Made by a program: the position numbers and the translations under genes
In this document: positions 1 to 64,000 of the stretch, in pieces
Layout of the letters: the number at the start of each line of letters is the position of its first letter
Position numbering within the stretch: the first letter of the stretch is position 1
The notes under the pieces: generated by a model
Seen by the model: only the letters and a program-made list of their open reading frames with translations
What the model was told of the DNA's origin: nothing
Databases searched by the model: none
Assembly: GCA_965216605.1 (NCBI GenBank)
Contig: CBDCGG010000002.1
Coordinates: 1,159,871 to 1,223,870, forward strand
Direction: 5' to 3'
DNA from: Alphaproteobacteria bacterium
GTDB lineage: Bacteria > Pseudomonadota > Alphaproteobacteria > JABAAW01
DNA: 64,000 bases

Positions 1-19116: not shown

Positions 19117-19599
19117 TCAGGGTTTTTTTGCGGTGGCGGGAGTGGCTTTGGGCAAAGGTTTGGACTTGGCTTCGGGAGTGGCTTTGGCTTTGGGTGCGTT
19201 ATCGAAGAAGTGGAAGCGTCGGTAGACGCTGGCGAAGCCTGCCACCACGCCGAAGGAGAGCAAGAAGGCGGTGAGCATCGTGTGAACTAGTCCTAGTGTT
19301 GATTCGCCTTTCGAGACGATCAGCCAAACGCCTGCCGTGATCGCGGTGCAGACGGGGGCGGCGAGATTGACGATCGACAGGTTTGCAGTTCTAGAGGTTC
19401 TGCCCACGATCGTATAGCTCCCCAAAAACAGAGAAAGAACCAGAAGTGTCAGAAGGGTTGTAAGATCGTTGTCGCCTGTTGAAAGCGGATTGTCCGAAGA
19501 CACCATGAGATGTTGCGCTAGAAAGGCGATATCGTTCGCGTGCTCCGAGATATCTTGCAGGTGCAGCAGCAATTCTTGCGAGGGGGGATTCTTCTCCAT
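19117..19599 (-). CDS. Small membrane protein, unknown function
   Basis: 160 aa with 3-4 TM helices and a K/A/P-rich C-terminal tail. Same strand as the 18195 gene. Confidence 0.4.
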   Translation of the reverse strand: MEKNPPSQELLLHLQDISEHANDIAFLAQHLMVSSDNPLSTGDNDLTTLLTLLVLSLFLGSYTIVGRTSRTANLSIVNLAAPVCTAITAGVWLIVSKGESTLGLVHTMLTAFLLSFGVVAGFASVYRRFHFFDNAPKAKATPEAKSKPLPKATPATAKKP

Positions 19600-19780
19600 G
19601 CGGTTTCTCCTTGGCTCTATCTTTAAGGCTCTCTACCTGGAGCCTCTCCCTTGCTATAGTCAACTTGCAACAAGATAGCAGGATTGTTCTACGAGCGGCA
19701 AGCGAAATCTGCTATAGTTTTTCTTTCGCACAAAAACTTCACTTTCCCTTTCACTACACTTTACTTTATAGGAGAGCCTT

Positions 19781-21082
19781 ATGTCTCAACCCTCGACTTC
19801 GGAGATGACCTCTTTTTTTAACGATTCTCTTGCTTCTAGCGATGCGGAGATATGCGCTGCTTTGGAGGGGGAGTTCATAAGACAGCGAGATGGAGTAGAG
19901 CTGATTGCTTCCGAGAACATTGTCTCAAGGGCGGTGTTGGAGACGGCGGGATGCGTGCTCACGAACAAGTATGCCGAGGGCTATCCGGGCAGAAGGTATT
20001 ACGGCGGATGCGACCCCTCCGATGATGTCGAGCGACTGGCGATCGAGCGAGCAAAAAAATTGTTCAATTGTCCATTTGCCAACGTGCAACCGCACTCGGG
20101 CTCGCAGGCGAATCAGGCGGTCTTCTTTGCTTTGTTGCAACCCGGCGACAGCTATCTTTCGATGGCATTGGACGAGGGGGGACATTTGTCGCATGGGGCT
20201 TCCGTCAATATTTCGGGGAGGTGGTTCAAGCCTATCCATTACGGGCTTGACCCCCAAAGTCAGAGGATCGATTACGACAATCTGGAGAGGCTTGCTTCCG
20301 AGCATAAGCCAAAGTTGATTCTCGCGGGGGGATCTGCTTATCCTAGGATTATCGATTTCGAGAGGATTGCCAAAATAGCGAAATCTTGCGGGGCGTGGTT
20401 TATGGTTGATATGGCGCATATTGCCGGATTGGTAGCGGGGGGAGTGCATCCTTCGCCGATACCTCATGCGGATGTTGTCACTTCGACTACGCACAAGACT
20501 TTACGCTCGGCGAGGGGGGGATTGATTCTCTCTCACGACGAGGCGATTGGAAAAAAAATTAATAGTGCTATCTTTCCTGGGTTACAGGGTGGTCCTTTGA
20601 TGCATTTAGTTGCGGCTAAGGCGGTGGGTTTGGGGGAGGCGTTGCGTCCTTCGTTTGGGGAGTATGCTAGGGCTATTGTTGCGAATGCGCAAGTTTTAGC
20701 GGAGGTATTAATCAAGGGGGGATATGGGTTAGTTTCGGGGGGTACGGACACGCATTTAGTATTGGTAGATTTACGAGAAAAAGGAGTTACGGGGAGGGAT
20801 AGTGAGGTTTCGTTGGAGAGGGCGGGGATTACTTGTAATAAGAATGGGGTACCTGCGGATGATGCTCCTCCTATGGTTACTTCGGGGATTAGGCTGGGTG
20901 TTCCTGCGGTGACGACGCGGGGTATGGGTGAGGATGAGGTTAGATTAATTGGGGAGTTGATTGTGCGGATTTTGGATGGATTGGCTGTGAGTGGGATTGA
21001 GGGTAACACAAAAATTGAAACAGAAGTAAAAGGAGAGATAATGGAGTTGTGTAAGAGATTTCCGTTGTATCCGTTTGGGTGA
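19781..21082 (+). CDS. glyA: Serine hydroxymethyltransferase
   Basis: SHMT signatures (…[37 protein letters not shown]…, PLP-Lys region [13 protein letters not shown]). The 3' half is strongly C-depleted on the coding strand. Confidence 0.9.
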
Positions 21083-21182
21083 TATAACAGGATAGGAATG
21101 TTGGAAATGTTGGGTATGTTGTCCGCGTTCGTTCGCGCTTCCTTACGGGCTCTCTCGCGTGGACAACGGATGGTGCGTGCTT

Positions 21183-21358
21183 ACTACACCCTCGCAAGCC
21201 AAAGGCTTGCGTATGGGGGGTGTGGGGGGACGAAGTTCCCCCGCAAAAACGCGCCGCGAGCGGGCGCGTTAGCGCCTTCTACGCGCGTAGCGCGTAGCCT
21301 CTTAATACTTAAAAGCGCGTTTCGCAGAAACGCGCAAGCAGCCTTGCGGTTTTACGAT
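21183..21358. repeat. Dispersed modular palindromic repeat, copy R1 (modules B+C, partial)
   Basis: ggggggtgtggggggacgaagttcccccgcaaaa...gcgccttctacgcgcgtagcgcgtagcctctta shared with at least 8 other loci. Confidence 0.75.
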
Positions 21359-21415
21359 GGTAAGAAACTTTGGTTTACATCATCGACTTGGGGAGGGTGG
21401 TGTTTTGCGGTTCTT

Positions 21416-22582
21416 TTGTTGGCAGGGGTTGTAATAATAGCAATTGTTTATCTTTCTTTAATTCCTAAAGATGCCGACACCATTAAGTACTTAGAACTTT
21501 ATGCGGTGATTGTCATTGGACTTATGTCTCTTTATATTGCAGGGTCGAGCTTTTGGGCAAAACAAGGCAGCGCGTTTTTTGTGGAATATCAAACAGCAAA
21601 GGATATGAATGTTGTTGACTTGTTTACATCTTCTAATATATTAGAAGATGCTATTGGCAATCCTGCAAACTCTACCATGCCTTATGTAAAAAGAATCTAC
21701 ATACGCAATGAAAAAAACAAACACGAGGCAATTAAAAGAATTTTATTGCAATTGCCAAACGAACAGACTCTTGTTTTAAAAGAATATAAAAAAGCCGACG
21801 CTCTTCTTATAAAGCCCTATGAAGCCAAGGTATTAAAATTAAATGCGGTAACATTTTATTTTAAGGAATATGACTTGACTCATGTAGGTAGAGGAAACTT
21901 TTTTTTTGATGATAATTTTGTGTATACTATTAAGGATGAAGAAATTCTTCGGAGCGGAAAAATTATTGTCGAAACAGCGCAAGGGCAGTCCTGTATTAAA
22001 AATAATAACAAGCCAATTTCATTTTGCAGCGAAAAGAATTTATTAAAACCAAGTAGATCTTTTTTTGGCATAACTTCCAGCGAACAAGAATTGACTTTTG
22101 GTTTTGATGTTATTTGTTCGCTAGAACTTTTAATGAAAAAAAATTTTGCTGACGATAAAATTTTTAATGACAGCATGCAAAAACAAATTTCTGAATATCC
22201 AAAAATAGCTGAAATGTTTTATAGGAGAGAAGGAGAATTGGCAATTCAAATAGTAATAAATTTATATAATAATATATCCTTATCATACTTTTTCCAAGCC
22301 CACAAAAAAAAATACACCTTACCTGTGCATGCAAATATAAAGAAAGAATTTTATGAGGCGTATAAAAAACATAAATTTTTTCCATTGCCAGCGGTGTTTG
22401 AAAAATCAAAAACCCAAAAAAACCGTATGTCTTTTTTTAATTTTTATTCTTTCTGTGATTCATGGGCAGAAAAAAAATGGGGAAAAAATAAAAGTAAAAT
22501 TTATAATTTTCCACAAGGATATTGCAACCAATTTGCTGTTTGCCAAAAAGAAACAAAAATCATCGACGACTTAAAACCTTAG
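21416..22582 (+). CDS. Hypothetical membrane-anchored protein on low-GC islet (island a); start uncertain
   Basis: About 30% GC over about 1.15 kb against a roughly 62% background. N-terminal TM helix (CFAVLLLAGVVIIAIVYLSLIP) and a second helix, then an about 330-aa K/N/F-rich globular part with no recognisable domain. The six-frame ORF start at 21098 runs through repeat R1 and is rejected; a TTG or internal ATG start is likely. Confidence 0.4.
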   Translation: MLAGVVIIAIVYLSLIPKDADTIKYLELYAVIVIGLMSLYIAGSSFWAKQGSAFFVEYQTAKDMNVVDLFTSSNILEDAIGNPANSTMPYVKRIYIRNEKNKHEAIKRILLQLPNEQTLVLKEYKKADALLIKPYEAKVLKLNAVTFYFKEYDLTHVGRGNFFFDDNFVYTIKDEEILRSGKIIVETAQGQSCIKNNNKPISFCSEKNLLKPSRSFFGITSSEQELTFGFDVICSLELLMKKNFADDKIFNDSMQKQISEYPKIAEMFYRREGELAIQIVINLYNNISLSYFFQAHKKKYTLPVHANIKKEFYEAYKKHKFFPLPAVFEKSKTQKNRMSFFNFYSFCDSWAEKKWGKNKSKIYNFPQGYCNQFAVCQKETKIIDDLKP

Positions 22583-22810
22583 CTCCTCGTCGTGTTGCGA
22601 GTCAGCTTGCGCACGGCAAGCCGTGCGCTTTTGAATAAGAGGCTACGCACTTCGCTTCGCTCGTGCGTAGATAAAGCGCTTACGCGCTCGCTCGCAGCGG
22701 GCTTTTTGCGGGGGGACTGCGTCCCCCCACGCCCCCCATGCGCAAAACTCACTTCGCCCAAAACTCATCTTAAGGCTCGCTCGTCTTGCGTTCTCCCGTC
22801 AATAATAAAA
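22583..22810. repeat. Dispersed modular repeat, copy R2 (inverted orientation; modules C+B)
   Basis: agtcagcttgcgcacggcaagccgtgcgcttttgaataagaggctacgca... ...ggggggactgcgtccccccacgcccccc, the reverse complement of the R1/R3 modules. Confidence 0.75.
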
Positions 22811-22845
22811 CGCCCCTTCTCTGCGTAAAGTGCTACAATCCCCCC

Positions 22846-24054
22846 ATGTCCTCCTCCTCCCAAATATCCCCCGCCGCACAGCACAAGCTCGACACAAGAA
22901 TGATGCACTCCGCAATCTCCCTCGCACGCTCCGCACAAGGCTCAACCTTCCCAAATCCACCCATAGCCTGCATAATCGCCCATTCCGAAACTATCATCGC
23001 CTTCGCAACAACAGCACCCTCAGGAAGACCCCACGCCGAAACTCAAGCCCTGAAAATAGCCGCCGCAGCAGCCAAAGGAGCAACCCTCTACACAACCTTG
23101 GAGCCCTGCACCCACACCAATAAACACAATACTCCCCCCTGCTGCATATCTATCGCCTCCTCAAAAATCTCCCGCGTCTGCTACCCACTACAAGACCCAG
23201 ACCCCCGAACAAACGGAACATGTAAAAAAATACTGGAATCTAACAATATCGAAGTTACAGAAAATCTCTGCACAAAAGAAGCCACTCAACAACTCTTACC
23301 CTATCTGAAACGAACCCAGAAAAATCTCCCCTTCCTAACACTCAAACTCGCCGCATCCATAGACGGAAAAATCTCCGCATCCTCAAATCTATACCCCAAC
23401 AAACAAACCCACATCAGCAGCGACAAAGCACGCATCTACCGAAACTCCCTCCTCAGACAATTCGATGCCATCCTCATCGGAGCGCAAACAATGCGCTCAG
23501 ATAATCCTAAACTCCTGCTCGACGATAACTTCCACACACAACAGAAACATCCCTTCGCGCCCATCAGGATAATCCTCGACGGAGGGCTAACCATCCCCCT
23601 AGAAAGCAAGCTCGTCCAAACCCTCGACCAAGCCCCCCTCTGGATACTCACCCGCGCCTCCGAAGAAGCTAGCGACAAAGGTACAGCCCTCAAAAATAGC
23701 GGCGTCCGACTAATTCCCATACCAGCCCTCTCCAAACAAGGCGGAGGCGTACGACTATCCCTGCCCCACGCCCTCAGCACGCTCGCCCAAGAAGGTATAG
23801 CATCCATACTCTGCGAAGGTGGAGCAAAACTCGCTCACGCACTCCTACATGAAAATTTGCACGAAAATTTAGTAGACCAACTCATCCTCTTCTCCGCTCC
23901 CCACGCGCTAGGCGCACAAGGACGCTCCATGTTTGAAGGTACCGACGCGCAACGCATCAATTTCCAACTAGAAGAATCTATCTCCTTAGGAGACGACGAA
24001 GTGCGCACCTTCCGTATCCAAAAAAATAACTATATAAAAAATAATCATGTTTAG
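22846..24054 (+). CDS. ribD: Bifunctional riboflavin biosynthesis protein RibD (deaminase/reductase)
   Basis: Deaminase motifs HAETQAL and TLEPCTHTNKHNTPPC, then a reductase domain. The coding strand is extremely G-depleted (C/A-rich). Confidence 0.8.
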   Translation: MSSSSQISPAAQHKLDTRMMHSAISLARSAQGSTFPNPPIACIIAHSETIIAFATTAPSGRPHAETQALKIAAAAAKGATLYTTLEPCTHTNKHNTPPCCISIASSKISRVCYPLQDPDPRTNGTCKKILESNNIEVTENLCTKEATQQLLPYLKRTQKNLPFLTLKLAASIDGKISASSNLYPNKQTHISSDKARIYRNSLLRQFDAILIGAQTMRSDNPKLLLDDNFHTQQKHPFAPIRIILDGGLTIPLESKLVQTLDQAPLWILTRASEEASDKGTALKNSGVRLIPIPALSKQGGGVRLSLPHALSTLAQEGIASILCEGGAKLAHALLHENLHENLVDQLILFSAPHALGAQGRSMFEGTDAQRINFQLEESISLGDDEVRTFRIQKNNYIKNNHV

Positions 24055-24697
24055 CGGTATCATAACCCATACAGGAAAAGTCGTAGCACTCAACACAAGC
24101 CGCCCAAAAACCGAGCAGGCAGACTGGCAACTCACCATAGAAACCGACATGGAAGCCTCGCGTTGTGCCATCGGAGCATCGATCGCCTGCAACGGAATCT
24201 GCCTCACCGTCGCACATCACGAATCCTCCGAAAATAACTCGCGCTTCGTAGTACAAGCAGGGACAACAACACGCGAACGCACAACGCTCGGCGAGTGGGA
24301 TGTCGGACGCTCGGTGAACTTGGAGAGCTCGCTCCGCCTCGGCGATCCGCTAGACGGACATCTCGTCACAGGGCATGTCGATGCCTGCGTCAGCGTAGCG
24401 AAGCGTATCGAACGCGAAAACGAAATCGGGTTAGATTTTCTGTTCCCCTCCATTAAAGACGAGTCAGCTCAACACCTACACGCCTGCTGCGCAGTGAGAG
24501 GATCGATCACAATAGACGGCGTGTCGCTGACAATCTCATCTTGCAGCGACAAAGTTTTCTCGGTCGCCGTCATCCCCTACACAGCAGAGCATACAACGCT
24601 AGGCAAACTACGCGTAGGAGAGCGCGTCAATTTGGAGATAGATATTCTCGCGCGCTATGTAGCTCGAAGATTAGAAGTGTTAGGAAAAGTATCATGA
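24047..24697 (+). CDS. ribE: Riboflavin synthase
   Basis: MFSGIITHTGKV N-terminus and duplicated lumazine-binding half-domains. Confidence 0.8.
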   Translation: MFSGIITHTGKVVALNTSRPKTEQADWQLTIETDMEASRCAIGASIACNGICLTVAHHESSENNSRFVVQAGTTTRERTTLGEWDVGRSVNLESSLRLGDPLDGHLVTGHVDACVSVAKRIERENEIGLDFLFPSIKDESAQHLHACCAVRGSITIDGVSLTISSCSDKVFSVAVIPYTAEHTTLGKLRVGERVNLEIDILARYVARRLEVLGKVS

Positions 24698-25224
24698 CAA
24701 AGCGTAACGGTGGTGACAGATTCGGTGGAGAATTAGGTGGAGGCTCTCTTGCTGTGAAGGGGAGGATTGTCGTTCTTCGCGCGCCCTATTATGCAGATGT
24801 AGTAGAGATGTTAAGGACAGGAGTAGAGCGCGCAGCTTCGGCGTATAGCTCTGTTTCTTTAGGTAAGGCAGAGGAGGATATCGTCGTCGGCGGAGCGTTA
24901 GAACTGCCGTTGGCGATGTCGTTGTTTGTGGAGGGATGTGAGGAGGATGCTCGCACCGCGATAAAGAGAGGAGAGTTAGGTTTCGTAGCCTTGGGTTGTA
25001 TAGTTAGAGGGGAGACCGAGCATTTCTCGCTTGTCAGCGAGCAGTGTTATCGAGGGTTGCAGGAGGTTTCGTTGCGTTGTTCTGCTCCTTTGGGGGTTGG
25101 AGTTTTGGCTTGCAATTCGTTGGAGCAGGCTGGGGCAAGGGCGGATATACAGGGAGAGATAGATTGTGGCGGGCAGGCGTTGCGTGCTTGTTGTGGATTG
25201 ATGTCGTTACGGCAGGGTTGTTGA
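24694..25224 (+). CDS. ribH: 6,7-dimethyl-8-ribityllumazine synthase
   Basis: …GRIVVLRAPYYADVVEMLRTG… and …GFVALGCIVRGETEHFSLVSEQ… typical of RibH. Start is ATG at 24694 with an AGGAAAAG RBS. Confidence 0.75.
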   Translation: MTKRNGGDRFGGELGGGSLAVKGRIVVLRAPYYADVVEMLRTGVERAASAYSSVSLGKAEEDIVVGGALELPLAMSLFVEGCEEDARTAIKRGELGFVALGCIVRGETEHFSLVSEQCYRGLQEVSLRCSAPLGVGVLACNSLEQAGARADIQGEIDCGGQALRACCGLMSLRQGC

Positions 25225-25225
25225 G

Positions 25226-25768
25226 ATGTCGAAGGTATCGAAGGCGGAGGCAGAGTTGATGGTACGGCGGGCTACTCGGTTAGCTGCGTTGCAGATATTG
25301 TATGGTCAGCAGTTCAAGGGGGAAACTTTGTATCAGACAGATCCTTATTGGGATGAGGATGAGGGGAGGGATGGAGACAATATTAATAAGTTTGAGAACA
25401 CGCGGAGTGATAGGGTATTTTTGGCGAAGTTGTTATCTTGTGCTAGAACGAATCGGAGAGTTTTGCAGGGGTGGTTATCGGATCGTGTTGTTGGGAGGTC
25501 TTGGGAGAATGTAGATTTGTTGTTGCGGTTGATTATGTGGCTGGGTGTTGCGGAGATGGTATTGGTAAGTATAGACGAGGCTGGCAAAGGAATGGGAACA
25601 GGCAAAGTTAGATTAGGGAGATTAGCGGGAGAGTATTGTGGGATGACTAGTTTATTTTATGATGATGCGGGGGTTATAGGGTTAGTTAATGGTGTGTTGG
25701 ATGGGGCTGCTAAAAGTGATTTGGGGAAGGTCTTGCGGGGGGAGGGTATTGCGAAGGGGGAGGGCTAG
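25226..25768 (+). CDS. nusB: Transcription antitermination factor NusB
   Basis: …ATRLAALQILYGQQFKGE… NusB fold. Conserved ribH-nusB-thiL synteny. Confidence 0.8.
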   Translation: MSKVSKAEAELMVRRATRLAALQILYGQQFKGETLYQTDPYWDEDEGRDGDNINKFENTRSDRVFLAKLLSCARTNRRVLQGWLSDRVVGRSWENVDLLLRLIMWLGVAEMVLVSIDEAGKGMGTGKVRLGRLAGEYCGMTSLFYDDAGVIGLVNGVLDGAAKSDLGKVLRGEGIAKGEG

Positions 25769-25774
25769 TTGTGA

Positions 25775-26045
25775 TAGGTTTTTTGTCTGTTGCGCTCGCG
25801 CTTGTGCTTTTTAAAGGCACGCGCTCGCGCAACAGATTTGCTTTGTATGATGACGGATGCAAAACATGCGCACGCGAAGCGTGCGCGGGGGGTGTGGGGG
25901 GATAAATTCCCCCCACGAAGACCCCGCGTCAGCGGGGGGAATTTGTCCCCTCGCGCACGCAGTGCGCTTTCTACACACTTTGCGCGAAGCGCAAAGTGTG
26001 TAGCCTCTTATTCAAAAGCGCACGGCTTGCCGTGCGCAAGCTGAC
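25775..26045. repeat. Dispersed modular repeat, copy R3 (modules A+B+C)
   Basis: gtctgttgcgctcgcgcttgtgctttttaaaggcacgcgctcgcgcaacaga... ggggggtgtggggggataaattccccccacgaagaccccgcgtcagcgg ...gtgtagcctcttattcaaaagcgcacggcttgccgtgcgcaagctgactc. Confidence 0.8.
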
Positions 26046-26138
26046 TCTTAACACGGTACAGCGTCTTTAATTTTGCCTAGAAAATAGAGACAAAAAAAAA
26101 TACGCAAGCACACACAAATCTGCTATACTCTCCCCATC

Positions 26139-27140
26139 GTGTCTTTCTCCGAATCTACCCTCATCGCACAATATATCGCTCCACATATATCATCTCCGCT
26201 CGCAAAAAATTTGCTCGACGATACCGCACTCATACCCCCGCCTCCAGCAAACTGCTCCTACGCCGTCTCAACCGACACAATCGTCGAACATATCCATACC
26301 CTCCCCTCAACATCTCCCCAAGCCTACGCACAAAAAATTCTCGCAGCAAACCTCTCCGACCTCGCAGCCCAAGCCGCCAAACCCCTCGCTATACTCCTCT
26401 CCCTCACAATCCCCAAACAAAAAGCCGAACGCTTCATTAAAGAATTCTCCCCAGCCTTCGCATTAGGTTGCAAACAAAACAACCTCCTCTGGCTCGGAGG
26501 AGACCTCACAACAACACCCCACAATATCTGCATCTCCGCTACCATCATCGGAGCATCACAAAAAAATATCGACCCCAAAAGAGCCAACGCCAAAAATAAC
26601 GACATCATCCTCATAACAGGAGAACTCGGCGAAGCAGCACTCGGACTCAAAGTCCTCCAAGAAACAGCCCCGCAACAACGCACCCGCGCTCAACGAAAAG
26701 CAGCCCTTCGCTACAACAACCCCACCGCCCGATGGAAAGAAGCCCTGCTAATCGCTCCCTACGCGAACGCCATGATGGATATCTCCGACGGACTGGTAGC
26801 CGACCTCACAAAACTCTGCTCCGCAGCACAACTCGGAGCAGACCTCTGTCTTCCCTCAATCCCCATCGCGAAAACCCTCATGGAAACACTTCCCGCACAC
26901 CAAGCCCTCGCCATCGCTATCTCTAGCGGCGAAGACTTCGAACTGCTCGTCACTGCCTCCCCCGAAAACTACGAAATCCTGCAAAAAAAATTAGCCAGCA
27001 AAACAGCGACCCAAACATCTCTTTTGTCCCTCACCCGCATCGGAACGCTCAACAACAACAAGGGCAAAATCCGCTACCTCGATGCCTCCCAAAAAGAAAC
27101 ACCTCCCCCCAAACACAAAGGCTACGACCACTTCGCCTGA
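26139..27140 (+). CDS. thiL: Thiamine-monophosphate kinase
   Basis: AIR-synthase-related/ThiL architecture (…DDTALIPPP…, …LWLGGDLTTTP…, …NDIILITGELGEAALG…). Follows nusB. Coding strand is G-depleted. Confidence 0.7.
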   Translation: MSFSESTLIAQYIAPHISSPLAKNLLDDTALIPPPPANCSYAVSTDTIVEHIHTLPSTSPQAYAQKILAANLSDLAAQAAKPLAILLSLTIPKQKAERFIKEFSPAFALGCKQNNLLWLGGDLTTTPHNICISATIIGASQKNIDPKRANAKNNDIILITGELGEAALGLKVLQETAPQQRTRAQRKAALRYNNPTARWKEALLIAPYANAMMDISDGLVADLTKLCSAAQLGADLCLPSIPIAKTLMETLPAHQALAIAISSGEDFELLVTASPENYEILQKKLASKTATQTSLLSLTRIGTLNNNKGKIRYLDASQKETPPPKHKGYDHFA

Positions 27141-27266
27141 ATTATTACACGCTCCCACGCATCCCCCCTTCGCTCTCTTTGCGTTTTGCTTCGCCCCTCT
27201 CGCAAGCCTCCCCTTTCTTGCCTCCCGCTCCCTTTTGCCTCAAGCCCTCTCGGTCGCTCGCCTGTG

Positions 27267-27626
27267 CTATTGTTGTTGCTCGATTTTTTTCATCAAAGCG
27301 CGGTAGCGTCCGCTGAGCACGCGCAACAGAGCAACGACAAAAGGATTGGATTGTTTCAGGCAAGCATCGAAGGTGGGACGATCCATGCTGTCGCACTCGG
27401 TCGGGACGGTCGCAACCGCGTTGGCGGTGCGCGGCGAGCGATCGATCAAAGCCAGCTCTCCGACGATCTGCCGAGGGCCGACATAGGCGATATGTTGCTT
27501 TTTGCCATCTGCCTCGGTGTAGATTTCCAACTGCCCGTTCAAGACCATGTAAGCCTTTTCGGGACTCTTGTCGCCCTGACGAATCAGGATTTCACCGGGT
27601 TTCAAGCTGACGCTCTTTTCTGCCAT
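27267..27626 (-). CDS. Cyclic-nucleotide-binding domain protein
   Basis: 119 aa. …ILIRQGDKSPEKAYMVLNGQLEIYTEADGKKQHIAYVGPRQIVGELALIDRSPRTANAVA… matches the CAP/cNMP-binding beta-barrel. Confidence 0.6.
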   Translation of the reverse strand: MAEKSVSLKPGEILIRQGDKSPEKAYMVLNGQLEIYTEADGKKQHIAYVGPRQIVGELALIDRSPRTANAVATVPTECDSMDRPTFDACLKQSNPFVVALLRVLSGRYRALMKKIEQQQ

Positions 27627-27696
27627 TGTCCTTGTTTCCTTGAGAGTGGTTTGAGAATCGTTACAAAGAAAACTATAGAGGCAGAGATTCCCTTTG

Positions 27697-29205
27697 TCAA
27701 GCGATTTTGACAGCGACGCTCTTGACGGAGCAATAGTTCGCGAGCCCTTCGAGTCCTTTCTCGCGTCCGAAGCCGGAGAGCCTGTTGCCGCCGAAGGGTA
27801 GTGCCATTCCTCCTGCGAAGTACTCGTTGATCGTTACCTGCCCGACTTGCAGATCACGAGCAAGTCCTAGCGCGCGGTCGATGTTCTGCGTATAGATGCC
27901 GGCGTAAAGCCCGTAGCATGTGTTGTCGGCGAGCGCAAAGGCTTGTTGCGCGTCCTCCGCCACTTGCACAGCCAGCACAGGACCGAATATCTCTTCTTGC
28001 ACGATGGGGTCTTGTGCGTCCAGCTTGTCGAGGATGGTAGGTTCGAAAAACCATCCTTTTTCGGTTTCGGGGTCTAAAGCTGCGTTGCCGCCTGTGCGAG
28101 GAGTGATGCCTCGGCTTTTGGCTTCTTGGATGTAGCGTTCGATCTTGTCGCGTTGCTCGCGCGTTGCGATCGCACCGATGTTGGGGTTGCGCAGCCCGTG
28201 TCCGAGCGAGAGACCTTGCGCGCGCTCGACGAGACGATCGAGAAATTTCTCGTGGATGCTCCTTTCGATGACGAGCCTTGATCCTGCCGAGCAGATCTGT
28301 CCTGCGTGCTCGAAGATGGCATACAGCGTGCCTTCCAGCGCGGCGTCGAAGTTGCAATCTGCCAGCACGATGACGGGAGATTTGCCTCCGAGTTCCATTG
28401 TTGTGTGCGTGACGCTCTCGGCGGCGGCGTGCAGGACTTTCTTGCCTGTTGCGAGCGATCCTGTGAAGGTGATGTGGTCGATGCCTTTGTGTTGAGCGAG
28501 TCTTGCTCCTGCGCCTTCGCCTGTGCCGACGACGACATTGCAAACGCCTTCGGGCAATCCTGCGCGAGTGAGCAGGTGTGCCAGCATGAGTGCGGTGAGG
28601 GAGGTTTGTTCTGCGGGTTTGCAGACGACGCAGCATCCAGCGGCGAGCGCGGGAGCGACACCTCGCAGCAGGGTTACTAATGGATAGTTCCACGGCGTGA
28701 TGTGGAGCGAGACGCCCACGGGTTCCAGCAGTGTGAAGCCGAGGTAGTTTTTGCCGAGCGGCATGGTATTGCCGAACACTTTGTCGGCGGCACTTGCGTA
28801 AAAGCGTAGCGTTGCGATGGAGGAGGCGATGTCGCCTTGTGCTTGCGCGAGGGTTTTACCTGCGTCGAGGCATTCGACGACGGCGAAGCGCGCTGCTTCT
28901 TGTTCGAGCAGGTTGGCGGCTTGGAAGAGGGTCTTGGCGCGCTCGGTGGGGGTGCTTTGTCCCCAGCCTTCTTGCGAGTTGTTGCGGAAGGCGTTGCGTG
29001 CGGCGGAGATGGCTTGTTCGACTTCTTCTTCGCCTGCGGAGCAGATTTCTGCGAAGGCTTCGCCGCGTCCGGGGTCGAAGACGGGGATGGTGTCGTTGTT
29101 GTGTGCGGAGGTGCTTTTACCTGCGATGTGGCTTTGGGTGGGGAGGTTTGCTATGCGCCCTGTGGAGCGGGCTTCTTCGATGTAGTCTTTGAGGGGGGTG
29201 GGCAT
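27697..29205 (-). CDS. NAD(P)-dependent aldehyde dehydrogenase
   Basis: ALDH catalytic motifs (…MELGGKSP…, …FEHAGQICSAGSRL…). 502 aa. Confidence 0.85.
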   Translation of the reverse strand: MPTPLKDYIEEARSTGRIANLPTQSHIAGKSTSAHNNDTIPVFDPGRGEAFAEICSAGEEEVEQAISAARNAFRNNSQEGWGQSTPTERAKTLFQAANLLEQEAARFAVVECLDAGKTLAQAQGDIASSIATLRFYASAADKVFGNTMPLGKNYLGFTLLEPVGVSLHITPWNYPLVTLLRGVAPALAAGCCVVCKPAEQTSLTALMLAHLLTRAGLPEGVCNVVVGTGEGAGARLAQHKGIDHITFTGSLATGKKVLHAAAESVTHTTMELGGKSPVIVLADCNFDAALEGTLYAIFEHAGQICSAGSRLVIERSIHEKFLDRLVERAQGLSLGHGLRNPNIGAIATREQRDKIERYIQEAKSRGITPRTGGNAALDPETEKGWFFEPTILDKLDAQDPIVQEEIFGPVLAVQVAEDAQQAFALADNTCYGLYAGIYTQNIDRALGLARDLQVGQVTINEYFAGGMALPFGGNRLSGFGREKGLEGLANYCSVKSVAVKIA

Positions 29206-29280
29206 GGGGGTTCCTCTTGGGGTGGGGTGAGGGGGGGTGTGGAGGCTTTTCTTTTAGCACAGAGAAGGGGGAGGAGTCTA

Positions 29281-29712
29281 TATTATTGACGCACACGGCA
29301 AGCCGTGCGCTATGCATGCTCGCGCAACAGACACGAGCTTTTTGTATTAAACGGCAAAACGCAAGACGAGCGAGCCGTAGGCGAAGTGAGTTTTGCGCAT
29401 GGGGGGTGTGGGGGGACGAAGTTCCCCCGCAAAAGACCCCGCGTCAGCGGAGCGCCATAGCACACGGCTTGCCGTGTGCGTCCATGATATGTTGGTGCGC
29501 CTTCTACGCGCGTAACCCGAAGGGTTACGCGCGTAGCCTCTTATTCAAAAGCGCGAGGCTTGCCTCGCGCAATACTGACTTTTAACATGGTAAGGCGATT
29601 CGAGTTTTCCTAGCCCTAGCGACAAAAAAAATCGCGCGCAGTGCGCCTCTTATTCAAAAGCGCGAGGCTTTGCCTCGCGCAAACTGACTCCTACCATGGC
29701 AGAGCAGCTTTG
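29281..29712. repeat. Dispersed modular repeat, copy R4 (composite: A'+B+C+C)
   Basis: Contains gcacggcaagccgtgcgc, ggggggtgtggggggacgaagttcccccgcaaaagaccccgcgtcagcgg, and two copies of cctcttattcaaaagcgcgaggcttgcctcgcgcaa(t/a)actgact. Confidence 0.8.
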
Positions 29713-29730
29713 TTTTGCGGAGAACAGAGA

Positions 29731-32121
29731 CTATTTGTTTCCGCTTTTAAGAATAGCATCATAGAAAGTCTTGTCATGGTATTTTATCATTTTAAAAATT
29801 ATCTTTAAATTTTTCTGTAAATGCAAAAAACTTTCTGATGTTTTGGAGTGGCTGTCAGGATGAATGCGATCATTTAAATTCAGCACAATTGTTTCTACAG
29901 AAAATATTTCTGGATTTTTTTTCCAAAGACTACTTAAACTATTTACAAGAGATTTACCTTCTGCTTTCCAAATGTTCACATACATTTCTAGGAATGTCCT
30001 GACCATGTTGGGAGCGCTAATGCATTCGTCTTCGTTTATTACTTCAGCTTCCATAATGTCATGAAGTTTTTTAAACAAATAAGGAAACAAGGCAGAGCTA
30101 TTTTCTATTACCTTTGGCATTTTAATAAGTTTAGTTTTTAAGTTTACATCTTTTTCAAGCATATACAAAGAACATCCGTATTTTTTTGAGTCTTTGTTTA
30201 TTGGAGGTTGTTTAACCCAATAAATAACTCTTTCGAGAAAGTTTAAATCGTGTGTTAAGATAAAAACTTGCCTTGCTGAAGAAATTTTTTTTCTCATAGT
30301 AATAAACATACCATAAAAATTAATAGTATCAAGGCTGGACACAGGATCGTCGATAATAATTCTTGTGTTAGGAATTATAAATTTATTGCCTTGTTCGTCT
30401 GTTCTTTCAAGTGAAAAAAGAAAATACAAAAATACAATTACATTAATTTCCCCTTCACTTAAAGAATCCACACTGGCTTTTTTCTTATTTCTAAATATTT
30501 CATAGCCAGAAATTTTGCCGCCAGCTGCTTTCAGCTGCAACACGTTGTATCCGAAAAAATTATTTAATTCAGTATTAATTTTATTTGAAAATTCTAATAT
30601 ATTATACATTTTTTTTTCATTTTCAACAATACAACTTTCCATTTTTTCCATGGCAACATCAATTGTCTTCAATGGGCTGGTTTCCGAAAAATTATCTTCG
30701 CAAAGAAAGTTTATTTCTTCTATGTTTATACGATTTTTATAAAAATCTTTCATTCCCTCAGCGATTTTATGAGAAATTAGTTTTTTTCCTGCAATATTCA
30801 TTTTTTGTTCAATTTTAAGCTGGTTGTCATTGAATATTAAAATCATTCTATTGATTTTTTCTAATATTTCTTTCAGATACGTTTTGCTTTTATTTAATGT
30901 TTCAATAATAATAGGCGCGACATTTTTCTTTATGTATATTTGATTTTTCTTTGATTGTATTTTTTCTTTAAGATTGTCGATAGCATTCAAATAACCACTT
31001 ATTTTTTCTGAAAAATCAAGCTGAATTTTTTCTATTTCTACTTTTTGCCCTGAATCAAAAAAAGTAAAGTTATCTATATGAATTTTATAATGCGTAATTT
31101 TTTCTTTTTGCTGCTCAAGGCATGTAGAGTCATTTTCTAATTTTTGTATCAAAGCATTTGTGTCTGGATTGAAATGTTTTTTTAATTTATCAATTAATTG
31201 GGATGATATTGTATTTTCGCAAAATTCACATTTCTCTTTTTTGTCAGCGTGAATTTCCAATCCTAATTTTACCCAATTAGATACTGTGCCTTCCATATCC
31301 ATTACCCTTTTGTCGACTTCGCCTTCAGGTATAGAAGACAAGTGTTCTGCCATTTCGTCGTAGTTAATTTCTTCTGGATAGTAAATTTTATACATAGGGT
31401 TTTCTGATTTTCTGTCGATATCTTGCTCAAAATTAATATATTGTGTGTTGTCTAATATTTCGTTTTCTATTTTATCTTTAAAGCTATTTAAATCTCTATT
31501 CACTTTAGATTTTTCATAATTTGCAACATCAAGATTTTTTCCGTATTGCGTGCCTCTGAAAAATGTTTTAATGTTGACGGCTATGTTTTTCATGCACTCT
31601 TCGTAAATATATATTCGGATTTGCTTTAATTTTGCAATTTTTACTTTCAAGCTTCTATTAGCATCTAATAATTTTATTTGTGGCTCTCCTAGCATAATTT
31701 TTTTTATATTCTTCTCCTGAAGATTTTCTGGAAAAAAATTATCTTTAACATACTCTCTATCAAATAAAGCGATATGCTCATCTTCCGTTTCGTTTTTGTC
31801 GATTTCAAATTCAACTGAAAGTCCCATGTCTTTGTAATAATTTTCTTGCTCGTCATTTTTGTAAGAAAGCAAGCGTGAAAAAATTGTTTTTCCAACCCCG
31901 TTTAATCCAAAAATCACGTTGCGGTCTGAAAAATCAAAATTTTTACATGCGTTTTCGTTCCAAGAGAAGTCCCTAAAAACCCATTCAGTATCAGGAGCAC
32001 TACTGTATTTGCTGATAACTCCTTCATCGAGAGTAATTTTTTTTATCTTCCTCAACATTTTCTTTCTCCTCGCAAAGCGTTTTGCTTTCTTAGAAATAGC
32101 ACAAGTTTTTTCTCCTGTCAA
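29731..32121 (-). CDS. RloC-like anticodon nuclease / AAA_13-type ABC ATPase with Zn-hook coiled coil (low-GC island b)
   Basis: 796 aa at about 30% GC. Walker A NVIFGLNGVGKT near the N-terminus, a long coiled-coil insertion with CxxC (KEKCEFCENT) zinc-hook, Walker B/D-loop IIIDDPVSSLD, H-loop ILTHD, then an about 150-aa C-terminal domain (PrrC/RloC-like ACNase region). Confidence 0.6.
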   Translation of the reverse strand: MTGEKTCAISKKAKRFARRKKMLRKIKKITLDEGVISKYSSAPDTEWVFRDFSWNENACKNFDFSDRNVIFGLNGVGKTIFSRLLSYKNDEQENYYKDMGLSVEFEIDKNETEDEHIALFDREYVKDNFFPENLQEKNIKKIMLGEPQIKLLDANRSLKVKIAKLKQIRIYIYEECMKNIAVNIKTFFRGTQYGKNLDVANYEKSKVNRDLNSFKDKIENEILDNTQYINFEQDIDRKSENPMYKIYYPEEINYDEMAEHLSSIPEGEVDKRVMDMEGTVSNWVKLGLEIHADKKEKCEFCENTISSQLIDKLKKHFNPDTNALIQKLENDSTCLEQQKEKITHYKIHIDNFTFFDSGQKVEIEKIQLDFSEKISGYLNAIDNLKEKIQSKKNQIYIKKNVAPIIIETLNKSKTYLKEILEKINRMILIFNDNQLKIEQKMNIAGKKLISHKIAEGMKDFYKNRINIEEINFLCEDNFSETSPLKTIDVAMEKMESCIVENEKKMYNILEFSNKINTELNNFFGYNVLQLKAAGGKISGYEIFRNKKKASVDSLSEGEINVIVFLYFLFSLERTDEQGNKFIIPNTRIIIDDPVSSLDTINFYGMFITMRKKISSARQVFILTHDLNFLERVIYWVKQPPINKDSKKYGCSLYMLEKDVNLKTKLIKMPKVIENSSALFPYLFKKLHDIMEAEVINEDECISAPNMVRTFLEMYVNIWKAEGKSLVNSLSSLWKKNPEIFSVETIVLNLNDRIHPDSHSKTSESFLHLQKNLKIIFKMIKYHDKTFYDAILKSGNK

Positions 32122-32226
32122 CCCTTTTCTTCATCCGCCGTTTTCCGCCGCCTGTGTCGCCACCGCCGCCGCAACCCTCAAGAAAAAAACTTGCCTTGCT
32201 TCAAGAATCTTGCTAGAATGAGCCCC

Positions 32227-33420
32227 ATGCACATCTCCGATATCAAAACCCATGTCGTAGGTAATCCGAATCCCTCGTTCGGAGGGCGGTATTTCGTCTT
32301 CCTGAAACTAACAACAAAGTGCGGCATCAAAGGCTTCGGCGAAGTCTACAGCACAAGTATCTCCCCACATCTCCTCCCCCCCATCCTCGAAGATCTATGC
32401 GCACGCTATCTCGCAGGAGAAGATCCACACAAAATAGAAACCCTCTTCCGAAAAATATACAGCAGCGGATACACACAACGACCCGATCTAACAATAATGG
32501 GATGCATAAGCGGACTGGAAATGGCCTGTTGGGACATCATCGGCAAAGCAGCAAACCAACCCATCTATAACCTGCTAGGAGGAGCAGTCTTCAAACGATT
32601 GCGCACCTACACCTATCTCTACCCATACAAAAACGACAAAACTTGCGTCTACGAAAATCCAGAACTCGCCGCTACACGCGCCGCCGACATGGTAGCGAAA
32701 GGGTTTACTGCCGTCAAATTCGATCCCGTCGGTCCATACACAATTCTAGATCCTCGACAACTCTCTCTCGCATCGCTGGATAAATCCGAGCGGTTCGTGC
32801 GTCTGCTACGCCAAGCCGTCGGCGATAAAGCCGATCTGCTCTTCGGAACGCACGGACAAATGACAGCTAGCAGCGCAGTGCGTCTCGCTCGCAGATTGGA
32901 GGCAAGCGACCCCCTCTGGCTGGAAGAACCCGTACCCCCCGACCATGTCGATAGCATGGCGCGCGTCGCCAAGGCGACATCAATACCCATCGCAGCAGGA
33001 GAACGACTCGCAGGCAAAACCGACTTTCTACGCTTGTTGCAGAAAGGCGCAGTGTCCATCGTTCAGCCAAATCTAGGGCGGTGCGGAGGAATCCTAGAAG
33101 GTAAAAAAATCGCCGTACTAGCAGAAGCGCACGGCGCGCAACTCGCTCCGCACTTGTATTGCGGACCAATCGTCGGCGCTGCCAATATTCAACTCGCAAC
33201 CTGTTCTCCGAACTTTTTGATACTAGAGGGAATTTTGCAGTGGGGAGAATTTCACGCAAAAATATTGAAAAAACCCATCGTATGGCAGGAAGGTTATGTC
33301 ATCCCTTCACGAGAGGCAGGCTTGGGAGTAGAACTCGACGAGGCAGTGGCAGAGGCGCATCCATACAAGGAAAAACCTTTGCATTTGGAGGTGCAAGATC
33401 AACCCCTGCCGCCTCACTAA
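32227..33420 (+). CDS. Enolase-superfamily sugar-acid dehydratase (D-galactonate/D-mannonate dehydratase-like)
   Basis: MHISDIKTHVVGNP...FVFLKLTTKCGIKGFGEVY N-terminal capping domain, a TIM-barrel with metal ligands, and …LAPHLYCGPI…. Confidence 0.7.
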   Translation: MHISDIKTHVVGNPNPSFGGRYFVFLKLTTKCGIKGFGEVYSTSISPHLLPPILEDLCARYLAGEDPHKIETLFRKIYSSGYTQRPDLTIMGCISGLEMACWDIIGKAANQPIYNLLGGAVFKRLRTYTYLYPYKNDKTCVYENPELAATRAADMVAKGFTAVKFDPVGPYTILDPRQLSLASLDKSERFVRLLRQAVGDKADLLFGTHGQMTASSAVRLARRLEASDPLWLEEPVPPDHVDSMARVAKATSIPIAAGERLAGKTDFLRLLQKGAVSIVQPNLGRCGGILEGKKIAVLAEAHGAQLAPHLYCGPIVGAANIQLATCSPNFLILEGILQWGEFHAKILKKPIVWQEGYVIPSREAGLGVELDEAVAEAHPYKEKPLHLEVQDQPLPPH

Positions 33421-33442
33421 TAATATAACTTAAGGAGACACT

Positions 33443-34417
33443 ATGTCGGAAATTTCTTCAGAAAGTCCTCGTTATGCTTTTGTCGGGCTAGGGGCGTTGG
33501 GCTTTCATCTTGCCAGCTGTTTGGCACGAGCGGGCTTTACGCTGTTTGTGCATGACCTCGATGCTTCTAGGGGGGATGCCTTGTTACGAAGGCTGGAGGA
33601 GCAGGAAGACAAAAATGGAAACAAAGGAGGAGCGGAGAATGTAAGGGTTTGTTCTTCGGTAGCGGAGGTTGTTGCGGAGGCGGATGCTTTGATAACTTGC
33701 TTGCCTACTCCGAGTGCGGCGCGGAGTGTTATTGAGGAGGCGGTCGGAGTTTTATCGGCGGGCAGTTTATGGATTGAGATGAGTACGAACGATCCTTGTG
33801 CCTTGCGAGAGATGGCGGAGTTTGCTAAGGGGGAGGGAATTGAGACTTTGGCGGTACCTGTGACGGGGGGCGTTCATCGCGCGGCGGCGGGGGAGATAAC
33901 TTTGTTGATCGGGGGTGATGAGAAATTATGGAAGGCGCACAGGGGAGCATTCGATGCGATGGGGGGAAAGCAGATATGGATAGGTTCTTTGGAGCAGGCT
34001 GCCGAGATTAAGGCGATTACGAACATGTTAGCGTTTGTTCATTTGGCTGCTGCGGGGGAGGCGATGGCTTTGGCGCAGGCGAGCGGGGTTGATTTGGGGG
34101 TAGCATTTGAGGCGATAAGTCATAGTTCGGGAAATTCGTTTGTTTTTGAGACGGAGGGGCAGGTGATTTTGAATGGGAGTTATCATATTGATTTCACGAT
34201 GGATTTGGCATTGAAGGATTTGGGTTTTGTGCGGGCTTTGGCGGAGCGGAAGGGGATTCCTCTGTCGTTGGCTAGTTTGGTGGAGGAGATATTTATCAAG
34301 GCTAGGGAGGAATATGGGGGTGCGGCTCAGTCACCGAGGATTGTGAAATTGTTGGAGGAGAGGATTGGGAGGGAGTTTCGCGCGAGGGGGTTTCCGGGGG
34401 TGTTGCCGCCGGGGTGA
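33443..34417 (+). CDS. 3-hydroxyisobutyrate dehydrogenase-family NAD(P)-dependent oxidoreductase
   Basis: Rossmann motif AFVGLGALGFHLASCLARAGF and a 6PGDH-like C-terminal domain. Coding strand is C-depleted. Confidence 0.7.
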   Translation: MSEISSESPRYAFVGLGALGFHLASCLARAGFTLFVHDLDASRGDALLRRLEEQEDKNGNKGGAENVRVCSSVAEVVAEADALITCLPTPSAARSVIEEAVGVLSAGSLWIEMSTNDPCALREMAEFAKGEGIETLAVPVTGGVHRAAAGEITLLIGGDEKLWKAHRGAFDAMGGKQIWIGSLEQAAEIKAITNMLAFVHLAAAGEAMALAQASGVDLGVAFEAISHSSGNSFVFETEGQVILNGSYHIDFTMDLALKDLGFVRALAERKGIPLSLASLVEEIFIKAREEYGGAAQSPRIVKLLEERIGREFRARGFPGVLPPG

Positions 34418-34430
34418 GTATGTTTGTGAG

Positions 34431-34560
34431 GGGGTAGGGGAGTGGCGTGTCTGTTCGGCTTGCTTGCGCTACCTTGCGGGCGCGCTACGCAGGTTTGATG
34501 AAAAGTAAGCGCAGCCGGACACGGACTTCGTCGTGCATCGGCAGTTATATCCGTCAATAG
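34431..34560. repeat. Partial copy of dispersed repeat (R4b)
   Basis: gcttgcttgcgctaccttgcgggcgcgctacgcag is shared with 39640-39680. Confidence 0.5.
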
Positions 34561-34703
34561 AAAAAGCGCGTGTCTGCCTTTGCGGAGATGTGCGGGGACG
34601 AGCCGTCTTGCAATTTCTGTGCCGGCTCGCCCCACCAATCTAGCGTAGTTCAGTTCAGCTCAGAAATATCTCCTGCGTGTAGCAGCGCATCTCCCTGCTG
34701 CTA

Positions 34704-36365
34704 TCAGCGGTTGAGGTATTCCCGTTCTCGTCTGTCTCTCGCATTTGGCGCAGGGAAATCTTCGTGCAAGGTCTTCACCATGCCATAGACCATGAAGACT
34801 AACATGACAGCAAGCGGCACCCCCGCGATGATCGAGGCTGTTTGCAGAGCAGACAATCCTCCGATCCGCAAGAGTATGCCCGCAACAACGCCAGAGGTGA
34901 CACCCCAGAACAATCGAAACCTTATCGGAGGACTTTCGTCTCCCATCGAAAGCATGGTGGACATCACCAACGTGCCAGAATCCGACGAGGTCACAAACCA
35001 AGATACCAAAAGAAGGGTGATGAGAATCGTGATCGGCGTCACCAAGCTTTGATACCCAAAACCCGCGACCGTTTGAAACACGCCAGAGGCGTAGTCCGCA
35101 TTGACAGCCTCAGCAACGCCCGCGTTGTTGAGAAGATCAACCCCCGCCGCCGCTCCGCCAAAGACACCCATCCACACGATGACAACAGAAGTAGGCACCA
35201 GCAGGACATAAAGGCAGAACTCTCGAATGGTGCGTCCCTTAGAAATGCGGGCGATAAACATCCCGACGAAGGGACACCACGCAATCCACCACCCCCAGTA
35301 GAAGATCGTCCACCAACTCTGCCAATCGTTGCCGGGCTCGGTATTGACCCAAAAGCCCATGGGGATGACATTCCACAGGTAATCGCCCGCGCTAGAGACC
35401 ACCATGCCCAAAATGAACCCCGTAGGTCCTAGCACGAGGAAGATAATAAGCAGACCAATGCTGAGCCAGACATTCCACTCACTCAGAATGCGAACGCCTT
35501 TGTTGACCCCAGAGACAGCAGAGGCAGTGCCTAATGCCGTGATGATCGCTATAAGTACCAGCTGGTTTGTGATGGTGTTGGGCAGCCAGCCGAGATTGCC
35601 CAACCCGTTGCCGATGGCGACGACTCCAAGTCCCAGCGATGTGGCGAGACCGAAAATCGTGCCAAAGACGCAGAGCAGATCGACGATATGCCCCCAGACA
35701 CCGTATATCCTGTCTTTCAACACAGGATACAAGGCGGAGCGCAGAGAAAGCGGCAGTCCCTTGCGGTAAGAAAAGTAGGCGAGAGAAAGCCCGACCAAAA
35801 CATAAAGCGCCCAACCATGGAAGCCCCAGTGAAAGATGGTGATGCGAATGGCGATTATCGCCGCATCCACGCTGTTCGCGGCTACCCCTTCATGCGCCAT
35901 AAAGGGATTGTCTTGAATGTGATACATCGGCTCTGCGACACCCCAATAGATGAGCCCAGAAGCGAGCCCCGCGCTGAAAAGCATACACACCCACGAGAAA
36001 GTCGAGAAATCGGGTTTCTCATTGTCCTTGCCCAATTTGACATGCCCGAAGCGGCTGAACATAAGCCAAAGGACAAAAAACAGCACTCCAGAGACGACCG
36101 CGACATAAAACCAGTCCAGCGTGGAGCTGATGAAACTCTTGCCGAGCTCAAAGAATTTGCCCGAGTAGTCCACATCCCAGACCGTGAAGGTCACGAACCC
36201 AATGATCATGAGCGTCGAGGCGATGCCCATAAAGGTGTTCGCTCCTGCGAATAATCCCGATTTCGCAACCAGATTATTGGGGTTGCTACGAAGTTTTTTA
36301 GCCATGATTGTGTTTTCTCCTTTGCTTTTTCCGTGGCAAGATCCAATTTCTTGGCTCAATAGCAC
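34704..36365 (-). CDS. BCCT-family betaine/carnitine/choline transporter
   Basis: 553 aa with 12 TM segments and BCCT signature regions (…WTIFYWGWWIAWCPFVGMFIARISKGRTIREF…). Confidence 0.85.
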   Translation of the reverse strand: MLLSQEIGSCHGKSKGENTIMAKKLRSNPNNLVAKSGLFAGANTFMGIASTLMIIGFVTFTVWDVDYSGKFFELGKSFISSTLDWFYVAVVSGVLFFVLWLMFSRFGHVKLGKDNEKPDFSTFSWVCMLFSAGLASGLIYWGVAEPMYHIQDNPFMAHEGVAANSVDAAIIAIRITIFHWGFHGWALYVLVGLSLAYFSYRKGLPLSLRSALYPVLKDRIYGVWGHIVDLLCVFGTIFGLATSLGLGVVAIGNGLGNLGWLPNTITNQLVLIAIITALGTASAVSGVNKGVRILSEWNVWLSIGLLIIFLVLGPTGFILGMVVSSAGDYLWNVIPMGFWVNTEPGNDWQSWWTIFYWGWWIAWCPFVGMFIARISKGRTIREFCLYVLLVPTSVVIVWMGVFGGAAAGVDLLNNAGVAEAVNADYASGVFQTVAGFGYQSLVTPITILITLLLVSWFVTSSDSGTLVMSTMLSMGDESPPIRFRLFWGVTSGVVAGILLRIGGLSALQTASIIAGVPLAVMLVFMVYGMVKTLHEDFPAPNARDRREREYLNR

Positions 36366-36447
36366 ACGCCCCCTGCCTATTTCCAGCGTAGAACAGAAAA
36401 ATATCAGCTGTCAACAGCAGATCGCAGATACTTGTAATTTTTTTTAA

Positions 36448-36720
36448 GCGCTTAAGAGGCGCACTGTGTGCGTTCTTTTCTCCTTTAGGTGAGCGGGAAA
36501 CAGGATCGCCGTGCCGTGTTACGAGTCAGCTTGCGCATTGCTTCGCAATGCGCTTTTGAATAAAAGGCTACGCCCTTCGCGCTTCGCGCGAAGGGCGTAG
36601 ATAAAGCGCGCTTGCGTGCGCGTGTTTTGCGCCCGTCATCGTACAAAGCCCGTTACAATTTTTGTCGTTGCGCAGCGCGCCCGTAAGGAAGCGCAAGCAA
36701 GCAACGACAAAAAAACACAA
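36448..36720. repeat. Dispersed modular repeat, copy R5 (inverted orientation; modules C+A-like)
   Basis: agtcagcttgcgcattgcttcgcaatgcgcttttgaataaaaggctacgcccttcgcgcttcgcgcgaagggcgtag... tgttttgcgcccgtcatcgtacaaagcccg. Confidence 0.75.
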
Positions 36721-36826
36721 GCGCGAACGCAACAGACACACCACGCCCCCGTAAAGTTATCCCCGAAGTTATTCCTTTTCTATTAAGCCCCTCATCCTCC
36801 CATATTTTTTCCTCTATACTGCGCCC

Positions 36827-38380
36827 ATGTCCGAATCAGCCGCCATCCCCCATACGCCCCCCATCTCCCAGCTTCCCACAGCCAATGGAGAAACACCCCC
36901 GCCCGTATCCTCCGCTGCGACTGCCCTCGCCGAAACGACCTCGCCGTTGCAACTCGAAGAAGTCGAACAAGCCCTGCTAGGTGCCATGCTCCGCAATAAC
37001 CGAGTCTACGACGACCTCGCCGATAAACTCTCTGACGAAGACTTTCATCACCCCGCCCATCAAATCATCTACAAAACGCTCGGCGAACAAGCACTCCGCG
37101 GACAACAAGCAAATGCCCTAACCCTCGCCTATCTGCTCTCCGACGACGAAGCCCTTTCCGCACAAGGCGGCGCAGAATATCTCTCCTACCTAGAAAACGC
37201 ACTCCTCCCCAGCGTCCCGAAAGACTACGCCCGAATCCTCCGCGATCTCCGCCTCAGACGAAACCTCGTCGATATAGGACAAACAACATCCGCTAAAGCA
37301 CAAAAAGTCGAACCCCAAGTGCAAGCCGATGCGCTCATCGAAGAAGCCGAAGAAAAACTCTTCAATCTAGCTACCATCGGAGAACAAGAACAAATCCTAC
37401 ACGATATCGGATCAGCATCCGAAAACGCTCGGCAAATCGCAGAAAGAGCCATGGAGCGAAAACGAGACCTCGTCGGAATCAATACAGGATTTACCAAACT
37501 CAATCAAATGCTAGGAGGACTCCACGACTCAGATCTCGTCATATTAGCTGGCAGACCTTCGATGGGTAAAACCGCGCTCGGACTAACTATCGCCTACAAC
37601 GCCGCCCAACAAGTCGTGCGAGATCCCGAAGAGCCCGGACGCACACTCTTCTTCTCGTTGGAAATGTCGGCAGAACAACTCGCAACAAGGCTCATCGCCG
37701 CGCACTCAGGTATATCCAACGATAGGATCCGCCGCGGAGAAATACGACGCGACGACTTCGAAAAAATATCCGAAGCATCTCGCTACATGGCAGAACTGCC
37801 CCTATACATCGACGATAGCGCAGCGCTCAGCGTCAGCGCGCTCCGCCAACGCGCGCGTCGAGCGAAAAGGCAGAAAAATATCGATCTCATCGTCGTAGAC
37901 TATCTACAATTATTACATCTGGCGCACGGAGAGTATCGTGAGAATCGTGTTCAAGAAGTCTCCAGTATAACGCGCGCCCTCAAGGCGTTGGCGAAGGACT
38001 TAAATATACCTGTGCTTGTGCTCTCGCAGCTCTCGCGTGAGGTGGAGAAGCGCGAACCTCCGCGTCCGCAGCTCTCCGACTTGCGCGATTCGGGCGCGAT
38101 CGAGCAGGATGCCGATGTCGTCATGTTTGTCTATCGAGAAGCATACTACCTCGCGCGCAAAGCTCCCGAACAGCGCGAGGAAGAAAGTATCGAGCAGTTT
38201 CAAGCTCGCCACAAACGCTACCTAGATCTGTTAGAGCCAAAGCGCAACAAGGCAGAGCTGTTGATTTCCAAACAGCGACACGGACCCGTCGGCACGGTGG
38301 AGCTCTTCTTCGATGGAAATCTCGCGCGCTTTGCTAACTTGGAGACCGCAGAGCGAGAAGAGAACGAAAGCGGCTTTTGA
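36827..38380 (+). CDS. dnaB: Replicative DNA helicase DnaB
   Basis: DnaB N-terminal domain, Walker A GRPSMGKTAL, Walker B DLIVVDYLQLL. 517 aa. The 5' about 1 kb is G-depleted. Confidence 0.9.
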   Translation: MSESAAIPHTPPISQLPTANGETPPPVSSAATALAETTSPLQLEEVEQALLGAMLRNNRVYDDLADKLSDEDFHHPAHQIIYKTLGEQALRGQQANALTLAYLLSDDEALSAQGGAEYLSYLENALLPSVPKDYARILRDLRLRRNLVDIGQTTSAKAQKVEPQVQADALIEEAEEKLFNLATIGEQEQILHDIGSASENARQIAERAMERKRDLVGINTGFTKLNQMLGGLHDSDLVILAGRPSMGKTALGLTIAYNAAQQVVRDPEEPGRTLFFSLEMSAEQLATRLIAAHSGISNDRIRRGEIRRDDFEKISEASRYMAELPLYIDDSAALSVSALRQRARRAKRQKNIDLIVVDYLQLLHLAHGEYRENRVQEVSSITRALKALAKDLNIPVLVLSQLSREVEKREPPRPQLSDLRDSGAIEQDADVVMFVYREAYYLARKAPEQREEESIEQFQARHKRYLDLLEPKRNKAELLISKQRHGPVGTVELFFDGNLARFANLETAEREENESGF

Positions 38381-38435
38381 GACTTGCGAATAAAATTAAA
38401 AAATTAGTTAGAAAATTAGTTAGATTGGTTAGATT

Positions 38436-39611
38436 TTGCGTGCTCGGATAACCTTTGATGAGGAGGCTTTGTCTGCCAATGTTGCGTTGATGCGCGGCGT
38501 TTGCGGAGGTGCGGCGTTACATGCGGTTATCAAGGCGGGTGCTTACGGGTTAGGCGCGGGGTTTGGAGGGTTAGATTGGCTTACGGACAAATTGCTCGCA
38601 TTGGGTTGTAGCGCGTTTGTTTTTGCGGAGTGGGAGGCGGCGGTTTCGGTGAGGGCGCGTCATCCTTCGGTTTCTTGCTTTGCTTTGAACGGAATTGTAG
38701 GGCGCGAGGATGCGGAGGGTTGTTTGGAGCATGGCATTCTGCCTGTTCTCAACACTTTGGATTCGTGGCATTTGTGGCAGGAGGTTTCGGCAAAAATTTC
38801 AGGAGGGATTTCAGGAGGAATTTCAGAAGGTGTTTCAGAAGGAAATGCGCCTTACGCGCTGCATGTAGATACGGGTATGAATCGGTTGGGATTAAGGGAG
38901 GAGGAGGCAAGGGTTGTTGCTGAGAAGTTGCGCGAGGGGGGAGTTATGTATTCTCCGATGTGGTTGATATCTCATTTAGCTTGTGGGGATGATCAGGTAT
39001 CTTCTTACAATTTGGAGCAGTTAGAGAAATTTAAAAAAATATGTCTTTTATTTCCTGATTCGCTCAAGAGTTTTGCTAATTCTGCGGGTTGTTTTTTGGG
39101 GGAGGAGTATCATTTTGATGCGGTTCGGGTGGGGGCTAGTTTGTATGGATTGAATCCTGTTAGGCGGTTTCGAGATGGCGGGGGTTATAGGGAGAGTGAT
39201 AGGGGGAGATTGCGGAATGTTGTTTCTATTGATGCTCCGATTATTCAGGTGCGGGATGTTGGGATTGGGGAGGCTGTGGGTTATGGGTGTCGGTGGGTTG
39301 CTAGGCGAGATAGCAGGATTGCGATTGTTGCTTTTGGGTATGGGGATGGGTATCCGTTTTGTTGTGGGGGTAGTGGGGTATATCAGGAGGGTATTTTGGG
39401 AGGGGGTTGTGTTCGGGTTGTGGGTCGTGTATCGATGGATTTATTGGCGATGGATGTGACGGATTTGGGGGTTGGGTATGGGGTTGGGGATTATGTTGTT
39501 TTGTTGGGGGGGGGGATTAGTGCGGAGCGGATTGCGTGGGGTGCGGGAGATTTGAATTACAATGTTTTGGGGGGTATGGGGAGTAGGGGGTTGGGGAGGG
39601 CTTTGTGTTGA
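38436..39611 (+). CDS. alr: Alanine racemase
   Basis: PLP-Lys region (…AVIKAGAYGLGAG…) and C-terminal beta domain (…GRVSMDLLAMDVTD…). Contains an ISGGISGGISEGVSEGN insertion. Coding strand C-depleted. Confidence 0.7.
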   Translation: MRARITFDEEALSANVALMRGVCGGAALHAVIKAGAYGLGAGFGGLDWLTDKLLALGCSAFVFAEWEAAVSVRARHPSVSCFALNGIVGREDAEGCLEHGILPVLNTLDSWHLWQEVSAKISGGISGGISEGVSEGNAPYALHVDTGMNRLGLREEEARVVAEKLREGGVMYSPMWLISHLACGDDQVSSYNLEQLEKFKKICLLFPDSLKSFANSAGCFLGEEYHFDAVRVGASLYGLNPVRRFRDGGGYRESDRGRLRNVVSIDAPIIQVRDVGIGEAVGYGCRWVARRDSRIAIVAFGYGDGYPFCCGGSGVYQEGILGGGCVRVVGRVSMDLLAMDVTDLGVGYGVGDYVVLLGGGISAERIAWGAGDLNYNVLGGMGSRGLGRALC

Positions 39612-40110
39612 GCGCGCTTGCTTGTGTGTTGAGCGTGTTTGTCTCTGCTTGCTTGCGCTACCTTGCGGGCGCGCTACGCAGAGACAGACACGCGCTTTTT
39701 TGATTAGGGCTGTGCTGTGGATTTTTGTTTTTGTGGTGTGTATCTGGTTTTGTTTGTCTGTTGCGTTCGCGCTTGTGCTTTTTAATGGCACGCGCTTACG
39801 CAACAGACTTGCTTTGTATATTGACGGATGCAAAACATCGTGCGCGTAGCGCACGGGGAGCGCGAGGGAGTAATCCCTCGCAAAAGACCCCGCGTCAGCG
39901 GGGCGCGATAGCGCCTTCTACGCGCGTAGCGCGTAGCCTCTTATTCAAAAGCGCGAGGCTTGCCTCGCGCAAGCTGACTCGTAACATTGTACGGCGATTC
40001 TGTTTTCCGCTCACCTAGAGACAAAAAGAATCGCACGAAGTGCGCCTCTTATTCAAAAGCGCGAGGCTTGCCTCGCGCAAGCTGACTCGCAACGCGACAC
40101 AGTGCTACTA
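39605..40110. repeat. Dispersed modular repeat, copy R6 (largest composite: A+B+C+C)
   Basis: All three modules present. Module C is duplicated (39925-39975 and 40045-40095) with gcgcgaggcttgcctcgcgcaagctgactcg. Confidence 0.8.
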
Positions 40111-40121
40111 TTTTTTAAAAA

Positions 40122-40802
40122 TCATTCAATATCTATTCCTTTTGTTTTTATTTTTTTTGCTAGTTCTTGACCTTTCTCAATTTGTTCTTCATTCAAGGAT
40201 TTTTTTAAATCTTCTTTTTTTTGAATTGCCATTTTATGCCCTGAAGAAGAGGCAAGCAGAAACATCGCATAAGATAGAAGAATGCTTTGTTTAATAGTTC
40301 CTTTCCCACTATAAAAAATGATTCCTAAATTATATTGTGCGTCAGCGCATCCTTGATTTGCAGATTTTTTATACCACTTAAATGCTTCTTTGTAATCCTC
40401 GACTGTTTGCTCCCCTCTTTCATACATTTTGCCTAAATCGTTTTGTGCTTGAGCATGTCCTTTTTTGGCTGCTTTCTCAAGCCAAAAAAACGCTTCGCTA
40501 TTATCGTTTGCTACCCCGTCTTCTGTTTTACTCCTTAAACTTAATTGGTGTTGAGATTCTGAATCACCATCATCTGCACTACGCTTTAGATTTCTTAGTT
40601 GCTTTTTCTTTTCATTAATTCTCTCCTCTTCTTCACGCTTAGAATTATACGAAAGACAAAAACAATAAAGAGCAATAGCAAAAAACACAAAAAAAGCTGG
40701 ATCCTCTTCTAAACCAAGGATTCCAAAAAAAATCGTCAGAGAGCCTGAAATATACATTTCTTGTAAATCTGTTCGAGAATTTATATTTTGTTTGCTATCC
40801 AT
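40122..40802 (-). CDS. Sel1-like repeat (SLR) protein with N-terminal transmembrane helices (low-GC island c, gene 2)
   Basis: At least two Sel1 repeats (…AQNDLGKMYERGEQTVEDYKEAFKWYKKSANQGCADAQYNLGIIFYSGKG…) preceded by two hydrophobic helices. Start MDSKQNI overlaps the upstream gene stop by 8 nt. Confidence 0.6.
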   Translation of the reverse strand: MDSKQNINSRTDLQEMYISGSLTIFFGILGLEEDPAFFVFFAIALYCFCLSYNSKREEEERINEKKKQLRNLKRSADDGDSESQHQLSLRSKTEDGVANDNSEAFFWLEKAAKKGHAQAQNDLGKMYERGEQTVEDYKEAFKWYKKSANQGCADAQYNLGIIFYSGKGTIKQSILLSYAMFLLASSSGHKMAIQKKEDLKKSLNEEQIEKGQELAKKIKTKGIDIE

Positions 40803-41775
40803 TATCGTCCCGAAGATCCATAAGGCTTTTTCCCTTATAATACCAATAATAAGGACCTCTAACATTACTGAGCTCTCGTTCTTTTTTTGTTAAAACTTCT
40901 CCCGCCGCAGCTGATAAAGTCATTTCTCTACCTTCATAAATAATTTTTTTTCTGCTTTTGTTTGTATCGCTTTCTGGGGCAACAGTGCAGGTTGTATTTT
41001 CGTCGTCAAGGAAAATTAATTTTTCCCCATCTTTTATTTCCACCATATTAAAATTAAAATTTTCAATATTTCTTCTTTCTTTTTCTTGCGCGTTGCCGAC
41101 ATTTTTTTTCTCGTCTTCGTTTTCAGCAATGTATTCATTTTTTATTGTAACTGGCTCATGCGCTAAATTTAACAATGCAGGTCGAGCGTCTTCAGGGGAC
41201 ATTTCAAAAAATTCTCTGCTCTTGTTAATTATTTTTTCCTTAAATTTTTCATGCAAATAGTTTTCTGCTTTATTGCAATCTTTCACTTTTATTGCACAGT
41301 CGAATTCAAAACGAAGAGGAACGCCCGTAGCACTAGAAAGAGCGTTTATTCTCTTCTCTACGCTGTCTGTCGTTTTTCCTATCTTGATAAGACCTTTCAT
41401 ACGAGGATTGGTGAGAATATAAACTATTCCTTCTCGTTCGTTTTTCAAGGAGTCTTGCGTCTCTTTTTCTTTACTTTCAAGTCTCTCTTTACGTTGTTGC
41501 AGGATTTCATCTTCGTACAACCAATTCAAAAGCGGTGCAAAACTTCCACGAATCTCTGTGTCGCGAATCACGCTGTAGATGTAATTCGTTAACTCGGTGA
41601 TTTTTCTACTTTCATCTTCGATGTCTCCAAATTCATACCTTACGGCTCGTTCACCATCTAAAACCACGCAAGTATGGTTTATATTCTCTTTGTGATAAAG
41701 CCTTGCACCCACTGGAATTTTCAATCCATCGAAGGTGAAGATTTTTTTGGTGGGTGTTTTTTCTATTTCAGTCAT
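40795..41775 (-). CDS. T5orf172 (MUG113, GIY-YIG-like) domain protein with flanking DUF4357-like modules (low-GC island c, gene 1)
   Basis: Central motif EGIVYILTNPRMKGLIKIGKTTDSVEKRINALSSATGVPLRFEFD. The N- and C-terminal about 50-aa modules resemble each other (…FDGLKIPVGARLYHKEN…VRYEFGDI / …IKDGEKLIFLDDEN…IIYEGREMTLSAAAGEVL…). Confidence 0.6.
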   Translation of the reverse strand: MTEIEKTPTKKIFTFDGLKIPVGARLYHKENINHTCVVLDGERAVRYEFGDIEDESRKITELTNYIYSVIRDTEIRGSFAPLLNWLYEDEILQQRKERLESKEKETQDSLKNEREGIVYILTNPRMKGLIKIGKTTDSVEKRINALSSATGVPLRFEFDCAIKVKDCNKAENYLHEKFKEKIINKSREFFEMSPEDARPALLNLAHEPVTIKNEYIAENEDEKKNVGNAQEKERRNIENFNFNMVEIKDGEKLIFLDDENTTCTVAPESDTNKSRKKIIYEGREMTLSAAAGEVLTKKERELSNVRGPYYWYYKGKSLMDLRDDNG

Positions 41776-41807
41776 TCCCCATCCCCTCTTGTGTTAGGTT
41801 GCGTTTT

Positions 41808-42158
41808 CTATTTGCTGATGAAGACTTCTGCGGCGAAAATCATGGTAGGTCCCCAAAATGCCATGAACGCCACCCCCATATAAAACATTCGCTGAAAATT
41901 GCGTGTCTCAGTACGCATCTCCTTCATCTCCGCACGCATCTCCATGCGTAGCTCCCTGATCTCTGCGCGTAGCTCCTTGATGTCAGACTTGGTCGCAACC
42001 CCATCCAACAAGACATCTTGCAAAACCCTCACATGCGCACGAGCTTGCCTATCGCTTACACCCCCCTTGCGTAAAGTGTCCGCATGCTTCTGCGTATCTA
42101 AAAGTGCCATTTTCCTTTTCTCCCTTCTCCTTACAGCATTCCCCCATCGAGTTTCCAT
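41808..42158 (-). CDS. Small coiled-coil protein with C-terminal TM helix (DUF1640-like)
   Basis: …KSDIKELRAEIRELRMEMRAEMKEMRTETRN… then a hydrophobic tail. Native GC. Start may be the internal Met (MALLDTQ). Confidence 0.35.
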   Translation of the reverse strand: METRWGNAVRRREKRKMALLDTQKHADTLRKGGVSDRQARAHVRVLQDVLLDGVATKSDIKELRAEIRELRMEMRAEMKEMRTETRNFQRMFYMGVAFMAFWGPTMIFAAEVFISK

Positions 42159-42281
42159 CCTCCCTCACAAACACGAGAGAGTCAAGACAAATTCTCCATC
42201 TTTTTATTTTTGTTGTCTTTTTTATCTTCCCATCCCGCGAATCCGTTGCAATTCTCTCACTTCGCGTCTAGGGTTGGCTTT

Positions 42282-43091
42282 ATGTTGTTGCGTCTCTTCC
42301 GCTTCTTTCTTTTTCTTCTTCTGCCCGTCGGGGTCGTGGGGAGATCTCTGTTGCGCTTCCTAGAGACGCTCGGCAGAGTTACCGCCTTCGGAGCCCTCTC
42401 GCTCTCGCATCTCTTCCGCCCCCCGCTCTACTTCGAGCAAATCCGCAAACAACTGATAGAAACAGGATACTACTCGCTGCCCGTCGTCGCCCTCACGGTC
42501 ACCTTCTCAGGGATGGTGCTCGTCCTCCAATCCTACGCGGGCTTCCAAAACGCCTTCGCAAGCCAAGCCATTCCCGAACTCGTCGTGCTAGCTATCACAC
42601 GAGAACTCGCCCCCGTCCTCAGCGGACTCATGGTCGCAGGTAGAGTGGGCGGCGCCATGGCAGCCGAAATCGCAACTATGCGCGTCAGCGAACAAATCGA
42701 CGCCCTAGAAACCCTCTCCGCCAATCCCTATAAGTATCTGATCGTTCCCCGATTGCTAGCAGGCGCGCTCTGCCTGCCGTTGCTCGTGGTGATCGGAGAC
42801 TCGCTGGGAATTTTGGGCGGTACCCTGATCGCCGTCTATAAACTGGGCTTCAATGCCGATCTCTATCTGCAATACACGCGCGCCGCCTTCGACCTCATCG
42901 GCTTCCTCTCCGGCGTGTGTAAAGCCTTCGTCTTCGGATTGCTCATCGCGCTCCTTAGCTGCTACAACGGATTCCACGCAACCGGCGGAGCGCAAGGCGT
43001 AGGACGAGCAACCACAAATGCCGTCGTTAGCTCCTCGATAGCTATCCTAGTCTTCAACTATTTCCTGACCGAACTCTTCTTCGCTCGATAG
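42282..43091 (+). CDS. mlaE: Phospholipid ABC transporter permease MlaE
   Basis: MlaE/Ttg2B-family permease (…ETGYYSLPVVALTVTFSGMVLVLQSY…). Start at MLLRL. Confidence 0.75.
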   Translation: MLLRLFRFFLFLLLPVGVVGRSLLRFLETLGRVTAFGALSLSHLFRPPLYFEQIRKQLIETGYYSLPVVALTVTFSGMVLVLQSYAGFQNAFASQAIPELVVLAITRELAPVLSGLMVAGRVGGAMAAEIATMRVSEQIDALETLSANPYKYLIVPRLLAGALCLPLLVVIGDSLGILGGTLIAVYKLGFNADLYLQYTRAAFDLIGFLSGVCKAFVFGLLIALLSCYNGFHATGGAQGVGRATTNAVVSSSIAILVFNYFLTELFFAR

Positions 43092-43132
43092 AAATCTCTA
43101 CAGCAATTCTTCCCGCAATTCCTGCCGCAACG

Positions 43133-44086
43133 ATGTCGAGACTCTGGAGCAAACTGCGTAAAAATCCCTTCGGTATCCACGCCGCGGTGAGCTCAGCAGA
43201 AACGCCCGCGAAGATCTCGGTGCGCGGTTTGGATAAATCGTTCGAGGGTAAACCCGTCCTCAAGGGTATCGATCTGGAAATAGAACGCGGCGAATCGATG
43301 GCAATCGTCGGACGCTCAGGCGAAGGTAAGTCTGTTCTCATCAAATGCATACTCGGACTGCTCACCCCCGACAAAGGCGAAATCCTCATCGACGGACACT
43401 CGCTAGCAAGCGAAGAAGGCGAGGCATTGCGCTCGACCATCGGTATCGTCTTCCAAGGCGGTGCGCTCTTCGACAGCATGAATGTCTGGCAGAATGTCGC
43501 CTTTCGTCTGCTACAACAAGGCACGAGCAAGCGCGAAGCCTCGCGTCGAGCATTGCAATGCTTGGACGCCGTCGAACTTCCCGCTCGTATCGCAGAACTA
43601 GATCCCAGCGAGCTGTCGGGAGGCATGCGTAAGCGCGTCGCCATCGCGCGCACGATGGCATCCGAACCCGATGTGTTGTTCTTCGACGAGCCAACCAGCG
43701 GGCTAGATCCCATCACAACCGATCTGATCAACGAGCTGATCGTCAATTGCACCAAGTCGCTGGGAGCAACCGCGATCACGATCACTCACGACATGAGTAG
43801 CGTCTATAAAACAGCAGACCGTGCCGCCCTCCTTTTCGACGGCAAACTCGTGTGGCAAGGCAGCAAGCGCGCCATGGCAAGCAGCAAAGATGCCTATGTG
43901 CGCCAGTTCGTTCAAGGCAAGGCGCAAGGTCCGATGACACGAGCTAGCGGTCAACCCCTCGACGGAGACAAGGATGGAGGCTTGGAGAAAAACAAGGACT
44001 CAAACAGCGGACAAGATAATGACGAAGACAACGATAAGGACAACGACCAAGATAACGCCGAAGACAACTATATCGCATCGGTATGA
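43133..44086 (+). CDS. mlaF: Phospholipid ABC transporter ATPase MlaF with D/N-rich C-terminal tail
   Basis: Walker A GRSGEGKSV, signature LSGGMRKRV, Walker B LFFDEPTSGLD. A C-terminal about 50-aa tract DKDGGLEKNKDSNSGQDNDEDNDKDNDQDNAEDN follows. Confidence 0.8.
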   Translation: MSRLWSKLRKNPFGIHAAVSSAETPAKISVRGLDKSFEGKPVLKGIDLEIERGESMAIVGRSGEGKSVLIKCILGLLTPDKGEILIDGHSLASEEGEALRSTIGIVFQGGALFDSMNVWQNVAFRLLQQGTSKREASRRALQCLDAVELPARIAELDPSELSGGMRKRVAIARTMASEPDVLFFDEPTSGLDPITTDLINELIVNCTKSLGATAITITHDMSSVYKTADRAALLFDGKLVWQGSKRAMASSKDAYVRQFVQGKAQGPMTRASGQPLDGDKDGGLEKNKDSNSGQDNDEDNDKDNDQDNAEDNYIASV

Positions 44087-45753
44087 AGAAGGGACAAGCC
44101 TACCTCTGTCAATCTTGCGGCGTGCGGTTTTCGCGCTGGCAAGGCTCTTGCCATGCGTGCGGAGAGTGGGATTCGTTGGTATTGCGTCCTCAAGAGAGCG
44201 CGACAGCGGTGCGCGAGCGACGCGGTGGTGGCAGTGTGGGGGTAGGGGGGGGAGGATTTGGAGGGGGTAAGATAGCCAGAAGTGCGCCTGCCTCAGCTGC
44301 GCCGTTTCGTCCGCTGGGCGAAGAGACGGTAGCGTTGGAGCGTGTCGCTACGGGGTTGCAGGAGGTGGATCGTGCACTAGGAGGCGGACTAGTGCCTGGC
44401 TCGGTGCTGTTGCTGGGCGGCGATCCGGGCGTGGGAAAGTCGACGCTGGCTCTGCAGATCGCAGAGGCATTGCTCGCACGCTCCCACAAGGAGACAGACA
44501 AAGAGGTAGAGACAGCGGCAAATTTGGAGGTAGAGACGACAGGCAAAATCCCAGAACAGCGCTCGCCCGCCGTCTATGTGAGCGGAGAGGAAGATCGCGC
44601 CCAGCTGGCGTTGCGCGCCAAGCGTTTGCAAAAAGAAGGGGCAAAAGAAGGGGAGGAGAACTCTCTGTTCGAGTCGTTGCTATGCACGGCGCGCACCGAC
44701 ATCGATCCCGTGCTGGAGTGGCTGCGCGAACAGCCCAACGGAGAGCAGCTGCTCGTCGTCGATTCGATTCAGACGATGCGCACAGCAGGTACCGAAGGTA
44801 GTGCCGCCGGCTCTCTGACTTGCCTGCGGATGCTGACAGAGGTGGTGACACACTTTGCTCGGCAAAGCGGGATCGCCGTGCTGCTGATCGGACATGTGAC
44901 GAAGGAAGGGCAGCTGGCAGGACCTCGACAGATCGAGCATATGGTAGATGTCGTCCTCTACCTTGAGGGAGAGCGCGGGCAGGGCTTTCGTCTCTTGCGC
45001 GCGGTGAAGAATCGCTTCGGCGCGCTGGACGAAATCGGCGTTTTCGAAATGCGTGGCTCGGGGTTGCGTGGGGTGGCGAATCCTTCGTCGCTGTTTCTCT
45101 CCTCCAACAGCAGCGAAGCGCCTGGCACAGCCGTGTTCGCAGGCGTGGAGGGAACGCGCCCCTTTCTGTGCGAGGTGCAAGCGTTGGTCACTCCCGCGCC
45201 GCCGGGCTCGCCGCGCAGGACAGCACTGGGTTGGGATTCAGCGCGCCTAGCGACGCTGTTGGCGGTGTTGGAGGCGCACGCAGATCTGCGTCTATCTTCG
45301 CACGAGGTATATCTGAATATTTCGGGCGGCTTGCGCATCAAAGAAACCGCTTGCGATTTGGCGGTCGCCTGCGCCATCATCTCGGCAGCGCGCAAGACAG
45401 CCATCCCTGCGGGATGGGTCTTCTGCGGCGAGATCGGACTGACAGGCGACATTCGCGCCGTAGGACAAACGAGGCTCCGCGCGACAGAGGCACAAAAACT
45501 GGGTTTCGCAAAAATGCTTTTGCATCAAGGCGCAAAGCATGCTAGCAAAGAGACAAGGGAAGGGGATTCTGCTGCAGAGGATGCATCGCATCGAAGCGTG
45601 AACAACGGAAAGTTTTCTTTTCAGCAAGTCTCTCGTGTGAGCGACCTTGCTCCGTGGCTCGTGCGCCTTGTCGCTGCCTCGACATCAGCCTCCGCCGCGC
45701 GCGCACCTGACGCAGCACCCGCAATAGTAAGAGCTGCGAGCTCTGGACGATGA
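44083..45753 (+). CDS. radA: DNA repair protein RadA/Sms
   Basis: Zn ribbon CQSCGVRFSRWQGSCHACGEW, RecA-like Walker A GGDPGVGKST, KNRFG motif, and a Lon-like C-terminal domain. Low-complexity insertions are present. Confidence 0.85.
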   Translation: MKKGQAYLCQSCGVRFSRWQGSCHACGEWDSLVLRPQESATAVRERRGGGSVGVGGGGFGGGKIARSAPASAAPFRPLGEETVALERVATGLQEVDRALGGGLVPGSVLLLGGDPGVGKSTLALQIAEALLARSHKETDKEVETAANLEVETTGKIPEQRSPAVYVSGEEDRAQLALRAKRLQKEGAKEGEENSLFESLLCTARTDIDPVLEWLREQPNGEQLLVVDSIQTMRTAGTEGSAAGSLTCLRMLTEVVTHFARQSGIAVLLIGHVTKEGQLAGPRQIEHMVDVVLYLEGERGQGFRLLRAVKNRFGALDEIGVFEMRGSGLRGVANPSSLFLSSNSSEAPGTAVFAGVEGTRPFLCEVQALVTPAPPGSPRRTALGWDSARLATLLAVLEAHADLRLSSHEVYLNISGGLRIKETACDLAVACAIISAARKTAIPAGWVFCGEIGLTGDIRAVGQTRLRATEAQKLGFAKMLLHQGAKHASKETREGDSAAEDASHRSVNNGKFSFQQVSRVSDLAPWLVRLVAASTSASAARAPDAAPAIVRAASSGR

Positions 45754-46268
45754 CACAACAATTTCTCTTTTCATCTCTATTCGTCGATCTCCTCGTTTTG
45801 GGCTTTATCTTCAGCTCGGGTATGCTGTCGCGGGGAAAGCGTTTTACTGGTGAGTTATGCCAGCTGTTGGCTTGGTTGGGCGCGCTCGGATTGCTCTACC
45901 TCGCCTATACCTACTCGGCACAGATATTCGGTGCCTTCTTCGACGACCGCAAGGTGATGTTGTTGTTTGTGGCGGGAGGGCTGTTTATCGGAATCTTTGC
46001 GGCTCTCTTCATCTTGACAGGCATGCTCGCGCGCGCTTTGCAGCGTTATGTCGCAGGGCGTCTCGATCGGATATTAGGGCTGCTCTACGGCGTTGCTCGC
46101 GGTGTCGTGATCGTTTGCGTCCTGTTGGGCTTCCTGAAAACCTACGGCGGAACGAACGCTCTGCCCGTGCAGATCACGCAAAGCGTCACTGCTCCATACC
46201 TGCTGCCTCTGACCGACTGGGCATGGGGATTTATGAGCGACATGCCGTGGGGAGGGCAGGCTTTGTGA
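45750..46268 (+). CDS. cvpA: CvpA-family membrane protein
   Basis: Four TM helices with the CvpA pattern. Conserved cvpA-purF synteny. Confidence 0.7.
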   Translation: MTQQFLFSSLFVDLLVLGFIFSSGMLSRGKRFTGELCQLLAWLGALGLLYLAYTYSAQIFGAFFDDRKVMLLFVAGGLFIGIFAALFILTGMLARALQRYVAGRLDRILGLLYGVARGVVIVCVLLGFLKTYGGTNALPVQITQSVTAPYLLPLTDWAWGFMSDMPWGGQAL

Positions 46269-46300
46269 GCGTCGCACCTCCTCTGTCGCTTCCTCCATCT

Positions 46301-47977
46301 ATGGACTCGCAGGAGGCGGCAGACAGCGATGTGTTGCGCGAGGCTTGCGGCATCTTCGGCATTATCGGCAGCTTTGATGCCGCAGAGCAGACGGCGTTGG
46401 GCTTGCATGCTTTGCAGCATCGCGGTCAGGACGGTTGCGGCATCGTTTCGTACGACGGGCGTTACTTTCGGGCGGAGCGCGCCTTGGGGCTGGTCGGCGA
46501 CAGCTTGGCGAAGCGCGAGAAGATCGAGCGTCTGCATGGCGTGCTGGCATTGGGGCATAATCGCTATGCGACCAGCGGCGTTGCCAAGGATTTAACGAAT
46601 GTACAGCCTATGTTTGCCGAGTTGGATATTGGCGGCGTGGCTTTGGCGCACAACGGCAACTTCACGAATGGATTGAGCTTGCGTAAAAAGTTGGTGGCGG
46701 AGGGGAGTATTTTTCAGTCGCACTCCGATTCAGAGGTGTTGATACATTTGCTGGCGCGTGCGCGCGGCTCTCTGACAGAGAGGTTGCTGTCGGCGTTGGG
46801 CGAGTTGCGCGGGGGGTTTGCCATCGCCTTGCTTGCCAAGGATATGCTGATAGGCTTGCGCGATCCGCATGGCTTGCGTCCGTTGCTGTTGGGCAGTACG
46901 CGCGACGGCGGCGTGATCGTTACATCCGAATCGTGCGCGTTGGACATCATCGATGCCGAGTATCGACGCGAGATCGCACCAGGCGAGATTGTGGTCTTCT
47001 CGTTGCGGCGCTCGCGTGGGCTTGTCGAGGCGCGCTCGTTCTTTGGCGATAGGAGAGGGCAGGCTAAAAAAGACGACAACTCAAAAAACAAGAACGAGCA
47101 GGGCAAGGAGAAGAAAAAGCTGTTTTGCGCTTCCAAGCGTTTCGCTGCTCCTGTTGCTCGTCGTTCGTGCGTCTTCGAGCATATCTATTTTTCGCGTCCC
47201 GATTCACTCGTCGCCTCAAGTCCGCCGAACGGCGCGGAGAAGGGTAATGGTAGAGGGCAAGGTAGAGGTCGAGATAATGGCAATGGCAAGGAGAAGGAGG
47301 AGGTGTTGAAACGCTCGATCTATCAGGTGCGCAAGCGTCTAGGTGCGGTGTTGGCGGAGGAGGCGGTAGGATCGTTGCCTGCTTGCGACTGCGTCGTTCC
47401 TATTCCTGATTCGGGCGTTGCCGCGGCACTGGGCTTTGCTGAGGGGTTGGGGCTGCCCATAGATTTTGCAATCATCCGCAACCACTATGTAGGACGCACC
47501 TTCATCGAGCCTCAACAGGAGATCCGTCATTTCGGCGTGCGCTTGAAGCACAACGCGGACAAGGCGTTGTTGCGCGGCAAGCGCGTTGTGTTGATTGACG
47601 ATTCGTTGGTAAGGGGGACCACTTCTCGCAAGATCATTGCATTGGTGAGACAAGCGGGAGCGTTGGAGGTTCATATGCGTATTGCGTCTCCTCCGATAAC
47701 GCATCCGTGCCACTACGGGGTAGATACGCCTGAGCGAGACGAGTTGTTGGCGGCTCGATTGTCGGCAAAGCAGATGGCTAAGCATATCGGTTGCGACTCG
47801 TTGGCGTTTCTTTCGGCGGGAGGATTGTATCGGGCTTTGGAGGGGTGCGAGGGCGGAGATGCAGAGGGCGGGGGGTGGTGTAGTGCTTGCTTTACGGGGG
47901 TGTATCCTGTTGAGTTGATCGACGAGGAGTTTGGCAAGGCTGCTTATGGACAATTGAGTTTGTTGGCGAGGGAGTGA
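46301..47977 (+). CDS. purF: Amidophosphoribosyltransferase PurF (with short propeptide and low-complexity insertions)
   Basis: Nucleophile Cys in ...REACGIFGIIGS after a 15-aa leader. PRTase motif VVLIDDSLVRGTTS. Inserts GQAKKDDNSKNKNEQGKEKKK and GNGRGQGRGRDNGNGKEKEE. The six-frame ORF from 45857 is over-extended. Confidence 0.85.
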   Translation: MDSQEAADSDVLREACGIFGIIGSFDAAEQTALGLHALQHRGQDGCGIVSYDGRYFRAERALGLVGDSLAKREKIERLHGVLALGHNRYATSGVAKDLTNVQPMFAELDIGGVALAHNGNFTNGLSLRKKLVAEGSIFQSHSDSEVLIHLLARARGSLTERLLSALGELRGGFAIALLAKDMLIGLRDPHGLRPLLLGSTRDGGVIVTSESCALDIIDAEYRREIAPGEIVVFSLRRSRGLVEARSFFGDRRGQAKKDDNSKNKNEQGKEKKKLFCASKRFAAPVARRSCVFEHIYFSRPDSLVASSPPNGAEKGNGRGQGRGRDNGNGKEKEEVLKRSIYQVRKRLGAVLAEEAVGSLPACDCVVPIPDSGVAAALGFAEGLGLPIDFAIIRNHYVGRTFIEPQQEIRHFGVRLKHNADKALLRGKRVVLIDDSLVRGTTSRKIIALVRQAGALEVHMRIASPPITHPCHYGVDTPERDELLAARLSAKQMAKHIGCDSLAFLSAGGLYRALEGCEGGDAEGGGWCSACFTGVYPVELIDEEFGKAAYGQLSLLARE

Positions 47978-47984
47978 TTCTTTT

Positions 47985-48791
47985 GTGAAAGAGTCGAAGG
48001 AGTTGAAAGAGTTGAAGGAGTTGAAGGGGTTGGAGGGCTTGCGATTGTTGTTGACGGGTGCTTCGAGGGGTTTGGGCAGGGCATTGGCGATGAGCTTTGC
48101 AGAGCGAGGGGTGAGGCTGATCTTAACGGGGCGCACGCAGGGGGGGCTGGCAGAGGTATCGAAGGAGATTGTAGAAAGGGGGTTTCCTGCTCCTGTGGTT
48201 GTTGCCTTGGATTTACGAGAGGGGACAGAGAAAGGCGCAGAGGGAGGCTCTGATACGGGGACGGGAGGAGGGAGTAGAATAGAGTTATTGGGGGGAATGA
48301 TTGCGGAGCGGATCGGGGGATTGGAGGGAATTATTTTGAATGCGGCGTTATTGGGGGAGTTATCTCCTGTTGCGCATGGGGATGGGGATATGTGGAGGGA
48401 GGTATTTGATGTGAATGTGTTTGCTAATCGGAAATTAATAGAGAGTGTGCATGGATTGTTGTGTATGTCGGGGGGTTTTGTTATTGGGGTTACTTGTGGG
48501 GAGAAGCGGGGTGGAGCTTATTGGGGATGTTATGGGGCTTCTAAGGCGGCGATGGAGGTTATGTTGGAGAGTTATGGGAGGGAGTGTGAGAAGTTAGGTA
48601 TAAGTGTTGCGTGTTGGGATCCGGGGAGGATGTCTACGGGGTTGCGGGGTAGTGCGTATCCGGGTGAATCTGTGGGCAAGGAGGGGGAGAATAATAATGG
48701 GAAGTATCCGATAACGGGGGAGACTGGTAGGGGCTGTGTAGAGATTGTGGAGGAGTGGGTTAGACGGAGGCGGGAGGGGGGAGGTAGTTAG
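47985..48791 (+). CDS. Short-chain dehydrogenase/reductase (SDR) family oxidoreductase
   Basis: TGASRGLGRA cofactor motif and catalytic YGASKAA. Coding strand C-depleted. Confidence 0.7.
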   Translation: MKESKELKELKELKGLEGLRLLLTGASRGLGRALAMSFAERGVRLILTGRTQGGLAEVSKEIVERGFPAPVVVALDLREGTEKGAEGGSDTGTGGGSRIELLGGMIAERIGGLEGIILNAALLGELSPVAHGDGDMWREVFDVNVFANRKLIESVHGLLCMSGGFVIGVTCGEKRGGAYWGCYGASKAAMEVMLESYGRECEKLGISVACWDPGRMSTGLRGSAYPGESVGKEGENNNGKYPITGETGRGCVEIVEEWVRRRREGGGS

Positions 48792-48843
48792 TTGCTTGTG
48801 CTTTTGCGTTTTTTGAGAGGGGGGTAGTTTATGTTTGTTTGCC

Positions 48844-50112
48844 TTACTCCTCATTCGCTTTTTTAATAGCGGCTACAATAGCAATTTTGGTCGCGTGAAC
48901 CCATTCGTGTCTATTGTCAAAGTTGGCATGAATATATTTTTCAATTTCTCTATATTTTTTTGTTTTGAGGGAATATTCTAACTTATACGCTCGATCGGGA
49001 TCGGATGTTTGATAGGAATTCAGTCGTTGTGTTACATCTCTTGCAATGCCAACTTTATAAATATCAGGAAAAGCAGGATTCGATATAATGTAGATATAAC
49101 CTGAATCTCTATCGACGGTGGTAGTATCGGTTGGCTTTGGCGGATCAGTAAGAAAATTAGGCTCTTTTCTAAAAATATCGGTAGGAACTTCTTTATCTAA
49201 TCGCGCCCTTATAAAATCAAACGCTTTCGCTCCTACATCTATGCCTATCCATTCTCGCCCTAATTTCTCGGCTGCCACACAAGTTGTAGCGCAGCCACAA
49301 AACGGATCCAACACCATGTCCCCCTCGTTGCTACTTGTTTTTATAATGCGTTCCATTAACGCAAGCGGTTTTTGAGTTCGGTAACCTGTTTTTTCGTCGG
49401 CTATGCCTTGAATAAATGGAATTTTAAAAACATTGTCTGATTTTCCTTCTTTAAGATACGCTTTACGAACTACCCCGTTCTTATCATGGTATGTTTTAAA
49501 TTTTTGACCCTCCTCGTCTGTCTTGTTGTAGCGTTTAACAGACTTCTCATCATACTTAAAAAAAGTTTCTTTATAGTTAAAGATGTATTTATCTCCTTTC
49601 GTATAGAAAAAAATGTTGTCATAATTTTTAGGGTAATTGACCTTTCCTCCATGTGGCTTGAAATAATGCCAGATAATTTCATTTTTAAACGATTTTTCTC
49701 CAAAAGCTATATCCAATATAATCTTAAGATAATGGCTCATTGTTTGATCGCAATGCAGATACAAACTTCCAGTATCTTTTAATACTCGATGGCATTCAAT
49801 AAGTCGTATAGCCATATAAATTAAATAACAGTAATTCATTTCACTGCTAAACTGCTTTACTTCGCAAAGGTATTGAAAAAGCTTAGGGTTTTCAAATTCG
49901 ATGAATTTCACCCATTCATCCTTAATATCTTCTTTTCTAAATATATCCTTAAACCCAGCTCCCTGAGCACTGCTTTCAATTGGCGAGACATATTCTTCGT
50001 TGGTGTTAAACGGCGGGTCAAGATAAATAAGGTCGATGCAATCTGAATTGATACCCTCAAGAATATCAAGGTTATCCCTGCAGAAAATTGTACGAGACTT
50101 TACATTAAGCAT
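48844..50112 (-). CDS. Orphan beta-class N6-adenine DNA methyltransferase fused to C-terminal T5orf172/GIY-YIG-like domain (low-GC island d)
   Basis: Motif IV IDLIYLDPPFN precedes motif I VLDPFCGCATTCVAAEKLGREWIGID (beta-class order). C-terminal SGYIYIISNPAFPDIYKVGIARDVTQRLNSYQTSDP...NRHEWVHA is a T5orf172 motif. About 32% GC. No restriction-enzyme neighbour. Confidence 0.7.
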   Translation of the reverse strand: MLNVKSRTIFCRDNLDILEGINSDCIDLIYLDPPFNTNEEYVSPIESSAQGAGFKDIFRKEDIKDEWVKFIEFENPKLFQYLCEVKQFSSEMNYCYLIYMAIRLIECHRVLKDTGSLYLHCDQTMSHYLKIILDIAFGEKSFKNEIIWHYFKPHGGKVNYPKNYDNIFFYTKGDKYIFNYKETFFKYDEKSVKRYNKTDEEGQKFKTYHDKNGVVRKAYLKEGKSDNVFKIPFIQGIADEKTGYRTQKPLALMERIIKTSSNEGDMVLDPFCGCATTCVAAEKLGREWIGIDVGAKAFDFIRARLDKEVPTDIFRKEPNFLTDPPKPTDTTTVDRDSGYIYIISNPAFPDIYKVGIARDVTQRLNSYQTSDPDRAYKLEYSLKTKKYREIEKYIHANFDNRHEWVHATKIAIVAAIKKANEE

Positions 50113-50224
50113 GAGTTGAAGCCCAAATAAAATACGACCAATAACTAATTCACGCCAAAAGTAGACTTTTCTAGCGGTTTGTCAATAAAAAAATACGCTT
50201 TTATACAATTTTGCTAGAAATCAG

Positions 50225-50420
50225 CACCGTCAAGCAAACAGCCCTCTCGTACCCCCCACCCCCCCCGCGCACGCCATAGCGCGTTGCTTGCAACGCGCGT
50301 ACATGATGTTGCTAGCGTGCGCATGTTTTGCATCCGTCATAATACAAAGCCCGTCTGTTGCGTGAGCGCGTGCCTTTAAAAAGCACAAGCGCGAGCGCAA
50401 CAGACAAGACAAGGCCAGAC
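50225..50420. repeat. Dispersed modular repeat, copy R7 (inverted orientation; modules B-like+A)
   Basis: ccccccaccccccccgcgcacgccatagcgcg...atgttttgcatccgtcataatacaaagcccgtctgttgcgtgagcgcgtgcctttaaaaagcacaagcgcgagcgcaacagac is the reverse complement of module A. Confidence 0.75.
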
Positions 50421-50493
50421 ACGCTCAACTCCACAAAGAAAACAGAAAACAAAAACTCCCCCAAAAACCCTCCAAAAACCACTTCCGAAACCC

Positions 50494-51045
50494 CTACTTC
50501 CTCCGCAGCCCCAGCCCCTCCCCCTGTCCCGCAACTGCCTCCAATTCCGCACACCCCGCACGCATCCCCTCAATAATATCCCCAATCCCACTCGGATACT
50601 CCTCAACACGCCGTGTCCGCAAATTCACATATCCGTAAATCCACTCCGAAATCGCCGCAATATAATCTCCCTCGCTACCGCCCTCATCCCTCGCATAATG
50701 CAACCACAAAACATGAAACAATTTCCCGTTCGCTCCCAATACCCTCCCCTCAAACGATAACCGATAACCCTCCCTTACCTCCCGCCGATACCTTATCTGC
50801 GTCTCTAATGTGAAAAAGGAAGCCCCAACCCGTTCCCGATACTCCCCGTCAATACCCATCTCCTCCAACAAAGAAAACGAAGCATCCGACGCGCTAGAAA
50901 TATACCACGCAACATTCATATGTCCGTTCGCATCTAAAGACTCGCGCCCCACAATCCCACCCCCAACCCGAAATGGATAGGACAACTGCTCGCTCACGCG
51001 CCCGCGCTCCGCTGCCTCAACAAACGACGAGCCTCCGCAAGACAC
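50494..51045 (-). CDS. 4HBT/YbgC-type hotdog-fold acyl-CoA thioesterase (true start probably internal)
   Basis: …SLDANGHMNVAWYISSASDA… matches the DxNxHxNN hotdog motif. The N-terminal about 25 aa overlap the upstream ORF and are probably not translated. Confidence 0.5.
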   Translation of the reverse strand: MSCGGSSFVEAAERGRVSEQLSYPFRVGGGIVGRESLDANGHMNVAWYISSASDASFSLLEEMGIDGEYRERVGASFFTLETQIRYRREVREGYRLSFEGRVLGANGKLFHVLWLHYARDEGGSEGDYIAAISEWIYGYVNLRTRRVEEYPSGIGDIIEGMRAGCAELEAVAGQGEGLGLRRK

Positions 51046-51374
51046 CCCGCCCGATCATCCACAAAATTTCGAGAAATCCACCACGACTCAACCTCTCCTA
51101 ATAATTTTCCCATCTGCACTCCCGCCTCAAGACCTTCCTCCCCCAAAATATCGCGCCCTCGCAGAGGAAAAAAAGGTCGCTCCAAACCCTTGAGCATACG
51201 CCACATCTCCCCCAACTTCTTTCGTTTCTCTGCCCCTGAATCTCCTGTGGGCATCGCCTCCTCCATCGCCGCGGCTACAACAATCTTATCCTCGACAACA
51301 ACGCGATCCTCCTCATACAGCAGCCGCAACAACCCCTCGCGCGAAGAAGGCAGAGCGTCCTCCGCCATCGTCAA
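50994..51374 (-). CDS. Hypothetical protein resembling the C-terminal tail of class II CCA-adding/poly(A) polymerase enzymes
   Basis: …FFPLRGRDILGEEGLEAGVQMGKLLGEVESWWISRNF… resembles the conserved C-terminal segment of bacterial CCA enzymes. No nucleotidyltransferase head is present, so it is a possible remnant. Confidence 0.25.
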   Translation of the reverse strand: MTMAEDALPSSREGLLRLLYEEDRVVVEDKIVVAAAMEEAMPTGDSGAEKRKKLGEMWRMLKGLERPFFPLRGRDILGEEGLEAGVQMGKLLGEVESWWISRNFVDDRAGCLAEARRLLRQRSAGA

Positions 51375-52129
51375 TCTTCCTGCTTCGCAGACTTCTTGGA
51401 CGACTTCTTAACAGATTTCTCGGATTCCTTCTTCGATGCCTTCTGGGTTTTCTCGTCTTGCTTATCTGCAAGTTTGGTCTCGAAGTTGTCTTCTTGGCTT
51501 TTTTCAGAATCTTGCGCCTTTTCCTCCGAGGACTCTAGTTTTTCCTCTAGTTTTTCCTCTGCTTTTTCTTCTTTAGTTTTTTTAGCGGGCTTTGCCTCTT
51601 TTCGCGTTTCTGCCTTGTTTGCTTCTCGTTCGGCGTTCTGTCGGGCTTGCTCTCGTTTGAGCGCCTGTCGCTTGGCTTCGTCCTCGCTGGGTGCAACGTT
51701 GATGTTGACGGCGACAGGAACTTCGGGGTGTAGGCGCACAGGCACAGCGAAAATTCCCGTCGAGCGCACAGGCTCTTCCAGCGTGACGAACTTCTTGCTG
51801 ATGATCGTTTGCAACTGTTGTTCGATCGCTTCTGCGATGTCCTGAGGTCGGACCGAGCCGTAAAGATGTCCGCTTTCGCCTGCGGCTCGCACTAAGATCA
51901 CCTCTTTTCCGTCGAGTTTTTGTTGTACTGTCTCAGCTTCGGCTTTTCGGGCTTGGTCTCTGGTGTCGATTTGTATCTGTTCTTTTTTGGCGCGTTTTCG
52001 ATTCTCTACGGTGGCGAGCATGGCTTTACCTTGTGGCAGCAGCCAGTTGCGGGCGTAGCCTCGTTTGACCGAAACCTCGCTACCCGGAGCACCCAGATTG
52101 TCGATGCGCTCTAGCAGGATCACTTGCAT
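51371..52129 (-). CDS. rplI: 50S ribosomal protein L9 with about 100-aa K/E-rich C-terminal extension
   Basis: MQVILLERIDNLGAPGSEVSVKRGYARNWLLPQGKA... is canonical L9. The tail …EREANKAETRKEAKPAKKTKEEKAEEKLEEKLESSEEKAQDSEKSQED… is non-canonical. Confidence 0.8.
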   Translation of the reverse strand: MQVILLERIDNLGAPGSEVSVKRGYARNWLLPQGKAMLATVENRKRAKKEQIQIDTRDQARKAEAETVQQKLDGKEVILVRAAGESGHLYGSVRPQDIAEAIEQQLQTIISKKFVTLEEPVRSTGIFAVPVRLHPEVPVAVNINVAPSEDEAKRQALKREQARQNAEREANKAETRKEAKPAKKTKEEKAEEKLEEKLESSEEKAQDSEKSQEDNFETKLADKQDEKTQKASKKESEKSVKKSSKKSAKQED

Positions 52130-52142
52130 AGCTAGAACTCCG

Positions 52143-52487
52143 TCAGCGTGCGATGTAGGGCAGCAGCGCGAGGTAGCGCGCGCGTTTGACGGCAGCAGCA
52201 AGCTCGCGTTGTTTCTTGCGCGAAACGCCTGAGAGGCGGGCAGGAATAATCTTCCCTCTTTCCGAGATATAGCGTTGCAGCAAGGCGATATCTTTGTAAT
52301 CGATGACGGGCGCGCCTTCGCCAGAGAGCGGGCAGATCCTTCTGCGAGAGAAGCGGCGGATGCGCACCACGGGCGAGCGCAGATCCGTAGAGGAAGAGCT
52401 GTTTGCGTCCTCGCCTTCGTCTTTGTCCGCGCTTTCGTTTTGGCTTTCGTCTTTGTTGTCGTCAGACGGATTTTCTTCGGCGGTCAT
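52143..52487 (-). CDS. rpsR: 30S ribosomal protein S18 with about 35-aa acidic N-terminal extension
   Basis: S18 core …[68 protein letters not shown]… preceded by [33 protein letters not shown]. Confidence 0.85.
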
Positions 52488-52957
52488 GATTTTTCATCGG
52501 TGTCGTTGGTTTCCGAATCTTTGTCTTCCTGCGCGTCGTCTGTCGAGGGGGTTTCGCGTGAGGTTTCGCTTGTTCGGCGTTCGCCGGTTCGAGTTGGAGT
52601 TGGAGATGGAGATGTTGTTTCTTGGTCGCGGTGCGCCTGAGCGGCGGCAATAGGGGTGGGTTGGGTTTCGGGTTGCGCTGTTTTGATGGTAAGAAGTCGG
52701 AGCAGGTCTTCGTTGAGGGCGAGGACGCGTTGCATTTCTTGGGTTGTTTCGGACAAGTTCGAGTGGTTGATGATGAAATAGTGTCCTTTGCGATTCTTGC
52801 GAATCGGATAGGCGAGGGTTCGTAGCCCCCAGGATTCGGCTCTGTCGATGGTTGCCTTGGCTGCCTTGAGGTCTTTTTGCGTCTTCGAGGCGATGCTCTC
52901 GGCTTGGCTGTTGGAGAGGTCTTGGCGTAGGATGAGAACGGTTTCGTAGTGGGGCAT
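52484..52957 (-). CDS. rpsF: 30S ribosomal protein S6 with long acidic/Thr-Pro-rich C-terminal tail
   Basis: [54 protein letters not shown]... S6 core, then an about 55-aa disordered tail. Confidence 0.8.
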
Positions 52958-53104
52958 AGGGTGTTTTCCTAGTGGGTTTCCTGTGGGGGGAGCAAGCTCG
53001 GGGATAAATTCCTCTTGGGGATAAATTCTCCTCGCGCTGACTCGATAGCTCGCGTCTTGCGGCGCGAGCTAAGGAATTGGAGAGAGTGTAGGGGGGATAC
53101 AAGC

Positions 53105-53400
53105 GGGGTGCAAGGCTTTTTTACGCAATCATCGAGAAAAAATGGAGGCTTGTGTTTTTGGCTGTGGAAACGCAAGACGAGCGAGCCTTAAGATTATTTT
53201 TGGGCGAAGAGAGTTTTGCGCATGGGGCACGAGCCGTCTTGCTCGCCTCGCAAAAAAGCGAGGCGAGAGGCGAGTGGCGGAGCGAGCAAAGCGAGCGAGC
53301 GTAGCTTAGAGCAGACGCAGTCCCCCCGCAAAAAGCGCGCCGCGAGCGGGCGCGTAAGCGCCTTCTACGCACGAGCGCACTTGTGCGCGTAGTGTGACAG
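53105..53400. repeat. Dispersed modular repeat, copy R8 (variant modules)
   Basis: aacgcaagacgagcgagcc (shared with R4), gcagtccccccgcaaaaagcgcgccgcgagcgggcgcgtaagcgccttctacgcacgagcgcacttgtgcgcgtag. Confidence 0.7.
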
Positions 53401-53451
53401 CCCGCCCGTTTTTTCTCCCGCCTTCTGCCTCCCTCTGCTACACTCGCTGTC

Positions 53452-54696
53452 ATGCATACCCAATCTCCCATCGTCGTCGCCATGTCTGGCGGCGTAGACT
53501 CTGCCACAACCGCAGCCCTGCTCAAAAAACAAGGGCACAAAGTCATCGGCATCACCCTGCAACTCCATCCATCTGCCCCGTCGGGGGAAACGCCCGCGCG
53601 CGCCAAAACCTGCTGCGCCGGCAGAGATATCTACGACGCGCAAAAAACCGCGAGAAAACTAGATATTCCTCACTATACCCTCGACTTCGAGGAACGCTTT
53701 CAAAATACCGTCGTCAAAGACTTCCTCCACAGCTACCGCAACGGAGAAACTCCGCTACCTTGCGTGCGTTGCAACCAGCACATCAAGTTCGACGCGCTGT
53801 TGCAAACAGCCGCAGAGCTTGGCGCGCAAGCACTCGCTACAGGACACTACGCGCGCATCGTTCCCAAAAACAACGCAAGGGATAACGACGCGCCCCAGCT
53901 TTTGCGAGGTGTCGATGGCAAGAAAGACCAAAGCTACTACCTCTTCGCCACAACAAAAGAGCAACTCTCCTTCCTGCGCTTTCCGCTCGGCGGCATGACG
54001 AAAGAGCAGACGCGCGAGCTTGCACGCGAGTTGGGCTTGCCGAACGCGGAGAAGGCGGAGAGCCAAGATATCTGCTTCGTTGCCAAGCACTACACGAAGC
54101 TGTTTCCTGAACTGCAAGGACAAGGACAAGGACACGGACAAGGACAAGGACGGGGAGGGGACAAAGGACAGACGAAGGGCGAGATTCGCGACATCGATGG
54201 CGCGCTACTGGGCGAGCACGAGGGAATTGCGGGCTACACCATCGGACAACGCAAGGGGTTGAGGTTGGGAGGCTTGGCTGAGCCGCTCTATGTTGTGGGA
54301 ATCGACGCTGCGCGCAACATACTCAAAGTGGGTTCGCACGAGGACTTGAGCGTGCGTGCAGTGCACCTGCGCGAGGTCAACTGGCTGGGCGAGCGGTTGC
54401 AGGCAAGGGAAAAAAAAGGGCAAGAAAAAGGACAAGAGCATGGATTTGGGGAGGAGGTGAGCGTGAAGTTTCGCTCGTTGATGGAGCCTGTGACAGCGCG
54501 TTGTAGCTTGCGGGGGCAGGAGGGGTGCTTGCGGGTTGTCTTTGCGGAAAAGCAGTACGGCGTTGCTTGCGGGCAGGCTTGTGTCGTCTATCGGGGCGAG
54601 CGCGTGCTAGGGGGAGGCATCATCGATCAAACGGTGAGCGCGTATGAGTATCAGTCGCAGTCGCAGTATCAGCGCGTGTTGGAGGTAGCCGAATGA
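53452..54696 (+). CDS. mnmA: tRNA-specific 2-thiouridylase MnmA (with Gly/Gln-rich insertions)
   Basis: PP-loop VVAMSGGVDSATTAALL and catalytic Cys region. Insertions ELQGQGQGHGQGQGRGGDKGQTKGE and EKKGQEKGQEHG. Confidence 0.85.
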   Translation: MHTQSPIVVAMSGGVDSATTAALLKKQGHKVIGITLQLHPSAPSGETPARAKTCCAGRDIYDAQKTARKLDIPHYTLDFEERFQNTVVKDFLHSYRNGETPLPCVRCNQHIKFDALLQTAAELGAQALATGHYARIVPKNNARDNDAPQLLRGVDGKKDQSYYLFATTKEQLSFLRFPLGGMTKEQTRELARELGLPNAEKAESQDICFVAKHYTKLFPELQGQGQGHGQGQGRGGDKGQTKGEIRDIDGALLGEHEGIAGYTIGQRKGLRLGGLAEPLYVVGIDAARNILKVGSHEDLSVRAVHLREVNWLGERLQAREKKGQEKGQEHGFGEEVSVKFRSLMEPVTARCSLRGQEGCLRVVFAEKQYGVACGQACVVYRGERVLGGGIIDQTVSAYEYQSQSQYQRVLEVAE

Positions 54697-54980
54697 GCGA
54701 AGCAGAAACAAGCCAGCAGGAACAGCTTGCGCGTTTGGCATTGTTGGCGCGCCTGCGTGTTGGGACAGGAGGGTCGGCGGACTTTGCCGCGATTGCCGAA
54801 TGGTTCGAGAAAGTTAAAAACATCGACACGGAAGGCATCGAGCCCATGACGAATCCTAGGGAAGAGAAAGTGCCTTTGCGTGCAGACAAGGTTAATGATG
54901 GCAAGGTGCGCGATGCCTTGCTTGCGAACGCTCCCGATGCGCAGCATGGGTTTTTTGTCGTACCTAAGGTTGTCGAGTAG
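54693..54980 (+). CDS. gatC: Glu-tRNA(Gln) amidotransferase subunit C
   Basis: 95-aa GatC (…VEHLARLARLRV… style, …EPMTNP…) directly upstream of gatA. Confidence 0.8.
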   Translation: MSEAETSQQEQLARLALLARLRVGTGGSADFAAIAEWFEKVKNIDTEGIEPMTNPREEKVPLRADKVNDGKVRDALLANAPDAQHGFFVVPKVVE

Positions 54981-54982
54981 CC

Positions 54983-56482
54983 GTGACGAATCCCTGCGAT
55001 TTATCGCTCTTAGAAATGAGCAAGCTTTTGGCTTGCGGCGACCTCTGCCCTGTGGCGTTGCTGGAAGAAGTGTTTAAGCGCGTCGAGAAAAACAAGCATC
55101 TCAACGCATTTATAACTTTAAACAAAGAAGGCGCGTTTCGACAAGCAGAGAAGAGTCGCCAACGCTTAAAAGAACGCTTAAAAGAAGGGCAGGGGAGAAA
55201 GTCGCAAGGTGTTTCTTTAGAAGGCATTCCTCTCGCCTATAAGGATATGTTTTGCACTGAGGGTTTGCGCACGACGGCGGGCAGTCGCATGTTGGAAAAC
55301 TTTGTGCCGCCCTATTCGGCGCATGTCGTGGAGCTGTTGGAGGCGGAAGGGGCAATCTGCGTAGGCAAGTGTAACCAAGACGAGTTCGCCATGGGCTCCG
55401 CCAGTATCACAGGCTTCAGCGGTGCGGTCGTCAGTAAAGCAGGCAAAGATCTGAGCGCGGGTGGCTCGTCGGGCGGTTCAGCCGTAGCAGTGGCGGCGGG
55501 TATTGTGCCTGCCGCGCTCGGCACAGACACCGGCGGCTCGGTCAGGCAGCCGGCAGCCTTTACGGGTTGCGTCGGTGTCAAGCCCACCTACGGACGCTGC
55601 TCGCGCTTCGGCATCATCGCTTACGCCTCCTCGCTCGATCAGGCGGGACTGTTCGCACGCTCGGTGGAAGATGCCTTTGCCGTACTTAACCATATCATTG
55701 ATTTCGACGAGCGTGATATGACAAGTATAAATTTTTACGGCGGAGAAAAAATTAAATCTAACTTTAATATAGGCGTTCTTTTACCTTCGTTAGATGTTGT
55801 AGAAAAATATCCCGCCCTATCCGAGTGGCTAAAAGGTATGGAAACCTTGCTAGGAAAAAAAGTTATCGAAGAAAACATGGTTTCGGGCAAAAAACACACA
55901 ATCAACAATGTCAATCTCCAAAGCCTTGAGAGCGGTGCGTTGGAGGCTTACTACATTATCGCCATGGCGGAAGCCTCGTCTAACCTAGCGCGCTACGACG
56001 GCGTGCGCTACACGCATCGCGCCGTCGAGCCCAAAGAAGGTTATACTATCGATGAGATGATCAGCAAAAGTCGTAGCGAAGGCTTTGGCTTTGAAGTGCA
56101 ACGGCGTATCCTTATGGGAACGCATGTCCTTTCCTCTGGTTATTACGATGATATTTATGTAAAGGCGCAAAAAATTCGCCGTCTCGTCTCCGAGACCTTC
56201 CGCAACATTTTTGAAACTTACGATATCTTGCTTTCTCCTGTAACACCCACGAGCGCTTTTACGCTTGAGGAGGCAAAAAGTTTTTCTCCACAAGCGATGT
56301 ACCTACAAGATTTCTTCACCGTCCCCGCCTCCCTAGCAGGATTGCCTTGTCTCTCTATGCCGTTTATTAAAGACGTTAGCGGACTGCCGATAGGTTTGCA
56401 AGTTATCGCCCCCGCCTTCCAAGAAGAACGCTTGTTTGCTGCTGCAAGCCAGCTCGAGCAAAAAATCGGATACAAGGCATGA
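54983..56482 (+). CDS. gatA: Glu-tRNA(Gln) amidotransferase subunit A
   Basis: Amidase signature GGSSGGSAVAVAAG...GTDTGGSVRQPAAF. 499 aa. Confidence 0.9.
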   Translation: MTNPCDLSLLEMSKLLACGDLCPVALLEEVFKRVEKNKHLNAFITLNKEGAFRQAEKSRQRLKERLKEGQGRKSQGVSLEGIPLAYKDMFCTEGLRTTAGSRMLENFVPPYSAHVVELLEAEGAICVGKCNQDEFAMGSASITGFSGAVVSKAGKDLSAGGSSGGSAVAVAAGIVPAALGTDTGGSVRQPAAFTGCVGVKPTYGRCSRFGIIAYASSLDQAGLFARSVEDAFAVLNHIIDFDERDMTSINFYGGEKIKSNFNIGVLLPSLDVVEKYPALSEWLKGMETLLGKKVIEENMVSGKKHTINNVNLQSLESGALEAYYIIAMAEASSNLARYDGVRYTHRAVEPKEGYTIDEMISKSRSEGFGFEVQRRILMGTHVLSSGYYDDIYVKAQKIRRLVSETFRNIFETYDILLSPVTPTSAFTLEEAKSFSPQAMYLQDFFTVPASLAGLPCLSMPFIKDVSGLPIGLQVIAPAFQEERLFAAASQLEQKIGYKA

Positions 56483-57990
56483 CCTCCCCTACAGATTCCT
56501 CGTTGCCTGACGGTTGGGAGATGGTCGTAGGGCTTGAGGTGCATGCGCAAATCAGCAGCGTCTCGAAACTCTTTTCAGGATCAGCGACCGCCTTCGGCGC
56601 AGAGCCGAACAGCCAAGTCAGTTTTATCGATGCCGCCATGCCGGGCATGCTGCCCTCGCTCAATCGCACTTGCGTCGAAAAAGCTTTGCGCACTGCCATA
56701 GCCCTCGGAGGTATCGAGAGCGTGAACAGGCACTCGGTCTTCGAGCGCAAAAACTACTTCTACCCCGACCTGCCGCAAGGATACCAAATCTCGCAGTTCG
56801 CCCTCCCCCTCATGCAAGGCGGTCGCGTCGCCATCACGCTAGAAGACGGCACGACGAAAACTATCGCCAAAACTATCTCTTTGGAACGATTGCACATGGA
56901 ACAGGACGCAGGAAAATCGCTCCACGACATGATCGCAGGCAAAACCGCGATCGACCTCAATCGCTCAGGGGTAGCCTTGATGGAAATCGTCTCGAAACCC
57001 GAACTCGCCTCGCCGCAAGAAGCCTCCGCCTATGTCGCAAAACTGCGCAGCATCCTACGCACCATCGATGCCTGCGACGGAAACATGCAAGAAGGCTCGC
57101 TGCGCGTCGATGCCAATGTCTCGGTGCGCAAAAAAGGCGACCCAAAACTGGGAACGCGCTGCGAAATCAAAAACCTCAACTCATTCAAATTTATGCGCCA
57201 AGCCATCCTCTACGAAGCACAAAGGCAGGTAGCCTTGCTAGAAGAGGGAGACAGCGTCGTACAGCAGACGCGCCTGTTCGATAGCGCGAAAGGCACGACG
57301 CGCAGCATGCGCTCGAAAGAAGAAGCGCACGACTACCGATACTTTCCCGATCCCGACATTCCTCCGCTGGTGATCGAGAGGGCGTGGCTTGAAGAGATTG
57401 CAGAAAATATGCCTGAGCTGCCCGATGCGCGTCGCGCTCGTCTCATAGAGGAGCACGGACTCTCTGGCGACGAGGCTTCTCTGTTGGGGGAAGATGCCGC
57501 GAGCGCAACCTATTTCTCGACGCTGGCAGCCTCTGTTCCCGCCAAAACGGCAGCAAACTGGATGACCTCTGAGCTCTTCGCGCGCTTGAGGACGCACGAA
57601 GTCGAGATCGATGCCGCAGCCAGTCGTTTGCGTCTGCCCGCCGAACGTGCCGTCAAACTGCTATTGCTGGTCGAGAAAAAAATCATCTCGGCGCGCGCCG
57701 CCAAAACCCTGCTCGATCGCATGCTCGAAAGCGACGAAGAGCCCGCAACGCTCGTCGAAGCGATGGGCTTGCAGCAGATGGGCGACGAGAAAACTCTGCT
57801 GCCCTTGTTGCAAGCCTTGCTCGACGAGAATCCGAAGCAGTGCGAAGCCTATCGAGGCGGCAAGCAGGCGGTCTTCGGATGGTTCGTCGGACAGGCGATG
57901 CAGCGCAGCAAAGGACGCGGCGACCCCAAGGTCGTGAACGCTCTGCTACGACGCTTGCTCGACACACAAGAGGAGCGAGGCGCACCATAA
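56479..57990 (+). CDS. gatB: Glu-tRNA(Gln) amidotransferase subunit B
   Basis: GatB N-terminal (…WEMVVGLEVHAQISS…KLFSG…) and a C-terminal YqeY-like domain. Confidence 0.9.
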   Translation: MTSPTDSSLPDGWEMVVGLEVHAQISSVSKLFSGSATAFGAEPNSQVSFIDAAMPGMLPSLNRTCVEKALRTAIALGGIESVNRHSVFERKNYFYPDLPQGYQISQFALPLMQGGRVAITLEDGTTKTIAKTISLERLHMEQDAGKSLHDMIAGKTAIDLNRSGVALMEIVSKPELASPQEASAYVAKLRSILRTIDACDGNMQEGSLRVDANVSVRKKGDPKLGTRCEIKNLNSFKFMRQAILYEAQRQVALLEEGDSVVQQTRLFDSAKGTTRSMRSKEEAHDYRYFPDPDIPPLVIERAWLEEIAENMPELPDARRARLIEEHGLSGDEASLLGEDAASATYFSTLAASVPAKTAANWMTSELFARLRTHEVEIDAAASRLRLPAERAVKLLLLVEKKIISARAAKTLLDRMLESDEEPATLVEAMGLQQMGDEKTLLPLLQALLDENPKQCEAYRGGKQAVFGWFVGQAMQRSKGRGDPKVVNALLRRLLDTQEERGAP

Positions 57991-58217
57991 GCAAGGTAAC
58001 AGGACGACAACAAACGCCAACAAAATTTTTGTGGAAAACTTTTGTTTCTTTGTAAAATTCATTTGCCAAAGCTTGCAAGAAGTTGTAGCATGCGCCTCCG
58101 ATGGAGAGGTTTGCCTCATTCCTAAGTGCTTTCTTGTTGCATCAAGCAGCATAGGAGAGCACTTGGCACAAATCTTGATTTTACAGGACATAGAGTTAAC
58201 GAGAGAAGGAACATTTT

Positions 58218-64000: not shown

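Follow-up and report, generated by a model that had tools for sequence, protein, structure and literature searches.

Interchangeable gene cassettes, mostly anti-phage, in repeat-bearing inter-operon spacers of an uncultured alphaproteobacterial lineage

Introduction

Many of the cassettes carried by the minimal mobile elements (MMEs) of Neisseria are restriction-modification systems. In an MME, differing whole-gene cassettes are found between two conserved genes and are incorporated via homologous recombination (PMC3082526; see also Saunders and Snyder 2002 and Snyder et al. 2007, as cited therein). At many hotspots of horizontal transfer, mobile-element genes are missing and recombination is raised in the adjoining core genes (PMC5635113). 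Certain insertion sequences are known to land in repeats of the REP type (PMC1525189; PMC3116915).

The locus described here shares with Neisseria MMEs its conserved gene pairs, its strain-variable whole-gene cassettes without mobility genes of their own, a cassette distribution at odds with strain relatedness, and an abundance of restriction-modification systems. It differs from them in that each variable spacer carries a polar, multi-module composite repeat with the cassette at one end, gain or loss frequently affects repeat and cassette jointly, and third-codon skew in the flanking core genes is extreme and bidirectional; natural transformation, moreover, is not known for this lineage. As in core defence hotspots and integrase-free hotspots, variable defence sets occupy fixed sites between core genes (PMC10250203; PMC5635113), and many such hotspots also have no recognisable mobile-element genes, their turnover being thought to proceed via recombination in flanking core genes. 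The slots described here, however, are not a few large islands but many and very small (one or two genes), spaced 3-10 kb apart, and a single repeat family marks every one of them.

Other systems are similar in one part only. REP/BIME/REPIN mosaics also combine short, GC-rich, extragenic palindromic units whose stems are kept by compensatory changes (PMC1525189; PMC3116915), but the present composite comprises at least eight different units in fixed order and orientation over 200-500 bp, and the DNA associated with it consists of gene cassettes without a transposase, unlike the insertion sequences that target REPs. Integron cassettes and integrase-less attC clusters are comparably small, usually of one gene, often with a hairpin repeat at the gene's 3' end, and tandem cassette-repeat units occur here too; the present cassettes, however, are scattered among many spacers instead of being gathered in one array, the repeat shows none of the features of attC, an integrase was not seen and junctions do not fall at a fixed base. 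The dif modules of Acinetobacter plasmids are discrete, recombinase-less accessory modules that have short repeated sites at their borders and are shuffled in location (PMC6449649), but the cassettes described here are chromosomal, their repeats are long mosaics and no XerC/XerD-type site was found in the window.

Four low-GC islets and a composite repeat

The window, i.e. the whole stretch of 64,000 nucleotides that was analysed, has a background GC content of ~55% around four low-GC islets of one or two genes (Table 1). GC content, gene content and coordinates all confirm a sequence-only reading in which every one of these islets adjoins a repeat copy. That reading had also described the islets as devoid of tRNA and integrase genes, and indeed there are no tRNA genes or Rfam matches anywhere in the window, and the islet proteins contain no integrase domain. 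In PADLOC, the AAA_13 ATPase of islet b matches PDC-S06, a candidate defence gene (4e-87), and the T5orf172 protein of islet c matches PDC-S57 (6e-68). The islet a protein has no family match, and a search of 1.84 billion representatives returned 13 homologues only; by eye, it has two hydrophobic N-terminal stretches, and its reading frame is open from 21098 and passes through repeat C1.

Islet a is flanked by C1 and by the inverted C2 (22573-22813). Islet b begins 11-19 bp past a repeat end at 29719/29730, and islet c 4-12 bp past the repeat end at 40117. Islet d ends ~130 bp before the degenerate G-run part (50240-50310) of its repeat and 199 bp before the well-conserved part (50311-50422); the ~110 bp first given was a little short.

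What had been taken for a single repeat unit is a polar composite, built like a mosaic from eight or more palindromic modules, which follow the fixed order A-B-K-C-D-F-G-H. Copies lie beside all four islets but also occupy four or five islet-free spacers (C3, C5, C6 and C9, with a vestige between bactofilin and ligA). Pairing holds in 99.4% of cells of the G hairpin, and five of nine pairs show compensatory changes, values that none of 500 shuffles reached; judged by this pairing, the G hairpin is under selection. The F and G modules fold into hairpins that face each other and resemble intrinsic terminators (a GC-rich stem, then TTTTGAAT), and a terminator or insulator function is predicted for them. 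At C2, for example, the G hairpin followed by TTTT lies directly 3' of the islet a stop codon.

The composite also has a constant relationship to its cargo. Wherever repeat orientation was readable, cargo lay at the "head" (G) end, at eight independent sites (p = 0.004). In most cases it is the 3' end of the cassette that runs into the G hairpin; the exceptions, with the 5' end towards the repeat, are islet d, a restriction-modification system in L004 and a gene in L011 (relatives are cited by their sequence labels).

Table 1. Islets, cargo-like gene and repeat copies in the window
Feature	Position	Strand	Description
Islet a	21346..22582 (low-GC part from about 21400)	+	one gene, orphan family; 27-34% GC
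Islet b	29731..32121	-	AAA_13 ATPase; 26-32% GC; 3' end faces G module
Islet c	40122..41775	-	Sel1-repeat protein (40122-40865) and T5orf172 protein (40795-41775); 35-37% GC
Islet d	48844..50112	-	N6_N4 DNA methyltransferase fused to T5orf172 domain; 32-40% GC
BCCT transporter gene	34704..36365	-	cargo-like: inward-pointing flanking repeats, no third-codon skew
Repeat C1	21183..21345 (also delimited as 21207-21340)	+	partial: C, D, F, G variant; head right, towards islet a
Repeat C2	22573..22815	-	G, C, K; inverted relative to C1; head left, towards islet a
Repeat C3	25779..26099	+	A-B-C-D-F-G-H; nusB/thiL spacer, no cargo in window
Repeat C4	29280..29730	+	A-K-C-D-F-G-H-G; head right, towards islet b
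Repeat C5	34445..34492	+	vestigial, first hairpin only; HIBDH/BCCT spacer, empty in window
Repeat C6	36453..36741	-	G-G-B-A; BCCT/dnaB spacer; head left
Repeat C7	39633..40117	+	A-B-D-F-G-H-G; head right, towards islet c
Repeat C8	50240..50422	-	degenerate G-run part plus B and A; head left, towards islet d
Repeat C9	53168..53378	+	K-K-D; divergent rpsF/mnmA spacer
Bactofilin/ligA spacer	60345..60509	.	repeat vestiges only

Cassette turnover among relatives

Comparison with six related assemblies (~99% to ~77% nucleotide identity; seven genomes in all, ~50 kb each) settles the question of whether these spacers are hotspots. Gene content varies at eight of nine repeat-bearing spacers versus none of ~29 others (Fisher p = 1.8e-7). 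The nearest relative, ctg49101 (~99% identity across window 34.5-63.3 kb), differs from the window in three places only, all of them repeat spacers (p = 0.008). In other words, the four islets are real and belong to a wider hotspot system. The host lineage, of uncultured alphaproteobacteria, has a small genome (1.6-1.9 Mb) and a type III secretion system.

The alternative cargo includes restriction-modification systems, HNH nucleases, HEC-05/GmrSD, PDC-S06 and T5orf172 proteins, as well as RTX proteins, a BCCT transporter and a ParA-like gene; most of it is recognised by PADLOC, a check that the sequence-only reading had proposed. The same reading had proposed comparing related strains for empty (repeat-only) versus occupied sites and for other cargo at other repeat copies; empty sites do occur, and one site can hold different cargo in different genomes. 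The nusB/thiL site carries only the repeat in the window and in OZ244186 (~89% identity to the window) and a type II restriction-modification system in L004. The HIBDH/BCCT site, empty in the window, holds a full composite and a low-GC gene in L001 (1516-3343) and L014 (1-1068). The BCCT/dnaB site has no cargo in the window but holds an additional RTX gene and another copy of the composite in OZ244186, and the BCCT gene itself is absent from two relatives, L015 and L017. At site b, OZ244186 has an RTX gene and L004 an IS1595 element with restriction-modification genes. Sites c and d have four alleles each, those at site d including HEC-05/GmrSD in L011, RTX fragments in L005 and a P63C protein in L017. 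The rpsF/mnmA site (C9) has cargo in none of the genomes examined.

The cargo distribution disagrees with core-gene relatedness. At site c, for example, the T5orf172 and Sel1 cassette of the window is also present in OZ244186, while the ~99%-identical strain carries HNH_2 instead, which recurs in an ~80% relative.

Repeat and cargo, moreover, vary together. In the ~99%-identical strain the bactofilin/ligA site holds a 1.54 kb allele made of a ParA-like low-GC gene and a full composite; both here and at HIBDH/BCCT, the full composite is present in the occupied allele and only a vestige in the empty one. The RTX paralogues of OZ244186 lie in two repeat spacers and their nucleotide homology spans composite to composite; one RTX gene has been copied between two sites with its flanking composites. 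In the homologues of islet a, which are 45-50% diverged, the repeat/cargo junction is kept. Because of these occupied and empty alleles, the RTX duplication and the islet a junctions, we consider that repeat plus cargo often behaves as one unit, in movement as in loss. The spacers are hotspots for integrase-free, mostly defence cassettes, as had been suggested, but the repeats are not simply a pre-existing landing pad at which cassettes enter.

How cassettes may be exchanged

The islets are best explained as cassettes, one or two genes long and mostly anti-phage, that were acquired by horizontal transfer and occupy a fixed set of inter-operon spacers. As for the mechanism, on balance we lean towards an MME-like process in which homologous recombination replaces entire spacer alleles, with the repeats serving as terminators and as portable homology. 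Repeat and cassette would be swapped together, the homology being provided either by the flanking core genes, as in Neisseria, or by the repeat modules, which are present at many spacers and could allow a cassette to be copied from spacer to spacer or a block to be inverted; in L016, an MR_MLE-HIBDH block is inverted between composites. Breakpoints of whole-spacer replacement lie at the ends of flanking core genes and, at site c, at the end of the shared G module. That cassettes persist nowhere but in repeat spacers may be due to the terminator modules, which would insulate the adjacent housekeeping operons. Against this reading, no direct trace of imports by recombination was seen: in the ~99%-identical strain, divergence is not clearly raised in the flanks of the swapped alleles, and apparent SNP peaks in alr in that comparison are mostly indels. 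The model has two further limits: recombination in the flanks, inferred like the route of DNA into the cell, would account for spread within the lineage, but not for the first entry of foreign DNA of 27-37% GC into the spacers; nor does it account for the extreme strand skew around every repeat spacer.

That skew is the strength of the sequence-only reading's own explanation, which we regard as doubtful, namely that hairpin arrays are broken repeatedly and that repair captures or exchanges cassettes. On the left side of each repeat spacer, third-codon GC skew lies at +0.6 to +0.86, and on the right side at -0.6 to -0.78, independent of gene strand and with AT skew of opposite sign; its mean falls from 0.54 to about 0.23 within 1 kb, it flips in the window at repeat spacers only, and the same pattern recurs in all relatives. 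The cutter could be an SbcCD-like structure-specific nuclease acting on extruded hairpins, or a dedicated or cassette-encoded nuclease of HNH or GIY-YIG type; repeated 5'-to-3' resection would then leave 3' tails open to cytosine deamination. C-to-T loss on such tails would enrich G and T on the strand with its 3' end towards the spacer, and that strand is G- and T-rich; composites fold densely as single-stranded DNA (C7 forms a chain of hairpins, z = -7.7), and several cassettes encode HNH or T5orf172 domains. The extreme, bidirectional skew is compatible with the repeats being cut, which is unproven: no break is evidenced, and cutting is deduced from the skew pattern alone. Junction positions, furthermore, are not fixed, the cargo nuclease domains are mostly ordinary parts of restriction systems, islet c, shared by the window and OZ244186 since they split, still has near-zero third-codon skew right beside the supposed break site, and outgroup-polarised recent substitutions, few in number, show no clear strand bias.

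Alternatively, repeats and islets might accumulate independently in the few spacers between transcription units where insertions are harmless, the repeats contributing nothing to acquisition or exchange. As a rule, both REP-like elements and islands are found outside genes (PMC1525189), and repeats also fill cargo-free spacers (C3, C6 and C9). A random-placement test within the window, proposed in the sequence-only reading, was marginal against large spacers (15 spacers >100 bp, eight or nine with repeats; p = 0.051-0.092) and gave p = 2e-4 against all ~55 gene junctions; from the window alone the association is suggestive, and it becomes significant with the comparative data. Six or seven other window spacers >100 bp without repeats, however, are invariant in relatives, and together with the constant cargo side of the polar repeat, the joint gain or loss at two sites, the repeat-to-repeat RTX segment and the conserved islet a junction, this makes independent accumulation improbable.

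Least credible of all, and very unlikely in our view, is a dispersed cassette system, integron-like or akin to Acinetobacter dif modules, in which cargo plus one repeat would be moved by a recombinase encoded elsewhere acting on a composite module such as the G hairpin: tandem BCCT-composite-RTX-composite units in OZ244186, tandem arrays of G-H units beside cargo in L005, two different site c cassettes beginning at the same base directly after the last shared G module, and the precedent of Acinetobacter modules flanked by host-recombinase sites (PMC6449649) speak for it, but by eye the G hairpin is a perfect stem without extrahelical bases or an RYYYAAC/GTTRRRY core pair, the window has no dif-like (XerC/XerD-type) site, roughly 200 kb examined hold no recombinase gene except one IS1595 transposase, and junction positions differ among sites. 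The check for target-site signatures proposed in the sequence-only reading came back negative, with no target duplication at the junctions read and with repeat/cargo distance and module varying.

Outlook

Among the related genomes compared, the repeat-bearing gaps between operons are the only places where gene content differs, and what they hold are interchangeable cassettes, mostly anti-phage, that come without an integrase.

Turnover of gene content at repeat spacers

Four low-GC islets of one or two genes (a to d) lie in the window where the sequence-only reading had placed them, with a GC content of 27–40% in a chromosomal segment of about 55%, and each adjoins a copy of a dispersed repeat that we call the composite. 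That reading had proposed that the repeats, or whatever cuts them, are entry points for minimal defence cassettes; the adjacency on which it built holds for all four islets, with one distance revised (islet d lies 130–200 bp from its copy, not about 110 bp). Is four of four more than coincidence? On the window alone it is not: of the large spacers about half (8 or 9 of 15) have a repeat, so that p = 0.05–0.09, and p becomes small (2e-4) only when all ~55 gene junctions are taken as the reference. The repeat spacers nusB/thiL, HIBDH/BCCT, BCCT/dnaB and rpsF/mnmA hold no islet in the window.

The comparison with relatives covers orthologous stretches from six other assemblies together with locus L004. 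Two further loci, L012 and L013 (ERZ26869290 contigs), in which mnmA occurs twice, inverted around a short core, are probably palindromic assembly artefacts and were used for gene order only. Gene order is kept in all relatives, and gene content differs solely at repeat spacers: eight of nine repeat-bearing junctions vary, as against 0 of ~29 others (p = 1.8e-7), and the ~99% identical strain, ctg49101, differs from the window three times in 28.8 kb, each time at a repeat spacer (p = 0.008). The flanking pair, on which a minimal mobile element is judged, is constant wherever a site is seen (glyA/ribD, nusB/thiL, aldH/MR_MLE, alr/CCDC90-like, SDR/thioesterase and bactofilin/ligA). BCCT counts as cargo too, since ctg27657 and ctg359083 lack it. 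With turnover among the relatives confined to repeat spacers, the proposed hotspot is well supported, and it extends to about ten slots in seven genomes.

Assemblies compared and their nucleotide identity to the window
Assembly	Loci	Identity to window
OZ244186.1	L001, L003	~89%
ctg49101	L006, L014	~99%
ctg47805	L005	~87–90%
ctg46878	L016	~83–91%
ctg27657	L011, L015	~80%
ctg359083	L017	~77–80%
ctg22666	L004	core genes 72–80%; ThiL 77%

Slots, written as flanking gene pairs, and their alternative contents
Slot	Contents
glyA/ribD (site a)	orphan protein, or MTase-HNH
nusB/thiL (copy C3)	empty in window and OZ244186.1 (there two composites); in L004, type II restriction–modification pair (MTase 9e-97, REase 5e-86)
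aldH/MR_MLE (site b)	PDC-S06; RTX; IS1595 + REase-like + type III MTase genes; RTX-related proteins (ctg27657); giant RTX proteins (ctg359083)
HIBDH/BCCT (copy C5)	vestigial repeat alone, or full composite + low-GC gene (OZ244186.1 and ctg49101; the two genes 62–65% identical to each other)
BCCT/dnaB (copy C6)	empty, or RTX + second composite
alr/CCDC90-like (site c)	T5orf172 + Sel1; HNH_2; 305-aa orphan; 201-aa orphan
SDR/thioesterase (site d)	MTase-T5orf172; RTX fragments; HEC-05/GmrSD (9e-135); P63C protein
bactofilin/ligA	vestige; ParA-like gene + full composite; ParA-like gene alone

The cargo

The cargo had been called defence-like, and PADLOC indeed assigns most low-GC cargo to restriction–modification or candidate defence genes. 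Islet b encodes an AAA_13 ATPase with a full-length match to the PADLOC candidate PDC-S06 (4e-87), islet c a Sel1-repeat protein and a T5orf172 protein (PDC-S57, 6e-68), and islet d an N6_N4 methyltransferase fused to T5orf172 (MTase_II, 3e-62) that is 50% identical to the methyltransferase of the OZ244186.1 site a cassette, which has HNH instead of T5orf172. PADLOC matches among the relatives' cargo are REase_II (5e-86) with MTase_II (9e-97), a type III MTase (1e-178), HEC-05 (9e-135) and HNH (8e-30). No PADLOC defence family matches islet a, RTX, BCCT, the ParA-like gene or several orphan proteins. Islet a likewise has no match in Pfam, NCBIfam or PHROGs, and its homologues number only 13 among 1.84 billion representative proteins; for the orphan proteins the PHROGs search added nothing. 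Plasmids and phages, searched by tblastn for where the cargo came from, yielded distant matches only (islet b at most 25% identity; islet d at most 38%, in the methyltransferase part only; islet a none). Large RTX (HemolysinCabind) proteins of native GC content are recurrent cargo of these slots, with two paralogues in OZ244186.1 and fragments and giant versions in other genomes.

The islets are no assembly artefact, c and d being present in the same places in long-read assemblies made independently. Nor do they resemble classical genomic islands, which have an integrase, a tRNA or tmRNA target and flanking direct repeats. Neither integrase nor transposase domains occur in the islets of the window, where tRNA genes are likewise absent and Rfam matches nothing, the repeats included; the sole transposase among the relatives' cargo is IS1595 at site b of L004. 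The repeats beside the islets are dispersed composite copies, inverted at islet a, and not att duplications.

A polar palindromic composite

Self-comparison of the window returned nine repeat clusters, all extragenic and all within 21–54 kb. The composite is a mosaic of short palindromic modules in one constant order, A-B-(K)-C-D-F-G-(H-G), and is therefore polar, with A as its tail and G/H as its head. The G module is a 9-bp GC-rich hairpin; in 20 distinct copies pairing holds for 99.4% of cells and five of nine pairs show changes on both sides, values of pairing and covariation that 0 of 500 shuffles reached, and as single-stranded DNA the full composite surpasses shuffled sequence in folding by a wide margin (z = -7.7). 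Reading in from the head, one meets TTTTGAAT after the G hairpin, and reading in from the tail, CCTCTTATTC after the F hairpin; the two hairpins thus form terminator-like elements placed face to face. In its nine extragenic palindromic mosaic clusters within 64 kb and its compensatory stem changes, the composite is like the REP, BIME and REPIN elements, which have a cognate RAYT gene (IS200/IS605-like TnpA) in the genome. A phage att site was considered and set aside: IMG/VR does not contain the 19-mer that is conserved in the G module. In JGI metagenomes the same 19-mer has four one-off chance matches only, and the composite family appears specific to this lineage. In the nusB/thiL spacer of OZ244186.1 two composites stand head to head with nothing between them, in what looks like an empty two-armed slot.

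Slot borders and the joint movement of repeat and cargo

Cargo sits at the head of the composite in all eight independent sites with readable orientation (p = 0.004). Islet a, BCCT, the RTX fragment of L005 and the GmrSD gene of L011 each lie between two copies with inward-pointing heads. Most cargo genes read at their 3' end into the G hairpin, which looks like a terminator for them; the exceptions, with the 5' end toward the repeat, are islet d, the L004 restriction–modification pair and the L011 gene. A target-site signature, which the sequence-only reading had suggested looking for, did not emerge: the junctions read have no fixed crossover point and no target-site duplication. Cargo begins directly after GCTGACTCGC in L005, after ...AACGC at site c and after an H-like AGAGA at site b, and at site a of OZ244186.1 it abuts module D, F and G being absent there. 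At site c the window and the ~99% strain carry unrelated cassettes that start at the identical base after a shared, identical G module, as expected of recombination within conserved slot borders, and both alleles end at the cargo's ribosome-binding region. At bactofilin/ligA the whole spacer is replaced, with two stop codons as breakpoints. By eye, a CTAnAnT-type -10-like motif stands only 6–9 nt before the start codons of ribD, thiL, dnaB and MR_MLE, the core genes immediately downstream of spacers, which suggests leaderless transcripts starting at the slot edge.

Repeat and cargo also often come and go together. At HIBDH/BCCT and bactofilin/ligA the occupied allele has the full composite and the empty allele a vestige only. 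The RTX pair of OZ244186.1, located at different repeat spacers, is 73–94% identical, and its nucleotide homology (~91–92%) spans from the upstream to the downstream composite; therefore the cassette was copied between slots along with its repeats. The MR_MLE-HIBDH block of ctg46878 has the opposite orientation to that in the window and composites at its bounds, which suggests recombination between inverted composites; the sign of the strand skew described below travels with the block. The frame of islet a is open through repeat copy C1, and its two close homologues (P0364 and P0365), only 50–55% identical over the whole ORF, share with it a repeat-encoded, Arg/Lys-rich N-terminal stretch of ~100 residues, the repeat/cargo junction being identical in one of the two. 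The gene of islet a may owe its start and N-terminus to the repeat; alternatively, gene callers may have run through an open frame.

Mechanism of exchange

How are the cassettes exchanged? Minimal mobile elements are defined by conserved gene pairs between which alternative whole-gene cassettes become incorporated through homologous recombination (PMC3082526), and many transfer hotspots are devoid of mobile-element genes and undergo recombination in flanking sequence (PMC5635113). With constant flanking pairs, alternative whole-gene cassettes and, in the window, islets without mobility machinery of their own, the sites fit the definition of the former, homologous recombination itself being the step that we infer, and they match integrase-free hotspots of the latter type. 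They go beyond minimal mobile elements in having at every slot a polar, terminator-rich composite, which seemingly also provides dispersed homology. A cassette would be incorporated by homologous recombination in the flanks, a route that both the whole-spacer replacement at gene ends and the incongruent distribution of the cargo fit. No clear imported tracts were found in the flanks of swapped alleles: the SNP peaks beside swapped alleles in alr are largely indels, the flanks are ~99% identical once gaps are excluded, alr substitutions between the ~99% strain and the window stay at ~1%, and the 3' end of ligA shows a modest and at most suggestive excess of 17 differences in 500 nt. The alr indels of the ~99% strain form several blocks in the G-rich 3' half beside the repeat.

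Site-specific recombination fares less well. An attC site forms a hairpin that is imperfect, has extrahelical bases and carries R''-L''/L'-R' core sites (RYYYAAC ... GTTRRRY); by inspection, not by covariance model, the stem of the G hairpin is perfect over its 9 bp and lacks complementary core sites on its flanks, and the window and ~200 kb of related loci showed neither an IntI integrase nor an attI beside an array. Xer-dependent dif modules are each bounded by 28-bp XerC/XerD binding sites; the window contains no match to the dif consensus at up to 3 mismatches, from which the lineage's own dif may differ. An integron-like or Xer-like system is unlikely: inspection showed no attC features, the window no dif-like site, and the ~200 kb examined no recombinase except one IS1595 transposase. 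The sites are best filed as an integrase-free hotspot of minimal-mobile-element type, made distinctive by the polar composite repeat, by the co-mobility of repeat and cargo, and by the skew arms.

Strand asymmetry around the slots

A bidirectional strand asymmetry is centred on every repeat spacer. In the core genes to its left, third-codon GC skew lies between +0.6 and +0.86, in those to its right between -0.6 and -0.78, independent of gene orientation; AT skew has the opposite sign, and mean skew falls from 0.54 to ~0.23 across 1 kb. On the strand with its 3' end toward the spacer, runs of at least four G outnumber those of C by 204 to 11; the same count in the secretion cluster, which has neither composites nor skew switches, is 33 to 32. 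The pattern is present in all relatives. To our knowledge, a third-codon GC skew of up to 0.86 that switches at a repeat is the strongest local strand asymmetry known. Cargo genes, BCCT included, have a third-codon skew near zero and are therefore younger than the skew process, or exempt from it.

The direction of the skew could reflect cytosine loss on the 3' tails that remain when a spacer is broken and resected in both directions, which would fit the cutting imagined in the sequence-only reading; it matches equally the orientation expected for Chi-like signals, and in a small test for an ongoing strand-biased mutation process, with few events, the counts of polarised recent substitutions fit equilibrium. 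We regard as rather improbable the fuller scheme in which the composites are programmed or structurally fragile sites of breakage and recombination that lead to integrase-free, dispersed cassette exchange on the chromosome, the spacers they mark are insulated slots for expressing interchangeable defence genes, and endless break–resection–repair cycles wrote the skew into the housekeeping genes on either side. The coincident skew arms are a matter separate from the hotspot finding. Should they be a record of recurrent breaks, bacterial recombination initiation sites would have left an evolutionary footprint here, and we know of no earlier description of one.

Coordinates of the features discussed
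Feature	Location	Remarks
Islet a	window ~21400–22582
Islet b	window 29731–32121
Islet c	window 40122–41775
Islet d	window 48844–50112
Islet a frame open through C1	window 21098–21420
Head-to-head composites, nusB/thiL	L003 9438–9927	OZ244186.1
Inverted MR_MLE-HIBDH block	L016 1168–4441	ctg46878
RTX loci	L003 13915–17664, L001 5953–9435; L005 337–1864; L015 5739–7124; L017 1–4969	first two OZ244186.1
-10-like motif regions	window 22820–22848, 26120–26141, 36800–36829; L003 18130–18162	by eye
alr with indel blocks	L014 4978–6075 vs window 38149–39611	~99% strain
Skew arms	window 19700–21100, 22800–24200, 24500–25770, 26140–27400, 27900–29280, 32200–33100, 33300–34440, 36800–38000, 38300–39630, 41800–42900, 47400–48800, 50430–51700, 52300–53160, 53450–54100, 59300–60345, 60510–61800
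Type III secretion cluster	window 1–18260 (1–18 kb)	SctJ, SctL, SctN ATPase, SctC secretin, SseC-like translocon, TPR chaperone-like protein
Paralogous neighbours in secretion cluster	window 6025–6693 and 6748–7509	DNA 80–88% identical; no family match
713 bp within secretion cluster	window 12166–12878	no ORF of at least 90 aa on gene map

Genomic setting and lineage

The secretion cluster is followed by housekeeping genes (glyA, ribD-ribE-ribH-nusB, thiL, aldH, dnaB-alr, mlaE/F, purF, rplI-rpsR-rpsF, mnmA, gatCAB and ligA). Together with a genome of 1.6–1.9 Mb, the cluster suggests a host-associated lifestyle; its two paralogous neighbours may be duplicated effector or translocon-associated genes. 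The nearest named relative, OZ244186.1 ("MAG: Alphaproteobacteria bacterium"), is a circular 1.9 Mb assembly with DNA ~89% identical to the window. The lineage is isolated: a few ENA metagenome contigs encode proteins 66–96% identical, and past these there is a steep drop, ThiL matches falling to 48% and then 37%, and those of Alr to 41%.

Outlook

Defence genes are exchanged even by bacteria without obvious mobile elements, and this lineage is an unusually clean case of defence turnover, with some ten very small slots in 45 kb that all bear the same polar repeat and each contain either nothing or one of several alternative cassettes. The co-variation of repeat and cargo and the copying from repeat to repeat point to dispersed repeats serving as portable homology. 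Since the repeat predicts where the slots lie, new single-gene defence candidates can be sought there, and several of the cassettes in them are orphans.

Follow-up and report, generated by a model that had tools for sequence, protein, structure and literature searches.

The neighbouring genes nusB and thiL of a sponge-associated alphaproteobacterium lie on the same strand, 370 bp apart, and have opposite GC skews (+0.62 and -0.45). We consider it probable (at roughly 0.6) that this flip is one case of a lineage-wide, site-anchored mutational asymmetry that arises from chronic single-strandedness combined with purifying selection. About 1.3 kb on each side of certain intergenic hotspots rich in hairpins has been stripped of nearly all C on one strand, to a degree otherwise mitochondrial, and the essential genes nusB, thiL, dnaB and ligA have been rewritten there and are still intact. 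The window, that is, the whole stretch of DNA analysed, comprises 64,000 nt (assembly GCA_965216605.1, contig CBDCGG010000002.1, positions 1,159,871 to 1,223,870; Alphaproteobacteria bacterium, Pseudomonadota; Alphaproteobacteria; JABAAW01).

Opposite strand composition of nusB and thiL

The flip between the two genes lies at the site that we call S2, with the following features:

24450-25768, left flank of S2 (from composition and Pfam): end of ribE, ribH, nusB
24694-25224, + strand, ribH (Pfam DMRL_synthase)
25226-25768, + strand, nusB (Pfam NusB)
25769-26138, spacer R3, a cluster of GC-rich perfect hairpins
25868-25886, 25894-25916, 25971-26003 and 26018-26037, the perfect hairpins of R3
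26064-27266, right flank of S2: thiL leader, thiL and 126 bp of downstream non-coding DNA
26139-27140, + strand, thiL (Pfam AIRS and AIRS_C)

Taken together, ribH and nusB (24694-25768, + strand) consist of A.216, C.122, G.382 and T.280 (GC skew +0.52), with C as low as.092 in nusB alone, and thiL consists of A.306, C.380, G.146 and T.168. The skew flip described in the initial annotation is therefore confirmed. It is sharpest at third codon positions, which are A.17, C.04, G.47, T.32 in nusB and A.33, C.51, G.06, T.10 in thiL (chi-square 209, 3 d.f., p = 4.7e-45), compared with about A.23, C.35, G.28, T.14 in unskewed genes of the window. The codon-table comparison that the annotation proposed separates the two genes in third-position C versus G (Fisher's test, p = 2.5e-42). 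Its near-absence of G in thiL holds, and so does its near-absence of C in nusB; in ribH, the depletion of C is only moderate (third-position C.13). The Leu and Gly codon choices that it pointed out are also borne out: Leu is TTG or TTA in 22 of 23 cases in nusB and CTC in 31 of 44 in thiL, and Gly is GGG in 12 of 23 and 0 of 13 cases, respectively. The effective number of codons is 39.9 in nusB and 34.9 in thiL, versus 45-52 in unskewed genes. Since second codon positions are shifted too (C.15 and G.27 in nusB; C.35 and G.09 in thiL), the amino-acid composition of both proteins has shifted. The NusB of the window matches its Pfam model with only 36.5 bits.

Towards the spacer, C falls and G and T rise on the + strand of the left flank, with the skew going from 0 near 24300 to +0.74 at 25501-25750. 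On the other side, the + strand is G-poor and rich in C and A, with skews of -0.59 at 26101-26400 and -0.50 in the non-coding tail. R3 itself is balanced (skew -0.01). Instead of the 270-bp repeat initially described, we found a spacer of 370 bp with a repeat share of about 285 bp (25779-26063). Its hairpin at 25971-26003 has a 15-bp CTAC...GTAG stem and a GAA loop, and a long imperfect hairpin (25786-25836) lies directly past the nusB stop codon. Folded as ssDNA, R3 has a predicted minimum free energy of -104 kcal/mol (z = -8.5). Its repeat modules (families D3, D5 and I1-I7) were found again by blastn at other flip sites. The gene order ribH-nusB-thiL stands as annotated; given the terminator-like hairpins between them, nusB and thiL may not form a single transcription unit.

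Flip sites across the window

The flip is not peculiar to these three genes. Within 45 kb of the window, at least eight sites (S1-S8) show a change of this kind, from + to -, and the earlier reading of mutation under purifying selection, which is supported, was in this respect too narrow. An absolute skew of at least 0.4 was reached in 31 of 256 bins (250 bp, whole window), none of them in the first 18 kb; in an E. coli control (50 kb from the origin region, 250-bp bins) the maximum was 0.28. Each site is a cluster of GC-rich, REP-like perfect hairpins in an intergenic gap, with or without an AT-rich island of defence genes. Besides S2, these are:

S1, 21083-22785: hairpin modules 21193-21335 and 22591-22744, mutually inverted, on either side of an AT-rich ORF (about 21450-22582, no family match); flanks glyA (19781-21082), skew up to +0.60, and ribD (22786-24054), skew -0.5
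S3, 29206-32190: hairpin cluster 29394-29730, then an AT-rich island with an AAA_13 / PDC-S06 defence-type ATPase gene (29731-32121, - strand); flanks 5' end of an aldehyde dehydrogenase gene, +0.41, and 5' end of an enolase-superfamily gene, -0.38
S4, 34418-36826: cargo an unskewed BCCT transporter gene (34704-36365, - strand), hairpin cluster 36507-36738; flanks a 3-hydroxyisobutyrate-dehydrogenase-like gene, +0.5, and dnaB (36827-38380), -0.42
S5, 39612-41807: hairpin cluster 39750-40114 with a near-complete R3 copy, then an AT-rich island with a T5orf172 / PDC-S57 protein gene (40795-41775, - strand); flanks alr (38436-39611), up to +0.76, and a small gene (41808-42158), -0.45
S6, 48792-50493: AT-rich island with a gene for an N6/N4 DNA methyltransferase fused to a T5orf172 domain (48844-50112, - strand), hairpin cluster 50252-50407; flanks a short-chain dehydrogenase gene, +0.72, and a thioesterase gene (50494-51045, - strand), + strand skew -0.63
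S7, 53103-53451, the weakest site: hairpin with a 10-bp stem (53242-53267), no cargo; skew +0.38 to -0.28
S8, 60349-60508: 160-bp spacer with a D5-like hairpin (60448-60469), no cargo; flanks a bactofilin gene, +0.34, and the 3' end of ligA (60509-62497, - strand), + strand skew -0.66

The association with hairpins is strong. The eight sites occupy 18.6% of the window and contain 25 of its 28 perfect hairpins whose stems are 8 bp or longer. Flips occur at all nine intergenic regions with such stems and at one of the twelve without (Fisher's test, p = 3.4e-5); the hairpin-free boundaries at 12166-12878, 17826-18194 and 27141-27266, for instance, have no flip. The hairpins form recurrent families with compensatory variants. 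Seven of them (six inside sites) start with CTAC and end with GTAG, a tag that lies within the stem, and the motif CGTCAGCG recurs in another hairpin module. No comparable flank effect was seen at GC-rich hairpins of E. coli (mean step 0.03), so a lineage-specific factor is needed.

A T5orf172 nuclease-like domain is present in two of the five cargo genes of the window; as for deaminase domains, the window yielded none besides the one that RibD normally carries. The scan of window proteins gave neither a match to a RAYT (REP-associated tyrosine transposase) nor an integrase, and the cargo genes stand singly, scattered between core genes, unlike those of an integron.

Polarity and gradient of the skew

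At every site the + strand is depleted of C in the left flank and of G in the right flank; on either side, the strand that enters the site in the 5' to 3' direction has little C and A and much G and T. Across the two flanks of the eight sites, skew on this inward-running strand is +0.49 at 0-200 bp and falls monotonically and roughly linearly to 0 by about 1.3 kb. It amounts to +0.62 to +0.73 at third codon positions and +0.47 in adjacent non-coding DNA, and at first and second positions goes from +0.41 down to 0. Distance from the site may serve as a stand-in for exposure, with which the effect would then be graded. The footprint is symmetric about the sites: with gene orientation matched, left and right flanks have values of.61 versus.58 and.40 versus.42.

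The pattern is independent of coding sense. Whether the affected strand is coding or template, its third positions converge on about A.14, C.06-.12, G.45-.49, T.26-.35, from baselines of A.23, C.35, G.28, T.14 (coding) and A.14, C.28, G.35, T.23 (template). Over all positions, the affected strand changes by -.13 in C, -.02 in A, +.10 in G and +.06 in T. The direction of these changes is the keto-rich pattern of strands that stay single-stranded for longer. As the gain of G exceeds that of T, plain C to T change is insufficient; A to G change, a fixation bias towards G/C-ending codons, or both are needed.

Retention of C on the affected strand varies with context (CC.31, AC.43, TC.60, GC.64), differences that codon structure could explain. 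Runs of G (31.5 versus 9.5 per kb) and G-quadruplex motifs (35 versus 0) are enriched on this strand. No k-mer was enriched in the flanks beyond composition (maximum z 3.8 among thousands tested), which argues against selection for a motif. The mutational origin that had been proposed from the sequence is supported by this result, by the excess at third positions, by the skew of non-coding DNA and by the convergence irrespective of sense.

Island DNA beside the hairpin clusters is barely skewed, and far flanks are still skewed with 1-2.4 kb of island between them and the hairpins. It follows that the skew is far older than the islands, unless the initiating lesion lies elsewhere than at the hairpins.

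Conservation in related genomes

The flips persist across species, in five or six sponge-symbiont genomes. The order ribD-ribE-ribH-nusB-thiL, with the same skews and intact ORFs, was found in the relatives L001, L002, L041, L042 and L058, and flips occur at the same junctions in these five and in L061, with different spacer content. The same core-gene junctions carry differing defence cargo of one to a few genes, including R-M systems, AAA_13 ATPase, T5orf172 proteins and methyltransferase-nuclease fusions; the cargo at the S4 junction of L061 is unlike that of the window, and one cargo gene of L001 is a methyltransferase with a putative HNH nuclease motif (read by eye). To judge by the genes that are split in L061, G-run-rich flanks of this kind seem liable to homopolymer errors when genomes are assembled from long reads.

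The window and L042 share the same base at only 0.45-0.47 of four-fold sites, with a chance expectation of about 0.35-0.38. Synonymous sites are thus near saturation and the skew is nevertheless kept, so it must have been maintained continuously. L042, with an almost empty spacer, has the weakest skew (third-position G in thiL.13, versus.05-.08 in the others), yet it flips with a spacer of about 100 bp and a single 7-bp hairpin. The more distant L062 provides a natural control: it has the same gene order and lacks GC-rich hairpins, islands and flips.

Between the window and L001, dN/dS is 0.17-0.32. Together with synteny and the intact ORFs in relatives, this agrees with the initial view of native, intact genes under purifying selection. 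In the same comparison, dS is not higher in the most skewed genes (.16-.24 versus.24-.37). The compositional shift is not simply one of C to T and G to A, and among replacements inferred against outgroups the transition type predicted earlier is not the main class. Polarising the window/L001 changes by parsimony revealed no current excess of C to T on the depleted strand; the abundant base is the one now being lost (G to A, 19 changes, in nusB; C to A, 17, and C to T, 11, in thiL). This result fits saturation together with the known bias of parsimony, and is not positive evidence.

Proposed mechanism and alternatives

The data show the pattern itself, with its polarity and gradient, its indifference to coding sense, its tie to the hairpin sites and its persistence across species; from these we infer single-strandedness, deamination, and breaks or gaps as the cause. 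The sites are intergenic hotspots, marked by GC-rich REP-like hairpin clusters, at which changing defence-gene cargo also gathers. The DNA on either side would repeatedly become single-stranded, always on the strand with its 3' end towards the site. Deamination of this ssDNA would turn C into U and A into hypoxanthine, which are read as T and G, respectively, and the exposed strand would drift towards G+T and away from C+A along tracts of variable length, up to about 1.3 kb. With proteins preserved by purifying selection, the change would approach completion at synonymous sites and stay partial where it replaces amino acids. The polarity would be compatible with 5' to 3' strand removal outward from a break or nick at the hairpin, followed by repair from the sister chromosome, and equally with gaps downstream of a polymerase blocked at hairpins.

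A more specific version, which we put forward tentatively and think rather doubtful, is that breaks or gaps arise chronically at the hairpin clusters, possibly started by an enzyme, and that the clusters both capture and swap defence cassettes and direct hypermutation of one polarity at about 1.3 kb of core genes on each side, strongly enough to bias the composition of essential proteins as in mitochondria. This would be a fixed, evolutionary counterpart of kataegis or fragile-site mutagenesis undescribed in bacteria, for which a dedicated nuclease or deaminase or a lost repair function may be needed. If true, small DNA structures would set the local mutation spectrum of a bacterium for hundreds of sites simultaneously, strongly enough to reshape the amino-acid composition of essential proteins. 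The flanks would be a natural record of where, and on which strand, ssDNA arises in an uncultured organism, and would tie integration hotspots of defence genes to DNA fragility. As a practical warning, such genomes violate compositional stationarity for gene finders, detectors of horizontal transfer, codon-usage measures and phylogenetic models.

It is unlikely, in our view, that the skew is imposed by an enzyme, either a ssDNA-specific deaminase or a biased repair polymerase recruited when hotspots are processed, which would amount to targeted hypermutation beside cassette landing pads. Recruitment could follow when a REP-associated transposase or some other nuclease cuts the hairpins, or when nuclease-domain proteins of the islands (T5orf172 or HNH fusions) cut empty sites. 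An mtDNA-like magnitude that is absent around E. coli hairpins calls for a lineage-specific factor, the T5orf172 domains and the putative HNH fusion of L001 offer candidates, and the larger gain of G could reflect abasic-site bypass following uracil removal. However, there is no clear sequence context of the deaminase type, RibD carries the only deaminase domain of the window, and cargo varies between genomes while the skew does not.

Selection of the skew for a function, such as Rho termination of transcripts that turn C-rich and G-poor on leaving the islands, flanks that are unstructured or free of palindromic restriction and methylation sites, or Chi/KOPS-like signals, seems to us still harder to sustain. 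The polarity is the one that correctly oriented G-rich signals of the Chi or KOPS type would have if they led to a common centre, the pattern has been kept across species in spite of synonymous saturation, and the affected strand is strongly enriched in G runs and G-quadruplex motifs. Against this, no specific k-mer stands out beyond composition and essentially every synonymous site is affected, as is non-coding DNA; the altered amino acids of DnaB, LigA, NusB and ThiL would be a heavy cost for a signal, and Rho would also terminate thiL, ribD and dnaB, because their mRNAs are C-rich and G-poor.

Very little favours transcription-associated asymmetry, in which the non-template strand exposed in transcription bubbles or R-loops deaminates. 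Flanks affected on the coding strand are somewhat stronger (about.6, versus.4 for the template), with which a small additive effect is compatible, but in thiL, ribD, dnaB, the enolase-family gene and mnmA transcription leads away from the site and C is depleted on the template strand, which contradicts this explanation. Moreover, nusB and thiL share a strand and have opposite skews, hairpin-free boundaries do not flip, and thiL is still short of G at its 3' end. Ordinary replication skew, gene inversion, foreign genes and assembly artefact are extremely improbable: a terminus does show a sign change from + to -, but here there are at least eight within 45 kb, of amplitude 0.5-0.76; every relative, the flip-free L062 included, has the genes as syntenic orthologues; and the pattern recurs in no fewer than five or six assemblies that different projects made independently with different assemblers. 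These results contradict all of them.

Comparison with known systems

Site-anchored asymmetry from single-strandedness, our preferred reading, shares elements with several known systems. In replication skew, as here, the more single-stranded strand turns rich in G+T and poor in C+A, and the change from + to - marks the terminus. That skew has two switches per chromosome and an amplitude mostly below 0.1-0.2, held over a whole replichore, in contrast to the hairpin-anchored switches found here every few kb, of up to 0.76 and with a range of about 1.3 kb. In vertebrate mtDNA, G or C is reduced to about 5% at synonymous sites. The magnitude is comparable to ours, and there too C and A become rarer and T and G commoner on the exposed strand, above all at synonymous sites; in mtDNA, however, the replication mode exposes a whole strand of a small genome, whereas the tracts described here are short, on opposite strands, and at many chromosomal sites. 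The accepted cause of replication GC/AT skew is asymmetric deamination plus selection (PMC2031905, PMC6263442), and the mtDNA gradient is attributed to time spent single-stranded (PMC4182315, PMC2939890).

In kataegis, ssDNA from 5' to 3' resection of breaks is deaminated at C, giving strand-coordinated clusters, some of them bipolar (PMC3628087), and in yeast, hairpin-forming inverted repeats cause breaks and raise mutation for kilobases on both sides in a resection-dependent manner (PMC3681665). The flips resemble kataegis in their strand-coordinated changes and the strand switch at the site. Kataegis and fragile motifs concern single somatic or laboratory events, with a TpC context or the spectrum of an error-prone polymerase, unlike the fixed, near-equilibrium composition seen here across species, in which TC is kept better (.60) than CC or AC, a comparison confounded by codon structure. 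In E. coli, SbcCD is reported to cut the hairpin that a palindrome forms during replication; both ends of the resulting two-ended break are then resected, and the sister chromosome serves as template for the repair (PMC8386832, PMC4752480). Such a system would supply recurrent, symmetric 3' single-stranded tails at a fixed site, and the window has stable hairpin-forming sequence (R3, stems up to 15 bp). The SbcCD case involves long engineered palindromes, for which no compositional footprint is known to have been reported; the stems here are of 8-15 bp.

The same core junctions with different defence cargo per genome recall integration hotspots, defence islands and minimal mobile elements. To our knowledge, integration hotspots have not been described as distorting the composition of the core genes beside them. 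An integron would have an integrase, an attI site and a contiguous attC cassette array, in contrast to the single, scattered cargo of the window. REP/BIME elements are short GC-rich extragenic palindromes, clustered in both orientations, with GTAG and CGTC motifs (PMC3733652). The window hairpins are likewise intergenic, in many copies, mostly downstream of genes, with stems kept by compensatory changes and with both motifs present. A REP carries its GTAG or CGTC tag unpaired at one end, and GTAG here is part of the stem; flanking skew is undescribed for REPs; our literature search found no published description of such skew beside hairpin sites. Finally, the GC skew of R-loops places a G-rich non-template strand past the promoter, and the 5' ends of thiL, ribD and dnaB show the opposite, with a G-poor non-template strand.

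Opposite strand skew at eight sites

The initial annotation had described ribH and nusB as written almost without C on the coding strand, and thiL, which follows on the same strand, as written almost without G. Together, ribH and nusB (24694-25768, + strand) have 12% C and 38% G, whereas thiL (26139-27140), on the same strand 370 bp downstream, has 15% G and 38% C. Composition is balanced in the spacer that separates nusB from thiL. The codon choices noted for nusB and thiL were borne out by codon counts, and the third-position contrast between the two genes is very strong (chi-square 209, p = 5e-45). The near absence of C holds for nusB, with ribH being only moderately affected.

Third-codon-position composition and effective number of codons
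nusB: A.17, C.04, G.47, T.32; 39.9
thiL: A.33, C.51, G.06, T.10; 34.9
Unskewed window genes: about A.23, C.35, G.28, T.14; 45-52

First and second codon positions are also shifted, and the amino-acid composition is therefore altered. Nucleotide changes derived from amino-acid replacements relative to distant outgroups (30-45% identical, just two of them alignable for NusB) gave only a weak signal, namely loss of G in ribD and thiL. On the + strand, the 3' non-coding tail of thiL (27141-27266) consists largely of pyrimidines (C.45, T.32, A.08); on top of its G depletion, it has an AT skew of -0.60, opposite to the remaining right flank.

The flip is real, but it is not peculiar to this operon. 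A skew profile of the window in 250-bp bins revealed at least eight sites at which the + strand GC skew climbs to between +0.34 and +0.76 and then falls to between -0.28 and -0.66:

S1: 21083-22785
S2: 25769-26138 (the nusB/thiL flip)
S3: 29206-32190
S4: 34418-36826
S5: 39612-41807
S6: 48792-50493
S7: 53103-53451
S8: 60349-60508

The genes flanking these sites are core genes (glyA, ribD, nusB, thiL, dnaB, alr, ligA, the rplI operon and mnmA). For a combined profile, every one of the 16 flanks was read on the strand leading 5' to 3' into its site (the affected strand). GC skew is +0.49 at the site edge and declines near-linearly to zero by ~1.3 kb. In the pooled flanks it reaches +0.62 to +0.73 at third positions, starts at +0.41 at first and second positions, and is +0.47 in adjoining non-coding DNA. 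Overall, the affected strand shifts in composition from A.219, C.281, G.281, T.219 to A.196, C.149, G.378, T.277.

Across the flanks of all eight sites, runs of at least three G occur on the affected strand at 31.5 per kb, versus 9.5 per kb elsewhere, and overlapping G-quadruplex motifs number 35, versus none in the control sequence (24.6 kb). G runs peak in density directly at the site boundary (e.g., 25700-25768 in the window, and 1480-1548 in the related locus L041). They may be a by-product of G enrichment, or may help to keep the strand unpaired.

Hairpin clusters and cargo

The spacer of S2, R3, is a string of perfect GC-rich hairpins, one with a 15-bp CTAC...GTAG stem and a GAA loop, and its predicted fold as single-stranded DNA has an energy of -104 kcal/mol (z = -8.5). 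R3 modules are present again at S1, S3, S4, S5, S6 and S8. The window has 28 perfect hairpins whose stem is 8 bp or longer, and 25 of them fall within the eight sites, a combined 18.6% of its length. Intergenic regions with a stem of this length number nine, all of them at flips, compared with one of the 12 regions lacking such a stem (p = 3.4e-5), the exception being the far side of S4. The stems of the hairpin families are preserved through compensatory differences, as are those of REP elements (PMC3733652). Rfam and tRNA scans of the window gave no matches. A metagenome scan with a conserved 19-mer of D3, one of the repeat module families, hit 14 contigs, all chance matches of unrelated composition with no alignment past the seed.

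Five of the eight sites hold unskewed cargo:

AAA_13/PDC-S06 ATPase
40795-41775, - strand: stand-alone T5orf172/PDC-S57 protein
48844-50112, - strand: N6/N4 methyltransferase-T5orf172 fusion
ORF without family match
BCCT transporter

Single-gene AT-rich cargo repeatedly carries or combines nuclease-type domains, both in the window and at the S1 equivalent of the related locus L001, a methyltransferase (7297-8520, + strand) with an HNH-like C-terminal motif, read by eye. If these nuclease-type proteins cut empty sites, they could be a source of breaks.

Evidence for mutation pressure rather than selection on codons

The affected strand is the coding strand at the 3' ends of nusB, alr and ligA, and the template strand at the 5' ends of thiL, ribD and dnaB. 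Third-position baselines differ between coding and template strands, yet the endpoints agree: about A.14, C.06-.12, G.45-.49, T.26-.35 in both cases. Selection on codons or mRNA would not produce the same endpoint in either coding sense, whereas it is expected of a process that depends on how the strand is oriented towards the site. The skew extends to non-coding DNA, third positions are hit harder than first and second positions, a k-mer search for Chi-like and KOPS-like motifs found nothing enriched past composition, and dN/dS is 0.17-0.32. This set of results upholds two earlier proposals, that the pattern reflects mutation pressure under purifying selection and that it is not due to foreign origin. 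Relative divergence from outgroups is greater in the more skewed genes, in which the ratio of focal-outgroup to outgroup-outgroup identity is.60-.68, versus.75 in ribE.

Persistence across related genomes

A riboflavin-synthase search identified two syntenic relatives, L001 (on a 1.9-Mb MAG chromosome) and L002, and searches with ThiL and DnaB added the loci L041, L042, L058, L061 and L062. Neither the NusB of the window nor the closest DnaB relative (P0121, 97%) had an exact-sequence match on record. L042 comes from a glass-sponge MAG (Vazella pourtalesii) of order JABSOH01, which also includes 'Ca. Luteria ianthellae'. The nusB/thiL flip is found just as in the window in L001, L002, L041, L042 and L058, with varying spacer content. 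The S4 and S5 flips are seen in L061, where the cargo also differs from that of the window.

Content of the nusB/thiL spacer
Window: 370 bp, hairpins
L001: about 570 bp, same modules as the window
L002 and L058: C5 methyltransferase gene fragment
L041: intact methyltransferase gene and a second ORF
L042: about 100 bp, one small hairpin

The window and L042 have an identity of 0.45-0.47 at four-fold sites, near the ~0.36 that composition would give by chance, yet the window and the relatives compared have about the same extreme of third-position skew. The skew is therefore continuously maintained, and not an inherited relic. The weakest skew is that of L042, with its nearly empty spacer (a single observation). 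The more distant L062 (DnaB 73%, ThiL about 48%, 47% GC) has the glyA-to-rplI gene order of the window in compact form; its locus has no islands, GC-rich hairpins or flips, its skew being uniform and mildly positive, and it serves as a natural negative control.

Several other features of these loci were observed. In L041, the S3 equivalent after the aldehyde dehydrogenase gene (7197-14632) is a larger island than that of the window, with an IS1595-family transposase, a HATPase_c_3 protein, a C5 methyltransferase and a 762-aa N6/N4 methyltransferase. L061 is a long-read contig in which the dehydrogenase gene and alr, both within strongly skewed flanks rich in G runs, are split into two ORF calls apiece (5550-6573 and 11674-12808); the splits look like homopolymer frameshift errors and not real pseudogenes. 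In locus L059 (3113-5510), thiL (+ strand) is overlapped by a second AIRS-family gene (- strand), an apparent inverted duplication centred near 4260 that may reflect fold-back during assembly or a genuine palindromic rearrangement. NusB has lineage-specific C-terminal extensions: a low-complexity Glu/Lys/Asn/Arg tail in L002 (11760-11847), and in L062, where NusB (6169-6987) is 272 aa long, one that coincides with the sole strong local skew peak of the locus.

Candidate mechanisms

The strand that loses C and A and gains T and G is always the one with its 3' end towards the site. Bacterial leading strands and the vertebrate mitochondrial heavy strand, which are single-stranded for longer, change in the same direction, and the skew magnitude here matches the mitochondrial case. 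Two models yield the observed polarity, and we have moderate confidence in strand exposure of this kind as the mechanism. Strand removal could start from a break or nick at the site and proceed outward 5' to 3', leaving 3' tails, or polymerases blocked by the hairpins on either template could leave gaps downstream. Palindromes cut by SbcCD in E. coli have the geometry of the former. So do break-associated mutation clusters (PMC3628087) and inverted-repeat-induced mutagenesis in yeast (PMC3681665). The ~1.3 kb scale and near-linear fall suit variable tract ends under either model. Left and right flanks, matched for gene orientation, are equally strong (about.61 vs.58, and.40 vs.42), which leans towards a two-sided event without being decisive.

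Several other explanations were rejected. A rule based on the ends of transcription units, with G-poor 5' ends and C-poor 3' ends, is contradicted by the 3' end of thiL, which is still G-poor, and by hairpin-free boundaries, which have no flip. Transcription as the cause fails for flanks whose template strand is depleted. The skew would switch from - to +, opposite to the observed polarity, if a local replication origin were present, if rolling-circle or strand-displacement synthesis began at the element, or if the element were favoured for Okazaki priming.

The strand-exposure models also have weak points. Because G gain exceeds T gain, C to T change alone is insufficient. Polarised by parsimony against L002 as outgroup, the differences between the window and L001 reveal no ongoing C to T change on the depleted strand, and in recent changes the abundant base is being lost; the method is biased under skewed composition and with a distant outgroup. 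dS is not elevated in the most skewed genes. The parsimony and dS results fit saturation and method bias, but lend the mechanism no support. Island DNA next to the hairpins is barely skewed, which requires either that the islands are young or that the process is initiated by a lesion elsewhere. In an E. coli control, the mean skew step at GC-rich hairpins is 0.03, i.e., there is no such effect, and the account therefore lacks a lineage-specific factor, candidates being a nuclease, a deaminase and the loss of a repair function. The di- and trinucleotide context of surviving C has no clean deaminase signature. Breaks and single-stranded DNA at the sites are inferred.

The components are already known: deamination asymmetry, break-associated strand-coordinated mutation, REP-like palindromes and defence-island hotspots. 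Here they are combined in a kilobase-scale skew of mitochondrial grade, conserved across species, anchored on hairpin clusters and rewriting core genes. Literature searches, including by accession, found no description of such a combined pattern; in one paper on Alphaproteobacteria, the "extreme GC skew" amounts to about 0.03.

The type III secretion cluster

The first 18 kb of the window, which contain a type III secretion gene cluster (1397-17825), have no flips in the 250-bp profile, and no hairpin sites were found in the cluster. The AT-rich intergenic stretch before it (1006-1396; 28% GC around 1251-1500) has a weak skew step (+0.26) and no GC-rich hairpin. The cluster encodes an SseC-like translocon protein, YscJ, SctL, an EscN-type ATPase, YscO and a secretin, along with seven upstream ORFs without Pfam match; the secretin-glyA neighbourhood is also present in L062. 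Two adjacent ORFs inside the cluster (6025-6693 and 6748-7509), with no family match, are tandem paralogues containing direct repeats (6173-6687 and 6983-7500) that are 80-88% identical. They could be duplicated effector or chaperone genes.

Follow-up and report, generated by a model that had tools for sequence, protein, structure and literature searches.

The 64,000-nucleotide stretch of DNA analysed here (the window) carries a gene for a protein of the RloC family of anticodon nucleases. We put at about 85% the probability that this is a functional-looking RloC, inserted horizontally as a single gene from a low-GC donor between an aldehyde dehydrogenase (Aldedh) gene and an enolase-superfamily (MR_MLE) gene. 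The analysis establishes its family membership, architecture, motif conservation, intactness and foreign composition; its nuclease activity, tRNA target, zinc binding, trigger and anti-phage role are proposed by homology and are discussed as such below.

Architecture of the protein

Residue conservation was read from homolog alignments of 51 and 74 sequences. The features of the protein, in order from its N-terminus, are the following.

31885..31908, minus strand: Walker A / P-loop GLNGVGKT, aa 51-58, read from the sequence
30553..31686, minus strand: helical (coiled-coil type) insert, aa 125-502, splitting the ABC head in the AF2 model
31171..31275, minus strand: hook motif WVKLGLEIH...CEFC...HF, aa 262-296, with the CxxC at aa 277-280 (31219-31230)
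30448..30462, minus strand: ABC signature LSEGE, aa 533-537, with G536 and E537 invariant in 74 homologs
30328..30360, minus strand: Walker B and D-loop IIIDDPVSSLD, aa 567-577, read from the sequence
30247..30255, minus strand: H-loop / switch THD, aa 602-604, with H603, and also Q597, invariant in 74 homologs
29734..30114, minus strand: C-terminal all-helical anticodon-nuclease (divergent HEPN) domain, aa 649-775, from the domain model
29986..30000, minus strand: catalytic-type R687-x3-E691 (RTFLE), from alignment with the family and with ANA-3 RloC
29860..29862, minus strand: catalytic-type H733; the residue before it is I732, in place of the Ser usual in the family

All the head motifs quoted in the preliminary description (Walker A, Walker B/D-loop and H-loop) are present, and the LSEGE signature is found as well. 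In the P-loop, N53, G56 and K57 do not vary among the 51 sequences and reach at least 90% conservation among the 74, where D570, D571, P572, S575 and D577 are invariant. In the full-length AF2 model (pLDDT 83), the structures closest to the head by Foldseek were Rad50/SbcC, SMC, PtuA, AriA and LmuB. A helical insert carrying CEFC does split the head, as had been described, but it measures about 380 aa and not about 450, and the CxxC lies off-centre, about 40% of the way along in the AF2 model; given this displacement from the midpoint, a Rad50-style apical hook is only tentative. In the family profile the insert is co-linear with residues 121-480 of GkaRloC, the C291 hook included, and the hook pattern of GkaRloC ('EWVREGLGLHKGLECAFCGNK..HF') equals that of the present protein. 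W262, G266, C277 and C280 are invariant among the 74 homologs, and two structures of the Rad50 zinc hook, 1l8d and 6zff, give a weak profile match to this motif (E 0.005-0.01). By analogy, the CxxC hook may bind zinc.

The model of the C-terminal domain is all-helical (pLDDT 87, pTM 0.81). HEPN toxins account for at least six of its nine best Foldseek matches in the PDB (ranks 1-6 and 9), with probabilities of 0.80-0.91, a TM of 0.45 and a non-significant E of about 0.2, and the Pfam family DUF4145, of the HEPN clan, matches it at E=3.5e-4, below the Pfam cut-off. All 33 homologs of the domain match the C-terminal end of AAA_13, and RloC and PrrC have themselves been assigned to HEPN (PMC3710099). 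The inspection for a catalytic triad proposed in the preliminary description found R687-x3-E691-x41-H733 retained in the family-conserved register: R687 is the same in all 74 homologs, E691 and H733 show at least 90% conservation among them, H733 is invariant in the alignment of the C-terminal domain, and the E691-x41-H733 spacing fits the published x36-52. H737, in the pair S736-H737, was ruled out as the catalytic His, the alignment making H733 the conserved one. Around this residue the protein looks unusual, with Ile in the place of the usual Ser; Ser before the His is frequent in RloC and not required (PMC2610378). Moreover, the family consensus is RFxNxxSH, whose Rx6H would fit the canonical Rx4-6H of HEPN proteins, and the Arg seven residues before the His is Leu here, the small subclade that the protein forms with P0016, P0017 and P0019 likewise being without the consensus Arg. 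By analogy with characterised relatives, the domain would be a nuclease acting on tRNA.

Membership in the RloC family and divergence within it

Davidov & Kaufmann 2008 (PMC2610378) described RloC by ABC motifs, a helical insert with CxxC and Arg-X3-Glu-X36-52-His. ABC motifs, a CxxC insert and the R687/E691/H733 triad are all present here, with C277, C280, D570/D571, H603 and R687 invariant in 74 homologs, a set of motifs far beyond chance. The profile search that had been suggested gave a match to Pfam AAA_13 over aa 52-771 at E=1.2e-73. As references vetted by Davidov & Kaufmann 2008 we used residues 121-480 of GkaRloC (Geobacillus kaustophilus, YP_146738), taken from the supplement of that paper, and the full-length ANA-3 RloC from a Shewanella plasmid (YP_863754 / WP_011711575). 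The homolog profile aligned co-linearly with the former (115 bits, E=1.5e-37) and with every motif in register with the latter (216 bits, E=5e-68), and direct BLASTP gave E=2e-7 and E=7e-11, respectively. With 775 aa, the protein lies within the published family range of 683-897 aa, compared with 804 aa for GkaRloC and 746 aa for ANA-3 RloC; 1,880 representatives of the family have a uniform length of 730-800 aa. C277 and R687/E691/H733 correspond to C291 and R692/E696/H737 of GkaRloC (positions from PMC2610378), R651-x3-E655 and S693-H694 of ANA-3 RloC align with the triad, and RloCs share a WV..GL..H...CxFC...HF hook in the insert between the ABC motifs. Membership of the RloC family is thus supported at the sequence level, and the RloC architecture first proposed holds, with the AAA_13 match, the triad and the alignment of both vetted proteins.

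The PADLOC candidate system PDC-S06 matches the protein at E=4e-87, and the GkaRloC fragment matches its sub-models PDLC04887, 04894 and 04896 too. PDC-S06 is the RloC family, a practical annotation point for PADLOC. No NCBIfam model for the family was found, nor did a PDB sequence search with the single protein and two profiles find any structure of RloC or PrrC.

Within this family the protein reads as an extreme sequence outlier that has kept every invariant residue. In a search of 15 billion proteins its nearest relative was 36-38% identical, and its identity to the vetted RloCs is about 22-26%. Word-indexed homolog searches returned 6 and 22 matches, and the closest homolog, P0016, sits on a 2.6-kb metagenome contig. 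A scan of genome contigs gave one distant locus, in Simiduia litorea (26%), and a scan of viral contigs gave distant relatives only, of at most 27% identity over matches of at least 350 residues and of 30-34% over short segments of the C-lobe.

Such divergence might suggest a distinct ABC-HEPN sister lineage, which would cut another RNA (mRNA, rRNA or another tRNA site) or answer another trigger than GkaRloC does. Besides the low identity to vetted RloCs, this reading can draw on the separation of ABC-HEPN proteins into the groups PrrC, RloC, APECO1_4465 and ERFG_01251 by Anantharaman et al. (PMC3710099), on the best PADLOC sub-model being 04894 here and 04887 for GkaRloC, and on the subclade without the consensus Arg before the His. 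However, GkaRloC also matches sub-model 04894 (E=1e-29), architecture and spacing are the same as in RloC, the motif set found here is the founding paper's own definition of RloC, and the RloCs of that paper are equally distant from one another (PMC2610378). We therefore regard a separate lineage as unlikely, and retain the assignment to RloC.

An intact gene on an AT-rich islet

The gene and the signals around it are listed below.

29731..32058, minus strand: RloC-family coding sequence, 775 aa plus stop, with ATG at 32058
32066..32070, minus strand: Shine-Dalgarno sequence AGGAG, 7 nt upstream of the ATG
32093..32121, minus strand: putative sigma-70 promoter, from reading of the sequence, at the 5' edge of the islet
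29536..29692, minus strand: two terminator-like hairpins in a GC-rich host repeat, directly 3' of the stop codon

The open reading frame given in the preliminary description, 29731..32121 on the minus strand, does exist in the window; its TTG at 32121 is not the start, but opens a -35 hexamer that fits the consensus perfectly, TTGACA (32121->32116, minus strand). We place the true start at the ATG at 32058, because an AGGAG lies 7 nt upstream, because the gene has 775 aa in the exact-match database entry P0001 and because the closest homolog P0016 aligns starting at Met1 of this version. The -35 hexamer is followed by a 17-nt spacer and an extended -10 element, TGC-TATTTC (32101->32093, minus strand), so that a sigma-70 promoter upstream of the gene is likely. 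An automated consensus scan listed no consensus promoter at the gene; it omitted the TTGACA/TATTTC pair because the -10 ends in C. On the 3' side, the hairpins read GCGCGAGGC(A)AAGCCTCGCGC and then TTTTGAATAAGAGG, with stems at 29680-29660 and 29570-29551, and are putative terminators. The frame is intact, with its Shine-Dalgarno sequence, ATG, -35/-10 pair and 3' hairpins followed by T-runs, and these signals make expression plausible.

The low-GC islet was confirmed and could be delimited sharply. GC is 0.26-0.32 over 30000-32000 and 0.5-0.6 in the flanks, with boundaries at about 29715 and 32100, and the single-gene islet has 29% GC, compared with about 53% for the host. For the gene, GC is 0.291 vs 0.48-0.59 for host genes, and GC3 is 0.271 vs 0.47-0.68. 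The gene of the nearest homolog is likewise AT-rich (28% GC); a very AT-rich copy within a small GC-rich genome is unlike the vetted RloCs. The islet lies between the Aldedh and MR_MLE genes, and neither a target-site duplication nor an integrase or transposase was found beside it. The host genome is small (1.6 Mb, a contig of 1,625,166 bp) and bears a T3SS, and the host is probably a reduced-genome, host-associated bacterium.

In such a small genome the gene might be an RloC-derived relic, inactive or decaying and kept by chance after its transfer, and the outlying sequence, the Ser-to-Ile change adjoining the catalytic His and the negative promoter scan could be taken in the same sense. Against this, the 2.3-kb frame is uninterrupted though DNA of 29% GC yields stops easily, every invariant residue of the family is kept, the gene has a Shine-Dalgarno sequence, an ATG, a perfect -35 box and putative terminators, and the AF2 model is confident; a relic is accordingly improbable, and we continue to read the gene as a functional-looking RloC.

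A GC-rich host palindromic repeat (the CTCTTATTCAAAAGCGCGAGGCTT element) adjoins the 3' end in three of the four islets of the window, and an identical tandem pair of it occurs at two of them. It is unusual that this repeat, with its putative terminators, is docked 3' of rloC as it is at two other islets. We raise, with considerable doubt, the idea that rloC is one of several AT-rich cassettes of one or two genes docked 3'-first on the repeat, which would then be a site of capture or recombination, in loose analogy with attC or REP sites. If true, this would be an unrecognised acquisition mechanism for defence-gene cassettes in a reduced, T3SS-bearing bacterium. Alternatively, the repeat may merely be a spreading terminator element.

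Comparison with PrrC, Rad50/SbcC and related systems

The preliminary description had set the gene apart from PrrC by the absence of a type I restriction-modification (R-M) locus. No hsd genes or Hsd domains occur among the open reading frames of at least 330 aa in the 64-kb window, as it had stated. This is no anomaly, contrary to what the contrast implied: rloC is usually without R-M linkage and is transferred laterally as single cargo (PMC2610378), so that the absence of hsd genes is the norm. As a class RloC, with GkaRloC, AciRloC of Acinetobacter baylyi and ANA-3 RloC, is likewise a stand-alone, laterally acquired single gene, although ANA-3 rloC adjoins a type I R-M locus, whereas the copy here is without one within 30 kb on either side. 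Elsewhere in the window, 17 kb away at 48844-50112, there is an orphan fusion of an N6/N4 DNA methyltransferase with T5orf172.

PrrC (EcoPrrC of E. coli) shares with the protein the Pfam family AAA_13, an ABC N-domain and a C-terminal Arg-x3-Glu...His triad (R320/E324/H356). However, PrrC has about 400 aa and no coiled-coil/zinc-hook insert, compared with 775 aa and an insert of about 380 aa here; it is always found within a silencing type Ic hsd (hsdMSR) locus, whereas Aldedh and MR_MLE genes flank the present one; and it nicks tRNA-Lys without wobble excision, has a PrrC box and senses dTTP (PMC2610378). The PADLOC PrrC model PDLC02360 gave no match to the protein at E<=1, while relatives match it through their C-terminal half (E 1e-7 to 1e-15). 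Identity with PrrC was ruled out by the length, the insert, the lack of hsd neighbours and the lack of a PDLC02360 match.

Rad50/SbcC, of the Mre11-Rad50 type of DNA-break sensor, gave the best structural matches of the ATPase head (9bi4, 7zr1, 3qkt and 7yzp), and a CxxC in a long helical insert, with the weak match to 1l8d and 6zff, is common to both. The likeness in sequence is limited to the ABC motifs, the insert here is much shorter than their very long antiparallel coiled coil with its apical hook, and there is an extra C-terminal RNase-type domain. No gene for an Mre11/SbcD-like or phosphoesterase partner adjoins the gene or lies nearby, the flanks being metabolic. Short insert, added domain and missing partner ruled out a Rad50/SbcC identity. 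A Rad50/SMC-like head, seen in structural and profile matches, is also common to PtuA (Septu/retron), AriA (PARIS), LmuB (Lamassu) and OLD/GajA, in which it senses infection and is coupled to an effector nuclease; that nuclease is either a protein of its own or a TOPRIM/HNH domain, and these systems are without the R/E/H triad of a HEPN-type C-domain and the CxFC hook.

That the protein is a generic AAA_13 or SMC-like ATPase without RNase function, such as a plasmid/conjugation ATPase or a Rad50/SbcC-like repair protein, is very improbable: the Pfam description of AAA_13 spans heterogeneous proteins, the best plasmid homolog is located among tra genes, the head is most like Rad50/SMC and the HEPN fold match is weak, but the family as a whole conserves the C-terminal domain, its Arg without exception and its Glu and His nearly so, at exactly the positions essential in GkaRloC by mutagenesis, Rad50 and SbcC have no such domain (PMC2610378), and the gene stands among metabolic genes with no Mre11/SbcD-like gene adjoining.

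Proposed mechanism and significance

In published work on GkaRloC, the zinc hook holds the anticodon nuclease inactive and a DNA-dependent ATPase switches it on; wobble excision, in which the tRNA is cut first on the 3' side of position 34 and next on its 5' side, has been established only for GkaRloC (PMC2610378). If it acts like its homologs GkaRloC and AciRloC, the protein would dimerise via its Rad50-like ABC head, and the helical insert, its CxxC hook binding zinc, would silence the C-terminal nuclease. DNA ends or breaks arising from phage infection or genotoxic stress would stimulate the ATPase and free the R687/E691/H733 site, tRNA anticodon loops would be cleaved on the 3' side of the wobble base and afterwards on its 5' side, and translation would stop, aborting the infection. 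The wobble-nucleotide excision and DNA-damage activation named in the preliminary description may hold for this protein by such analogy, as may its proposed trigger and anti-phage function. Double-strand breaks alone did not activate AciRloC in published work, so the activation trigger is uncertain even for the RloC family. Because the silencer would be part of the protein itself, rloC could be movable and would need no hsd partner to work.

The role of RloC as a nuclease of abortive infection and stress is established, and the copy described here adds no new principle. As an outlier with all invariant residues, it helps to delimit the smallest core that is conserved throughout the RloC family. 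For the bacterium itself, our results indicate that even a 1.6-Mb, T3SS-carrying genome takes up stand-alone suicide defence genes of AT-rich donors and retains them.

The RloC-family gene and its product

The preliminary description had reported an open reading frame at 29731-32121, carrying the motifs of an RloC anticodon nuclease. This frame is present and intact on the reverse strand, and all the quoted motifs were found in it. The TTG at 32121 has to give way to an ATG at 32058, which is the true start of the gene. An AGGAG lies upstream of this ATG with a spacing of 7 nt, the database copy of the protein (P0001) has the agreeing length of 775 aa, and the alignment of the closest homolog begins at the same methionine. 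The TTG itself makes up the first three bases of a -35 hexamer, a perfect TTGACA, and 17 nt separate that hexamer from an extended -10 element (TGC-TATTTC). Around the gene the DNA carries plausible promoter, Shine-Dalgarno and terminator signals. Numbered from the ATG, the motifs are:

aa 51-58, Walker A, GLNGVGKT
aa 277-280, zinc hook, CEFC
aa 533-537, signature, LSEGE
aa 567-577, IIIDDPVSSLD
aa 602-604, THD

Comparison with the Pfam AAA_13 profile, suggested in the preliminary description, gave a significant match (E=1.2e-73, residues 52-771 of the 796-aa frame as submitted). The protein also matches PADLOC PDC-S06, a candidate single-gene defence system (E=4e-87), and NCBIfam has no model for it. 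Among 1.84 billion cluster representatives, searched exhaustively with HMMER, 1,880 relatives were identified, with a uniform length of 730-800 aa. Identity to the nearest of them, which comes from a 2.6-kb metagenome contig itself low in GC (28%), is only 36-38% (BLASTP 36%, phmmer 38%); identity to every other relative is 30% or less. W262, G266, C277, C280, R523, G536, E537, D570, D571, P572, S575, D577, Q597, H603 and R687 are invariant in both the 51- and 74-member alignments. In Walker A, N53, G56 and K57 show no variation in the former alignment and are conserved to at least 90% in the latter. A decaying relic is not favoured by the data.

The family is defined by ABC ATPase motifs, a coiled-coil insert with a CXXC zinc hook and a C-terminal triad, Arg-X3-Glu-X36-52-His, in which Ser frequently precedes the His (PMC2610378). 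This triad is present here as R687/E691/H733, E691 and H733 being conserved in at least 90% of the family alignment, and the data do not favour a generic ATPase. The residue before H733 is Ile, not Ser; the nearby S736-H737 was considered and ruled out, as the alignment puts the conserved His at H733.

Comparison with bona fide RloC proteins

Protein searches returned no labelled RloC, and two references were taken from the founding paper. The first was residues 121-480 of GkaRloC (Geobacillus kaustophilus), pieced together from an OCR reading of supplementary Figure 1. The homolog profile matches this fragment co-linearly over profile positions 115-456 (115 bits, E=1.5e-37), with the WV..GL.LH, CxFC and HF landmarks in register. 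GkaRloC (804 aa) carries its hook at C291 and its triad at R692/E696/H737 (PMC2610378), corresponding to C277 and R687/E691/H733 in our 775-aa protein. Fragment and protein share the PADLOC sub-models PDLC04887, 04894 and 04896; therefore PDC-S06 is simply the RloC family under a PADLOC label.

The second reference was the 746-aa ortholog of Shewanella sp. ANA-3 plasmid 1 (Table S1, entry 60), which we placed at NC_008573 110255-112495, next to an IS200/IS605 tnpA in agreement with Table S1. The whole ortholog aligns to the family profile (profile positions 23-737, 216 bits, E=5e-68), and its Walker A, CPFC, LSEGE, VIDDPISSLD and THN motifs, as well as R651-x3-E655 and S693-H694, align to their counterparts here. 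Its hook sequence is that of the 'Q369M3_9GAMM' row in the OCR'd figure, and this agreement validates the figure as a source. The family also includes a protein from a Streptococcus prophage, annotated as 'translation-disabling ACNase RloC'. Together, the profiles, the motif set and the match to two vetted RloCs support the RloC interpretation first proposed, and a functionally shifted sister lineage is not favoured by the data.

In NC_008573 (110255-120386), the ANA-3 gene directly adjoins, besides the tnpA, a complete type I restriction-modification locus (hsdM, hsdS, hsdR), and a Qat defence system follows at a distance of a few kb. The gene illustrates the R-M-linked arrangement, which a minority of rloC genes show.

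Structure and proposed mechanism

The AlphaFold2 model (74-sequence alignment) is confident (mean pLDDT 83, pTM 0.60). It consists of an ABC head, a helical insert that forms a short hairpin at the CxxC, and a C-terminal domain built entirely of helices. The insert spans aa 125-502, which is shorter than the about 450 aa given in the preliminary description. With the whole model, Foldseek against the PDB returned Mre11-Rad50/SbcCD at the top, then SMC heads and the defence ATPases PtuA, AriA and LmuB. The Rad50 zinc-hook fragments 1l8d and 6zff match the family profile weakly (E 0.005-0.01), and searches by sequence, profile and fold found no RloC or PrrC structure in the PDB.

In a separate model of aa 640-775 (pLDDT 87, pTM 0.81), HEPN toxins of HEPN-MNT systems were six of the nine best matches (ranks 1-6, 9; probability 0.80-0.91, TM about 0.45), with E about 0.2, not significant alone. 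[quoted passage not shown] A canonical Rx6H would follow from the family consensus RFxNxxSH; its Arg is absent from this protein and from the nearest relatives.

By analogy with GkaRloC and AciRloC (Acinetobacter baylyi) (PMC2610378, PMC3458546), we infer an RloC-type mechanism, and in the alignments all residues that this scheme requires are conserved. The zinc hook and the DNA-dependent ATPase would form an internal switch keeping the nuclease silent without DNA ends. When phage infection or genotoxic stress produces DNA termini, ATP hydrolysis would be turned on and would release the R/E/H site, which would cut the anticodon loop of the tRNA first 3' and later 5' of the wobble base. Such a lesion would withstand phage tRNA repair, and translation would be shut down.

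A low-GC islet among host genes

The low-GC islet described around the gene was borne out: GC is 29.1% and GC3 27.1%, against 48-59% and 47-68% in surrounding host genes. Composition switches at about 29715 and 32100, within about 50 bp of either end of the frame, so the islet is exactly one gene. Its neighbours are ordinary metabolic genes. Those at one end encode an aldehyde dehydrogenase and a cNMP-binding protein, those at the other an enolase-superfamily protein, a 3-hydroxyisobutyrate-dehydrogenase-like protein and a BCCT transporter. Hsd domains were absent from all frames of at least 330 aa in the 64-kb window, in line with the earlier remark that no hsd genes lie nearby. The preliminary description had made a point of this absence; most rloC genes, however, stand apart from R-M loci, and the solitary position is no anomaly. 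Three further low-GC islets (GC 0.34-0.36) are present:

21098-22582 (+), 494-aa protein, no Pfam match (islet 21.1-22.6 kb)
40122-40865 and 40795-41775 (-), Sel1-repeat protein beside a T5orf172/MUG113 protein (islet 40.1-41.8 kb)
48844-50112 (-), N6/N4 DNA methyltransferase fused to a C-terminal T5orf172, an orphan with no restriction partner seen (islet 48.8-50.1 kb)

A GC-rich palindromic repeat with the core CTCTTATTCAAAAGCGCGAGGCTT occurs at six places in the window (none expected by chance), five of them directly adjoining the 3' end of an islet gene. The six copies and the composite repeats lie at:

22618-22641, 26005-26028, 29538-29561, 29647-29670, 39938-39961 and 40046-40069, palindromic repeat
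about 29390-29692 and about 39800-40090, composite repeat

Identical tandem pairs about 108 nt apart lie behind the RloC and Sel1 genes, where the repeat homology ends 25-40 bp short of the AT-rich DNA. Read in the same direction as the acquired genes, the repeat has the form of a putative intrinsic terminator, a hairpin plus T-run. It could be a docking or capture site for cassettes, or a mobile, spreading terminator or REP-like element. More intergenic repeat families (25790-26044 and 29380-29450; 39562-39849 and 50312-50554) appear as near-identical spurious translations, such as '...GVWGD(K/E)(F/V)PP...PRQR...' and 'LVLF(N/K)GTR(L/S)RNR.ALY.DGCKT'. The host intergenic space is rich in repeated GC-rich elements.

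The host genome

A type III secretion cluster occupies about 1397-17825 (1-18 kb):

8971-10020, SseC-like translocon
12879-13877, SctL stator
13888-15285, SctN ATPase
15813-17825, secretin
1397-2821, 2884-4086 and 4802-5992, large frames with no Pfam match, which may be effectors

This cluster, together with the contig size (1,625,166 bp; 1.63 Mb), suggests that the bacterium is host-associated. Across the 64 kb no Rfam family reached gathering score (no tRNA, rRNA, riboswitch or known sRNA); even the rib genes have no FMN riboswitch ahead of them at that score. The gene for MnmA (53452-54696) lies 21 kb from the RloC gene. MnmA, a tRNA 2-thiouridylase, acts on wobble U34 of tRNA-Lys, -Glu and -Gln, and bases of this class are what anticodon nucleases target; the proximity is almost certainly coincidental.

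Host genes at 19781-51045 show an extreme, gene-specific GC skew at third codon positions (thiL -0.79, ribD -0.73, nusB +0.83, SDR +0.86):

22786-24054, ribD
25226-25768, nusB
26139-27140, thiL
33443-34417, HIBADH
36827-38380, dnaB
38436-39611, alr
47985-48791, SDR

AT skew is opposite in sign, so that codons ending in G/T are used by some genes and those ending in C/A by others. The alternation from gene to gene is striking and independent of strand: in the conserved same-strand strings ribD-ribE-ribH-nusB-thiL and dnaB-alr, the sign flips across boundaries only 23-56 nt apart. Amino-acid composition moves together with the skew. Neither replication-strand bias nor a simple transcription-coupled bias accounts for this pattern.

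To conclude, the gene is a further, highly divergent member of the RloC family, which is already known. Relatives are found on conjugative plasmids and in prophages. The alternation of codon skew in the host genes may be more unusual than the RloC gene itself.

Follow-up and report, generated by a model that had tools for sequence, protein, structure and literature searches.

Organization of the locus

In the 64,000-nt stretch of DNA analysed here (the window), two genes lie on the minus strand at 40122-41775, as already recorded in the preliminary description of this region. Gene 1 (40795-41775) encodes a soluble protein of 326 aa, predicted from Pfam, PADLOC and hydropathy to be a restriction-type nuclease of the PDC-S57 family; it contains no hydrophobic segment (maximum KD(19) 0.66). 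Gene 2 (40122-40757) encodes a Sel1-repeat protein, 211 aa long from the start codon that it has in common with a sister genome (OZ244186.1). On the 5' side of gene 1 is a small native ORF (41808-42110, minus strand), with 100 aa from ATG 42110, a start also used by the database entry P0390, and a longest ORF reaching to 42158. Its product is a CCDC90-like/DUF1640-like coiled coil with ELRAEM heptads and a predicted C-terminal transmembrane (TM) helix (KD(19) 1.71 at residues 96-114); the match to Pfam CCDC90-like (2e-5) is below the cut-off. The three genes are on the same strand, separated by gaps of 32 and 37 nt, and have one terminator in common. Genes 1 and 2 are of foreign composition, with a GC content of 34-36% vs 50-56% in the flanks: 36.5% for gene 1, 33.8% for gene 2, and 35.2% over the whole of 40122-41775, where about 31% had first been given. 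The small ORF is host-like (GC 50%, GC3 58%). As reported at first, mobility genes are absent: neither integrase, transposase nor tRNA is present nearby.

The repeat said to abut the two genes was found to be a 71-nt direct repeat with a terminator-like hairpin. Its first copy (40044-40114) comes to within 8 nt of the gene 2 stop, and the hairpin, composed of GCGCGAGGCAAGCCTCGCGC and TTTTGAATAA on the minus strand (40078-40059), is likely to be the end of the transcription unit. The second copy, also with the hairpin (39936-40006), is located in the conserved downstream flank. A scan of 39600-42400 gave a strong minus-strand terminator-like site at 40078-40059 and none from 42158 to 40122; gene 2 is probably co-transcribed with gene 1. 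The sigma-70 scan provided no convincing promoter 5' of gene 1 or of the small ORF (one site vs four expected by chance). A T-rich imperfect direct repeat of 34 nt which flanks the three genes (40126-40159 and 42182-42215, 71% identical) was judged to be a low-complexity chance match. Restriction-modification (R-M) genes were not found within 6 kb of the locus, and no cognate methyltransferase adjoins gene 1, so that this feature of Type II R-M restriction endonucleases is absent. The nearest methyltransferase (48844-50112) is a fusion with a further T5orf172 domain.

Genes 1 and 2 are set in different frames by a single T at 40804 (minus strand), which is missing from the sister genome. When this T is virtually removed, one ORF of 550 codons is obtained, free of internal stops; the sister genome has both ORFs in one frame, interrupted by a single TAA (codon 333 of 555). 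This T and this TAA are almost the sole differences in a 120-nt junction stretch that is otherwise conserved (98% identity). Gene 2 had been described as overlapping the gene 1 stop by 8 nt, with translational coupling. The overlap holds only with a start at ATG 40802, which would give a protein of 226 aa; in the sister genome this ATG belongs to the in-frame tail of gene 1 and the TAA comes next. The gene 2 start common to both genomes is ATG 40757 (MYISG), also that of the orthologue P0121 (93% identical). It leaves a spacer of 37 nt, and translational coupling is therefore not established.

The description of gene 2 as two TM helices followed by Sel1 repeats agrees with our predictions. A hydrophobic hairpin (40650-40757, minus strand) is made of two segments with LEEDP between them (residues 37-52 and 55-72 in the numbering of a 247-aa ORF) and precedes a K/R-rich stretch; because this linker holds 9 K/R, the Sel1 domain would be cytoplasmic. 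The Sel1-repeat domain (40143-40592, minus strand) matches Pfam Sel1 (PF08238) in three stretches, with 83 bits for a cut-off of 30.7 (1.3e-23), and residues 92-241 align, below the cut-off, with an NCBIfam MerG-like model. Relatives outside the clade have signal peptides in place of the hairpin, and a TIR-Sel1 fusion is found among gene 2 relatives. PADLOC models gave no match to gene 2. The near-continuous ORFs, the common low GC and the common terminator speak for a possible role of the Sel1 protein beyond that of a passenger.

The nuclease core and its flanking modules

The T5orf172/MUG113 motif recognized earlier in gene 1 corresponds to significant profile matches: Pfam T5orf172 (PF10544) at 2e-18 over residues 116-198 (67.2 bits, cut-off 20) and MUG113 (PF13455) at 1e-15 (58.4 bits, cut-off 22.3). 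The PADLOC model PDC-S57 (PDLC05041) matches residues 113-323 at 6.3e-68, over positions 3-204 of its 212, and PDLC05043 matches at 6.9e-49; a typical member of the family, P0015, scores 5e-76. The catalytic core of the GIY-YIG superfamily (residues 113-200; 41176-41439, minus strand) is delimited by Pfam, PADLOC and the invariant columns of a 33-sequence alignment (A1). Five residues invariant in this alignment (Y119, K131, G133, R142 and E188) are all kept in gene 1, and by analogy (PMC10448857) may be residues of catalytic type. Values of dN/dS across gene 1 range from 0.13 to 0.5, which indicates purifying selection.

PDC-S57 is listed as a single-gene 'phage defence candidate', one of 145 such candidates (Payne et al., bioRxiv 10.1101/2024.01.29.577857); we found no paper that mentions it. 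The pair had been presented as an unnamed system, which must be qualified, the family of gene 1 being already catalogued under this name. Gene 1 resembles the family in having a T5orf172 core followed by a C-terminal module of about 88 aa, and differs from it in carrying a second module at the N-terminus and in the membrane Sel1 protein encoded downstream. What is rare is this reader-T5orf172-reader architecture. The proposed link of T5orf172 proteins with defence is strengthened both by the PADLOC listing and by the neighbours of the relatives: R-M genes are present within 1.5 kb in 27 of 79 independent PDC-S57-type loci (taken from the best 80 loci of the scan). They include ResIII, GmrSD/HNH, Eco57I-like, EcoRI-like methyltransferase and N6_N4 methyltransferase genes, many of them on the same strand with gaps of 4-27 nt. 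The family was retained as a candidate for its embedding in or next to BREX, DISARM and R-M systems, whereas the gene 1 locus is associated with none of these.

The core had been described as flanked by two mutually similar, DUF4357-like modules of about 50 aa. Mutual similarity is confirmed: hhalign of the N-terminal module (residues 11-100; 41476-41745, minus strand) with the C-terminal modules of the family gave probabilities of 98.2-98.7% and E-values from 6e-14 to 4.5e-16 over 82 columns, so that the N-terminal module is a duplicate of the C-terminal one (residues 235-322; 40810-41073, minus strand). The size is about 88 aa rather than 50, and the resemblance to DUF4357 was not recovered, neither this nor any other Pfam model matching the modules even at E<=10. 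Identity with DUF4357 or RAMA is thus not supported at the sequence level: the RAMA profile detects 0 of 33 family members at E<=1 and 0 of 5 isolated modules at E<=10, and the Pfam SAND profile does not match the modules. The lone match of a PDB sequence-profile search, Beclin, was judged spurious. The N-terminal module is restricted to the clade P0001-P0005; the extra copy is found in only 5 protein clusters of 5.8 billion, and a metagenome scan for further members of this clade found nothing.

Foldseek with the whole gene 1 protein was uninformative, and matches were obtained with the C-terminal module modelled alone (AF2 model, pLDDT 86, pTM 0.76). The top PDB match was 7ydw_B, an MPND-DNA complex (probability 0.98, TM 0.53/0.55, but E 0.04), followed by 7ydt_A and then by the SAND domain 1oqj. 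We take MPND to be the JAB-peptidase paralogue of MYSM1 said to carry RAMA. The SAND/RAMA-like assignment of the module, drawn from fold similarity (TM about 0.54, Foldseek E 0.04), is unproven. From this predicted fold the modules most likely bind DNA, and they may read its modification state. RAMA and HARE-HTH reader domains are reported to be fused to T5orf172 and other R-M nucleases, and RAMA is said to be carried by the JAB-peptidase paralogue of MYSM1 (Iyer, Zhang & Aravind 2016; PMC4738411). The module resembles these readers as a small alpha+beta unit fused to T5orf172 and GmrSD nucleases: it is found in 2-4 copies in other T5orf172 proteins, also together with HARE-HTH, and a GmrSD protein carries it C-terminally. 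Its predicted fold is nearest to the DNA-binding domain of MPND; it differs from the readers in matching no Pfam profile.

Conservation of the gene pair and the cargo slot

The T5orf172 protein and the membrane Sel1 protein had been put forward as a candidate defence pair, and the neighbourhoods of their relatives, surveyed over the best 80 loci per scan, argue against this. Around 79 independent PDC-S57-type homologues (best 80 loci of the scan), no Sel1-like ORF was found within 6 kb on either side, even at E<1. In 65 viral loci none occurs as a separate gene, the one occurrence being a fusion protein. The reverse metagenome scan, for which the gene 2 protein was the single query, revealed no T5orf172 ORF among the best 80 loci with relatives of gene 2, which cover 337 kb. 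The Sel1 gene is also absent from the corresponding locus of the next closest relative, L002 (60% identity). Among the loci examined, the pair is found elsewhere only in the sister genome; its identity of 93-100% across gene 2 and the flanks means that it does not represent an independent observation. Over these loci the two genes are not conserved as neighbours in other genomes, the outcome which the preliminary description had itself set against a defence pair. Gene 2 was probably added in this lineage and is not needed as a partner: it would serve the nuclease as an optional adaptor or regulator, or be a passenger unrelated to it.

The locus is a swappable cargo slot, not a conserved two-gene defence system. 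The slot has the order mlaE, small ORF, alr, with alr downstream of the hairpin-bearing repeat, and at least three unrelated low-GC cargo genes are found in close relatives between the small membrane ORF and this repeat. Up to the cargo ATG, a 32-nt spacer (41776-41807, minus strand) with the Shine-Dalgarno-like sequence AGAGGGGA is kept with any cargo, as seen in the alignment of the window with L001, L002, L091, L092, L238 and L239. Behind the same small ORF and spacer, L238 carries an unrelated gene (305 aa, GC 28%), which also has the hairpin repeat on its 3' side, and in L239 the place is taken by yet another unrelated gene. The slot is an intergenic site of the chromosome, and its alleles carry unrelated genes, not empty sites. 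The small ORF precedes every cargo type seen in the relatives and is likely to be the promoter donor of the slot. Each of the five N-module clade loci has it 5' of the T5orf172 gene. As a specific partner of gene 1 it was rejected, because L238 and L239 have it in front of unrelated cargos and its two 3' alleles do not track cargo type (independent assortment). PADLOC has no match for the small ORF or the 305-aa cargo. The alternative cargo genes match neither PADLOC nor Pfam, so that the slot is a defence hotspot by inference only.

Comparison with the sister genome by sliding identity delimits a mosaic tract (41050-42130), 49-82% identical, which comprises the small ORF and the 5' two-thirds of gene 1; flanks, gene 2 and C-terminal module are 93-100% identical on this scale. 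Within gene 1, identity is 91% for the C-terminal module and 64% for the core, which places a recombination breakpoint inside the gene. The tract has a dS of 0.48-2.7, compared with 0.13 for the C-terminal module and 0.056 for gene 2. Positive selection was rejected as its cause, dS being raised 4- to 20-fold with a dN/dS of 0.13-0.5. The divergent tract is an old allele imported by recombination.

Possible roles of the cassette

The explanation that we hold to be somewhat more probable than its negation is that the region is the occupant of a hypervariable slot: a stand-alone restriction-type endonuclease, a rare variant of PDC-S57, accompanied by a lineage-specific Sel1 gene. The reader modules would bring the gene 1 enzyme to its target, probably DNA of foreign origin or with different modification, and the T5orf172 core would then cut this DNA. 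Several points count against this explanation: PDC-S57 is known as a candidate alone, there is no adjoining cognate methyltransferase that would protect self-DNA, the SAND/RAMA-like assignment comes from fold similarity, T5orf172-Sel1/TPR fusions exist, the near-continuous ORFs have low GC and a terminator in common, and the alternative cargos match no defence model.

It is doubtful that the nuclease and the Sel1 protein constitute one functional unit, as a complex or as a read-through product of about 550 aa, in which the Sel1 repeats would anchor the nuclease to the inner membrane and act as a gate on its activity. The multi-gene form of this idea, likewise unlikely, refers to SNIPE (PD-lambda-1), a membrane-bound GIY-YIG-type nuclease which cuts phage DNA during injection and which, deprived of its TM segment, is toxic via self-DNA cleavage (PMC13190303). 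The Sel1 protein, possibly with the small ORF product, would act in trans to tether the nuclease, and tethering or sequestering would spare the chromosome and let the nuclease cut incoming DNA. Gene 1 does share with SNIPE a related nuclease core, of the GIY-YIG type that SNIPE has at its C-terminus (PADLOC PD-Lambda-1 models match it at 1e-10, at positions 331-478 of 496, the nuclease part only) and its joining to a DNA-binding region, here a predicted one. Gene 1 lies between two genes for predicted membrane proteins, the Sel1 domain would face the cytoplasm, and the short same-strand gaps, the single terminator and the TIR-Sel1 fusion all point the same way. The lack of an adjacent methyltransferase would moreover call for another self-protection device. 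However, unlike SNIPE, gene 1 has neither a TM anchor nor DUF4041 (no match at E<=1), so that the membrane link would have to act in trans, which is unproven. The Sel1 gene is missing from L002-type relatives and from all 79 and 65 other loci, T5orf172 ORFs adjoin 0 of 80 gene 2 relatives, gene 2 has no PADLOC match, and the small ORF flanks unrelated cargos with alleles independent of them.

Proteins which unite the two domain types in a single polypeptide bear on the same question. T5orf172-Sel1/TPR fusions score above the Pfam cut-offs in 6 of 8 proteins scanned. Examples of such fusions are P0057, P0061, P0093, P0094, P0114 and P0116, mostly from gut and Bacteroidota-type contigs, and their cores match PDC-S57 models at 4e-24 to 4e-26. 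Their loci are variable islets, adjoining a Shedu SduA_C-domain gene, integrase/resolvase and Fic. A functional affinity between T5orf172 and Sel1 domains is plausible given these fusions, which favours a joint function of genes 1 and 2; but the fusions have neither TM segment nor reader module, and their Sel1 repeats are far more divergent from gene 2 (17-60 bits vs 316 for generic gene 2 relatives). Sel1-bearing database matches cover the T5orf172 core only: no database protein joins the C-terminal module to Sel1 repeats, and Sel1 is present in 0 of 10 module-bearing proteins scanned.

This last result weighs against genes 1 and 2 being halves of one gene of about 550 aa (reader, T5orf172, reader, TM hairpin, Sel1), separated by a recent split, an assembly error or recoding, with a C-terminally membrane-anchored nuclease as product. 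The junction gives this reading some appeal, since the sister ORFs are in frame with a single TAA between them, removal of T 40804 restores one ORF, and T and TAA are nearly the lone differences in a well conserved stretch; single-protein fusions moreover exist elsewhere. We nevertheless consider it improbable. A downstream gene would lie in frame behind a stop-free spacer of 10 codons by chance with a probability of about 0.14, which is not low, and typical members of the family, as well as P0003, end where gene 1 ends. A neutral order of events suffices: insertion of the T first, then drift of the disused TAA to CAA.

We give similarly little credit to gene 1 as a selfish T5orf172 homing-type endonuclease, free-standing or domesticated, whose cutting would promote local gene conversion and to which the Sel1 gene would be unrelated. 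Phage T5orf172 genes act as homing endonuclease genes with repeated DNA-binding domains and recombinational domain swaps (PMC10448857), and gene 1 resembles them in its GIY-YIG-subfamily core, its repeated modules predicted to bind DNA and the recombination breakpoint between its domains. PHROG families match gene 1 (best 2.8e-27), and full-length relatives are present on about 14 IMG/VR contigs. Against this, the phage genes reside in phage genomes and carry zinc-finger domains of the CapR, DUF723 or DUF4397 types (PMC10448857), which differ from the SAND/RAMA-like modules, and the gene 1 site is a chromosomal slot surrounded by housekeeping genes and not associated with a phage, intron or intein. 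Relatives sit inside R-M operons, and the unrelated, non-nuclease-like cargos of the slot fit hotspot turnover better. Finally, a decaying remnant with no current function is hardly credible, despite the frameshift or stop at the junction, the truncation of relatives P0004 and P0005 to 222 aa with loss of the C-terminal module, and a pN/pS of about 0.5 between gene 2 and its orthologue (14 non-synonymous and 7 synonymous changes): both ORFs are intact, every family-invariant residue is kept, gene 1 is under purifying selection and is preceded by a good Shine-Dalgarno-like sequence.

If the stand-alone endonuclease is the right reading, the locus adds little beyond the rare reader-T5orf172-reader architecture of an already listed candidate. 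If nuclease and Sel1 protein are one unit, they would provide a defence that cuts DNA where it enters the cell, as SNIPE does but with other components, and would be related to the T5orf172-Sel1/TPR fusions of other bacteria; tethering or gating by the Sel1 protein would extend to a two-part design the recently shown principle of SNIPE, in which confinement to the membrane discriminates self from non-self. The fusions themselves form a sizeable family, for which we found no describing paper, nor any combining T5orf172 with Sel1. The module of about 88 aa is a widespread domain without an existing model, with a predicted MPND/SAND-like fold and 1-4 copies in T5orf172 and GmrSD nucleases, and merits its own profile. 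The locus as a whole is a clean example of a chromosomal slot in which short low-GC cassettes are swapped while the promoter-proximal ORF and the ribosome-binding spacer in front of them stay fixed.

Gene 1, its terminal modules and restriction-modification context

Both same-strand genes announced in a preliminary description were found on the minus strand: gene 1 (40795-41775, 326 aa) and gene 2 (longest ORF 40122-40865), a Sel1-repeat gene. The T5orf172/MUG113 domain proposed for gene 1 is borne out by Pfam (T5orf172 2e-18 over residues 116-198; MUG113 1e-15), and hydropathy revealed no hydrophobic segment in the protein. PADLOC models of PDC-S57, a single-gene phage-defence candidate family, cover residues 113-323 at 6.3e-68; those of PD-Lambda-1, the membrane-bound nuclease system also called SNIPE, align with the nuclease core only (1e-10). 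PADLOC PDCs are 145 candidates, drawn from genes that sit inside BREX, DISARM or type I restriction-modification (R-M) loci (bioRxiv 10.1101/2024.01.29.577857). Typical relatives of gene 1, like typical PDC-S57 members, consist of a T5orf172 core and a single C-terminal module (~200-210 aa), whereas gene 1 carries a second copy of this module at its N-terminus. The locus is a new architectural variant within an already known candidate family. At least 582 relatives from many phyla were found in a scan of species-representative genomes, and about 14 full-length ones on IMG/VR contigs.

The two modules had been described as mutually similar, ~50 aa long and DUF4357-like. Their similarity stands, since residues 11-100 align with the C-terminal modules of the family in hhalign (probability 98.2-98.7%, E 6e-14 to 4.5e-16). 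Each is, however, ~88 aa long and matches neither DUF4357, RAMA nor any other Pfam model; it is a domain that no Pfam family covers. Modelled in isolation (pLDDT 86, pTM 0.76), the module has as best PDB match of its predicted fold the DNA-bound MPND N-terminal domain (7ydw_B; prob 0.98, TM 0.53/0.55, E 0.04), followed by MPND apo and a SAND domain. A module-only query against 1.84 billion representatives returned 206 proteins. The 10 scanned with Pfam include T5orf172 proteins that hold the module in 2-4 tandem copies, one protein combining HARE-HTH and T5orf172, and one GmrSD restriction enzyme that carries it C-terminally. Arrays after T5orf172 reach four copies, and the module also exists as a stand-alone protein of 80-150 aa (P0241, P0246, P0316 and others). 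Published fusions join small reader domains, RAMA and HARE-HTH, to R-M nucleases, T5orf172 among them (PMC4738411). The occurrence of the module in R-M nucleases matches this picture; it may be a RAMA-type domain, with no Pfam RAMA match.

An R-M-type gene lies within 1.5 kb in 27 of 79 independent loci of gene 1 relatives: ResIII helicase, GmrSD/HNH, Eco57I/MmeI-like enzymes, EcoRI-like methylase or N6_N4 methylase, many on the same strand with a gap of 4-27 nt. At six loci (L007, L016, L020, L054, L070, L081) a PDC-S57-type T5orf172 gene is followed 4-18 nt downstream by a co-directional EcoRI-like adenine methylase, and at four of them a GmrSD_N+HNH gene is next in line. The T5orf172-methylase arrangement looks like an R-M operon with the T5orf172 protein as predicted nuclease.

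Association of gene 1 with the Sel1-repeat gene

Genes 1 and 2 had been proposed to form a defence pair, a claim contradicted by neighbour checks in both directions. An HMM of gene 2 relatives, sensitive enough to pick up the divergent Sel1 regions of T5orf172 fusion proteins, detected no Sel1-like ORF within 6 kb on either side of 79 independent gene 1-type loci, not even at E<1, and no separate Sel1-like gene in 65 viral loci. Conversely, among the best 80 loci (337 kb) of gene 2 relatives, none has a T5orf172 ORF; the closest full-length relative outside the clade lies in an integrase/PIN-VapB/transposase island without a T5orf172 gene. The sole other genome carrying the pair, OZ244186.1 (L001/L003; 93-100% identity across gene 2, C-terminal module and flanks), is of the same lineage as the window genome. 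At the same locus of contig L002, the stop of a 60% identical gene 1 homologue is directly followed by GC-rich repeats and the dnaB end, and the Sel1 gene is absent. L091 and L092 share this downstream repeat, and their gene 1 versions (222 aa) lack the C-terminal module. L002 (ERZ26869290 ctg271434) holds three small ORF + T5orf172 units, direct and inverted, within 9.5 kb, with mlaE and dnaB fragments between them; long-read assembly, and not a true triplication, probably produced this layout. T5orf172 + Sel1 does not constitute a new two-gene system conserved across genomes. On balance, we read the locus as a hypervariable slot occupied by a stand-alone cassette for a restriction-type nuclease; the Sel1 protein would be an accessory or passenger that is specific to this lineage and not obligatory.

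The features attributed to gene 2 were recovered: Sel1-like repeats (83 bits in three stretches, Pfam cut-off 30.7) and, for the two transmembrane helices, two N-terminal hydrophobic segments separated by LEEDP. Because a linker with nine K/R follows this pair, the repeats should face the cytoplasm by the positive-inside rule. Relatives outside the clade have ordinary signal peptides in place of the pair. A SNIPE-like complex acting in trans seems rather unlikely; in its favour, the SNIPE precedent shows that a T5orf172-type nuclease can depend on membrane anchoring for sparing self-DNA (PMC13190303), and no methyltransferase adjoins gene 1 in the window. Sel1 is annotated within the same polypeptide in ~20 of 120 T5orf172 relatives, among the matches listed; of 8 fusions re-scanned, 5 pass the Sel1 gathering score and 1 passes TPR_1. 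Unlike genes 1 and 2, these fusions have neither a TM segment nor the reader module. The three fusion loci looked up are all in variable islets, beside a Shedu SduA_C-domain gene, an integrase/resolvase and Fic. Gene 2 relatives include a TIR-Sel1 fusion (P0147, 380 aa, TIR domains + Sel1 repeats), a further effector + Sel1 architecture. The fusions, a near-continuous frame, the SNIPE precedent and the missing adjacent methyltransferase keep a functional link between T5orf172 and Sel1 proteins alive.

That genes 1 and 2 are one split or recoded gene is doubtful. In L001 both are in the same frame with one TAA between, and in the window the two merge into a single ORF of 550 codons once one T (40804) is removed, but such an in-frame layout is expected by chance in ~14% of cases. 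The reported 8-nt overlap holds only with ATG 40802 as start; in the sister genome, L001, the equivalent ATG lies in the in-frame tail of gene 1, followed by TAA, and the start common to both genomes, 40757, leaves a 37-nt spacer after gene 1. A homing-type selfish nuclease is equally doubtful, and a decaying remnant very improbable.

Low-GC islets and the slot between mlaE and alr

The GC content of the gene pair is 35.2%, not ~31% as first estimated, and that of its flanks 50-56%. The abutting repeat was confirmed: it is 71 nt long, present twice in the window, and carries a hairpin that resembles a terminator on the coding strand. The 3' end of the ORF for alanine racemase holds imperfect G/T-rich direct repeats of the GGGGTTGGGG type at spacings of 12 and 107 nt (39461-39610).

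Other islets were observed in the window. A 36% GC islet encodes an N6_N4 DNA methyltransferase with a C-terminal T5orf172 fusion (48844-50112, minus strand, 422 aa; Pfam 6.6e-46 and 5.5e-11), whose T5orf172 domain shares just 28% identity with the core of gene 1. In L001 the matching position is taken by an unrelated methyltransferase together with a His-Me nuclease; the site is a second variable hotspot for R-M genes. An AAA_13 ATPase in a 28-30% GC islet (29731-32121, minus strand, 796 aa; PADLOC candidate PDC-S06, 4e-87) is another scattered low-GC defence-candidate gene amid housekeeping genes. A stretch of 40-41% GC contains a 494-aa ORF (21098-22582, plus strand) that matched nothing in Pfam or PADLOC.

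Upstream of gene 1, a small ORF (41808-42110, minus strand) of host-like GC encodes a CCDC90-like coiled-coil protein that carries a TM helix at its C-terminus. Only five homologues turned up among 5.8 billion clusters, and every one lies at this locus. Copies in L001, L002, L091, L092, L238 and L239 are 47-63% identical to that of the window, the neighbouring mlaE mostly 92-98%; ELRAEM(K/Q) heptads number ~3 in the window and L001 and ~14 in L002, L091 and L092. L238 comes from the sample that also yielded L001. There, 33 nt separate the small ORF from an unrelated 305-aa gene (6149-7066, 28% GC, no Pfam or PADLOC match), downstream of which lie the hairpin repeat known from the window, alr and dnaB. 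In L239 yet another unrelated gene (6430-6582, truncated by the contig end) starts 33 nt past the small ORF. The spacer, TAG AAAACGCA.CCTA.C.CAAGAGGGGATGG..., is kept right to the ATG of the cargo, irrespective of which gene that is, and the small ORF has two 3'-end alleles that occur independently of cargo type; hence this ORF is a flank of the slot, and probably its promoter donor. A role as specific partner of gene 1 was rejected on the same grounds.

Identity to L001 drops to 49-82% in the tract 42130-41050, which spans the small ORF and the 5' two-thirds of gene 1; dS there is 0.48-2.7, against 0.13 for the C-terminal module and 0.056 for gene 2. Positive selection was rejected as its source, given this high dS and a dN/dS of 0.13-0.5. 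The divergence points to recombinational import of an old allele, and this mosaic pattern fits the cargo-slot picture.

Follow-up and report, generated by a model that had tools for sequence, protein, structure and literature searches.

A DNA methylase fused to a T5orf172 domain in a low-GC islet, a candidate single-polypeptide restriction-modification enzyme

Why should an intact gene that joins a DNA methylase to a GIY-YIG-like domain stand by itself in a low-GC islet of an alphaproteobacterial genome, with no endonuclease gene beside it? The gene was found in a window of 64,000 nucleotides (the whole stretch of DNA that was analysed), and the original prediction took it for an orphan methylase whose role could be that of a phage-derived anti-restriction enzyme, a single-polypeptide modification-dependent system or a targeting module for a repeat-associated process. 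Based on the architecture of the protein, the site that it occupies and the homologues found elsewhere, we give an about even chance to another function, that of a compact single-polypeptide restriction-modification (RM) enzyme which was horizontally acquired into a defence hot spot.

The islet and its insertion site

The fusion gene is the sole occupant of its islet (Table 1), and its G+C content of 36% differs from the 55-58% observed in both flanks. The absence of a cognate endonuclease, already remarked upon, was confirmed, since the gene lies between housekeeping genes, an SDR gene on one side and a repeat followed by a 4HBT gene on the other, and no separate nuclease gene is found within 5 kb of the ORF. 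A second assembly (L002) harbors a 99% identical copy of the fusion at the same site, and strong purifying selection has kept the gene intact in two strains. A comparison of the window copy with the 85%-identical copy of L001 yielded a dN/dS of 0.068 for the whole ORF, and the nuclease domain displayed a dN/dS of 0.091. That a defined unit had recently been transferred between the window and L001 was also considered, and this idea was dropped because the nucleotide match ends inside the ORF and dS is approximately 1.15.

In the related genome L085, the same site between the SDR and 4HBT genes is occupied by a GmrSD-type gene (GmrSD_N/HEC-05, 33% G+C). This intergenic site is a replaceable defence hot spot, at which other defence genes are located in relatives; a clean empty site was not found, and alternative cargo was seen in L085 only. 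Other low-GC islets of the window carry PDC-S06 and PDC-S57. The second T5orf172 domain predicted on such an islet was recovered as well, by both Pfam and PADLOC, and the two T5orf172 domains of the window, only 26% identical, represent different families. Across the full window, Rfam (gathering threshold) and tRNA scans returned nothing, and therefore there is no tRNA-linked integration, and the counts of promoter and terminator consensus sequences around the fusion gene did not exceed the shuffled expectation. The best reading of the gene's origin is that it would have been imported into the host by horizontal acquisition, for which we see the same even chance as for the RM and hot-spot reading of which it forms a part.

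Table 1. Coordinates of the fusion gene, its parts and the surrounding features in the window
Feature	Position	Strand	Remarks
Methylase-T5orf172 fusion ORF	48844..50112	(-)	422 aa, complete and intact
Beta-class N6_N4 DNA methyltransferase module, residues 1-310	49183..50112	(-)	Pfam PF01555, 6.6e-46
Catalytic motif IV DPPF, residues 32-35	50008..50019	(-)	translation verified
Hypervariable central segment, putative target-recognition domain, residues 150-238	49399..49665	(-)	pairwise identities
AdoMet-binding motif I FCGCATT, residues 271-277	49282..49302	(-)	translation verified
Linker with conserved P.(R/P)TD element, residues 311-337	49102..49182	(-)	precedes T5orf172 or HNH in relatives
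T5orf172 / GIY-YIG-like putative nuclease domain, residues 338-422	48847..49101	(-)	Pfam PF10544
Low-GC islet, 36% G+C, one gene only	48792..50229		between SDR and 4HBT genes
SDR gene, neighbor of the fusion ORF	47985-48791	(+)	
Dispersed host repeat edging the islet on the 4HBT side	50230..50420		hairpin at 50353-50405
4HBT thioesterase gene, past the repeat	50494-51045	(-)	
Second T5orf172 protein, low-GC islet	40795..41775	(-)	Pfam T5orf172 2e-18; PADLOC PDC-S57 6e-68
Further copies of the islet-bordering repeat	25783-25901, 36610-36738, 39743-39838		

Domain architecture of the fusion protein

The predicted fusion is recognized by Pfam in both of its parts, N6_N4_Mtase on residues 26-299 (E 6.6e-46, 157.5 bits, cut-off 26.7) and T5orf172 on residues 338-405 (E 5.5e-11, 43.3 bits, cut-off 20), each passing its cut-off, and the Pfam family MUG113 also matches (31.3 against a cut-off of 22.3). 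DPPF is located ahead of FCGCATT, and therefore the motif order is that of the beta class, in accordance with the original assignment; the module is circularly permuted, with motif IV first, the variable segment of residues 150-238 in between and motif I after it. Degeneracy of these motifs had been raised as a concern, and in an alignment of 45 homologues they are intact and invariant (D32, P33, P34 and F35 in the former, F271 to C278 for the latter). In the AF2 model (mean pLDDT 87.9), the best Foldseek matches of the methylase module are CcrM, M.BceJIV, M.MboIIA and M.RsrI (E 1e-16 to 6e-19), all N6-adenine methylases, and based on these matches and on the DPPF motif the methyl group is probably transferred to N6 of adenine and not to N4 of cytosine. 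Pairwise identity averages 28% in the central segment, 58% in the T5orf172 domain and 69-76% in the methylase cores.

Because the PDB matches of the full-length model were mostly methylases, and uninformative on the C-terminal domain, a separate model was made for this domain (pLDDT 90). Against the PDB, GIY-YIG proteins fill most of the top ranks, although weakly (E 0.1 or worse, TM 0.42-0.64), and include Slx1 (probability 0.98, TM 0.61, E about 0.1), BH0048, EF2693, HIGLE and UvrC. Among predicted viral models the matches are strong and are T5orf172 proteins (E 1.8e-8, TM 0.80-0.86), the structurally nearest being small ones that T5-like phages encode as free-standing proteins. When searched against the PDB sequences, a profile of the domain retrieved one spurious match only (Dlp-1, E 0.22) and no solved relative. 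In an alignment of 20 family domains and the PDC-S57 paralogue (A2), residues Y341, K353, G355, R363, R374, E391, H395 and E403 are invariant; in the wider alignment of 45 sequences Y341, K353, G355, R363, E391 and H395 remain so, and R374 and E403 are conserved in at least 90%. The catalytic-type Tyr, Arg and Glu are kept among them, as Y341, R363 and E391, together with E403 at the level just given. Since the structural match is weak and the profile found no solved relative, R363 is equated with R27, and E391/E403 with E75, of the I-TevI catalytic residues only putatively, by inference and not by alignment to a structure.

Homologues, arrays and transposon linkage

The fusion architecture is common to all of the 120 best database matches, and the family is spread over many phyla and dozens of genomes, at least one of them archaeal; going by record titles, most of the related genomes appear to come from symbionts of sponges and corals. 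A search of 1.84 billion representatives was performed with a profile built from A2, which contains the long PDC-S57 paralogue and hence has 214 positions. Due to the inclusion of this paralogue many of the best matches are PDC-S57-like proteins, and Pfam scans of ten matches identified seven as fusions or fragments with PF01555. Of the eight matches limited to the T5orf172 part at or near the C-terminus, seven are such fusions. Literature searches found no description of the fusion family, which is large and apparently unstudied.

An HNH domain takes the place of T5orf172 behind the same methylase and linker in 42 ORFs of the related loci, and these versions retain the DH...N...CN..K motif (Pfam HNH, 4.7e-14). 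The presence of two unrelated nuclease folds in one slot points to a nuclease function, and not to DNA binding alone. In three cases (L029, L052 and L077) a frameshift parts the nuclease from an otherwise intact methylase, a decay that fits a nuclease which is costly to its host.

Independent lineages (L003-L005, L018, L011, L029, L040 and L047) contain tandem arrays, the largest with about nine copies, and the recognition domain is swapped between copies in a cassette-like manner. In the two arrays analysed, L004 and L018, copies with unrelated recognition domains share a scaffold whose identity is mostly 0.83-1.00; the nucleotide identity within arrays drops to 0-40% in the central segment and is mostly 0.83-1.00 outside it. 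The copies abut, with conserved 44-nt spacers and no endonuclease gene between them. Judged from their sequences, this diversification would be of the kind expected of defence specificity.

Across 79 related loci no recurrent partner gene was found apart from a transposase of the IS1595 family, which adjoins the gene in 22 of them, usually 5-100 nt upstream and on the same strand. In L015 and L057 the ends of the unit formed by transposase and methylase are terminal inverted repeats beginning GGGAATTAT, with target duplications of 8 bp in L015 and 7-8 bp in L057. IS with passenger genes have been described together with the IS1595 family, and the paper on that family is also one of four references given for IS-flanked RM systems and solitary methylases (Siguier 2009, as cited in PMC3129680 and PMC2853133). 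The loci of L015 and L057, in which a transposase and one passenger lie inside inverted repeats with duplications, have the features of transporter IS of this family. In contrast, the window copy is not such a passenger, as no GGGAATTAT-type end is present at the gene borders and no remnant of an IS1595 transposase was detected by tblastn with transposases (E above 0.7).

Possible functions and relation to known systems

In order to account for these features in a single scheme, we hypothesize that the beta-class methylase would recognize a short DNA sequence via its variable central domain and methylate adenine at N6, marking the host chromosome as self. The T5orf172 domain, of GIY-YIG type, would have no recognition module of its own and, tethered by the linker of approximately 27 residues, would cut or nick DNA once the methylase meets an unmethylated site, as in incoming phage DNA. 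A single recognition domain would then serve both methylation and restriction, so that its exchange would shift the specificity of both activities together, and this joint shift would explain the existence of arrays whose copies differ only in the recognition domain. Elsewhere IS1595-family transposons carry the family as a passenger, and here it resides, free of transposase, in an intergenic hot spot of the host. The single-polypeptide part of the earlier suggestion is therefore retained, and its modification-dependent part gives way to an ordinary RM activity on unmodified DNA. The RM reading is favored by two intact and conserved domains with invariant methylase motifs, by the HNH exchange, the diversified arrays and the frameshifts described above, by the precedents of Odn and of the Eco29kI fusion treated below, by the lack of a separate endonuclease gene both here and between array copies, and by the location, with GmrSD_N/HEC-05 at the site in L085 and PDC-S06 and PDC-S57 in other islets. 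It is opposed by the weak match of the modeled domain to solved GIY-YIG nucleases (E about 0.1), by the failure of the profile to find a solved relative, and by the first description of T5orf172 as DNA-binding and the satellite endonuclease taken up below, and a naive host would have to survive the enzyme on its arrival.

A different proposal is that the gene is a selfish mobile module, either an addiction or stabilisation cassette or a homing-type nuclease immunised by its own methylase, with defence as a by-product. Mechanistically this overlaps with the RM reading, the difference being what is selected. Such a module would fit the IS1595 linkage in 22 of the 79 loci, the whole units enclosed by inverted repeats and target duplications in L015 and L057, the span of many phyla and the structural proximity of the nuclease domain to free-standing T5orf172 proteins of T5-like phages; in phage ICP1, proteins of this kind are taken for candidate homing endonucleases (PMC8263062). 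However, it is unlikely to apply here, where the copy has neither transposase, IS1595-type inverted repeats nor remnants of them and is kept intact by strong purifying selection in two strains; moreover, addiction alone hardly explains arrays of diversified specificities. Still more doubtful is an orphan methylase with a regulatory or protective role, to which T5orf172 would be appended as a non-catalytic module for DNA binding or protein interaction. The solitary state of the gene, the weak structural match to solved GIY-YIG enzymes and the fact that T5orf172 was first described and annotated as a DNA-binding domain are in line with such a role, but the Tyr, Arg and Glu at the expected GIY-YIG catalytic positions vary little or not at all across the family, the HNH domain with which T5orf172 is interchangeable has kept its catalytic motif, and the arrays diversify a specificity that in regulatory orphan methylases is normally conserved, and not array-diversified. 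On the side of the orphan methylase there is also a phage satellite that is reported to tune phage gene expression with a domesticated endonuclease (PMC8096241).

The phage-derived methylase of the original prediction, which would have been left by a prophage after once shielding phage DNA from host restriction, can be regarded as very improbable. Its core does resemble many phage methylases (35-38% identity) and matches phrog_67, but in the phage, plasmid and IMG/VR records examined the nuclease part is uncovered (best coverage 75% or less), the full fusion is absent from 50,697 phages, 72,556 plasmids and the 80 best IMG/VR loci, and no phage genes, integrase or tRNA gene are found near an islet that consists of one gene. 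Scarcely any credence is given to the remaining idea, that T5orf172 targets or moves repeat modules as a component of a dispersed-repeat process. The low-GC islets of the window do abut repeats and two of them carry T5orf172 domains; nevertheless, the repeats belong to the host genome, where they are dispersed, edge several low-GC defence genes that are unrelated to each other and can be cargo-free, the cargo of other repeat-bordered islets is unrelated (AAA_13/PDC-S06, an unknown ORF, GmrSD in L085 and HNH_2 in L002), and dozens of genomes from other phyla, in which the repeats need not be present, have members of the family. On the SDR side of the present islet there is no partner repeat.

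Returning to the RM reading, known single-chain RM enzymes have a different layout, and to our knowledge there is no direct precedent for a beta-class single-chain RM enzyme of 420 aa. A close analogy is with Type IIG/IIC enzymes (MmeI family, BpuSI, Eco57I), which also combine a nuclease, an N6-adenine methylase and one recognition domain in a single chain, can stand without a partner gene and evolve their specificity through change or exchange of the recognition domain. These are proteins of approximately 900-1000 aa whose nuclease is N-terminal and of the PD-(D/E)XK type and whose methylase belongs to the gamma class, whereas the fusion protein has 422 aa, a beta-class methylase and a C-terminal domain of putative GIY-YIG type (HNH in relatives), its activity being putative. 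It lacks the PD-(D/E)XK, gamma-class and C-terminal recognition architecture of Type IIG/IIL and lies outside the MmeI-like family, although its working may be similar; in the broad sense of Type IIC, both predicted catalytic domains are in one chain. A classical two-gene type II system is not present, the neighbors being the SDR and 4HBT genes. Solitary beta-class methylases (CcrM, M.BceJIV, YhdJ) share the fold and the motif order and provide the best structural and sequence matches over residues 1-310, but they have no nuclease domain, a conserved specificity and regulatory roles, and the NCBIfam scores of the fusion are far under the equivalog cut-offs (112.8 against 292 for YhdJ, 73.9 against 830 for CcrM). 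In the GIY-YIG type II systems Eco29kI, Cfr42I and Hpy188I a GIY-YIG nuclease works with a methylase; these nucleases have their own sequence recognition, and the methylases are separate and of a different class. An Eco29kI R::M fusion, engineered and thus unlike the natural one in the window, is reported to yield a hybrid polypeptide with full function (PMC3039593). The dnmA-yeeB-yeeC genes of Bacillus subtilis also link an N6-adenine methylase to a T5orf172/GIY-YIG protein in a defence-type neighborhood, but as three separate genes that include a helicase, with another methylase class and no fusion (PMC9973331). Odn (Gp88) of vibriophage ICP1, in which T5orf172 has borrowed a domain for DNA recognition, has been proven to be a site-directed nuclease and is inactivated by an E180A substitution; as proposed for the fusion protein, the T5orf172 nuclease is C-terminal, the specificity comes from an unrelated N-terminal domain and a conserved Glu is needed, whereas its recognition module is a RepA_N origin-binding domain and the protein is phage-encoded and aimed at a satellite (PMC8263062).

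With somewhat less than an even chance of being right, we tentatively propose a putative, hitherto unrecognised class of very small (approximately 420 aa) single-chain RM enzymes, in which a beta-class adenine methylase would be combined with a plug-in GIY-YIG/T5orf172 or HNH domain, and in which recognition cassettes of 85 residues would be exchanged, stockpiled in arrays and spread by IS1595 over bacterial phyla and at least one archaeal genome. Provided that the nuclease is active and its action is coupled to that of the methylase, no smaller layout of a complete RM enzyme would be known, and it would have one exchangeable recognition cassette. The family would then offer a library of specificities made by nature, of use in the discovery and engineering of enzymes, and its arrays, with near-identical scaffolds and unrelated recognition domains, would be a clear case of the diversification of defence specificity. 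With its apparent concentration in sponge-type symbionts of many phyla and its linkage to transposons, the family would also lend itself to tracing gene flow and phage pressure in animal-associated microbial communities. For the window itself, one of several low-GC islets would be explained as a defence gene residing in a replaceable hot spot.

Architecture and extent of the fusion family

The intact minus-strand ORF at 48844..50112 encodes 422 residues in which a DNA methylase domain precedes a T5orf172 domain, both assigned by each Pfam model's own threshold, and the position of DPPF ahead of FCGCATT defines the beta-class order. The ORF has 36% G+C, compared with 55-58% in both flanks, and its neighbors are an SDR gene on one side and, beyond a dispersed repeat, a 4HBT thioesterase gene on the other. 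No endonuclease gene was found near it, and a classical two-gene system was consequently rejected. The original prediction of a methylase-T5orf172 fusion of beta-class order on a low-GC islet, with no cognate endonuclease beside it and a second T5orf172 protein in the window, is thus confirmed in every particular, the second protein scoring 6e-68 against PDC-S57, a candidate defence family of PADLOC. No NCBIfam model names the fusion protein, the best matches, YhdJ and CcrM, lying far under their cut-offs.

In a 5.8-billion-protein collection, the two-domain architecture is common to 120 of the 120 best matches, which share 48-61% identity with the window protein except for two closer copies. 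One of these (99%) sits at this very site in L002, a second assembly for the organism, and the other (85%) lies in a different genome amid polysaccharide-synthesis genes, again as a lone low-GC gene. In GTDB, with each species represented by one genome, 573 relatives were found, the best 79 of which span many phyla, among them Gamma- and Alphaproteobacteria, Spirochaetia, Bacteroidota, Chloroflexota, Poribacteria, Latescibacterota and a Nitrosopumilaceae archaeon. Sponge lineages (Poribacteria, Poriferihabitans) are named in the records of many relatives, and other relatives carry bin names that we take to be those of sponge and coral studies; from these names, uncontrolled for habitat, we infer a sponge or coral origin for many of them. 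Among 50,697 phage genomes and 72,556 plasmids no record covered at least 80% of the fusion protein, and the 80 best IMG/VR loci all stop short of the T5orf172 part, hence a phage-borne gene was rejected. A full-text literature search, with most subscription journals and REBASE outside its reach, found no published description of the family.

Features of the window and of L085, a related genome with the same gene order
Feature	Position	Strand	Remarks
N6_N4_Mtase domain (PF01555)	residues 26-299	-	Pfam E 6.6e-46
Catalytic motif DPPF	residues 32-35, nt 50008-50019	-	upstream of AdoMet motif
AdoMet motif FCGCATT	residues 271-277, nt 49282-49302	-	downstream of DPPF
T5orf172 domain (PF10544)	residues 338-405	-	Pfam E 5.5e-11; related MUG113 model also matches
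AAA_13 protein, 796 aa	29731-32121	-	PADLOC candidate defence family PDC-S06, 4e-87; 28-30% G+C; single-gene islet
PDC-S57-type T5orf172 protein, 326 aa	40795..41775	-	low-GC islet 40122-41775
Sel1-repeat protein, 247 aa	within islet 40122-41775	-	shares the islet with PDC-S57-type gene
Repeat modules, window	21207-22745; 29280-29690; 39616-40114; 50230-50420		the last between fusion ORF and 4HBT gene
Further repeat modules, window	25783-26047; 34440-34492; 36610-36738
Repeat modules, L085	6865-7034; 9105-9294
Housekeeping genes with charged low-complexity parts	43133-44086; 45857-47977; 51371-52201; 52143-52957

Nuclease interchange and the central segment

Among the related loci, 56 ORFs join the methylase to a T5orf172 domain and 42 join it to an HNH domain. 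The methylase and P.RTD linker of the HNH forms are identical in kind to those of the T5orf172 forms, and their motif, C..C...DH(I/V)...GG...N(L/I)QLLC..CN..K, is typical, the domain having been verified by Pfam in a copy from the L040 array (4.7e-14). Since two unrelated nuclease folds are interchanged at one position, the C-terminal domain is presumably there to cut DNA, and this exchange is the strongest argument for such a role at the level of sequence. About nine ORFs consist of the methylase only, and in three of them (L029, L052, L077) a nuclease fragment follows in another frame, pointing to recent disruptions. A 274-aa protein from a large representative search, P0189, contains both T5orf172 and HNH domains; it is perhaps a hybrid of the two nuclease forms, or else a fragment.

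The mean pairwise identity of 45 family members is 69% in the N-terminal and 76% in the C-terminal methylase core, 58% in the T5orf172 domain, 35% in the linker and 28% in the central segment (residues 150-238). When 20 family T5orf172 domains were aligned with the PDC-S57 paralogue, Y341, K353, G355, R363, R374, E391, H395 and E403 were invariant; among the 45 family sequences R374 and E403 are no longer invariant, with conservation of at least 90%. Between the window copy and the 85% copy dN/dS is 0.068 overall and 0.091 in the T5orf172 domain. The whole protein gave a confident AlphaFold model (pLDDT 87.9, pTM 0.84), whose methylase part matches CcrM, M.BceJIV, M.MboIIA and M.RsrI. Modelled separately (pLDDT 90), the C-terminal domain retrieved GIY-YIG nucleases first among solved structures, although weakly (Slx1, probability 0.98, TM 0.61, E about 0.1), and strongly matched predicted viral T5orf172 proteins (E 1.8e-8, TM up to 0.86).

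Several genomes carry the gene in tandem. On one metagenome-assembled contig (L003-L005; ENA ERZ25069764 ctg6703, about 218-232 kb) at least nine full-length copies lie head to tail, most neighbors separated by a conserved 44-nt spacer, with two truncated copies and two Methyltransf_11 genes interspersed (in L003). Their proteins are nearly identical outside the central segment; there nucleotide identity drops to 0.19-0.4, against scaffold values of mostly 0.83-0.94. A Flammeovirgaceae genome holds an independent array of six copies (L018, 3867-12314), with 0.91-1.00 for the scaffold and 0.0-0.4 for the central segment. More arrays occur at L011, L029, L024, L013 and L039, and HNH forms are arrayed at L040 (five copies, 5082-12164) and L047 (three copies). 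As the scaffolds are alike and the central segments unrelated, the latter behaves as an exchangeable, putative recognition cassette.

Transposon carriage and the host site

Only one neighbor recurs from locus to locus: a transposase of the IS1595 family (DDE_Tnp_IS1595 and its zinc ribbon), present in 22 of 79 loci (9/34 T5orf172 forms, 13/45 others), usually 5-100 nt upstream of the methylase gene on the same strand. In L015 (about 6933-9723) and L057 (about 6297-9237) transposase and methylase-nuclease passenger lie inside inverted repeats beginning GGGAATTAT, flanked by direct duplications of 8 bp (AAAATTTT) and 7-8 bp (AAAAATA), respectively, a signature of whole-unit transposition by a 'transporter IS'. 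This concept was introduced with the IS1595 family, as cited in a passage of PMC3129680, and a passage of PMC2853133 gives the IS1595 family paper as one of four references for IS-flanked restriction-modification systems and solitary methylase genes. At the window copy no transposase, GGGAATTAT-type ends or remnants of either were found, and its location inside an IS was rejected.

In L085, about 82% identical in nucleotides, a 601-aa GmrSD_N/HEC-05 protein (33% G+C) replaces the methylase between the SDR and 4HBT genes. In the otherwise about 99% identical second assembly, an HNH_2 endonuclease gene (233 aa, 33% G+C, 16373-17074 of L002) replaces the PDC-S57 islet and the bordering repeat is kept, which indicates cargo turnover at strain level. 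Together with the PDC-S06 and PDC-S57 islets, these exchanges mark the SDR-4HBT site as one of several replaceable slots for putative defence genes in the host genome.

All four low-GC islets noted in the window abut dispersed repeat modules rich in G+C, and such modules occur without cargo as well. The islet at 21-22 kb is bracketed by inverted copies (21207-21249 and 22703-22745, 43 nt, 91%), and the GmrSD-type gene of L085 by 88-nt and 63-nt inverted repeats in the order A-B-[gene]-B'-A' (95%). Such islets resemble mobile insertion cassettes, that is, non-autonomous, repeat-bounded passenger genes. For the 494-aa ORF at 21098-22582 (plus strand) on the first of these low-GC islets, with about 40% G+C, neither Pfam nor PADLOC gives a match. 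Because its N-terminal part as annotated reads across a repeat module, the true start is probably later. The host genome is itself unusual: D/E/K/N-rich charged low-complexity insertions or tails are found in an ABC ATPase, PurF and ribosomal L9, S18 and S6, and the G/C skew of coding strands is strong (up to about 0.6). Since the only named SDR homologues are from Kiloniellales, Rhodospirillales and Acetobacteraceae, at 35-40% identity, the host is probably a divergent alphaproteobacterium.

A putative single-polypeptide enzyme

As the most economical interpretation, we hypothesize that the fusion protein is a restriction-modification enzyme made of a single polypeptide. From its intact and conserved domains, which are observed, we infer each later step of the mechanism: the methylase module and variable domain would locate the site and mark self DNA, and the tethered nuclease, which has no separate module for recognition, would cut if that site is unmethylated. 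When the Eco29kI restriction and methylase genes were joined by engineering, the product was reportedly fully functional (PMC3039593). In the MmeI family one recognition domain serves both activities; however, the fusion protein differs from MmeI/type IIG enzymes in nuclease, methylase class and domain order, and membership was rejected. A precedent for the logic is Odn of phage ICP1, a T5orf172 nuclease steered by a borrowed DNA-binding domain and abolished by mutation of a conserved Glu (PMC8263062).

Two main rivals are to be weighed against a restriction-modification enzyme. The T5orf172 domain might have a non-catalytic role, against which the interchange with HNH speaks, or the gene might be chiefly selfish, acting in addiction or homing, a role that overlaps mechanistically with restriction-modification. 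On the preferred reading, that of a single-polypeptide restriction-modification enzyme, the protein would be a variant of known single-chain systems, and its interest lies mostly at the level of the family, in the interchange of nucleases, the recognition-cassette arrays, the carriage by transposons and the spread across habitats.
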